Assembly (NCBI RefSeq): GCF_001447785.1
Contig: NW_015174878.1
Coordinates: forward strand, 339,886-393,138
DNA from: Gekko japonicus
Lineage: Eukaryota
Direction: 5' to 3'
DNA: 53,253 bases
The translations under genes and the position numbers were made by a program. This document shows, piece by piece, positions 1 through 53,253 of this stretch (positions are counted from its first letter, which is position 1; every line of letters starts with the position of its first letter). The notes under the pieces were generated by a model that was given only the letters and a program-made list of their open reading frames with translations, was not told the DNA's origin and did no database searches.

Positions 1-406
1 GCCAGGATGGACCACTGGTCTGACCTAGCAAGGTTCTTCTTCTGTTCTTATAGTCAGAATTGTGGGGGGACATGGCCAGTTGAAGGCCAGAGGTAACCAA
101 CAGGGAATTTTCAAATCTTCCCAAGTGATTTGCTGATTCCAATTCAAAAATGTATGAGTGCCCATCCTGAAGCAAGTAGTAAACTCACGCCCAAGTCTGT
201 CAATGTGAAAGAGAACAGGAAGGTGTTGGCGGGTCTTGGTTGCCAAGTTGTTTTCGATAGGCTACTAACCGCAGAGGAGGGAGGAAGGCCAATTAATGCA
301 ATTAAGACGTTGCATCTGTGTGAGTGAGCCTGGCATGCATGGGTAGATAATTAGGATTTTAAGATGTTGCACAAGGAAATGGGTCATGACCAAACTACTG
401 GGAGAG

Positions 407-413
407 TATAAAA
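407..413 (+). promoter_or_regulatory. TATA box of Gly/Tyr-rich gene copy 1
   Basis: TATAAAAGG ~30 nt upstream of a short exon ending at a consensus donor; the same arrangement occurs in all three paralogues. Confidence 0.85.
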
Positions 414-436
414 GGACGGTCCAACTTCAGTCCATC

Positions 437-476
437 ATCCAACAGCCTCACTTTTGCCTCTTTCTTCAGGAAACCG
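437..476 (+). other. Non-coding exon 1 of copy 1 (TSS approximate)
   Basis: Ends at CCG|GTAAGT donor (GT 477-478), has no ATG; typical SEDC 5' exon. Confidence 0.75.
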
Positions 477-1193
477 GTAAGTTCATTTTTGATCCCGTTG
501 CATTAGCGCATCTTGGAATACTTCTGTGACAATGCAGTTTTTAGTATGTGGTTGGGTCTCTCAAGACAGGTTTCAGTGGTCTTCATTTCTTCCTTTCCTT
601 AAAATGCTTCCTGCTCTCCCTCTATCTTTCTGTGTCTCTGTCTCTCTCTCATTTCATGAGAGAGATGGGTCACAAGCCTTACAATAAATACCTGAATTCT
701 TCCTGCTTGGGAACTTTGTGGCCTTGGGTCACTGAGTTACAGTTCCTAAAATACACATTCACTTCCTTCTCATAACTTTAAACTTTGAGATAATCGAGAT
801 CCTGCACTGAGCAAGGGATTGGACTAGATGGCCTGTATGGCCCCTCCCAACTCTGTGATTCCATGATTCTACTAGCTTTCTGAAAACGATCCAAAAACAG
901 AATTATCCAAGAGGTCTTTTGCAGAGGTACATAGGACGGTATGGTAACAGAACGGTCAGGAAGGGTCGTTGGTCAAGGGACCATGGCTTTCACTACTGTA
1001 TCGCTGCCTGTCACAATAAGGATGCTCCAGACTACATGGTTTCTACAAAACTTTGAGATGTTTGAGATTTCTGTCCGTCTTTAGATTGCTGTAGTCCAGA
1101 CCCTATTGTACGTTTTACTGTAATGTTCAATTTCTCACTATACAAGTACTTGTGGGTATTCAATGAAATTAATGAGCAATAGGTTTAGAAGGA

Positions 1194-1543
1194 GGAGTTG
1201 CGGGGGCTCAAGTGGTTAAGATGCTGAACTGCAGGCTGTGGAAGGTCAGTAGTTAAGCAGTTCGAGACCCGGGTGCTGCTTGATGGAGTGAGCTCTCGTC
1301 TCTAGTTCCAGCTCCTGCCAACCTAGCAGTTCAAAAGCAAGAAATTGCAAGTAGATAAATAGGTACCACTCCAGTGGGAAGGTAACAGCATTCCATGTGC
1401 CTTGGTGTTCAGTCATGCCAGCCACATGACCATGGAAATGTCTTCGGACAGTGCTGGCTCTTTGGCTTTGAAATGGAGATGAGCACCGCAACCCTAGAGT
1501 CGGATTCGACTGGATTTCGAGCAAGGGAACATTTACCTTTACT
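1194..1543 (+). mobile_element. Sauria SINE in intron of copy 1
   Basis: tRNA-like head, CTGCCAACCTAGCAGTTC core, ACCTTT-type tail; TSD TAGGTTTAGAAG (1180-1191 and 1544-1555). Confidence 0.88.
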
Positions 1544-1555
1544 TAGGTTTAGAAG

Positions 1556-1885
1556 AGATAATAGGAAGTACCTCTTCACCCAAAGAAGCGGTGGCAGCTA
1601 CAATCCTAGGCAGTTTCAAAAGGAGATTACAAAAGGATATGGAGCAGAGGTCCTTCAGTGGCTGTTAGCCACAAAGTATAGATGGAACACTGTTTCTGGG
1701 GCATTGATGCTCTGTATTCATAGTGCTTAGGGAGCAGCAGTGGGAGGGCTTCTGGAGTTCTGGCCCCACTGGTGGACCTCCTGATGGCACCATGTGTTTT
1801 TGGCCATTGTGAGTTGGACTGTCCATTGAGTGTTGGACTGGATGGGCCATTGGCCTAATCCAACATGACTTCTCTTACATTCTTA
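1556..1885 (+). mobile_element. CR1 LINE 3' fragment (also at ~12790-13165 in the duplicate)
   Basis: RKYLFTQR-type ORF2 end plus a 3'UTR matching the CR1 at 28950-29304. Confidence 0.75.
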
Positions 1886-2881
1886 CGGATGTCTCATTCT
1901 GTTGATCATACTTGACTCATGCTACATAAACCACCTTGAGTCTTACCAAGAAAGGCAAACTACAAATAACCAAATAATAATAGTAATAATATTAGAGCTA
2001 CCCATCTTAAGGACCACCAAAAGCGAGTACACTGTGTCCCTTCCTTCATTCCCATAGATCCAGATATTATCCAGATATTACACACTGCCGAAGGTGCTGA
2101 AAGTTCAGCCAGTTGATAATAACAGGATTAACTATGAGACATGCTACTAAGCATTATTAAGCTATTTTATAGCTCTAAGTTAACACAGCCATTTTAACAT
2201 AAACCAGGCTGAGCAGGGCCTTCAGCAATGTGTAAGAATGGCCCCTTTGGCTGTTGTCCATTCAGGAAGAATAAGGTGTCAGAGCCACTGGAGCAATCAG
2301 TTCCCAACAGCAGTCATTCAGAAGAATTAACGTTTATTGAGACATTAATGGGTTCCAGACTCTTAATGATTCCTTGTTAGAACTGAGGCCAAGCATGTGA
2401 AACAAGTAACTCTACCTAAATCAAACAGGGTATCAATGGCCCTGGGCCAATCGTACCTAAGCTCAAAGCCCGCCTGAATAACAGCACATAATTTTCAGGG
2501 GAAAGAGGATACCAGGGATAGTTAGGTCTCAAGGGTACATGGCAGAGTCAAGACAGATAACAGCATAGTGAGTAGAAATGAAAGTAAACATTCTTGTTCA
2601 CTCCCCTCCTCCCCAGTCTCCATGACAAACAAGCCCAAGAAGGGGCCAGGATGACATACGGTTAATTTTGGTTGAAGGGCTGAAGAGTGATTTCAATCTG
2701 TCAAATGTTGGTGAATCTACTAGCAGGGCCTTGATGTGTCTGCAGAGATAAAACAAAACAACTAAATTCCTCAATGGTGTAACTTTGTTAGATGTGTGTG
2801 AAGCTTCCCCTTCAGAGGCCAAAGTCTCCTTACATTTCTTCCATGTTGTTTCATTTCAGATCCAACTCCATCTTAATCAAA

Positions 2882-3385
2882 ATGAGCCTCTACAGACACC
2901 AAAGCTACTGGAACCCATGCCGTCGCGGAAGTTTCTCTTCTGGCAGCTGCTACGGAGGTTCCGGCCAACGCATCTCCTATTACCCGTCTTATGGCCGTAG
3001 CTGCTACCCACAGAGCTGTTACGGAGGTTCCGGCCAACGCATCTCCTATTACCCGTCTTATGGCCGTAGTTGCTACCCACAGAGCTGTTATGGAGGTTCC
3101 AGCCAGCGCATCTGCTATTACCCACAGACCTCTTATGGAGGTTATGGCCGTAGCTACTACCCACAGTCCTCCTGGGGTGGTTATGGCTACGGCTATGACC
3201 GGGGTTGTTACCCACAACAATATTACGGGGGCTACGGTTATGGCCGTCGGTATGGATCAGGGTACGGATCCAGGCGTGGCAGCATGTGTTGGGGGTACGG
3301 ATCCAGGCGCGGCAGCATCTGTTACGAGCCCTGCTACCCTATCAAACGAAGGTACAGCTGCAGCAGCATTGACGGACCCTGCTAA
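2882..3385 (+). CDS. Gly/Tyr/Ser/Cys/Arg-rich epidermal differentiation (EDC/SEDC-type) structural protein, copy 1, 167 aa (EDGY-like / keratin-associated-like)
   Basis: Acceptor TTTCATTTCAG|ATCC at 2859/2860 and ATG at 2882. By hand count about 20% Y, 19% G, 18% S, 11% R, 8% C. 23-aa internal repeats and a C-terminal GPC; conserved in two paralogues. Confidence 0.88.
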   Translation: MSLYRHQSYWNPCRRGSFSSGSCYGGSGQRISYYPSYGRSCYPQSCYGGSGQRISYYPSYGRSCYPQSCYGGSSQRICYYPQTSYGGYGRSYYPQSSWGGYGYGYDRGCYPQQYYGGYGYGRRYGSGYGSRRGSMCWGYGSRRGSICYEPCYPIKRRYSCSSIDGPC

Positions 3386-3737
3386 ACACCCGAGTGGACT
3401 TCTGATGAGATGTTAAACGGCAGACCCAATGACTCTCCAGCTGAACTTTTTCTCCCCCCCCCCGAAATGCTGAACACTAAGGAATTCCCATGGTTATTAT
3501 CGTGCATTCAGCAGTTGTCTAAATGACTCCTATGCCCGCCTCTGCGCACACCATGCTGCCTTTAATGACTGTTTCTCTAATGGACAGTCCGTGCATGTCC
3601 ATTAAAGCCCAGTGGGTCCCCCCCACCCCAATTCTGCAGGACACCTTGACAATGGATTCATCCTTCAATATTTCCATGCTGTTCTTTGGTTTGAATCCTG
3701 CAGTTGCTCGTTTTTGCAACCCGCTCTCTGTTCTCAA

Positions 3738-3743
3738 ATTAAA
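3738..3743 (+). terminator. Polyadenylation signal ATTAAA of copy 1
   Basis: ATTAAA followed by T/GT-rich sequence, positionally conserved in copies 2 and 3; an AATAAA at 3948-3953 is an alternative. Confidence 0.65.
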
Positions 3744-4187
3744 AGCTTGCTTTGCATTATGATTGCTTTTCTGGATGTCTCTTGTGTATCTTCTCTCTTT
3801 CTCTCTCTCTCTAGAAGGTCAATCAATATCCTCCGTGGAGGAAAACAGAAGGTGAAGGTTGTGTTTGCAGTCCAGTGGGAGGAAATACTGTGTGAATGGC
3901 AGGTGATATTAGGAGGAGGATGGGTTGAAGTTAGGGAATGATGCTCCAATAAAGAAAACTGTGGTTCCTAGTCGACGGGATCAGTCATTCTGAAGCAGTT
4001 CCCTTGAAAGAAAGTTTGCCATAACTCTTGGCCTTCGCCTGCAATTGATAGCTTGAGGAAAGCTCTGCATACATTTCAAATCATGATTTGCTGGGCTGCA
4101 ATCACGTTTGTTACCCAAGGAGACCCATGCCACAGTATGTATGTTTAAGTATCCCCACAGGTGCAAGTCTTTCACCCTGGTTGCAGG

Positions 4188-4380
4188 CAGTGTTCCCCCT
4201 AAGTTGAGTAAGTGTGAGCTAGCTCACAGTTTTCTAGCCTCCGGCTCACACCTTTTTTTTTTTGGTTCATAGTTCAGGGAATTGATGCTGTAGCCAAGTC
4301 GCTCACCCGCAACTTTAATGCCTGTAGTTCACAAAGTAGAATTTTTGCTCACAAGACTCCATAGCTTGGAGGGAGCATTG
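4188..4380. mobile_element. hAT-type MITE, CAGTGTTCCC family (other copies ~15470-15674, ~24992-25198, ~36559-36766, ~51231-51638, ~51714-51899)
   Basis: Terminal inverted repeats CAGTGTTCCC...GGGAGCATTG; near-perfect 8-bp TSD GTTGCAGG/GTTGCAAG; multiple copies in the window. Confidence 0.75.
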
Positions 4381-4593
4381 GTTGCAAGCCGGTGTTTCAG
4401 CCTGTGTATTCTTAGGTATGGAAAAGAGAAGAAGACAGGGGAGGAGTCTAATGCTTCACCAGGCAGTCCTTTCAATGTCTTTACCAAGAATTCAAGGAAG
4501 AAAAGAAGAGAAAGAAGGTGACTTTAAAGTCAAACCTAAATTGTAAAACATGAGTGGTAGTTAAGAATATAAGAAGATCCCTCCTGGATCAGA

Positions 4594-4869
4594 CCAGTTT
4601 GGTGTAGTGGTTACGTGCACGGACTCTAATATGGGAGAACCAGGTTTGATTCCCCACTCCTCCACCTGCAGCTGCTGGATGACCTTGGGCAAGCCATAGT
4701 TCTATCAGAACTGTCCATGAAAGAGCAATTTCTGTCAGAGCTCTCTCAGACCCACCTACCTCACAGGCTGTTTGTTGTGGGGAGAGGAAGGGAAAGGGAT
4801 TGTAAGCCACTCTGAGACTCCTCTGGGTAGTGAAGGGCGGGGTATAAATCCAAAGTCCTCCTCCTCCTC
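4594..4869 (+). mobile_element. Squam3-type tRNA-derived SINE
   Basis: CCAGTTTGGTGTAGTGGTT (A box), GGTTTGATTCCC (B box), (CCT/CTT)n tail. Confidence 0.85.
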
Positions 4870-4970
4870 ACTCAATTTTTACAGCTTTCAATTACCTGTT
4901 CTTGTTTTTGATTTTGAACTGATCCTATTGACTAGCCTAGGTTTCAAGCTCGTAGTATCTTAGCTCATGA

Positions 4971-5227
4971 TAGGCTTACCAAGTGGCGGCGGGGGATCCG
5001 CATGTCTTCACAGGATCCCTGCCACGGGGACGGCGATACGTGTTGCACCGCCGTCGCCAGGATGTGGCGCAACACGTCGCTCTGGCAACGGGGCTGTTTG
5101 GAGTCCCATTGCCAGAGCGACGCGTAGCGTCACATCCTGGCGACGGCGGGTGCACCACGTATCGCCGTCCCCGTGGCAGGGATCCTGTGAAGACATGCGG
5201 ATCCCCCGCCACCACTTGGTAAGCCTA
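4971..5227. mobile_element. Palindromic hAT-type MITE
   Basis: 257-bp near-perfect hairpin TAGGCTTACCAAGTGG...CCACTTGGTAAGCCTA; exact 8-bp TSD GCTCATGA. Confidence 0.92.
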
Positions 5228-5749
5228 GCTCATGAGGTCCAATGAAGAGCGATGTAAAGCCTTGCTTTGGGCAGAAATCCTTCCTGCCCTAATCCCCTCT
5301 TCACAAAAAGTACAAGCTTAACTCATCGCTTCAGGGCAGGTAATTTTGGGGACCGGCAAAGCTCCCAAAGAAAGTTAATACGGGTTTTAAAAAGCAATCT
5401 GCAAACATTTCCGCGACAAAGATAGAAGACAAGAGAAAGTGTTCGGGTTTCCAGCCTCCAACCGGGGCCTGGACATCTCCCATATAACAAAAGACCTCCA
5501 GACTACAGAGACCAGGTCCCCTGGAGAAAATGGCTGCTTCGGAGGGTGGCATTGTACCCCAGTGAATTCCCTCTTGGGTTTAGACCCTGCCTCTCCCAGG
5601 CTTCCTCACTAGGTCCCCAAGGATTCCCCAACCCAGAGTTGACAACTCTAAGGTTTCCACTGCACTGACTCTAGCAGATCATTACAGTGGAATGGACATG
5701 CCACACAGAAACCCACCAACTTTGCCAGAGGAACCATCGTAGGGGATGG

Positions 5750-6115
5750 TAGGGTTGTCTGGTCTCACTTGGCTGCCGGTGGGGGGATCCATCTTCTTGT
5801 GCTGGAGTTCTTTGGCATTGTCACAAAGTGTGCATGCCGCGATGATGTCACCCAGAAGTGATGTCATTGCACAGGGCAAGATGTGGGTTTTTCCTCAATG
5901 ATAGAGTTCCCCCTCAAATGATAGAGCATCCTACCACAACGTGCCCTGCACAATAATGTCACCTCCAGTCCAGATGAAATAATCGCACTGGGCACGTTGG
6001 CCGGAAGTCAGCACTTTGGGAGCGGGGTCTCCCCTGCCTGCCGGATCTGGGCCAGTGGATCAGGGGCCCTGAAAATGGTCAAACCCCCACCCCCTGTAGA
6101 GGAATGGCAAGCTTA
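5750..6115. mobile_element. hAT-type MITE (TAGGGTTG family)
   Basis: TAGGGTTG...CAAGCTTA ends; 8-bp TSD GGGGATGG/GGTGATGG. Confidence 0.65.
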
Positions 6116-6374
6116 GGTGATGGTACCATTAGAAGAATGCCACTCGTACATGGGAGTGTAGCAGGAGGTGTGCTTCGACAGGAAAGAGAGCTGCAGGCCA
6201 TGAAAGGCTGGCTTTTGAGGTAGTAGCCCATACTTTGAATTGGCCCTGAAAGACTCTGGATCTGAATCCTGAATAATCCAGAACATCCATACAGATAGCC
6301 TTCTCAGAAACTGGGAAATTCCAAGCTCCTTTTCAAGTGCACGTTCCTACATCAGATTTCCCTTATCTTTTTTT

Positions 6375-6780
6375 TGTGTAATTTTTTAAATTGAAATTTC
6401 AAACAACACAACCATACAACTAAAACTATAACTTTCTAATAACAATCAAGGTTACATTACACTATAATAACAATTATAAATTCAATAACTATCATTTTAT
6501 TAATAAGGCATTATTTCCACGTATTTGTGTGGAAGTATACATTTTAAGTTTTGATTCGTAGTAACATATTCAGAAAAAAATATAAACCATTTGTCTATAA
6601 AATTGTTAGTTTTTAACATTCCTTGAGCCACTCTTAGTTGAGTCGAAATCTTATCTGCTATGATAACATCCCATAATTTAGAATACCACTGAGATACACT
6701 TGGAACTCCTCTTGCATTCCACCTTTGGGCCAGAATAGATTTAGCTGAGTACAACATCAAAACCATTACTTCTGTTTGCT
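6375..6780 (-). mobile_element. L1/Tx1-type LINE 3' fragment
   Basis: ORF 6500-6766 (AKSILAQRW..PSVSQW..) resembles an L1 ORF2 C-terminus; A-rich 3' end. Confidence 0.6.
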
Positions 6781-7174
6781 GTCACTGTATCTCTCTCTTG
6801 ACAAGTACACACCTGATTCAACAACAGCAGCTACTGCAATGATTTGAAATGGCCCAGCTGAAACTAAGGCCTAATTGTGATCCAGCGGCATCTGGGCCAT
6901 ACCAGTTCAGACAGGGTCCACATGGCGGGGGGGGGGGAACACTTCCTACACATAGAAAACTAGCTTTTCAAGGGAAGCAAAGATAAAAACTTGCATAAGT
7001 ATATAAGAGCCATTCCATGTAGTCCAACATATTTCACACAGTAGCCAACAAGCTGCCCTAAAGGACCAAACACTGAGGGCATCCCAAAGAGGCTGATTTG
7101 CTCTGCTGTGGCTGCCTTCCAGCAGTGGTATTTAGAATGGAGGCATCTTCCTGTATATGGAGCCTCCTTTCGGT

Positions 7175-8245
7175 TACTATGGACACCATTGGTTCCAGCC
7201 TATGCGGCTCCAGATGGCTTTGCGGGATCCAAAGCCCCCTGGCAGCTCATTGGATGAGCTAGTGGAGGACTGGCATGACTGGCTCTCCACGGCCATCGAT
7301 GAGATTGCTCCCAGGCGTCCTCTCCGAACCCGTGTTAGGCGGGTGCCCTGGTATACTGAGGAGTTGCACCGGCTGAAACGAGAACTGAGACGACTAGAGA
7401 GACAGTGGTGTCGCGCTCGCGACGAGGCTTCAAGAACATCCTATAGGACGTTTATGAGATCCTATGAGATGGCAGTCAAGGCCGCAAAGAGGGAGTTCTA
7501 TGCGACCATGATTGCATTTGCTAGCTCACGCCCAGCACAATTATTTAGTACGATTCGGTCGTTGACAGCTCTGTCACAGGGCAGGCAAAACGTGAGGGAA
7601 TTGGATATCGGCTGTGAGGCATTTGCAAGCTATTTTGCAGAGAAAGTCTTGATGCTCCGCCGTGACCTCCCCGCCCCAATTGATACAGTGAGCGAACTTG
7701 AGGCCCCTTGTATGTCTTTGGTGCCGGGTTTAGTGAGTTTTAGCTCACTCAGCCTGGAGGAAGTTGACAGATTGGTCGTATCTGTGCGCCTAACCATATG
7801 AGACCTTGACCCGTGCCCCTTTTGGCTCATTAAAATGGATTGTGAGGGGTTTTGAGGTTCCCTGAGGGAGATTGTAAACAAGTCTCTCTTGGAGGGACGG
7901 TTCCCCAGGGCACTCAAGGAAGCGATGGTCCACCCTCTCTTGAAAAAAACATCTTTGGACCCGGCCAAATTGGCCAACTATCAGCCGGTGTCCAATTTGC
8001 CCTATTTGGGCAAACGTATTGAGAGAGCGGTGGTGATACAGATGCAGGGGTTTCTGGATGATGCTTCTGTCCTCGATCCCTTCCAGTCCGGCTTTCGCCC
8101 TGGTCATGGAACGGAGACTGTACTGGTCACTCTGACTGACAATCTCCGTAGGCATCTGGATCGAGGCGGTGTGGCGGCACTGTTGTTGTTGGATCTGTCG
8201 GCCATCAGTTGCTGACCCACCACCATGCCGACGTGGGGATTCAGG
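7175..8245 (+). mobile_element. L2-clade LINE ORF2 fragment (degenerate)
   Basis: PWYTEEL, HPLLKK.SLDP...NYQPVSNLPYLGK, FQSGFRPGHGTET, LLLDLSA RT motifs with stops; the element's 3' tail reappears at ~10380-10550. Confidence 0.85.
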
Positions 8246-9380
8246 TGTTAGCCGAATTGCTCCAAAAAGGAAACAATTGGTACAGTTTTTAACTTCGGGA
8301 ACAACCGTCTTTGTTTACGGAGGATGGCACTGATTCTGAGGTCCCCAATAAGAGACTGAGGCAGACTTCTTAATAATAATAATTGTTTACTAGCACACTT
8401 CACACAGTAAGCACACAACAACCACAACACACAAGAACTAGGAAATACAGAGAGAATAATTAAGCACAGTTGCAGTTTGCAGGTAACGTTGGTTGATGCT
8501 TTGGGGTATAATTACCTGGCTGCTTCTGCGTGGCTCCAAACTTCAAGCGAAGGGGTAAGGATGGGGAGAAAATGGAAAAGAATAGCGAATGGACTCAGAC
8601 CAGCTAAGACCACGTGCTAAGAAGTTCTAGCTGTGCACTGCTAGAACAAAGAGAGGGATGGGAAGGATTTGGGATAGAAAGCTGGATTGAAGGGTAAAGC
8701 AGGTTAAATAGAGGACGTAGTTTGAGAGCGCTGGGGGGTTTCAGGTAGAATGCTCAAGAGAGCGAACTGGAGGTGCATTCCTGATTATATCAAACAGGGT
8801 CAGGGGAGGAGCTGGGGCCAGGAGACCTCACCTGTGGTGAGGCGTCTGTCATAGCCAAGAGGTCTGGGATTGGCTATTGTAATTCTCTGGGAGGGCTTGG
8901 AAACTGGAGGGCAATTTGAGATCTAGTGACTAACTCAATCAAGACACCTGGGCTAGGGGTATTCGCATGTAGATGTATGACTCATCGCCATGAGGCCAGG
9001 TTGAATAGAGAGTCTTTGTGAGGACGTGCTGTCCGTTGGTGCGAGGGGGAGGGGGGTTTCAGGTATGTGACCAGGTGGCTGGTTTGAAATGGAGTCTGCT
9101 GCTTTTGTGTGACCATGTGCTTGGAACAAAATGGAGTCTGCTGCTTGCTGTGGCCCTGTGCTTAGAACAAAATGGCGTTTGCTGGACATGGGAACACCTC
9201 AGGAATAGCAACCATAAGAGGAAACAGTGTCTCTGGTATGTATCCTATTGGGAGCTCACAGCATGTCAGTTTCTGGCACAGTCTGTCATTGGCACACTTC
9301 ATCAGGTACAGCGATGGCACACTTCATCAGGTACAGTAACTCAGTTCATAAAAACACCATGGCAGGCGTGCAGGCTTACA
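8246..9380 (-). mobile_element. Endogenous retrovirus 3' LTR, with internal remnant to ~10340
   Basis: TG...CA termini; polypurine tract AAGGGGGGGAAT directly before the LTR on the minus strand (9381-9392); interrupts the L2 element. Confidence 0.65.
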
Positions 9381-11281
9381 ATTCCCCCCCTTGTGACCCT
9401 GAAGACGTCAGGCAAATGGGTCACACATACACACTCGCACAGAGTCCACTGGAACACTCATCTCTCCTCTGGAACAGGCGTAGTCATCTGGAGCAGGCGG
9501 CATCTGGAACAGAGGTCTCTGGAACCGGTGCCCTGTCCCAGGTGTCCTAATCTACACTAGCGGGAAAAGGAAGCTTGCCTACAAGAATGCCAATTATGCC
9601 AGAAGTGGCCTGTGCATGTGAGTAGGTACTGTATATCCCATAGCATCAAGCATAGAAATAACTTATCATTGTGTTACTTAAAAAAAAATTATTAAAACCA
9701 ACTATTTCTAAGATAATTATAAGAGAGAACGGTCTAAGTTCTGCTCACTTAGCACACTAAACATCCAATACATCACTAATAAGATAAATACGGTAGCTAA
9801 GCCACCTAAGACATATGTTTTAAGATTCATGTAAAAAGGTTTAAAAGTTACACGCATTGCTTCGTCTTCCCTCCTGCGGCTTGGTCTCTGCTGGTTGACT
9901 GCTTTCGGGGTTGCACGGGAGCAGGAGGGAGGCACGCTATACATTGAGTCTACACGGGGAGGCTTGGGGCTGTTGAGGCTTCGCGGTGTCCTCGGGAATC
10001 TCCGGATGTTTCCGGGCTAAGGCGAAAGCATATGTTTGAGTAACAGCAACTCTTTGGTCTCTTGGTAACAGGCACTGAATAGCCTGCCCCAAGAGGGAGG
10101 AGGGAATTAGCATAAGGCTCCCCCCCTTGCTCTCACGTGTATAAGAGTCAAGGTGGAGATACCCATGCTAGTCCGAGGGAGGGACACAATATGCATATTC
10201 ATTGCCGCCGCGACCATTATTCCATCAACACCTTTCCATCACCGCACTCTACCACCGCGGGTGCGGATATCATCGGGGGTGCGGGTTGTCCCTAGTGGAT
10301 GACAGGGTTGTGGGGATGTATATCACTGTTGTGGTTCAGTTATAACATCTTGAGAACACCACCTTGGTTGTATGATTCAGAGTGAGTATTGGAGCACCGA
10401 TTTTATTTTTATCAATTTTAATTAACTGTAGTACTCTGTATTATTGTATTTTATATTGTTTTATTGTTATAATCTGGCATTTTATGCCCTTGTTAGCCGC
10501 CCTGAGCCTTCAAGGAGGGCGGGATATAAATCCAAAGAATAAATAAATAAGAAAATGTTATTACAGAAAAGAGCTGTGAATCAGTGGTAGATAGGGTTGC
10601 CAAGTCACTTATATTGTGCGGCGGGGGAGTCCTTGTCCCCTGGTCTGATCCAGCAGGGCTCTTCTTATGTTCTTCTCAGGGGTAGACCTCAACCTGTATG
10701 CCCTGTTGTTGGCCCTCCAGAGGAACTGATTGCCCATTGTACAAGACAGGAGGCTGGACTAGATGGCCCACTGGTCTGATCCAGCAGGGCTCTTCTTATG
10801 TTCTTCTCAGGGGTAGACCTCAGCCTCTATGCCCTGTTGTTGGCCTTACAGAGGAACTGGTTGGCCACTGTGCGAGCCAGGATGGACCACTGGTCTGACC
10901 TAGCAAGGTTCTTCTTCTGTTCTTATAGTCAGAATTGTGGGGGGACATGGCCAGTTGAAGGCCAGAGGTAACCAACTGGGAATTTTCAAATCTTCCCAAG
11001 TGATTTGCCGATTCCAGTTCAAAAATTTATGAGTGCCCATCCTGAAGCAAGTAGTAAACTCACGCCCAAGTCTGCTAATGTGAAAGAGAACAGGAAGGTG
11101 TTGGCGGGTCTCGGTTGCCAAGTTGTTTTCGATAGGCTACTAACCGCAGAGGAGGGAGGAAGACCAATTAATGCAATTAAGATGTTGCATCTGTGTGAGT
11201 GAGCCTGGCATGCATGGGTAGATAATTAGGATTTTAAGATGTTGCACAAGGAAATGGGTCATAACAAAACTACTGGGAGCA

Positions 11282-11288
11282 TATAAAA
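11282..11288 (+). promoter_or_regulatory. TATA box of copy 2
   Basis: TATAAAAGG, homologous to 407-413. Confidence 0.85.
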
Positions 11289-11311
11289 GGACGGTCCAAC
11301 TTCAGTCCATC

Positions 11312-11351
11312 ATCCAACAACCTCACTTGTGCCTCTTTCTTCAGGAACCCG
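11312..11351 (+). other. Non-coding exon 1 of copy 2 (TSS approximate)
   Basis: Ends at CCG|GTAAGT (GT 11352-11353). Confidence 0.75.
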
Positions 11352-14164
11352 GTAAGTTCCCTTTTGATCCAGTTGCATTAGCACATCTTGAAATACTTCT
11401 GTGACGATGACGTTTTTAGTATGTGGTTGCGTCTTGCAAGACAGGCTTCGGTGGTCTTCATTTCTTTCTTTCCTTAAAACACTTCCTGCTCTCCCCCTGT
11501 CTTTCTGTGTCTGTCTCTGCCACTCTCTTTCTCTCTCTGTCTGTCTCTCATTTCATGAGAATACTGGCCGCAAGCCTTAAAATAAATACCTGAATTCTTC
11601 CTGCTTTGGAACTTTGTGGCCTTGGGTCACAGAGCTATGGCCCCTAAAGTCCACATCCGCTTCCTTCTCCTAACTTTAACCTTTGAAATAATCATGGCAA
11701 TTAGAATCTTGAATGTTGAACTCCAAACGGGCAATGTGGATTTGAGAAGTAAATTGAAAGGGGTTATTAATAGCATCTGTGTACATATCTTCTGGGTTAG
11801 GCGTTAAGACTCTAAGCCTCAACACTCTCTACAGGAAATATGTCCTCTTGAACTCTGCCAGGTGTCTTTGTCTAACATAGGAGCTCATGGGAGGGCAAAA
11901 AAACACAGCTTCTCAGAACTGTAGTTAGGCTCAAGAATTGGTACAAATCTGATCAGCGTGGCATAAGAAGTGAGTCCATCAACTTAGGATAAAGACTGAT
12001 GTGAAGTTCAGGGGGCGCTCAGAACACCTGGATGATAAACTAGTAGACTCCAGGTTAAATAGAGGCTATATTTTGTATGTTGGGGAACGTTGGCCATTTT
12101 CCTTTGTGGCCCTCACCCCATGGAATGGCCTCCCTGATGAGGTTAGGAAAGGTCCTACTCTACTGTGCTCTTTTGAAGTATTGGAAGGGCTGTCACTGAG
12201 AGGAGGGCAGGGAGCTGTCCCTGTTGGCAGCAGAGGAGAGGACACGCAATAATGGGTCTAAATTAAAGGTGAGAAGGTACCTGGCTGGATGGTAGGAAAT
12301 GCTTTTTGACAGTCAGAGTCTTGCAATGGTGGAATCAGCTACCAAAGGAAGTAGTGAGCTCCCCTTCACTGGCTGTCTTGAAGCAGCAGCTGGACAAACC
12401 CTTGTCAGGGATGCTCTGGGCTGATCCTGCGCTGAGCAGGGGATTGGACTAGATGGCCTGTGTGGCCCCTCCCAACTCTGCGATTCCATGATTATACTGG
12501 CTTTCTGCAAACTATGCAAAAGCAGAATAATCCAAGAGGTCTTTTGCAGAGGTACGTAGGACGGTATGGTAACAGAACAGTCAGTTAGTGTCATCGGTCA
12601 AGGGACCGTGGCTTTCGCTACTATATTGCTGCCTATCACAGTAAGGATGTTCCAGACTAGGTGGTTTCTACAAAACGTTCAGATGTTTGAGATTTCTGTT
12701 TTGTCTTCAGATTTCTGTAGTCAAGACCCTATTGTACTGTTCACTGCAATGTTCATTTCTCACTATACAAGCACTCGTGGGAATTCAATAAAATTAATGA
12801 GCATTAGGTTTAGAACAGAAAATAGAAAGTACCTCTTCACCCAAAGAGGAATTAATGTGGAATTCACTGCCACAGGAAGTGGTGGCAGCTACAAGCCTAG
12901 GCAGCTTCAAGAGAGGATTAGATAAAGATATGGAGCAGAGGTCCATCAGTGGCTGCTAGCCACAAGGTATAGGTGGAACACTATGTCTGGGGAAGTGATG
13001 CCCTGTATTCTTGGTGCCTGAGGAGCAACAGTGGGAGGGCTACTGGAGTTCTAGACCCACTGGTGGACCTCCTGATAACACCTGGGTTTTGGCCACTGTG
13101 TGACACAGAGTGTTGGTCTGGATGGGCCACTGGCCTGATCCAACATGGCTTCTTTTACATTCATACAGATGTCCCATCCCATTGATCATACTTGACTCAT
13201 ACTACATAAACCACCTTGAGTCTTACCAAGAAAGGCAAACTACAAATAACCAAATAATAATAGTAATAATATTAGAGCTACCCATCTTAAGGACCACCAA
13301 AAGCGAGTACACTGTGTCCCTTCCTTCATTCCCATAGATCCAGATATTATCCAGATATTACACACTGCCGAAGGTGCTGAAAGTTCAGCCAGTTGATAAT
13401 AACAGGATTAACTATGAGACATGCTACTAAGCATTATTAAGCTATTTTATAGCTCTAAGTTAACACAGCCATTTTAACATAAACCAGGCTGAGCAGGGCC
13501 TTCAGCAATGTGTAAGAATGGCCCCTTTGGCTGTTGTCCATTCAGGAAGAATAAGGTGTCAGAGCCACTGGAGCAATCAGTTCCCAACAGCAGTCATTCA
13601 GAAAAAGTTTATTGAGACATTAATGGGTCCCAGACTCTTAACGATTCCTTGTTAGAACTGAGGCCAAGCGTGTGAAACACGTAACTATACCTAAATCAAA
13701 CAGGGTATCAATGGCCCTGGGCCAATCGTACCTAAGCTCAAAGCCCGCCTGAATAACAGCACATAATTTTCAGGGGAAAGAGGATACCAGGGATAGTTAG
13801 GTCTCAAGGGTACATGGCCGAGTCAAGACAGATAACAGCATAGAGAGTAGAAACGAAAGTAAACATTCTTGTTCACTCCCCTCCTCCCCAGTCTCCATGA
13901 CAAACAAGCCCAAGAAGGGGCCAGGATGACATACGGTTAATTTTGGTTGAAGGGCTGAAGAGTGATTTCAATCTGTCAAATGTTGGTGAATCTACTAGCA
14001 GGGCCTTGATGAAGGGAAGGGTCTGCAGATATGAAACAAAACAACTAGATTCTTCGATGGTGTAACTTGGTTAGATGTGTGTGAAGCTTCCCCTTCAGAG
14101 GCCAAAATCTCCTTACATTTCTTCCATGTTGTTTCATTTCAGATCCAACTCCATCTTAATCAAA

Positions 14165-14668
14165 ATGAGCCTCTACAGACACCAAAGCTACTGGAACCCA
14201 TGCCGTCGTGGAAGTTTCTCTTCTGGCAGCTGCTATGGAGGTTCCGGCCAACGCATCTCTTATTACCCATCTTATGGCCGTAGCTGCTACCCACAGAGCT
14301 GTTATGGAGGTTCCAGCCAACGCATCTCCTATTACCCGTCTTATGGCCGTAGTTGCTACCCACAGAGCTGTTATGGAGGTTCCAGCCAGCGCATCTGCTA
14401 TTACCCACAGACCTCTTATGGCGGTTATGGCCGTAGCTACTACCCACAGTCCTCCTGGGGTGGTTATGGCTACGGCTATGGCCGGGGTTGTTACCCACAA
14501 CAATATTACGGGGGCTACGGTTACGGCCGTCGGTATGGATCAGGGTACGGATCCAGGCGTGGCAGCATGTGTTGGGGGTACGGATCCAGGCGCGGCAGCA
14601 TCTGTTACGAGCCCTGCTACCCTATCAAACGAAGGTACAGCTGCAGCAGCATTGACGGACCCTGCTAA
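14165..14668 (+). CDS. Gly/Tyr-rich EDC-type protein, copy 2, 167 aa
   Basis: Acceptor AG 14141-14142 and ATG 14165; two amino-acid differences from copy 1 (GGSGQ>GGSSQ, YDRG>YGRG). Confidence 0.88.
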   Translation: MSLYRHQSYWNPCRRGSFSSGSCYGGSGQRISYYPSYGRSCYPQSCYGGSSQRISYYPSYGRSCYPQSCYGGSSQRICYYPQTSYGGYGRSYYPQSSWGGYGYGYGRGCYPQQYYGGYGYGRRYGSGYGSRRGSMCWGYGSRRGSICYEPCYPIKRRYSCSSIDGPC

Positions 14669-15021
14669 ACACCCGAGTGGACTTCTGATGAGATGTTAAA
14701 CGACAGACCCAATGACTCTCCAGCTGAACTTTTTCTCCCCCCCCCCGAAATGCTGAACACAAAGGAATTCCCATGGTTATTATCGTGCATTCAGCAGTTG
14801 TCTAAATGACTCCTATGCCCGCCTCTGCGCACACCATGCTGCCTTTAATGACTGTTTCTCTAATGGACAGTCCGTGCATGTCCATGAAAGCCCAGTGGGT
14901 CCCCCCCACCCCAATTCTGCAGGACACCTTGACAATGGATTCACCCTTCAATATTTCCATGCTGTTCTTTGGTTTGAATCCTGCAGTTGCTCATTTTTTG
15001 TAATCCAATCTCTGTTCTCAA

Positions 15022-15027
15022 ATTAAA
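15022..15027 (+). terminator. Polyadenylation signal ATTAAA of copy 2
   Basis: Homologous to 3738-3743. Confidence 0.65.
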
Positions 15028-15876
15028 AGCTTGCTTTGCATTAAGATTGCTTTTCTGGATGTCTCTGGTGTATCTTCTCTCTCTCTAGAAGGGCAATGAA
15101 TGTCTTCCATGGAGGAAAACAGAAGGAGAAGGCAACTGGTTGTGTTTGCAGTCCAGTGAGAGGAAATACTGTGTGAATGGCAGGTGATATTAGGAGGAGG
15201 ATGGGTTGAAGTTAGGGAATGATGCTCCAATAAAGAAAACTGTGGTTCCTAGTCGACGGGATCAGTCATTCTGAAGCAGTTCCCTTGAAAGAAAGTTTGC
15301 CATGACTCTTAGCCTTTTCCTGCAATTGATAGCTTGAGGAAAGTTTTCCATACATTTCAAATCATGATTTGCTGGGCTGCAATCACATCTGTTACCCAAA
15401 AGAGACCCATGCCACAGTATGTATATTTAAGCATCCCCACAGGTGCACGTCTTCAACCCTGATTGCAGGCGGTGTTCCCTCTAAGCTGAGTAAGTGCGAG
15501 CCAGCTCACAGTTTTTAGCCTCCTGCTCACACATTTTTGCCTTAGCTCAGAAAGGATGGCTCCAGAGCAAACTAATTTATGCAGCAGCCAAGTCGCTCAA
15601 TAACAACTTTAATGCCAGTAGCTCACAAAGCAGAATTTTTGCTCACAAGACTCCACATCTTGGAGGGAGCATTGGATGCAAGCTGGTGTTTTAGCCTGTG
15701 TATTCATAGATGTGAAAAAGCTTCATAGACATGAAAAAGAGAAGAAGACAGGGAAGGAGTCTAATGCTTCACCAGGCAGTCCTTTCAATGTCTTTACCAA
15801 GAATTCTAGGAAGAAAAGAAGAGAAAGAAGGTGACTGTTAAGCCAAATCTAAACTGTAAAACACGAGTGGTAGTTG

Positions 15877-17020
15877 AGAACATAAGAGAAGCCCTGCTGG
15901 GTCAGACCAGTGAGGGTCCATCCAGTCCATCATCCCGTCTCACACAGTGGCCTCAACCAGTTCCTCTGGAGGGCCAAGAACAGGGCAGAGAGGCCAAGGC
16001 CTTCCCCTGAGGAGAACCTCAGAAGAGCCCTGCTGGGTCAGAGCAGTGAGGGTCCCTCTAGTCCATCATCCCGTCTCACACAGTGGCCTCAACCAGTTCC
16101 TCTGGAGGGCCAGCAACAGGGCAGAGGGGCCGAGGCCTTCCCCTCATAAGAACATCAGAAGAGCCCTGCTGGATCAGAACAGTGAGGGTCCATCTAGTCC
16201 AGCATCCTGTCTCACACAGGGGCCTCAACCAGTTCCTCTGGAGGGCCAGCAACAGGGCAGAGAGGCCGAGGCCTTCCCCTCATAAGAACATCAGAAGAGC
16301 ACAAAGGGTCGAGCACTCCGGGAAGCCACTAGCAAGGGAGGGGGGAAAGGGAAATATGGGTATTGGATAAGTGAAAGCCAATGTTAAATGTGATATTATA
16401 TCCAAAAAATAAAAGTTTTGTACCAAAAAAAAAAAAAGAACATCAGAAGAGCCCTGCTGGATCAGAACAGTGAGGGTCCATCTAGTCCAGCATCCCATCT
16501 CACACAGTGGTCAACCAGTTCCTCTGGAGGGCCAACAAACAGGGCAGAGAGGCTGAGGTCTTCCCCTGATGTTGCGTCCTTTCTCTGATATTCAGAGGTT
16601 TAATGCCTGTTAATGTGGAGGTCCCCCTCCATCACCATGGCTAGTAGCCATCAATAGACCTATTATCCATTAATCTATCTATCCCCCTTTTAAAGCTCAT
16701 TATTCCAGTGGCCATCACTACACCCTCTGGCAACAAATCCCACATTTTGACCACTCTCTGTGTAAAGTACTATTTCCTTTTCTCCATCCTGGTCCTACTG
16801 CCCATCAGCTTCACTGGATGCCCTCGAGTTCTAGTATTTGGGGAGAGGGAGATTCCCCCCCCCCTTTTGTCCACTCTCTCCACCCCATGCATGATTTTTG
16901 CAAACCTCTATCATGCCCCTGTGTGTTGTCTCTTTTTCTAAACTGAAAAGTCCCAGACTCTTCAGTCTTTCCTCAGAGGAAAGATGCTCCAACCCCCTCA
17001 TCATCTTGGTTGCCCTGCGC
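15877..17020 (-). mobile_element. CR1 3' fragment with ~136-bp tandemly amplified 3' end
   Basis: Units start near 15877, 16013, 16149 and 16285/16437, followed by ORF2-end sequence (KYYF.. on the opposite strand). Confidence 0.75.
16301..16435 (+). mobile_element. Short 5'-truncated poly(A) retroposed insertion (L1-type)
   Basis: AATAAA plus poly(A); TSD AAGAACATCAGAAGAGC on both sides. Confidence 0.65.
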
Positions 17021-17044
17021 TGTAGAATGATAGCAATTCATTCA

Positions 17045-17339
17045 TGTTTAGTGTAGTGGTTGAATGCGAGAACTCTAATCTGGGAGAACCGGGTTTGATT
17101 CCTCAACTCCTCCGCTTGCAGCTGCTGGATGACCTTGGGCAAGCCATAGTTCTGACAAGAGCTGTACTTGAAAGGGCAGTTCTTGAAAGAGCTCTCTCAG
17201 CCCCACCTACCTCACAGGGTGTCTGTTGTGGGGAGGGGAAGGGAAAGGAAAGGAGTTCGTAAGCCACTCTGAGACTCCGAGTGAATGGCAGGGTATAAAT
17301 CCAATCTCCTCCTCCCCCTCCTCCTCCTCTTCTTCTTCT
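17045..17339 (+). mobile_element. Squam3-type SINE
   Basis: Same family as 4594-4869. Confidence 0.82.
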
Positions 17340-18011
17340 GGTTTTCAGAATGATTCTGGCCAGGCCTGATTCAGATACAGGTGTGGATTTTTTTAAAATA
17401 GCATTTTATTGAGTTTTATATATCTTTACATCCTGTATTACTTGTTAGTGGTATACAGTATCTTTCAACAGCAGGTGTGGATTTAAGAGCTCCTGGGTGT
17501 CTAGATAGCTTTCCTAGATGAGATTATTTAATTCCTGGAAAGAGGTAGGGCTCAAGAATATTTTTGTTTCATTATGAGTACTATGCAATTAGAGGATCCT
17601 TGATTCCATTTTAACCGTTTATTGCAACATAGCTGTTTGCCTCTGTAACACGGACTACTCAAAAGAAAATGATGCCATCTATTATTGCCCCATAGTTAAT
17701 TAAAGGGGAGCCATCATACGAGCCCATAAAATATCTTACCAAAGATAAGCCTGGCATAGACAAGGAACTTCTCGTCTCACACAAGTTCTGAATCAGTTCA
17801 GCTTCCCATGTTTATACAATTTTAAAACCATCTCCTAAAATAGCAAGCTGTCCCGCTTGGTGAAGTTATCAGTGTTCGGATGTCTTCTCAGATTACATTA
17901 AAACGGTTAGTTCATTCTTGCAGCTTTTTCAACGCAACAGAGGCCAAGTTCAGATGGGCAGTTTGCCCCGATATAGGTGCATGTGAGGAATGTTTCACAA
18001 GTGGATTAAAT

Positions 18012-18254
18012 GGGGCGTTCACACAGGAACATCTATCCAGCATTCCCCACCGATACTCAACCTATCTTGGTGAAAGTGGTAGAAAACCCTGGAAAGCGCA
18101 ATCATCCCGTGTCCGTCCTGCACCAACAAAGTGTCAACGCCAAAACCACATTTTTCTTGTGCGGTTATGTGCATAAACTCATATCTCCAGATTATCCATA
18201 AAGAAAGTCGTGCCTTACAGCCGTGCCTCCGGGCCAACAGTGTGAACGCTCCCT
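18012..18254. mobile_element. Harbinger-like MITE remnant (related copy ~35563-35751)
   Basis: Inverted ends GGGCGTTCACAC...GTGTGAACGCTCCC. Confidence 0.5.
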
Positions 18255-18324
18255 TGGGCCTCCTCCCGGTATTCTCCAACATCAGTCGCTGCAGTGTGAA
18301 CAGGAAAAGTCGGAACAGTGTGTT

Positions 18325-18930
18325 GTGTCATCTGCAAATTTAGCCACTTCACTGCTTACTCTGAACTCCATATCATTAATAGACAAATTTAAAAGCATCA
18401 GGCCGAGTAGTGATCCCTGCGGTACCCCACTGCTTAGCACCCTCCACTGAGAAAATTTCCCATTTATACTCAATCTCTGTTTCCTATTAATTAGCCAGTT
18501 TTTTATCCACAAAAGGACTTGTCCTTTTATCCCGTGACTATTGAGCTTACTTAGGAGCCTTTGATGAGGAACTTTTTCAAAAGCTTTCTGGAAGTCAAGG
18601 TAAACAACATCTATTGGGTCCCCCTTGTCCACGAGTTTGTTCAGTCCCTCAAAGAACACTAACAGGTTAGTGAGACAAGATCTTCCCTGACAGAACCCAC
18701 ACACAAAACAAAGGTTTTGTTCATCAGTGTGCCTACAATTTTTTCCCTAATAACAGTTTCCACCAACTTACCCGGTATCTACGTCAGACTGACTGGCCTG
18801 TAATTTCCCTGATCTCCTCTGGAACCCTTTTTAAAGATGTGAGTGATATTAGTTGAGTGAATGGCTGTAATTACTGCCTGTAATTTTCTGGATCTCCTCT
18901 GGAACCCTTTTTTTAAAGATGGGAGTGACT
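18325..18930 (-). mobile_element. CR1 reverse transcriptase fragment
   Basis: ORF 18282-18704: GRSCLTNLL, YLDFQKAF, SGVPQGS, KFADDT. Confidence 0.88.
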
Positions 18931-19002
18931 GGCTGAGGGGATTAGAGCTCCTGGCAGACCTTGAGTGCAGGGTTTTTATTCCAGTCCAACCCTCTCCTAT
19001 TT

Positions 19003-19262
19003 GAGAGCCAGTTCGGTGTAGTGGTTAAGAGTGCAGACTCTAATCTGGGAGAGAAGGGTTTGATTCCCCACATGCAGCTGCTGGCATGACTTTGGGTCAG
19101 TCACAAGTTCTCTCAGAGCTGTTCTCTCAAGAGCAGTTCTCTCAAGAGCTCTCTCAGCCCCACCTACCTCACAGGGTGTCTGTTGTGGGGAGGGGAAGGG
19201 AAAGGAGATTATAAACTGCTCTGAGACTCTGAGTGAAGGGTGGGTATAACTCTCTCTCTCTC
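19003..19262 (+). mobile_element. Squam3-type SINE
   Basis: GAGAGCCAGTTCGGTGTAGTGGTTAAG head and family body. Confidence 0.82.
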
Positions 19263-19375
19263 TCCTTCTATTAGGCCAACTCTACTGCTTTGGCAGCCTC
19301 ACATTTGGTTCTAGCTTACCCTCCCACCATTCCTTGGCTCTCTGCTTGGTGCATTGTAAGTTTTTGGATCTCCTT

Positions 19376-19704
19376 AGGTAAAGGTAAAGGCTTCCCTTGC
19401 TCAAAAGCCAGTCAAAATGCAACTCAAGGGATGCGGTGCTCATCTCCGTTTCCAAACCGAAGAGCCAGCGCTGTCCAGAGACATTTCCGTGGTCATGTGA
19501 CTGGCATGACTAGATGCCAAGGCACACGGAATGCTGTTACCTTCCCACCAAAGCGGTAACTATTTACTCACTTGCAATTTCTTGCTTTTGAACTGCTAGG
19601 TTGGCAGGAGCTGGGACCAGAGACAGGAGCTCACTCCGTCACGTGGTACTCGGGTCTCGAACTGCTGAACTACCAACCTTCCAGTCTGCAGTTCAGCATC
19701 TTAA
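19376..19704 (-). mobile_element. Sauria SINE
   Basis: Reverse complement of the 1194-1543 family, with (ACCTTT)n tail. Confidence 0.85.
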
Positions 19705-20010
19705 CTCCTGCTGGCACCTGGTATTTTTGGCCACTATGTGACAGAGTGTTGGACTGGATGGGCCTTTGGCCTGATCCAACATTGGCTTCTCTGATGTTCT
19801 TAGATGGTCTGATCCAACAGGGAGCTATTGAGTCATATTTCTCTCCCATCTTCCCATGAGCCTCCCATGATATCTTTTAAAGCTGACATACCATTTCATG
19901 TTCTCTTGCTCCACAGACTATCCATCCACTCATTACAATTTCTTCAAGAGGAGGATATGGACGGCAGTCTTCATTAACACACACGACTACATAGAGAGAA
20001 GCTGTGATTT

Positions 20011-20297
20011 CCAGTTTGGTGCAGTGGTTAAGTGAGCGGACTCTAATCTGGGAGAAGCGGGTTTGATTCCCCACTCCTCCACTTGCACCTGGCTGGATGA
20101 CCTTGGGCAAGCCATAGTTCTGATAAGAGCTGTTCTTGAAGAAGAGCAGTTTCTGTCAAGAGCTCTCTCAGCCCCACCTACCTCACAGGGTGTCTGTTGT
20201 GGGGAGGGGAAGGGAAAGGAGTCTGTAAGCCGCTCTGAAACTCCTTTGGGTAGTGAAGAGTGGTGTATAAATCCAATCTCTTCTTCTCTTCTTCTTT
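20011..20297 (+). mobile_element. Squam3-type SINE
   Basis: Family head, body and CTT tail. Confidence 0.85.
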
Positions 20298-20403
20298 TCC
20301 CTCTCAGCCCCCCCCCGCCCCCCAATATCTCCCTAACAAGAATTGGGCATCAGGAATGGATAACCAGAGAAACCAGAAAGACATTTGTGATGCAAAGCAA
20401 GTT

Positions 20404-20409
20404 TTTAAT
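20404..20409 (-). terminator. Polyadenylation signal ATTAAA of copy 3
   Basis: CTCAGATTAAAAACTTGCTTTGCAT is homologous to the copy 1/2 signal context. Confidence 0.65.
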
Positions 20410-20760
20410 CTGAGAGCAGAAAGTGGATTGCGGCACAGAGGGACAGCAGGCTTCAGTCAGAATGACAAAACCCAGATGGAACGTGGAAAGATGTTTCAAT
20501 TGTCCAGGTGTCCCGCAGGAGATTAAAAGGATATAACAGGAACCGGTGGGCTTTCGTAGACACTCAGGTAGTGTCCATTAGAAAGTTATTCATCAGAGGC
20601 AGAGTGCAAGGTGAGCAAAGGCAGGCCTAGGGGTGATTTATAGAAGTGCTGAACACACGATGATAACCATTGGACTTCTTCGGGGGGGGGGGGAGTTCAT
20701 CCGGAGAGTCGTCGAGTCCATGTTTCCTTTTAGCATCTCACTGGAATGTCCCTCCAGATC

Positions 20761-21192
20761 TTAGCAGGGTCCGTCAATGCTGCTGCAGCTGTACCTTCGT
20801 TTGAGAGGGTAGCAGCCGCCAGAACTGTAGCCATAGGGCTCGTAACAGATGCTGCCACGCCTGGATCCATACCCCCAAGACATGCTGCCACGCCTGGATC
20901 CGTACCCCCATCCATACCTACGACCGTAGAGGCCACCGTAACCGTAACCTCCATAATTTTGTTGTGGGTAATAACCTCGGCCATACCCATAACCACCACA
21001 GTAGAGGGGTGGCATGTAGCTACGGCCATAACCACCCCAGTAGGTCTGCGGGTAGTAGCTACGGCCATAACCGCTGTAAGAGGTCTGCGGGTAGTAGCAG
21101 ATGCGTTGGCCGGAACCTCCATAGTAGCTGCCAGAAGAGAAGCTTCCACGACGGCATGGGTCCCAGTAGCTTTGGTGTCTGTAGAGGCTCAT
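20761..21192 (-). CDS. Gly/Tyr-rich EDC-type protein, copy 3, 143 aa
   Basis: Acceptor TTTCAG|ATCC (exon starts at 21214) and ATG at 21192; MSLYRHQSYWDPCRRGS...KRRYSCSSIDGPC; frame-preserving indels relative to copies 1/2. Confidence 0.88.
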   Translation of the reverse strand: MSLYRHQSYWDPCRRGSFSSGSYYGGSGQRICYYPQTSYSGYGRSYYPQTYWGGYGRSYMPPLYCGGYGYGRGYYPQQNYGGYGYGGLYGRRYGWGYGSRRGSMSWGYGSRRGSICYEPYGYSSGGCYPLKRRYSCSSIDGPC

Positions 21193-21681
21193 TTTGATTA
21201 AGATGGAGTCGGATCTGAAATGAAACAACATGGAAGAAATGGTGAAGTGCCTTTGGGCACTGAGCTGGAAACTTTGCACACCTCTAATGACGTTGCCCCA
21301 TGGAACAATTCACGGTTACTCTGCTCATCTCCACTGGCATTTCCCTTCACCTGCTAGGAGATCCTCCATCATTCCATCGATTGAAATAACTCCTCAGCCC
21401 TTCAGCCTAAATGAACCTTGTTTCCATTGCACACGCAACAGCCGGAGGGGCCACTCTTACACGTCGCTGACGGCCCTGCTCTGCCTGCTTTGCTTCAAAT
21501 TAGTTGAGCTAATTTATTTATTTATTTTATAAAACAGTTTAAGAATGTTTCATGACAAGTCCACGGTGGATCCTTTCGTTATAAAGTGGCTAGAAGTTCA
21601 ACAGGATTGACAGTATTTGATCATCTGGACAAGCAGCCACAGGGAAAATGGAAAAGAAGCTGTGTGTAGCATGCCTATTTC

Positions 21682-22085
21682 CAGGGCTATTTTTGGGCAG
21701 GAACGCACAGGAATGGAGTTCCGGCTGGCTCTCGAGTTGGCCACGCCCAGCAAAAACTCATTAGCATAATAGGCCACACTCAACAGCAGGAACTCATTAG
21801 GATTGGCTACATTAGGGGTGTGTGGCCTAACATGCAAAGGAGTTCCTGCTACAAAAAAAAAAAAAAAAACCCTGGGTTTTGACAACAAACAAGGTAAACA
21901 GAATAAGAAGCAAAAGGTGGGTGTGGCTGGATGACCACACTTCTGGTAATGTGGGGGTGTGGCCTAATATGCTAATGAACTTATCTGTTAGGGTGTGGCC
22001 TAATATGCTAATGTGTTTCTGCTGTTGGGTGTGACCTATTATGCTAATAAGTTCCTGCTGGGCTTTTTCTACAAAAAAAGCCCTG
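21682..22085. mobile_element. hAT-type MITE in intron of copy 3 (related copy ~36025-36340)
   Basis: CAGGGCT...AGCCCTG ends; exact 8-bp TSD CCTATTTC. Confidence 0.8.
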
Positions 22086-22224
22086 CCTATTTCCAATACA
22101 CCCCAACATTTATAATGTAGATTTTGTTTAACCAAGAATCTACTACATTATTGTCCAGTTGTTGTGAGTGACTCCAGAACTACACACAGTGACTCAGGAA
22201 ACCTCATCCCCTGCCACATATTTT

Positions 22225-22668
22225 ATTTTTTTATTTTTATTTTTATTTATTTTATTCGGCTTTTATCCCGCCCTCCCCTGCATAGCAGGCTCAGGGCGGG
22301 TTACATCAATTTTGATAAAATAAAGTCTATACATTCATACAATTAAAACACTAATAAAATACCACCATGGCCTTCATCCAGAGCCGTTGTCATGGACATC
22401 AAAACGTCACAGATGCCAACTCTAATATGCAGATCTGACCCGTTGAGTGGAGGCCCAGTAAAGAGAGAGGAACACCCCTCGCTCTAATTAAAAGCCTGGC
22501 GGAAGAGCTCCGTATTACAGGCCCTGCGGAACTGTAAAAGGTCCCGCAGGGCCCTGATTCTCATATGGGAGCTCATTCCACTCCAGGTGAGGTGGACGTC
22601 CCTGGGGCCAGGGACCATGAGAAGATGTTGATTGGCAGATCGTAAAGCCCTTCAGGTCTCGCAGATAT
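22225..22668 (-). mobile_element. L2-type LINE 3' fragment (related copy ~30290-30750)
   Basis: Stem-loop CCCGCCCT...AGGGCGGG with (TAAA)n tail; interrupts the hammerhead repeat array. Confidence 0.6.
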
Positions 22669-23010
22669 GCTAGACTTTAAGGTGCTCCTGGACTCTTGCT
22701 CTTTTCTACTGCTACAAACAGACTAGCATGGCCATCTTGATCTACCTGAAGAAGAGAGCAGTGACTCACAAAAGCTCATCCCCCACAACAGATTTTTGTT
22801 AATCTTCAAGGTGCTCCTGGACTCTCGTTCTTTTATGCTGCTATAGACCGACTGACATGGCTACCCATCTTGATCTGTCTGAAGAAGTGAGCAGTAAATC
22901 CTGAAAGCTCATCCCCTGCCATAAATTTTGTTGGTCTTGAAGGTGCTCCTGGATTCTTGCTGTTTTCCACTGCTACAGACAGACTAACAAGACTCCCCAT
23001 CTCGATCTAC
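22669..23010 (+). repeat. ~130-bp tandem repeat of Penelope-like terminal repeat with degenerate type I hammerhead ribozyme motifs
   Basis: AAGGTGCTCCTGGA recurs at 22679, 22808 and 22940; CTGAAGA-stem II-(G/A)AAAGCTCA motifs at 22746 and 22879; partial unit at ~22186. Confidence 0.7.
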
Positions 23011-23175
23011 ACATACTGCTGATCTTCATTATGCCAGCTTTCATCCTCTCAATTGTCACATAGGTCAGAAGATTAAAGTTAGGAAAGGATGGGACTGTTA
23101 ACTTTGATACTGTAGCTTAACGGTAGAAGTTCGCCCAATTCCCAAGCAGGAAAAAAAATTCGGAACTTATTTTAA

Positions 23176-23530
23176 GGAGCTGCAGTGGCTCAAGTGGTTA
23201 AGATGCTGAACTGCAGGCTGTGGAAGGTCAGTAGTTCAGCAGTTCGAGACCCGAGTTACCGCATGACGGATTGAGCTACCGTCTCTGGCCCCAGCTCCTG
23301 CCAACCTAGCAGTTCGAAAGCAAGAAATTGCAGGTAGATAAATAGCTACCACTGCGGTGGTTAGGTAACAGCATTCCGTGTGCCTTGGTGTTTAGTCATG
23401 CCGGCCACATGACCACAGAAACGTCTTTGGACAGCGCTGGCTCTTTGGCTTTGAAACGGAGATGAGCACCGCAAGCCTAGAGTCGGATTCGACTGGCTTT
23501 CGAGCAAGGGAACCTTTACCTTTACCTTTA
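23176..23530 (+). mobile_element. Sauria SINE in intron of copy 3
   Basis: Full head to (ACCTTT)3 tail. Confidence 0.88.
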
Positions 23531-23712
23531 GCCAACTTCTCATGACATTAGAGAGAGAAAGAGAGAGAGAGAGAAAGAGAGAGAAGAAAACATTGAAAAG
23601 AAGGAATAAACCAAGGCCACAGGGACCTGTTTTGCAAGATCCAACACATTTTTTAAAAAAAAGTCAAAAAAGGCATTTGAAGATACACTAAGTCGGTCAA
23701 ATTGGAACTTAC

Positions 23713-23751
23713 TTGACTTTCTGAAGACTGAGCAGTTCAGGTGAAGCTGTT
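23713..23751 (-). other. Non-coding exon 1 of copy 3 (TSS approximate)
   Basis: Ends at CAA|GTAAGT donor (intron starts at 23712). Confidence 0.72.
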
Positions 23752-23774
23752 CGAGAGATGAAGATGGACTGTCC

Positions 23775-23781
23775 TTTTATA
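23775..23781 (-). promoter_or_regulatory. TATA box of copy 3
   Basis: TATAAAAGGACAGTCC, homologous to TATAAAAGGACGGTCC of copies 1/2. Confidence 0.85.
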
Positions 23782-24174
23782 CTGTCACCGGGAGACTCTT
23801 TTGCTTATGGCCCATCCTTCCATAAGCCATTTTTTAAAAATAATACTAATTAATTATCAACCCAGTTATGTCACACCATCAGTCACACAGATGCAATGTC
23901 TTAATCACCTTAATTGCCCTCCCTCCCTCCGTCAAGGTTATTATCCTATCAACGGAATCTTAGCATCTAAAACGGGTCAACACCTTCCTGTTCTCTTTCA
24001 TACTAACAAGCTTTTGAATAAGTTGAACACCTACTTCAGAATGTGCAATTTTGGATACCCATTCAGCGTGTTGTTGCACAAGTTCAGGCTGACACGGGAA
24101 ATAATTTAGGAGAGTTGTAAATGCCCACTGGTGACCTCTGGCTTCTTGTGGACCATGCTTTGAACAATGCAACC

Positions 24175-24630
24175 ATAAGAACATAAGAGAAGCCAATGTT
24201 GGATCAAGCCAATGGCCCATCTAGTCCAACACTCTGTCACACAGCGGCCAAAAATACCAGGTGCCATCAGGAGGTCCAGCAGTGGGGCCAGGACACTAGA
24301 AGACTTCACACTGTTGCCCCCCCCCAAAGCACCAAGAATACAGAACATTCCTTGCCCCAGACCGAGAGTTCCTTAGAACATAAGGGAAGCCAATGTGGGA
24401 TCAGGCCAATGGCCCATCCAGTCCAACACTCTGTCACACAGTGGCCAAAAATACCAGGTGCCATCTGGAGGTCCAGCAGTGGGGCCAGGACACTAGAAGC
24501 CCTCCCACTGTTGCCCCCCCCAAGCACCAAGAATACAGAGCATCACTTGCCCCAGACCGAGAGTTCCTATCTATACCTTGTGGCTAATAGCCACTGATGG
24601 ACCTCTGCTCCAGATGATTATCTAATTCAT
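24175..24630 (-). mobile_element. CR1 3' end, tandemly duplicated 3'UTR
   Basis: Two ~195-bp units starting with (CATAAGAA)n. Confidence 0.75.
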
Positions 24631-25339
24631 AATTCCCAATGTTACATTTGGTGCATAGACATTTCTTATCCATTTTGATCATAATAGGTATTTCCATGTT
24701 GGAGAATGTAAATTTTGTTTGAGAGTAATTTTGTCCAAGGCTACTATGTAAGATGGGGGACAGAAAGTTTTGACTCAGGTTTTCATTTCCAAAACAGCAA
24801 ACAATGACCTTTCACCAGTGGGACAGACAGCCAAATGTTGCTGGCCAAGGAGTGACATCTCCTTACAACCCATCTACACTGGTTCCCCATTTGATATTAC
24901 AGTATTACGAAGTGAATTCCCTACCTTGTGCAGGGGGTTGGACTAGATGACCCTGGAGGTCCCTTCCAACTCCATGATTCTATGATGTCACCAGTGTTCC
25001 CTCTAAGCTGAGTTAGTGTGAGCTATCTCACAGTTTTTTTAGCCTCCAGCTCACAGATTTTTACCTTAGCTCAGGAAGGATGGCTCCAGAGCAAACTAAT
25101 TTATGCAGCAGCCAAATTGCTTGCTCACAACTTTAATGCCAGTAGCTCACACAGTAGAATTTTTGCTCACAAGACTCCACAGCTTCGAGGGAGGATTGGT
25201 TGTCACATCCAGCTGTGTGGTCATAAGAGATGTCATGCATCAACACAACTCTGTAGCAATCCCCAGAATCTCTAAATCATAGAGATTTTGGGGATGGAGC
25301 AAGCATTGAAGGATGTGTAACATCAGTTCCAGTTACATA

Positions 25340-25965
25340 GGAGAGACTGTGTCTCAGTGGAAGAGCCACTCCTTGGCAGGGGTCATTTTGTAGAAAAAGA
25401 GGTGCAGGAGCTCATTAACACAACTCATTAGCATAACTTATTTGCATATGCCATACCCCTGACATCACTGGAAGTGTGTCTGAAGGCAACACCCACCGCT
25501 CCGGCTCCACTGGACTGTTTTGGATTGGTAGCTAGTGGGGGGGGGGATGTGCAGATCTGTCCTCACAGAGGAGGGAGAGCTTGTACCTGAATAAAACTTG
25601 GTCTTAAAGGTGCCACTGGATTGTTTTGGACTGGGGGGCCAGGGGGGGCTCTGCAACTTACCTGGCTGCTTCTTGCTCTGACTGAGGGCTGCTGGGAGCA
25701 GGGTGTGTGGCTTTTTGCATGTGCCCGCCCCCTGGCCTCTTTACTTCCAGAGCTCTGCTTCTGTGCACTCCTGCAGGAAATGACCCGTGCTCCTTGGGAT
25801 CTGCAGTTGAAAGGACAAGAGGCCCCTCTGCTTGGCATGCGGAAGGTCCCAGGTTCAATCCCCAGCATCTCCAGTTAAAAGGACCAGGCAGGAGGTGATG
25901 GGAAAAATCTCTGCCTGAGACCGTGGAGAGCTGCTGGTAGTCTGAGAAGACAACACTGACTTTAG
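25340..25965 (+). mobile_element. tRNA-derived SINE (Squam2-like) interrupted by a hAT MITE at 25377-25789
   Basis: GGTTCAATCCCC B box; MITE ends CAGGGGTCATTT...AAATGACCCGTG with exact TSD CTCCTTGG. Confidence 0.65.
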
Positions 25966-26332
25966 CTTCTAAGATCTAACGAAGTCAGGCTAGCCTAGGC
26001 CATCCAGAGTATCCTCTCGATTTGCAGATAGGTTTCCAATCTTTTCAGCCTGAATCCTTAACCCATACTAATCTGGAATTAGTTAGTGCCTAACTAATGC
26101 CCAATGGAGCAGATCTATTTCAGTTTCCTCCACCAGCATTATCCAGTCATGGAGATGACAGCTCCCTAATTGGAAATGTGGGTGGGAGAAAGATAAGTAT
26201 TTTCATCTGAAAAGGCTTAAAAAAATATTTTTTTTGCCTCAGTTGCTTAGAAATGACATGCAATATAACATAAGTGATGTCTTAGAAGTGTGAAGTGACA
26301 TTAATCAGCAACTAAGAAGAAGAAGAAGAAGA

Positions 26333-29304
26333 CCCAGTTGAGCTCTGAGCAGGAGCAGGAGACAGAGCTGCTATAGGGGTGAGTGTTTTTTTACTTGCTT
26401 TCAGCTGAGGGGATTCAGCTGAGGATATTGTGCGGGAGGACTGTGTTTGGGAGTGTGTGAAAGTGATTAGAGTTGTTGCAGAATCCTGGCTGATTGAGAG
26501 AGGGAGAGGAAAGGGCATTGTTTGACTGGGATTGACTGTAGTTCAGTATTTAAGAAAGCACCTTGCCAGAGGCACGAGCCTCTGGCGGGGGGCCAAAAGG
26601 AAACTTAACACTGGGAGTTTGTTATCGCCCACCGGATCAAAAGATAGAGGAGGATTATAAAATGATGAATGAATTAAAGATAGCAGCTAGACAAAAACAC
26701 TGTGTCGTAATAGGTGATTTTAACTACCCACACATTGATTGGGTCAATATGTGTTCTAGTCGAGAGAAAGAGATTGAGTTTCTAGACACTCTAAATGACT
26801 GTGCTATGGAGCAGATGGTCATGGAACCTACCAGGGGAGAGGCGATCCTTGATTTGGTCCTAAGTAACACTCAAGACCTGGTGAGAGATGTAAAAGTGAT
26901 TGCACCGCTTGGGAACAGTGATCATAATGTTGTTGAGTTCAACATTTGTACAAATAGGGAATTGGCCAAAAAGACTCACACAACCACTTTTAACTTTAAA
27001 AGGGGTAATTTTTCTGATATGAGGGGACATGTGGGGAGGAAACTGAAGGGAAAAGTAGAAAGGGTCAAAACCATTGGGGAAGCTTGGAAACTGTTTAAAA
27101 CTACAATTCTAGAAGCTCAAATAAAATATATTCCGCAGGTTAGGAAAGGCACAAACAGGTATAAGAAAAAGCCTACATGGTTAACAAACAAAGTAATGGA
27201 AGCTGTAAAAGGTAAAAAGGATTCCTTTAAGCGGTGGAAAGCTAGTCACAGTGAGGCTGATAAAACAGAACACAGGCTATGGCAAATAAAATGCAAGTCT
27301 GTGGTCAGGCATGCAAAAAGGGAATATGAGGAGCATATAGCAAAAAATGTAAAGACCAACAATAAAACTTTCTTCAAATACATTAGAAACAGGAAACCAG
27401 CCAGGGAGGCAGTGGGGCCCTTGGATGACCAAGGGGTAAAAGGAGTACTGAAGGATGATAGGGAAATGGCTGAGAAGCTAAATGCATTTTTTGCCTCCGT
27501 CTTCACTGTGGAAGATGAGAAGTGCTTGCCCACTCCAGAACCACTGATTTCAGGAGGGGTGTTGAAAGACCTGAGTCAGATTGAGGTGACGAGAGAGGAG
27601 GTCCTAAAACTGATAAACAACTTAAAAACTGATAAATCACCAGGCCCAGATGGCATACATCCAAGAGTTCTGAAAGAACTCAATTGTGAACTTGTGGATC
27701 TCCTGACAAAAATATGTAATCTCTCCTTAAAATCAGCCTCCATTCCTGAGGACTGGAAGGTAGCTAATGTCACTCCCATCTTTAAAAAGGGTTCCAGAGG
27801 AGATCCGGGAAATTACAGGCCTGTCAGTCTGACGTCGATACCGGGTAAATTGGTGGAAACCATTATTAAGGAAAGAATTAGTAGGCACATAGATGAACAA
27901 AACCTATTGAGGCAGACTCAACATGGGTTCTGTAAGGGAAGATCTTGTCTCACTAACCTGTTAGTGTTCTTTGAGGGGGTGAACAAACATGTGGACAAGG
28001 GGGATCCAATAGATATTGTTTACCTTGACTTCCAGAAAGCTTTTGATAAAGTTCCTCATCAAAGGCTCCTAAGCAAGCTCAAAAATCATGGGATAAAAGG
28101 ACAAGTCCTTTTATGGATCAAAAACTGGCTAATTAATAGAAAACAGAGAGTGAGTATAAATGGGCAGTTCTCCCAGTGGAGGGGTGTAAGCAGTGGGGTA
28201 CCACAGGGATCAGTACTTGGTCCACTGCTTTTTAACTTGTTCATTAATGATTTGGAGATGGGAGTAAGCAGTGAAGTGGCTAAATTTGCGGATGATACAA
28301 AGTTGTTCGGGGTGGTGAAAACCAGTGAGGATTGTGAGGCACTCCAAAGGGATCTGTCAAAGTTGGGCGAGTGGGCGTCAACATGGCAAATGGGGTTCAA
28401 TGTGGCCAAGTGCAAGGTGATGCACATTGGAGCCAAAAATCCTAAATATAAATACACGTTGATGGGGTCTGAACTGGCAGAGACTGATCAAGAGAGAGAT
28501 CTTGGAGTTGTAGTAGATAACTCACTGAAAATGTCGAGACAGTGTGTGACTGCAATAAAGAAGGCCAATGCTATGCTGGGGATTATTAGGAAGGGTATTG
28601 TAAACAGATCAGCCAATATCATAATGCCGCTATATAAATCAATGGTGCGACCTCATTTGGAATACTGTGTGCAGTTCTGGTCACCACACCTTAAAAAGGA
28701 TATTATAGCTTTGGAAAAAGTGCAGAAAAGGGCAACTCGAATGATAAAAGGGTTGGAACACTTTCCCTATGAGGAAAGGTTAAGGCGCTTAGGGCTCTTT
28801 AGCTTGGAGAAACGACGACTGAGGGGTGACATGATTGAGGTTTATAAGATTATGCATGGGAAGGAGTAGGTTGAGAAAGAGGTACTTTTCTCCCTTTCTC
28901 ACAATACAAGAACTGGTGGGCACGCCATGGAATTGCTGAGCAGTCGGGTTAGAACCAGTAAAAAGAAGTACTTCTTCACCCAAAGAGTGATTAAAACATG
29001 GAATTCACTTCCACAGCAAGTGGTGGCAGCCACAAGCTTGGACGGCTTCAAAAGGGAATTAGATAAGCATATGGAGCAGAGGTCCATCAGTGGCTATTAG
29101 CCACAAGGTATAGATAGGGGCTCTGGGGCAAGTGATGCTCTGTCATCTTGGTGCTTGGGGGGGTCAGCAGTGGGATGGCTTCTAATGTCCTGGCCCCACT
29201 GGTGGACCTCCTGATGGCACTGGTATTTCTGGCCACTGTGTAATACAGAGTGTTGGACTGGATGGGCCTTTGGCCTGATCCAACATTGGCGTCTCTTATG
29301 TTCT
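26333..29304 (+). mobile_element. CR1 LINE, internally deleted (5' segment + most of ORF2 + 3'UTR)
   Basis: 768-aa ORF with endonuclease and RT motifs; 3'UTR ending CTTATGTTCT; GAAGAAGAAGAAGA on both flanks. Confidence 0.92.
26563..28869 (+). pseudogene. CR1 ORF2 (APE endonuclease C-half + reverse transcriptase), N-truncated with a premature TAG
   Basis: GVCYRPP, GDFN, SDH endonuclease motifs; NYRPVSL, LDFQKAFD, GVPQGS, FADD (28285-28296). The sister copy near 47990 has CAG where this copy has TAG. Confidence 0.9.
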
Positions 29305-29588
29305 GAAGAAGAAGAAGAGATTCGATTTATACCCCACCCTTCACTACCCGAAGGAGTCTCAGAGAGGCTTACAAACTCCTTTCCCTTCCCCTCCCCACAA
29401 CAGACACCCTGTGAGGTAGGTGGGGCTGAGAGAGCTCTTGACAGAAACTACTCTTTTTTCAAGAACTGCTCTGACAGGACTATGGCTTGCCCAAGGTCAT
29501 CCAGCCAGGTGCAAGTGGAGGAGTGGGGAATCAAACCTGGTTCTCCCAGGTTAGAGTCCACACATGTAACCGCTACACCAAAGTGGCT
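29305..29588 (-). mobile_element. Squam3-type SINE whose (CTT)n tail was the CR1 target
   Basis: Reverse-complement family sequence directly after the CR1 3' end. Confidence 0.85.
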
Positions 29589-30798
29589 CAGGAACACCAG
29601 TCATGAAAGTGATAAAATAGCAGAGAAGGATCCCAATCCGGGCCACATTATGACTTTTACCTTTGTGGGCCCCACCCCCTTCCTCCATTAAAAATATTTA
29701 AAATTCATTTCCCCCCAATTAGATTTATTTGGTCAATGACCAGCATAGATCGCAAAAGTACAATTTACAGACAAAAGTAGAAAACTCGAACAAAAAAGGA
29801 CCATAATAACCAATATACAGATACAAAATCCAGTTACAAAATTTGCTAAAATCAAAACTCAGTACACAAGGCTTCTTGGAGAATTTTACAAGCCACCACA
29901 AAAAAATTTGCACAATGGACTGTAGTCTGAGGGTTGTCACCCATAAGGAACATCTTTCAAATATCATAGTTGGAATGGCCAGGAAACCTTCTAAGCAATG
30001 GGGAAAAAAATAACTTTAGGTAAATTTCCTGATAAAAACAGCAATCATGCACAATATTTGTTTGTTTGTTTGATTCTTTCCACCTCACCAACTGTGCTGG
30101 TATGAAGACAAATATAACCCAAGCTAGATTCTATTCATCTTTATACCAACACAGTTGAAGTATGTATTATGATTACCAGACCCCCCACCCACAGACCCTT
30201 GTGGGGGGCAGAGGTCCCCCCGCCGCCAGGCACTAAATCCCACTGCCCTGCCACCAATCATTTTTTTGGTTCCTAGGAACTAATTTATTTATATATCTAT
30301 TTATTCAATTTTTATCCCCCCCCCCCCTTTTTTTTTTAAATTTTTTCCCCCCCCCCCCCCCGCTGAAGGCAGGCTCAGGCCGACTTACAACAAAAATTTA
30401 AAAATATATTAAAGCACACATGCTTTTACAATACAGCATCATAAATACAAAACATACCAATTCATCATACAAAAGAAAATAAAATGCGGTTGGCGATGGC
30501 GTCCCGGAGGCCATGATGGAATATGCCCGAAAATGGCCCCCATCAGCATCCGGCATAGCTGGCTATTGATGTCAGTATAAGGGCCTTAACAGTTCAATCA
30601 GCATTGTTGGTGTTGTTGATGTTATTAGTGGTGACTCCTAATTGAAGGCCTGGTGGAAGAGCTCCATTTTACAGGCCCTGCGGAACTGTACATGTCCCTC
30701 AGGGCCCTGATGTCTTCCAGAAGCTCATCCCACCAGTATGGAGCCACCACTTATGCCTTCATGGGCCCCTCCCACCATAATAATAGAAATATTAAAAA

Positions 30799-31125
30799 TA
30801 GGGCTGCCAAGTGGGGGCGGGGGGCGGAGAATCCCTCGCTTTGGAGGCCCAATTTCTGCCGTGGCAGAATCGGGCCCCGGGGGGAACTCCGCCCCCCCCG
30901 AAGCTGCATCACCGGAGGTGACGCAGCCATGTCACTCACGTTGGGGGCGTGGCCCAGATCGTCAGGGGGAAAACCATATGGTTCCCTCCCCGATGATCTG
31001 GCCCACGCCTCCAATGTGAGCGATGTAGCACGTCACTTCCTGTGATGTGCTGGTGGCGTGCGCGCGCGCGAAGTCCTGGGAGAGCTCCCGAAGCTCGGCA
31101 AGTGTGACTACACTTGGCAATCCTG
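30799..31125. mobile_element. GC-rich hAT-type MITE (TAGGG family)
   Basis: TAGGGCTGCCAAGTG...CACTTGGCAATCCTG; 8-bp TSD ATTAAAAA. Confidence 0.8.
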
Positions 31126-31928
31126 ATTAAAAAAATATATTTTTGATATAACTTTAAATAGTTCGACTCCCCCCCCCCCCCCCCCGTTTTAGGCAAAATT
31201 TAATAAATTTTTGTGGGCCCTAAACATTTCCTTTTTTCTGATGCGAGAAAAAAATCATTAAAACATTTTCTTCTACCCTAAAAGTTCATTTCCTCCCCCT
31301 TCTGATTTTGAAAGAAATCAAAACACTTCCACGGGCCCCTAAAAGTACTGTGCCTACTGTGCCTAATGGATAAATTAGCCCTTATCCTAACAACAACAAC
31401 AAAAAGGATTCAATGGTTTGTTTTTGATCTATTCTGATGACTTGTTGACTTGTCTGATTCAGAGGTTAGCAAATTTGGCATTGTGAAACCTGGATGTCAG
31501 CCAGCCCTTGGAAGTGCCAGATCACTACAGTAAATGATCTACTCGCTATCTGGGTGCTTATTTACTCTATCGATCTTGTTTCACCTGTTCAACATCGGCA
31601 ACTGTGTTTCAAGTATGGGTCCCACCCAGCTGATGGGATCTTATATTTGGTTTTGTTTTGGAGTGTGGCAGCCTGTAGTTATCTTTTGCACTGCTCGACC
31701 TTTGGCCCTTCCTTCCTAAACACTTAAATGGTTTTCATCTCTCCTCGGCATTGCCACATGCCCCCCGCCCACACGGGGATTGGCGGCTTTTTTGTCCACA
31801 CGTTATCTGCAGTTTCCGTCATCATCTGTTCCGAAGACTGTCTCCATTGAGGGGCAAAGTATTTTAATTCATAGGGTCAAAGCCCAAATGTAAAATGTTG
31901 ATTTCCTGATGCATAATATCGGGGATTG

Positions 31929-32979
31929 GCAAAGGTCGGCTTGAAACTTAACATCAAAAAACCCAACAACCCTAAGTTCATGGCATCCAGCCCCATCGCT
32001 CCTTGGCAAAATAGAAGGAGAAGTCGTGGGAGCAGTGACAGATTTCATGTTCCTAGGGTCCAAGATCACTGCAGACAGTGACTGCAGCCATGAAATTAAA
32101 AGACACCTGCTCCTTGGGGAGGAAAGCGATGGCAAACCTAGACAGCATAATAAAAAGTAGAGACATCACCCTGCCAACAAATGTCCGTATGGTCAAAGCA
32201 ATGGTATTCCCAGTAGTAATGTATGGCTGCGAGAGTTGGACTATAAGGAAGGCCGAGCACCGAAAAATAGATTCTTTTGAATTATGGAGCTGGAGAAGAC
32301 TCTTGAGAGTCCCCTGGACTGCAAGGAGATCAAATCAGTCCATCCTAAAAGAAATCAACCCTGACTGTTCCCTGGAAGGCCAGATATTGAAGCTGAAGCT
32401 CAAAGACTTTGGGCACCCAATGAGAAGGGAGCACTCACTGGAGAAGACCGTGATGCTGGGAAAGATTGAAGGTCAAAGAAGACGGGGACGGCAAAGGATG
32501 AGGTGGTTAGACAGTGTCATCGAGGCAACGAACATGAAATTAAGCACACTTTGGAGGATGGCGGAAGACAGGAGGGCCTGGCGTGATGTTAGGGTTGCCA
32601 AGTATTACCTTGATCCAGAGCGGGGGACTGTCCCGTGTTGCTCCCAGAGCATGCGTGCCGCATCCACGTCACACGGAAGTGATGCAATCACGCAGGGCAT
32701 GCTGGGGGTGGGGCCATGACAATCTGAGGGAAAGCCATATAGTTTTCCCTCAGTTGGTCATGGTCCCACCCCCAGTGTGCCCCGCATGATCACATCACTT
32801 CCTGGTGATGTGCACGTTGGGGTGGAGCTCCCCCCGGGGCCCAGTCCAGTGATGGCGGGGAACAGGACTCTGGGGCGGGGTTTTCCCCACCCCCAAGGGG
32901 GACTTGGCAAGGCTACATGATGTGGTCCATGGGGTCACAAAGAGTTGGACTCAACTGTGCAACTGAACAACAACAACAA
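31929..32979 (+). mobile_element. BovB (RTE-clade) LINE 3' fragment
   Basis: LGRKAMANLDSIIKSRDITLPT..YGCESWT..LEKTVMLGKIEGQRRRGRQRMRWLD; (CAA)n tail. Confidence 0.9.
32590..32915. mobile_element. hAT-type MITE nested in BovB
   Basis: TAGGGTTGCCAAGT...ACTTGGCAAGGCTA; TSD CGTGATGT/CATGATGT. Confidence 0.82.
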
Positions 32980-33229
32980 TATCGAGGGGGGGATATTGTG
33001 AGTAAGGAACAAATGGCACACAAAGTTTTCCTAGACTTGACTTGCCCTTGAGAGGAGCAAAATCAAAAAGGAAATATTTGAATCAAAGCAGCAGCAAATG
33101 TGTGAAATTGGATCACATGAATTTGATTAAAATTTGATGGCATGAGCAAACTGTTCTAGAGGAGGAAACAGAATACCACCTCCACCGATCATATACAAAA
33201 TATTGTGCCAGAAGAAAAAATTCTTATTT

Positions 33230-33735
33230 TTATTTTTAATCTTCAACATACAAAAAAAAAAACCATAAAAGGGGGGAACTGAATTTCCAATTTTTCAATA
33301 TCATATTGATGCCTGATTTATAATAAATGTATATAGTTCACCTTGTAACAATAACCATATCGCTTGTAAATATATCTTATTTATAGAATAAAGTTCCTTA
33401 ACACAGTTTAAATTACTCTGTTGGTTACCTGGAATATCCTTCAAACCATTAGTAAAATCTTGACCGTGTATTCTCGAATACAGTCTCTGATTGTCCTTTC
33501 AAAGTCAGAGTTAGTTTGTCCATTTCTGCCGTTTCTAACATTTTGTTTAAAAGTTCTTGTCTCGATGGTGTCTCTGTTAATCTCCAATGTTTATCATACA
33601 ATATTCTAGCAGTTGTGGTTAAATACAATATAAGATAAGAGTCATTTTTAATATAATTTTCAGGTAAAATATTCAACAGAAATATTTCTGGTACAAAAGG
33701 TACAGAAGATTTTAAAATGTTGAGCCACAAGAAGA
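33230..33735 (-). mobile_element. L1-type LINE 3' fragment
   Basis: ORF 33449-33730 (TTARILY.KHW...AEMDKLT) resembles an L1 ORF2 C-terminus. Confidence 0.6.
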
Positions 33736-33880
33736 AAATTGATCATCTCCCGGGGCAGTGAAATAGGATGATAGCTGCCTGAATAGCCCAGACAAGCTTG
33801 AGCATGCTGGAACTGATAAGCTAAGTAGTATCATCCATGCTCAATTCTTGGAGAGGAGACAACCAACAAAGACAACAAAG

Positions 33881-35115
33881 ACAGTGGAAGGCAACGGCAA
33901 ATCACCTCGGCTCTTGTCTTGTCTTGGAAACCCCATGAGGGGTCACCATAAGTCATTTGCCATGTAGTGGAAGGCAAAGGCAAACCACCTCTGCTCTTCT
34001 CTTGCCTTGAAAACCCCATGAGGGGTCACCATAAGTCATTTGCTACATAGTGGAAGGCAAAGGCAAACCATCTCTGCTCATCTCTTGCCTTGAAAACCCC
34101 ATGAGAAGGGCACCATAAGTCATTTGCCATGTAGTGGAAGACAATGTCAAACCACCTCTGCTCATTTCTTGCCGTGAAGACCCCAATGAGGGGTCAACCA
34201 TAAGTCATTTGCTATGTAGTGGAAAGCAATGGCAAACCACCTCTGCTCATCTCTTGCCTTGAAAACCCCATGAGAGAGTCACCATAAGTCATTTTCCATG
34301 TAGTGGAAAGCAATGCAAACCACCTCTGCTCTTCTCTTGCCTTGAAAACGCCATGAGAGAGTCACCATAAGTCATTTGCCATGTAGTGGAAAGCAATGGC
34401 AAACCACCTCTGCTCTTCTCTTGCCTTGAAAACCCACCCAGTGGTTCGAAAGCTTCGGCGAGTAGATAAAATGGGTACCACTCCTTAGAGAGGGTGGGCA
34501 CACTAACCCCCCCTGGTGGGGGGAGGTGTTAGCCGGCGAAATTGAATGTCCAGCTCATAAGCTCAGAAGCCTGGAAAGATCTCTTCGGCATTAAGAAGCC
34601 TGCGATGGGCCAATCCGGCCAGGCGGTGGCAGTGTGGCGCTGAGACTCGAAGCAGTCCTAGGGAAAAAAAACCTGACGTCATCAAGCCAAGCCGAGTCAA
34701 TGCCGTCTGGAACATATCTGAGGCTACAGCTGAACAAAAATCCCCATCGGCTGCAAACGTGTGCGACTTAAAAGATTTATATGTTGTCCTCCCTTACCCC
34801 CTATGAATCATTGTTAGTCCCGTGTGTATATGAGTAACTGTAAATCGCTCAGAGCCAGCAGCTCTGCAGGATTGAGCGATTAATAAATTGAAAGATTAAA
34901 AAAAAAATTAAAAACCCCCATGAAGGGTCACCATAAGTCATTTGCTATGTAGTGGAAGGCAAAGACAAACTACCTCTGCTCATCTCTTGCCTTCAAATCC
35001 CCATGAGGGGTCACCACAAGCCATTTACTATGTAGTGGAAGGCAATGGCGAACCACCTCTGCTCTTCTTTTGCCTTGAAAACCCCATGAAGGGTCACCGT
35101 ATATCAGTTGCAACT
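33881..35115 (+). repeat. ~84-bp minisatellite (about 9 units) derived from a SINE 3' portion, interrupted at 34436-34913
   Basis: GTAGTGGAA unit starts at 33964, 34047, 34131, 34216, 34300, 34383, 34949 and 35032; degenerate 5S-like head upstream (~33780-33870). Confidence 0.85.
34436..34913 (+). mobile_element. Unclassified ~480-bp retroposon-like insertion
   Basis: Splits one minisatellite unit; ends in an AATCGCTC...GAGCGATT stem-loop and an A-rich tail. Confidence 0.6.
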
Positions 35116-36920
35116 GCCTTAGTAATTATTATTAGTGACGTAAGATGAGCTGGTGCTGGCTCTGTAGATCTCTTCCTGCAGAGAAGAGTCTATTAGTCTG
35201 CACATTTTTGTGTCTCCTCCCCTGCCCTGGTCCATTGTCCATCTACTTCCCTTAGCTTAGGTAAACCAGATCAAAGGGAAGAGCTCCTAAGTTAATTGTA
35301 TTAATTGCATCAAATCAACGGGTGCATCAATAGCTATTAGCCAAAGTATATAATTAGAACCTAAGCATGTGGAGGCCTTCTGACTACCCGGTGTTGTTCT
35401 AGAGGGCATTTGGATGATCTTTGCCTTAAAGAGAATTCTGGACAGACTGGCAGTTCGAAGCGCAAGGGAGCAGTGGCAAAAAAAGACCCAGAACGACTTG
35501 TTCCGGGTATTCCTGGTCACACTGCACCACTTGATGTGGGAACATACCAGGGAGGAGGCGCAAGGGAGCATTCACACTGTTGGCCCACCCTGGCGAAGGT
35601 GCAGCTTTCTTTTTGGTAATCCGGCGATATGCACTCTCCAGGGTTTGCTACCACTTTCACCTGGTCTTTTTTAAACTCGGGAGGGAAGCGTCACAAGATG
35701 GGTTGAGTACGGCTGGGGAACGCCGGACAGCTGTGCCTGTGTGAACCAGCCCTATAATCCGTTTGTGAAATGTTTCTGGCATGTGCCTATATTGGGGCAA
35801 GCTGCCAGGACTAGAGGAACCTTCAGTCTAAAGCAGCAGGGCAGCATTTACAGCATTTGGAGGGCTGCTTAATAAGGAAGTCAAGATTTTTTGATTGGAA
35901 GATCAACTGATAGCCTGTTGACCCTGCGAAGTGAACAGAATCTCTGTGGGAGAAGGGACCACACCAAATGGTTTCCTACCTGTTGACCACCTCTACCTGT
36001 ATATCTCAGTACTTCTGATCATCTATGGGGCTCTTTTTGTAGCAGGAACTCCTTTGTGTATAATCCTCCAAGAGCTTCCAGAGCTCTTCTTACAGGGGCT
36101 ACTGTAAGCTCTTGGAGGATTGGCTACATTAGGGGTGTGTCGCCTAATATGCAAAGAAGTTCCTGCTACAAAAAGAGCCCTGCTTATGGGGATTTCCTAC
36201 CTTTTGGACCACCTCTACCTGTATATCTCTGTATTTACTTTTTGATCATCTGCGGGCCTCTTTTTGTGGCAGGAACTCCTTTGCATATTAGGCAACACAC
36301 CCCTAATGTAGCCAATCCTCCAAGAGCTTACAGAGCTTAAAAATGCACAGTCAGTAAAAATGATTTTTTTAAAAAATATATATAAACCAAATATCAATTT
36401 AAAAGTCAACAGGGGCACAGAAACGGCAATTTGGAATTAACTGAAAGAAAAAAAACTGAACCCCCAATAAATATATATCCAAGTAAGACACCTGAGCATT
36501 AAAAAGTCTTGATGATATTAACCTGGGACCTAAAAGAGACAACTATATGTGTCTGCAAGCAATGCTCCCTCTAATCTGTGGAGTCTCGTGAGCAAAAATC
36601 CTACTTTGTGAGCTACTGGAATTAAAGTTTGTGAGTGAGCGATTTGGCTACTGCATAGATTAGTTTGCTCTGGACATGTCCTTCCTGAGCTGAGACAAAA
36701 ATGAGTGAACCAGAGGCTAAAAATCTGCGCACTAGCTCACACTAACTCAGCTTAGAGGGGACACCATCTGCAAGTTCTCTGGGAAGTGAATCTCACCCAA
36801 AAAATGATGCTACCACTGGAAATCCCCATCCTGGAGACATCGCTCTCGTAATTTGAAAATGGCACCATAAAAAAAAAATGAGTCCATTGTGGGGGGGGAA
36901 ATCTCAAAGGGGGGGGGATC

Positions 36921-37249
36921 TGTTAAGTCACTCACTTAACAAAGCAGTCAGAGAGTGGTTCAGCAAGAACACAACTTTATTCTTCAACTCAAACACAACT
37001 CCAACACGGATCAACATCTGATAGCCAGAACAGCCTTTACATTGCGGCTGTCCTGCTTTTAAACATTCCCGGCTAATGTAGCCACACCCACTGTACAAAT
37101 ACCAACCAATAAGGTTGTTCACATAAGGACCAATCACGAATGTTCCCGCTCAGGGAGCTTGCTAGAAGGTGATTGGTTAGGTGCTTCCTGGGCTAGTAAC
37201 ACGATTGGATGGATTTGGATCCTAGCCCAGGATGAAGCTTCAGATAACA
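36921..37249 (-). mobile_element. Probable solo LTR
   Basis: TGTTA...TAACA ends, AATAAA on the minus strand, CCAAT boxes; TSD not clear. Confidence 0.5.
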
Positions 37250-37475
37250 CTTCAATTAGATGTTTCACAACATATCATGCATTCAAGGCAGCTTTGAATA
37301 CACTACAGAATCCATGTGGGATGTCTTTGAAGTACCGGGTCCCAGACTATTTGGGATGTTATACACCTTGCATTGTGCCCAACAATATACTGATAATGCA
37401 GCTTTAAAAAAAATGTTAATGAGTTGAACCCCTGTGCTAAGAGGCACCTGTGGCTATTAGCCACAAGGTATAGAG

Positions 37476-38622
37476 CAGGGGTGGCCAAACTGTGGCTCGG
37501 GAGCCACATGTGGCTCTTTCACACATCTTGTGTGGCTCCCGGGAGGCTCCCATCTATGTGCTCTCTCTCTTTCTTTCTGTCTCTCTTCCTAATCTTAGGA
37601 TGCATTGTGTCCAGATCACGGGAGGTGGTAGTTCCGCTCTATTCTGCTTTGGTCAGGCCTCCCCTGGAGTCCTGTGTCCAGTTTTGGGCACCACATTTTA
37701 GGAAGGATGTTGACAAGCTTGAGTGTGTCCAGAAGAGGGCAGACAGGATGGCGAGAGGGTTGGAATCCAAGTCTTAGGAGGAACGGCTGAAAGAGTTGGG
37801 TCTGTTTAGCCTGGGAAAGAGAAGGCTTAGAGGGGACAGGATTGCAGTCTTCAAATATTGGAAGGGCTGTCATGGAGAAGATGGAGCGGATCTATTCTCT
37901 CTTGCTCCGGATTGCAAGACTAGATCTAATGGGTGGAAATGACAAGAGAGTCATTACCGGCTAAATATCAGGAGAAACTTCCTAACTGTAAGAGAGGTTG
38001 AGCAGTGGAACAGTCTGCCTCGGGAGGTGGTGGATGCTCCGCTGGATATTTTCAAGCAGAGGCTGGACGACCATCTTTTGGGTATGTTGTAGGTATGTAG
38101 GGCTATCTTTCGGCTGTGCGCCTGCAGAGAACAGGGGGTTGGACTAGATGACCTGCAAGGTCCCTTCCAACTCTAACATTCTATGATTCTATGATTCCTT
38201 CATCCTTTCCCCTCCATTCCCCATCTATTTGCTTTGTTTGTATCTCTCTCTCTCTCTCTCTTTTTCTTGCTCTCTCTCCTTCCGTCCTTCCTTCCTGCCT
38301 TCCGTCCTTCCTTCCTTTCCTTCCTTCCTTCCTTCCTTCCTTCCTTCCTTCTTTCTCTTTCATTCTTTCTTTCCACATCTCTCTCTCTCAGACACATAAA
38401 AATCATTAGCAAACAAATAAATATAATTTGACAAATAAATATCATTATCTATATCTGTTTTTACTCCTTTTGTTTTTATTTTTGGCAGTCTCATTTAATG
38501 GTTTTTTTTAAAAAAAAATCTTTTCCAATTAAAAATGTAATATTTGTTCATGTCTTGTGGTTCTCAAATATCTGACGTTTATTCTGTGTGTCTCTTACGT
38601 TAAGCAAGTTTGGCCACACCTG
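37476..38622. mobile_element. hAT (Charlie-like) MITE inside a CR1 3'UTR, itself containing a CR1 fragment (37595-38195, +) and a (CCTT)n microsatellite
   Basis: CAGGGGTGGCCAAAC...GTTTGGCCACACCTG; TSD GTATAGAG/GTATTGAG; the inner CR1 has a (ATTCTATG)n tail. Confidence 0.75.
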
Positions 38623-38630
38623 GTATTGAG

Positions 38631-39010
38631 GGAACACTATGTCTGGAGCAGTGATGCTCTGTCTTCTCAGTGCTTCAGGGGGCAACCGTGGGAGGGCGTC
38701 TGGAGTTCTGGCCCTGCTGGTGGACCTCCTAATGGCCCCCTGGGTTTTGGCCACTGTGTGACACAGAGTGTTGGACTGGATGGGCCATTGGTCTGACCCA
38801 ACATGGCTTCTGTTATGTTCTTATGTCTGGGGCAAGGGATGCTCTGTCTTCTTGGTGCTTGGGGGGCAAGAGTGGGAGGGCTTCTGGAGTTCTGGCCCTG
38901 CTGGTGGACCTCCTGATGGCCCCTGGGTTTTGGCCACTGTGTGACACAGAGTGTTGGATGGGATGGGCCATTAGCCTGATCCAACATGGCTTCTCTTATG
39001 TTATGTTCTT
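38631..39010 (+). mobile_element. CR1 3'UTR, tandem duplicate
   Basis: Two units ending TTATGTTCTTA. Confidence 0.72.
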
Positions 39011-39759
39011 ATTATATCTGAGTACCTGATGCTAAAGATGAATAATAGAGGATCAGAGTGTGCCGCATGCCTTATCTATGGGCTTGCCAAAGGCATCTTT
39101 CCGGCTATTGTTCCAAACAGGATGTCATTTTGATCCGGCAAGACAGCACTTAAGGTTCACACCCCCGCAGAACTAATGCCTGTACAAGAGAGCTTTCCCC
39201 ATCAGTCAGTCCTGCAACAGAGCTGCATGAAACAGCATTTCCAGTCGTTTGTCATCAGATTGCAACTCCGAGTGACCTGTATGCAAAACACCCCAGATGG
39301 GCCAGGCTTCTTGACACTCTAGACAGCTCAGCATAATGATTACTCCTGTGCTGCTCTTGTGGAGATAAAAATCACCCGATGACAGGGTAATGAGGGCTGC
39401 AATGAGAGGCCAGGTGAGGACAGGTGATAAAGAATGGGATGTAGGATGGAAGCCAAGCGGAAGATTGCTGACAAGGTGGAACTAGAGTGGGGATGAGCAG
39501 GGGGTGTGGTCCTGCTAGCTGATTGATGGAGGGACCAGAGTCATAAACAAGGGCTAGGAACTGTCAAGGTGGGGCAGAGCTAGAGAATGTGGGAAGGAAA
39601 GTCCTCAGGAATTGAGGGAAGAGAGGTTGTTAACCTATTTTGTTTCTTTTCGTACTTTTTTTTAATTCACTGGCTCCCGAGTCTTTGTTTTTCTTTCCTT
39701 TTAAAAGGCGCCCTCCTTCAGATCAGGCCTGTAGCACGAAAGCAAGTGTCTTCCAGAGG

Positions 39760-40372
39760 TGAAGAAGCAGAAGCAGAAGAAGAGGTAGAAGAAGACGATT
39801 AAGTGAAAGAAGCAGAAGCAGCAGCAGAAGCAGCAGGGGCAGAGGAAGATGAAGCAGAAGAAGCAGAAGAAGCAGAAGAAGGAGAAGCAGCAACAGAAGC
39901 AGTAGAAGCAGAAGATGAAGCAGAAGCAGCAGAAGATGAAGCAGAAGAAGCAGAAGATGAAGTAGAAGCAGCAGAAGATGAAGCAGAAGCAGCAGAAGAT
40001 GAAGCAAAAGAGGCAGAAGATGAAGCAGAAGAAGCAGAAGATGAAGCAAAAGAGGCAGAAGATGAAGCAAAAGAGGCAGAAGATGAAGCAAAAGAGGCAG
40101 AAGATGAAGCAGAAGAAGCAGAAGATGAAGCAGAAGCAGCAGAAGATGAAGCAGAAGAAGCAGAAGATGAAGCAAAAGAGGCAGAAGATGAAGCAGAAGA
40201 AGCAGAAGCAGAAGATGAAGATGAAGCAGAAGAAGCAGAAGATGAAGCAAAAGAGGCAGAAGATGAAGCAGAAGAAGCAGAAGCAGAAGATGAAGATGAA
40301 GCAGAAGAAGCAGAAGATGAAGCAAAAAAAGCAGAAGATGAAGCAGAAGCAGAAGCAGCAGCAGCAGAAGAA
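39760..40372. repeat. GAA/GCA/GAT compound repeat with 21-bp higher-order unit
   Basis: GAAGATGAAGCA(AAAGAG/GAAGAA)GCA repeated; abuts the tail of a minus-strand SINE. Confidence 0.9.
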
Positions 40373-40630
40373 GTTTTTATACCCAGCTTTTCTCAACTTT
40401 AAGGAATCTCAAAGCAACTTACAATCACATTCACTTCCACTGACAATCACATTCACAACAGGCACCTTGTGAGTTGGGTGGGGCTGAGAGAGCTCTGAGA
40501 GAACTGCTCTTGAGAGAACAGCTCTGAGAGAGCTATGGCTGACCTGAGGTCACCCAGCTGACTGCATGTGGAGGAGGAGTGGGGAATCAAACCCAGTTCT
40601 CCCAGATTAGAGACTGCACCATGCTGGCTC
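40373..40630 (-). mobile_element. Squam3-type SINE
   Basis: Reverse-complement family sequence. Confidence 0.75.
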
Positions 40631-40836
40631 TCAGGCTCAAATGCTTTGTGTCACTTTCCAGCCATGTCCAAAATTATTCAGATGGTGACTCCTCAGTAAA
40701 AAAGGATGCCAAGCTTCCTCAAAAGTTTTGTCCTTGGGCATTCATATTAAAAAAAATGGGGGAAAGAACTTTGTTCATGCTCAGATGTGCTATTCTAGAT
40801 GTCAGAAGTATATGGGCACTGAAATTGGCCATCTTA

Positions 40837-41205
40837 GGCCCCGGTCACATGGCAAAGTTGCCGCAGGAGAGGCACAGAAGGTGGGCGGATTAACCGGGTG
40901 CGATCACACCCCAACATCTGGGAAGTGGAACGCACCCGTGGCTTACTGCCGACAATGTGCATTTAAAAACTAGTACCTCCAAGGTACTAGTAAACGTTTG
41001 CCACGGGCTGCCTTCAGACGCCCGTGGTGTGATCGCGCCGATGCACGGCATTCCCTTTCGGTCCCTCGTTTACCCGCTGGCGCCGAGGGAAGGACCCGTG
41101 CTGTGCGGCCGGAGCGTCTGATCGCGTAATCACAGGTCAAACGGCGCCAGGGCAATTAGCCACGCCTCCCCCCCCCCACGATATCCATCCTGTTTGCCCG
41201 GGGCC
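40837..41205. mobile_element. CpG-rich Harbinger-like MITE
   Basis: GGCCCCGG...CCGGGGCC termini flanked by TTA/ATA; internal palindrome CTAGTACCTCCAAGGTACTAG. Confidence 0.55.
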
Positions 41206-41561
41206 ATAAACTCTTTATTGACAGTCATATTAATTTCAAACCTACTGTCTCCACTTCTGCTTTTGCCTCTAAGTCAGTATGTTTAGGCTCACAACCAGTT
41301 TCAGAGTGAGAGACACCAAAATCTATCATTTCTTTGAGGTGCATCGGCTATTTGTACTGGCTTCTGCTGGTGAGCGATTGATGGGAAAAGACCACATCCA
41401 TGCACAGATAAATCTAGCATGTCAGTGAAAAACTAGGCCAGAATGTTCTCCATGATGTGATCTCTCTCTCTCTCTTTCTGTGCAGGAAAGAATATTCACA
41501 TATGGGAATGCTAATATGTGATCCCACCTGAAAAGGTGTAATCCAGACACAGGTTTATAAC

Positions 41562-41764
41562 NNNNNNNNNNNNNNNNNNNNNNNNNNNNNNNNNNNNNNN
41601 NNNNNNNNNNNNNNNNNNNNNNNNNNNNNNNNNNNNNNNNNNNNNNNNNNNNNNNNNNNNNNNNNNNNNNNNNNNNNNNNNNNNNNNNNNNNNNNNNNNN
41701 NNNNNNNNNNNNNNNNNNNNNNNNNNNNNNNNNNNNNNNNNNNNNNNNNNNNNNNNNNNNNNNN
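41562..41764. other. Assembly gap
   Basis: N run. Confidence 0.99.
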
Positions 41765-42022
41765 CCACCCTTCACTATCCAAAGGAGTCTCAGAGCACCT
41801 TCCAATCCCTTTCCTTTCCCCTCCCTACAACAGACACCCTGTGAGGTAGGTGGGGCTGAGAGAGCTCTTTTGAGAACTCTGAGAGAATTATTTGTGAGAG
41901 AACAGCTCTGAGAGAACCATGACTGACCCAAGGTCACACCAGCAGCTGCATGTAGAGGAGTGGGGAATCAAACTCAGTTCTCCTGGATTAGAGTTCACCC
42001 CTCCTAACCACTACACCAAACT
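41765..42022 (-). mobile_element. Squam3-type SINE
   Basis: Family sequence; tail lost in the gap. Confidence 0.8.
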
Positions 42023-42529
42023 CACCACTAACTTGGGGGTTCCATATTCTTCTTGTGTGTGTTTTTTTTAGCTACAGATAATGAAAAAGCTAGCATTCCA
42101 CACTCTTCAGACTAAGTAATGATTTTGTCACCACCACCCTTAAAGTAAAAAAATCATATTTGCAGGTGGTGGAGTTAAGAGGGTTTATTTGGCCTGGCCA
42201 GTTGGAAAGGATACATGGAAGGCTCTTCGTTGCAAGCCAATGTCTCAACATCATGGTTTTGTCACCATGCTAGGAAAAGCATGACTACATTAAGTGTTGC
42301 AGCTAAGCAGGGCATTTGGTGGTCTGTTACCCAAATCAGTCTTTGTGTCAGATCTGCCACTGGAAAAGTGTCCCCTGCACATGAAAAACCCAAAACAAGT
42401 CCAAGAGCAAACCACTGAAAAATGTTGTATGCACAGTTCCCAGTCTGGCACGATAAATACCCCAATGAGGGACAGAGGAGAGAAAGCACATACTTAGCCA
42501 GACAGAAACGTTATTCTCATTTTCTCTTA

Positions 42530-43085
42530 TGTTCTTTAAAAGAAACCATGTTGAATCGGGCCAGTGGCCCATCCAGTCCGGACCTCTGTTTTACACAGTG
42601 GCCAAAACCCAGGGGCCATCAGGAGGTCCACCAGTGGGGCCAGAACTCCAGAAGCCTTCCCAGTGTTGCCCCCCCAAGTGCCAAGAAGACAGAGCATCAC
42701 TGCCCCAAACATAAGAACATAAGAGAAGCCATGTTGGATCAGGCCAGTGGCCCATCCAGTCCAAACCTCTCTTTCACACAGTGGCCAAAACCCAGGGGCC
42801 ATCAGGAGGTCCACCAGTGGGGCCAGAACCCCAGAAGCCTTCCCAGTGTTGCCCCCCAAGCACCAAGATACGAAGCATCACTGCCACAGACAGAGTGTTC
42901 CATCTAGACCTTGTGGCTAATAGTAACTGATGGACCTCTGCTCCATATGCTTATCTAATCCCCTCTTGCATCTGTCCATGTTTGTAGCTGCCACCGCCTC
43001 CTGTGGCAGTGAATACCATGTGTTAATGACTCTTTGGGTGAAGAAGTACTTCCTTTCGACTCTTCCGAGCCTACTGCTCCTTAAT
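42530..43085 (-). mobile_element. CR1 3' fragment with duplicated 3'UTR
   Basis: ORF 42917-43180 contains RKYFFTQRVINTW; CATAAGAA tails. Confidence 0.78.
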
Positions 43086-43508
43086 TTTATTGACCTGCAA
43101 GTGGGTTGCAAAGCCTGCTTGAATGCATTGTAGCCTCCTATTGGCTTGTGGTGGATGTTCCCTTCCCCACCTGAATCCATGAGGAATCTCTGAGGTGGAG
43201 GAAGTGGGACATAGCAAGCCAGCCAGCTACAGAATATGAAAAAGCTAGCACATAAAGCCTGTAGTGGAATCAGTCATGCAAGTTGAGTAGTGCCACAGTG
43301 GAATCAGCTCCCTAGGGGGGTGGTGAGCTCCCCCTCCCTGGCAGTCTTTAAGCAGCGACTGGCCAAACACCTTGTCAGGGATGCTCTAGGCTGATCCTGC
43401 ATTGAGCAGGGGGTTGGGTTACATGACCTATAAGTCCAAGTCTGTGACTCTATAGTTTTAGCATCACATTGGCAGGCCTGGCCCCAATGAGTCTTCCCTC
43501 AAAAGCTA

Positions 43509-43927
43509 NNNNNNNNNNNNNNNNNNNNNNNNNNNNNNNNNNNNNNNNNNNNNNNNNNNNNNNNNNNNNNNNNNNNNNNNNNNNNNNNNNNNNNNNNNNN
43601 NNNNNNNNNNNNNNNNNNNNNNNNNNNNNNNNNNNNNNNNNNNNNNNNNNNNNNNNNNNNNNNNNNNNNNNNNNNNNNNNNNNNNNNNNNNNNNNNNNNN
43701 NNNNNNNNNNNNNNNNNNNNNNNNNNNNNNNNNNNNNNNNNNNNNNNNNNNNNNNNNNNNNNNNNNNNNNNNNNNNNNNNNNNNNNNNNNNNNNNNNNNN
43801 NNNNNNNNNNNNNNNNNNNNNNNNNNNNNNNNNNNNNNNNNNNNNNNNNNNNNNNNNNNNNNNNNNNNNNNNNNNNNNNNNNNNNNNNNNNNNNNNNNNN
43901 NNNNNNNNNNNNNNNNNNNNNNNNNNN
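43509..43927. other. Assembly gap
   Basis: N run. Confidence 0.99.
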
Positions 43928-44549
43928 AATCTGTTTTTGGTACGTATGGCCCTGATCAATGGATTTAGGTATCTGCAGGTGGGGGCCACACTTAAGAATT
44001 AGATAAATGGATGGATGGATGGATTATAGATAGAAATGAATATCTAATAATGACAAAGGATCCAAGCATCCATCCATCCTTCTGTCTGATTGTGACAAGC
44101 ATCACTCATCAGCACATAGAGCCAGGAGTATCAAAACTGACCAGAAACTTCATAACGATCATGGGAGTTAAAAGTGTGGCAAACATGAAGGGAATCGAAG
44201 CATCCTGCCCCGGGCAACCTCCACCCCCCCCCCCACGCCTCCATGCTATTTGCTCTTAGTATTGAAAGGGATGCTTCTGACCTGGGTCTCATCACAGGTG
44301 TTGTGAACACACCTGCCTCATTTGCTTGTCCCCTGTGACCTTCTTGGCTGTGCAATTTCTCCTTGCAACACAATGGCCTGACACCAGGTGGAGCAACTTC
44401 CAGCTTTCTTTGAAGCTGTTATCTACAAAGCTACTGATGGAGAATTTCCCAGACTGCTGGACTTTAGAACATCCACAGGAGGTCAGCAAAGTGTAAGACA
44501 TATGAGAGAACCTGTTACATAGCCAGGAGTTATGGCAATGAAGGGCTGG

Positions 44550-44843
44550 GGAAGAAGAAGAAGTAGAAGAGAAGAGATAGGATTTATACCCCACCCTTTA
44601 CTACCCAAGGGAGTCTCACAGTGGCTTACAAACTCCTTTCCCTTCCCCTCCCCACAACAGACACCCTGTGAGGTAGGTGGGACTGAGAGAGCTCTGACAG
44701 AAACTGCTGTTTTTCAAGAACAGCTCTCATCAGAGCTACACCTTGCCCAGGGTCATCCAGCCAGGTGCAAGTGGAGGAGTGGGGAATCAAACCCGGTTCT
44801 CCCAGATTAGAGTCTGCACACTTAACCACTACACCAAACTGGC
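44550..44843 (-). mobile_element. Squam3-type SINE
   Basis: Family sequence with CTT tail. Confidence 0.83.
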
Positions 44844-45392
44844 TGTGGGAGGGCTTCTAGTGTCTTGGCCTCACTGGTGGACCTCCTGATGGCACCTGGT
44901 ATTTTTGGCCACTGTGTGACACAGAAGTGTTGGACTGGATGGGCCTTTGGCCTGACCCAACATTGGCTTCTCTTATGTTCTTATAGGAACTCTCAGTCTG
45001 GGGCAAGTGATGCTTTGTATTCTTGGTGTTTGGGGGGGAGGGTGACAGTGGGAGGGCTTCTAGTGTCTTGGCCTCACTGGTGGACCTCCTGATGGCACCT
45101 GGTATTTTTGGCCACTGTGTGACACAGAAGTGTTGGACTGGATGGGCCTTTGGCCTGACCCAACATTGGCTTCTCTTATCTTCTTATAGGAACTCTCGGT
45201 CTGGGGCAAGTGATGCTTTGTATTCTTGGTGCTTGGGGGGGGGTGACAGTGGGAGGGATTCTAGTGTCTTGGCCCCACTGCTGGACCTCCTGATGGTACC
45301 TGGTATTTTTGGGCACTGTGTGACAGAGTGCTGGGCTGGATGGGGCATTGGCCTGACCCAACATTGGCTTCTCTTACGTTCTTATGTTCTTA
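44844..45392 (+). mobile_element. CR1 3'UTR, three tandem units
   Basis: ~200-bp units ending CTCTTATGTTCTTA. Confidence 0.75.
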
Positions 45393-45656
45393 AACAGCAG
45401 AAGAATCCCTGAACACTAATCTTACATGATCTTTGGGGTTAGAGCAGGCCAATTCCCTCCTTCCTTAACATTATTTAAACTGCTCTCAGTATTCCAAGAG
45501 CAATATAACCCTAACCCATTAGTCCCCTGGGGAAGGAAAAGTTCCTGAAGTATAGAACTACCAGAAGGTTGCTCTATTCATGATTACCCAAAGCACAAGC
45601 AAAAGGGGAATCTTTAAGTCTGTTCCTTACATCAGTGTTTCCCAACCTGTGGGTTA

Positions 45657-46040
45657 AGAACATAAGAGAAACCATGTTGGATCAGGCCAATGGCCCGACC
45701 AGTCCAGCACGCTGTGTCCCACTATGTCCAAAACCCAGGTGCCATCAGAAGGTCCACCAGCAACGCCAAGACTCCATAAGCCCTCCCACTGTGGCCTCCC
45801 AAGCACCAAGAATACAGAGCATTCCTACCCCAGACAGAGTGTTCCACCTATACCTTGAGGCTAATAGCCACTGATGGACCTCTGCTCCATATCTTTATCC
45901 AATCCCCACTTGAAGCTGTCTATGCTTGTAGCTGCCACCACTTCCTGCAGCAGTGAATTCCACATGTTTTTGTGACTCTTTGGGTGAAGAAGTACTTCCT
46001 TTTGACTCTTCCAAGCCTACTGCTTCTTAATTTCATTGAC
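45657..46040 (-). mobile_element. CR1 3' fragment
   Basis: AAGAACATAAGAG tail; GAAGAAGTACTTCC ORF2-end motif. Confidence 0.72.
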
Positions 46041-46150
46041 CCACAAGTGGGTCGCAAGGCCTGCTTAAGTGCATTGTAGGCTCTTGCTGTCTTGTTCTTT
46101 CTGTGTTAATATCCTAGAGGAAAGATTAATGACTAAGTTTTCCTCCTGCC

Positions 46151-46280
46151 NNNNNNNNNNNNNNNNNNNNNNNNNNNNNNNNNNNNNNNNNNNNNNNNNN
46201 NNNNNNNNNNNNNNNNNNNNNNNNNNNNNNNNNNNNNNNNNNNNNNNNNNNNNNNNNNNNNNNNNNNNNNNNNNNNNNNN
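46151..46280. other. Assembly gap
   Basis: N run. Confidence 0.99.
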
Positions 46281-46524
46281 CCTTCACTTGGAGTCTCAGA
46301 GCGGCTTACAAACTCCTTTCCCTTCCCCTCCCCACAACAGACACCCTGTGAGGTGGGTGGGGCTGAGAGAGCTCTGACACAAACTGCTCTTTCAGGAACA
46401 GCTGTGCCAGAGCTTGTGAATGACCCAAGGTCACATCAGCAGGTGCAAGTGGTAGAGTGGGGAATCAAACCCGGTTCTCCCAGATTAGAGTCCGCACACT
46501 TAATCACGACACCAAACTGGCTCT
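46281..46524 (-). mobile_element. Squam3-type SINE
   Basis: Family sequence. Confidence 0.8.
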
Positions 46525-46619
46525 CAGGAGTGAAAAAAGAAAATTCTCCTTAACCTGTCTTTTAGTCTCTCTTACTAAAATGTAGTCATTAGTCAATCTC
46601 TCTCCTGGAGAGATTTCAA

Positions 46620-53253: not shown

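What the first reader, a model, noticed from the sequence alone, without database searches (positions are those of the whole stretch)
407..23781. Expanding three-gene family of Gly/Tyr-rich skin-type proteins with EDC architecture
Seen: three intact paralogues, each with TATA, a ~40-nt non-coding exon, an intron, a single coding exon and ATTAAA. Termini are conserved (MSLYRHQSYW...KRRYSCSSIDGPC) and all indels preserve frame. Established: this two-exon layout defines SEDC genes of the amniote epidermal differentiation complex. Inference: a lineage-specific (probably gecko) expansion of a cornification protein that automatic annotation would easily miss or mislabel, and a candidate component of scales, claws or adhesive setae.
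Basis: partly seen in the sequence, partly recalled or inferred. Interest (0 to 1): 0.78.

Follow-up and report, generated by a model that had tools for sequence, protein, structure and literature searches.

The report
Gecko glycine-tyrosine-rich skin-type gene trio
Three working copies of a small gene for a floppy, glycine- and tyrosine-rich protein sit together in a gecko genome; they look like ordinary reptile skin-hardening genes of a family that snakes also have, so this is a solid but unsurprising find.

Summary
The window carries three intact paralogues: A (+, CDS 2882-3385), B (+, CDS 14165-14668) and C (-, CDS 21192-20761). Each has a TATA box 69-70 nt before a GTAAGT donor, a 2.4-2.8 kb intron, one coding exon and a conserved ATTAAA about 352 nt after the stop.

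Contigs of two runs from two studies carry the 476/2860 splice. Letters specific to A and to B, and the 3'UTR of C, are all seen in run contigs.

The proteins are 143-167 aa, about 20% Gly, 20% Tyr, 15-19% Ser and 10.5% Arg. They match no Pfam family, are predicted disordered, and are under purifying selection.

The gene layout meets the published search rule for "simple EDC" cornification genes (PMC4245816).

The family is not gecko-specific. Collinear homologues exist in three snakes (hhalign probability 98.9%). Sphaerodactylus expanded its copies independently. Databases label these proteins KRTAP-like or prisilkin-like.

They most likely correspond to the Gly/Tyr-type EDC genes (EDGY, EDGGY or EDYM2) already catalogued for lepidosaurs, Japanese gecko included, in supplements I could not open.

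EDC location and tissue of expression could not be tested. Verdict: real, expressed, a new member of a known kind, of modest interest.

The parts
407..413 (+). Gene A TATA box (TATAAAA), 70 nt before the donor
435..476 (+). Gene A non-coding exon 1. The start is inferred from the TATA box. The end at 476 is shown by the spliced joint; contigs reach back to 447.
477..2859 (+). Gene A intron (2383 nt, GT..AG). It carries interspersed repeats at about 1190-1900 that attract very many reads from elsewhere.
2860..3760 (+). Gene A exon 2: 22-nt leader, CDS and 3'UTR. The end is approximate: contigs stop at 3639, 3724 and 3756, and depth is 0 from 3784.
2882..3385 (+). Gene A CDS, 167 aa plus stop. 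It contains a 69-nt tandem unit x2.6 (2945-3123) and a 33-nt unit x1.9 (3260-3323).
3601..3606 (+). ATTAAA present only in gene A (B has ATGAAA and C has ACGAAA here)
3738..3743 (+). Gene A ATTAAA, conserved in all three copies 351-353 nt after the stop; the likely main poly(A) signal
11282..11288 (+). Gene B TATA box, 70 nt before the donor
11310..11351 (+). Gene B non-coding exon 1 (start inferred)
11352..14142 (+). Gene B intron (2791 nt)
14165..14668 (+). Gene B CDS, 167 aa. It differs from A at 9 nt: 7 synonymous and 2 replacements (G51S, D106G). B-specific letters are seen in run contigs at the A positions 3198, 3241, 3478 and 3603.
15022..15027 (+). Gene B conserved ATTAAA
23775..23781 (-). 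Gene C TATA box, 69 nt before the donor
23713..23753 (-). Gene C non-coding exon 1 (start inferred; donor CAA|GTAAGT)
21215..23712 (-). Gene C intron (2498 nt)
20761..21192 (-). Gene C CDS, 143 aa; identical to database protein P0002. Contigs that run from the shared C-terminal coding part into the 3'UTR of C were seen in X1 and X2.
20404..20409 (-). Gene C conserved ATTAAA
1..4598 (+). Segmental duplication unit 1; its partner is 10876-15911. It runs off the window start, so further copies upstream cannot be excluded.
10876..15911 (+). Segmental duplication unit 2

Best explanation
These are three expressed paralogues of a squamate-wide family of small, intrinsically disordered proteins rich in Gly, Tyr, Ser and Arg and containing Cys. 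Their genes have the 'simple EDC' (SEDC) layout. The family most likely matches the Gly/Tyr-type non-beta EDC genes that the Eckhart group names EDGY, EDGGY or EDYM2.

Shown:
- Each gene is transcribed downstream of a TATA box.
- A short non-coding exon is spliced to one exon that holds the whole reading frame.
- The products have no signal-peptide-like hydrophobic start, no known domain and no predicted fold.
- They are under purifying selection.
- The middle of the protein changes length through in-frame tandem duplication, while both ends stay fixed.

Inferred:
- The protein is made in the cytoplasm of terminally differentiating keratinocytes.
- It packs as matrix between keratin or corneous beta-protein filaments through Tyr/Arg (pi-pi, cation-pi) contacts.
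- It is locked in place by disulfide bonds from its conserved cysteines during cornification. It would then be a functional analogue of mammalian high-glycine-tyrosine keratin-associated proteins.
- The A/B pair is a young tandem duplicate that has gained a 69-nt repeat.
For: Architecture:
- TATA to donor is 69-70 nt. The donor is G|GTAAG in A and B, the acceptor is identical in all three, and the ATG is 22 nt into exon 2.
- Strasser et al. 2014 (passages read) define SEDC genes as a non-coding exon 1 plus one coding exon. They searched for exon 1 as a G-GTAAG donor 60-90 nt after a TATA box.

Expression:
- A GT..AG joint 476/2860 is present in contigs of X1 and X2.
- Exon 2 depth is 293-621 (X1) and 702-5566 (X2), against 0 and about 9 in unique intron bins.
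- A-type, B-type and C-type letters are all present.
- 20 of the 24 listed runs, from 7 studies, hold part of exon 2.

Protein:
- There are 0 Pfam families at E<=1.
- AlphaFold mean pLDDT is 33 with no secondary structure.
- The nearest named ESM Atlas clusters are KRTAP families, at 0.86; this is a lead only.

Selection: dN/dS is 0.075 for A versus B (7 synonymous, 2 replacement changes) and 0.13-0.23 against C.

Family:
- Snake homologues are collinear from the N-terminal MS.Y..QS..DPCR..SFSSGS to the C-terminal SICY(E/D)P...PC.
- The profile-profile comparison gives probability 98.9%, E 1.2e-17.

Literature (passages read):
- EDGY, EDGGY and EDETM are lepidosaur-specific non-beta genes inside the corneous beta-protein cluster (PMC7393497).
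- Pogona EDGY1 has a 390-nt CDS and was detected in claws but not in skin (PMC11704414, Table 1).
- Gecko homologues lie on 178-286 Mb sequences, and the G. japonicus EDC is reported on chromosome 1 (PMC10776941). This is weak, indirect support.
Against: - No S100A, loricrin, corneous beta-protein or other SEDC-like gene lies in the 53-kb window. Of 94 ATG-ORFs of 60 aa or more, only the three genes have a biased skin-type composition. A published beta core-box motif gave only noise, best E 0.37. EDC location is therefore not shown.
- No published EDGY, EDGGY or EDYM2 sequence could be compared, because the supplements are closed.
- The proteins lack the Gln/Lys-rich ends typical of many transglutaminase-substrate SEDC proteins; A has one Lys.
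- The tissue of the expressing runs is unknown. X1, X2 and X4 are only guessed to be RNA by the tool. No table of the joined form in DNA runs was given, so a processed DNA copy is argued against only by the depth contrast and small contig totals.
- The exhaustive HMMER search of 1.84 billion representatives found only the gecko cluster plus two hits I judge spurious. No iguanian, lacertid or tuatara homologue was found.
Confidence: 0.7

Rival explanations
1. The genes belong to a keratin-associated-protein-like matrix family that lies outside the EDC, for example an independent squamate cluster. The function in hard-cornified cells would be similar, but the family would not be SEDC.
For: - RefSeq names for relatives are KRTAP19-2-like, KRTAP6-2-like, KRTAP21-1-like and KRTAP16-7.
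- The nearest named ESM Atlas clusters carry PF11759 KRTAP at 0.86.
- No EDC marker lies in the window.
Against: - There is no Pfam KRTAP match at E<=1.
- The gene has a spliced non-coding first exon with the SEDC TATA-to-donor spacing. By my recollection, mammalian KRTAP genes are intronless.
- A review states that high-glycine-tyrosine KRTAPs are not present in reptiles or birds (PMC11816140, passage).
Confidence: 0.2
2. The product is a low-complexity protein with a function outside the epidermis. Examples would be a secreted shell or matrix protein, as the 'prisilkin-39-like' label suggests, or a Tyr/Arg/Gly-rich condensate protein in another tissue.
For: - One Sphaerodactylus relative carries the label prisilkin-39-like.
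- The tissue of the expressing runs is unknown.
Against: - The N-terminus MSLYRHQSYWNPCRRGSFSS is polar and charged, with no hydrophobic signal-peptide core. This is read directly from the sequence; no predictor was run.
- The label is an automatic match by composition.
- One RNA run, about 3% read (16.75 million records), has no read on the exons, so expression is not ubiquitous.
- The gene layout is SEDC-like.
Confidence: 0.07
3. One or more copies are non-functional duplicates: transcribed pseudogenes, or an assembly duplication of a single gene.
For: - A and B are 98.2% identical in the CDS.
- The A and B proteins are absent from the 15-billion-protein collection.
Against: - All three frames are intact.
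- A differs from B by 7 synonymous and 2 replacement changes, dN/dS 0.075.
- Flanks and introns differ by 3-12% with indels, so A and B are not a collapsed or duplicated assembly artefact.
- Both A-type and B-type letters occur in run contigs.
Confidence: 0.03

Closest known systems
EDGY / EDGGY (and EDYM2) genes of the lepidosaur epidermal differentiation complex (Holthaus et al. 2017, 2020; PMC5366951, PMC7393497; Pogona EDGY1 in PMC11704414 Table 1)
   Same: - SEDC two-exon layout.
- No beta-sheet core.
- Gly/Tyr-rich, matching my reading of the gene names (their meaning is not given in the text I read), with several GGY motifs.
- Several copies per species.
- Present in snakes and geckos.
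- Size is close to Pogona EDGY1: a 390-nt CDS against 123-167 aa here.
   Different: - Identity is inferred only. The published sequences and the gecko gene table are in supplements I could not open.
- Position between the two corneous beta-protein clusters could not be checked.
- I cannot say which of the three names applies.
Mammalian high-glycine-tyrosine keratin-associated proteins (KRTAP6/19/20/21; Pfam PF11759)
   Same: - Small, disordered, Gly/Tyr-rich and cysteine-containing, with no signal peptide.
- Automatic annotation and language-model features place the gecko proteins next to them.
- The likely role is the same: matrix between filaments.
   Different: - No Pfam match.
- The gene has an intron in its leader.
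- Ser (15-19%) and Arg (10.5%) contents are also notable here; I made no comparison with KRTAP composition.
- The family has its own conserved ends.
- A review says this KRTAP class is absent from reptiles.
- The resemblance is most likely convergent.
EDYM1 (claw/beak SEDC protein with tyrosine motifs)
   Same: A tyrosine-rich SEDC protein of hard appendages.
   Different: - EDYM1 is reported as single-copy in lepidosaurs and lost in snakes (PMC11704414, PMC5366951 passages). This family has snake members and several copies per gecko.
- The Pogona EDYM1 CDS is 585 nt, which is longer.
Corneous beta-proteins (beta-keratins)
   Same: - SEDC-type gene layout.
- Gly/Tyr- and Arg/Cys-rich tails are described for lepidosaur corneous beta-proteins.
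   Different: - No beta core: no Pfam family and no predicted strand.
- The published S-core box motif finds nothing in the window.

Membership tests
SEDC (simple EDC) genes | A 5' non-coding exon plus a second exon holding the entire coding region | tested here: met
   The joint 476/2860 (GT..AG) is in contigs of X1 and X2. The ATG is 22 nt into exon 2 and the whole ORF lies in exon 2. The definition is from PMC4245816. B and C are inferred from identical splice signals.
SEDC (simple EDC) genes | [quoted passage not shown] 2014) | tested here: met
   The distances are 70, 70 and 69 nt. The donor is CCG|GTAAGT in A and B, and CAA|GTAAGT in C, where the base before the GT is A rather than G.
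SEDC (simple EDC) genes | Location in the EDC, between S100A genes | not testable with these tools
Earlier notes of the scan hold no EDC window.
SEDC (simple EDC) genes | Expression restricted to tissues that contain keratinocytes | tested here: inconclusive
   Exon depth is high in X1, X2 and X4, and one RNA run (X22) has no exon reads. Run tissues are coded.
SEDC (simple EDC) genes | Low-complexity, repeat-containing protein without a folded domain | tested here: met
   Tandem units of 69, 33 and 39 nt are. No Pfam family matches. Mean pLDDT is 33.
EDGY/EDGGY genes | Sequence similarity to published EDGY/EDGGY proteins | not tested
   The sequences are only in supplements, which are closed. 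Searches for the gene names found 2 papers. Searches for the terminal peptides found 0 papers.
EDGY/EDGGY genes | Position inside the corneous beta-protein gene cluster | not testable with these tools
   No beta-protein gene lies within the 53 kb. No access to the rest of the 578-kb contig.
EDGY/EDGGY genes | Conserved across lepidosaurs (tuatara, lizards, snakes, geckos) | tested here: inconclusive
   Homologues were found in 4 gecko species and 3 snake species. None was found in iguanians, lacertids or tuatara. Such genes are often missing from predicted protein sets, so absence means little.
High-glycine-tyrosine KRTAP (PF11759) | Match to the Pfam KRTAP model | tested here: not met
   0 families at E<=1 for A and C, and 0 at E<=0.01 for the snake proteins P0009 and P0012.
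High-glycine-tyrosine KRTAP (PF11759) | Intronless gene (recalled from general knowledge) | tested here: not met
   A spliced leader intron of 2383 nt.
Corneous beta-proteins | Central beta-sheet core box | tested here: not met
   No Pfam match. No strand was predicted. The S-core motif from the PMC4673495 legend gives only noise.
Prisilkin-39 (secreted mollusc shell matrix protein) | Secretion signal | tested here: not met
   The polar N-terminus MSLYRHQSYWNPCRRGSFSS was read directly. No signal-peptide predictor was available.

The most novel reading that the evidence does not exclude
The Gekko lineage has recently duplicated and lengthened one member of an old squamate Gly/Tyr-rich SEDC family. 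The A/B type gained a 69-nt repeat and lost two short segments. This may have produced a new matrix protein for a gecko-specific hard structure such as adhesive setae or their supporting lamellae. The family as a whole would be the reptile counterpart, evolved independently inside the EDC, of the mammalian high-glycine-tyrosine hair matrix proteins that reviews say reptiles lack.
Probability: 0.2. Interest if true: 0.55.

Novelty: new member of a known kind. Interest (0 to 1): 0.3.

Why it matters
The trio is a clean, expression-backed example of how reptile cornification genes evolve. The ends of the protein stay fixed, the middle changes by in-frame repeat gain and loss, and copies arise by local duplication independently in different gecko lineages.

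It shows that public annotation hides a squamate-wide family under misleading KRTAP and prisilkin names. Two of the three copies here are absent from the 15-billion-protein collection searched.

If tissue data place the young A/B copies in toe pads or claws, they would be concrete candidates for the non-beta matrix of those structures. They would also be a case of convergence with mammalian hair matrix proteins.

The family was probably already catalogued by the EDC literature, so the gain is refinement rather than discovery.

Tried and rejected
Synteny could not be established.
- Earlier notes of the scan held nothing on EDC, S100, loricrin, keratin or skin.
- The window has no other skin-type ORF and no beta core-box.

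The exhaustive HMMER search with the gecko profile gave 3 hits at E<=0.001 in 1.84 billion representatives. One was the gecko cluster. I reject the other two, P0005 and P0006, as unrelated repeat proteins after reading them.

Pairwise BLASTP of gecko C against snake P0009 is weak (E 0.007). Homology rests on the profile results and on the collinear ends.

Searching papers for the terminal peptides found nothing.

Rejected after comparison with passages read:
- EDYM1 identity: it is reported as single-copy and lost in snakes.
- Corneous beta-protein identity.
- True KRTAP membership.
- A secreted prisilkin-like role, from the N-terminus.

I did not try to name the species of the window or the tissues of the coded runs. 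Two G. japonicus studies that might match the coded studies were read (PMC4673495; PMC11140998), but nothing ties them to the runs.

Full report
**What is there**

The window holds three paralogous genes:
- A, plus strand, CDS 2882-3385, 167 aa.
- B, plus strand, CDS 14165-14668, 167 aa.
- C, minus strand, CDS 21192-20761, 143 aa.

- TATAAAA starts at 407, 11282 and 23781 (minus strand).
- Donors follow 476, 11351 and 23713.
- An identical acceptor, TTTCATTTCAG, precedes 2860, 14143 and 21214.
- The ATG is 22 nt into exon 2.
- Introns are 2383, 2791 and 2498 nt.

The ATTAAA at 3601 is private to A. All three copies share an ATTAAA 351-353 nt after the stop, at 3738, 15022 and 20409.

A and B lie in a tandem segmental duplication, 1-4598 versus 10876-15911. 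Identity by region:

| Region | Identity |
|---|---|
| Upstream | 96.8% |
| Intron | 87.7-94.8% |
| CDS | 98.2% |
| 3'UTR | 98.8% |
| Downstream | 91.0% |

C is inverted, tail to tail with B, and is 76-81% identical to A/B over exon 2. Unit 1 of the duplication runs off the window start, so more copies upstream cannot be excluded.

**Expression**

Exon 2 of A was used to find runs. Of the 24 runs listed, 20 hold part of it and 13 hold half or more of its sampled words; they come from 7 studies. None is on record as RNA, and all labels are coded.

I laid X1, X2, X4 (contigs) and X22 (raw RNA reads) on 300-4300.
- A GT..AG joint 476/2860 is present in one contig each of X1 (depth 270) and X2 (depth 1046).
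- X4 has no depth over exon 1.
- X22 has no read on any exon among the 16.75 million records read, about 3% of the run.
- Exon 2 depth is 293-621 in X1, 702-5566 in X2 and 20-132 in X4. Unique intron bins are 0 in X1, about 9 in X2 and 0-2 in X4.
- Contigs end at 3639, 3724 and 3756. Nothing lies beyond 3783, which fits the conserved ATTAAA at 3738.

All three copies are seen.
- B-specific letters (3198 G, 3241 C, 3478 A, 3603 G; compare) occur in X1, X2 or X4.
- A-type letters occur at 3241 and 3603 in X2 and at 3603 in X1.
- Contigs that leave the shared C-terminal coding part into the 3'UTR of C occur in X1 and X2.

Caveats:
- The tool only guesses that X1, X2 and X4 are RNA.
- The table of the joined form in other runs was not given. 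The RNA nature therefore rests on the depth contrast and on contig totals of 28-133 million letters.
- The start of exon 1 is inferred; contigs reach back only to 447.

**The proteins**

Composition:

| Residue | A | C |
|---|---|---|
| Tyr | 19.8% | 21.0% |
| Gly | 19.2% | 22.4% |
| Ser | 18.0% | 14.7% |
| Arg | 10.8% | 10.5% |
| Cys | 7.8% | 4.9% |

- The N-terminus is polar, with no signal-peptide-like hydrophobic stretch. This is read directly from the sequence.
- No Pfam family matches at E<=1.
- AlphaFold with the 6-row alignment gives mean pLDDT 33 and no secondary structure.
- The middle is built of tandem units: 69 nt x2.6 and 33 nt x1.9 in A, and 39 nt x2.1-2.2 in C.
- Length differences among relatives are whole-unit gains and losses between fixed ends.
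- A versus B has 7 synonymous and 2 replacement differences: dS 0.068, dN/dS 0.075. A and B versus C give dN/dS 0.23 and 0.13. The counts are small, but the direction is clear: the copies are kept by selection.

**Relatives**

The single-sequence search found 4 proteins at E<=0.001 among 1162 candidates:
- Gekko kuhli, a hypothetical protein.
- Gene C itself, on a 578,184-nt contig.
- Sphaerodactylus townsendi, 'prisilkin-39-like'.
- Heteronotia binoei, 'keratin-associated protein 19-2-like'.

S. townsendi has three distinct copies.

A tree of 8 rows, with the annotated N-terminal extensions of 3 rows cut off, gives these groupings:
- The three Sphaerodactylus copies form one group (99/97).
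- A pairs with B (97/96).
- C pairs with G. kuhli (88/89; 91% identity).
- The order among A/B, C/kuhli and Heteronotia is unresolved.

Duplications are therefore lineage-specific at least in Sphaerodactylus, and the A/B split is young.

The exhaustive HMMER search found nothing credible outside geckos. Profile searches through the word index added four proteins:
- Thamnophis elegans, 'keratin-associated protein 21-1-like', 135 aa, E 1.6e-6.
- Ophiophagus hannah, 'Keratin-associated protein 16-7, partial'.
- Crotalus horridus, a hypothetical protein.
- One unnamed Logan protein.

These align collinearly with the gecko proteins, end to end. The gecko and snake profiles match with probability 98.9%, E 1.2e-17. 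The family therefore dates back at least to the common ancestor of geckos and snakes.

The exact A and B proteins are not in the 15-billion-protein collection, whereas C is. The ESM Atlas does hold A letter for letter. Its best cluster (0.91; 61 chordate members, no Pfam family) may be the family's own, and the next ones are KRTAP families at 0.86.

**What it is**

Strasser et al. 2014 define SEDC genes as a non-coding exon plus one coding exon. They located exon 1 as a G-GTAAG donor 60-90 nt after a TATA box (PMC4245816, passages). All three genes meet this rule, except that C has A instead of G before the GT.

Holthaus et al. 2020 state that EDGY, EDGGY and EDETM are lepidosaur-specific genes without a beta-sheet motif that interrupt the corneous beta-protein cluster. 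The same study annotated the Japanese gecko EDC in supplements (PMC7393497, passages).

Table 1 of PMC11704414 lists Pogona EDGY1 with a 390-nt CDS, detected in claws and not in skin.

Composition, size, copy number, gene layout and the gecko-plus-snake distribution all fit such a gene.
- EDYM1 is excluded: it is reported as single-copy and lost in snakes.
- EDYM2 cannot be excluded.

I could not compare sequences or check the position, so this identification is an inference.

**Mechanism**

Shown: TATA-linked transcription, leader splicing, a cytosolic-type disordered product, purifying selection, and repeat-driven length change.

Inferred from established knowledge of SEDC and keratin-associated proteins:
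- Synthesis late in keratinocyte differentiation.
- Packing between filaments through Tyr and Arg contacts.
- Fixation by disulfides from the conserved cysteines. C13, C147, C151, C160 and C167 of A are invariant among the six gecko sequences aligned.

The proteins lack the Gln/Lys-rich ends of classic transglutaminase substrates. This makes them work more like hair matrix proteins than like loricrin.

**What remains open**

- EDC location.
- The tissue of expression.
- Which published name applies.
- Whether the A/B type has a gecko-specific role.

The window downstream of C (24-53 kb) is repeats, LINE fragments and three N gaps. It gives no synteny information.

Noticed in passing
window 348-354, 11223-11229 and 23852-23846 (minus strand): A homeodomain-type core, TAATTAG, lies 59, 59 and 71 nt upstream of the three TATA boxes. 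Only 7 copies of this heptamer occur on both strands of the whole window. It sits in a block conserved between A/B and the diverged copy C. It might be a site for a skin-appendage homeobox factor; no test was made.
   Followed up: partly
window 2860-2881 and the homologous leaders of B and C: The 22-nt leader before the ATG is identical in A and B and nearly identical in C. Its in-frame reading ('..NKM') recurs in the over-extended database models of Heteronotia, G. kuhli, Sphaerodactylus and cobra. The leader sequence itself therefore seems conserved across squamates, and several public models start too early.
   Followed up: partly
window 3386 onward, in contigs of run X1: The contig of X1 that runs into a C-type 3'UTR differs from the window's gene C by one letter within the 30 shown. 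X1 also shows a CCC insertion after 3453 and C>A at 3458, and X4 shows C>T at 3535; none of these is B-type. They may be alleles or a further unassembled paralogue.
   Followed up: no
window 26563-28869 (+) and 18282-18704 (-): There is a 768-aa open frame with endonuclease and reverse-transcriptase domains (PF14529, PF03372, PF00078), which is a LINE. A shorter reverse-transcriptase fragment is 88% identical to part of it.
   Followed up: partly
window about 1190-1900, 4186-4300, 19375-19705 and 23175-23525: Interspersed repeats inside the introns and flanks are extremely abundant in all four runs laid, with summed depths up to 300,000. They are unrelated to expression of the genes.
   Followed up: no
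window 39701-40472: A roughly 600-nt purine-rich tandem array gives long artificial open frames in several reading frames (poly-Glu/Ala, poly-Lys/Gln, poly-Leu).
   Followed up: no
window 41562-41764, 43509-43927 and 46151-46280: Three runs of N of 203, 419 and 130 letters; left untouched.
   Followed up: no
run X13, organism B: A run labelled as a second organism holds 45% of the sampled words of A's exon 2. A close relative therefore seems to carry and express an A/B-type copy.
   Followed up: no
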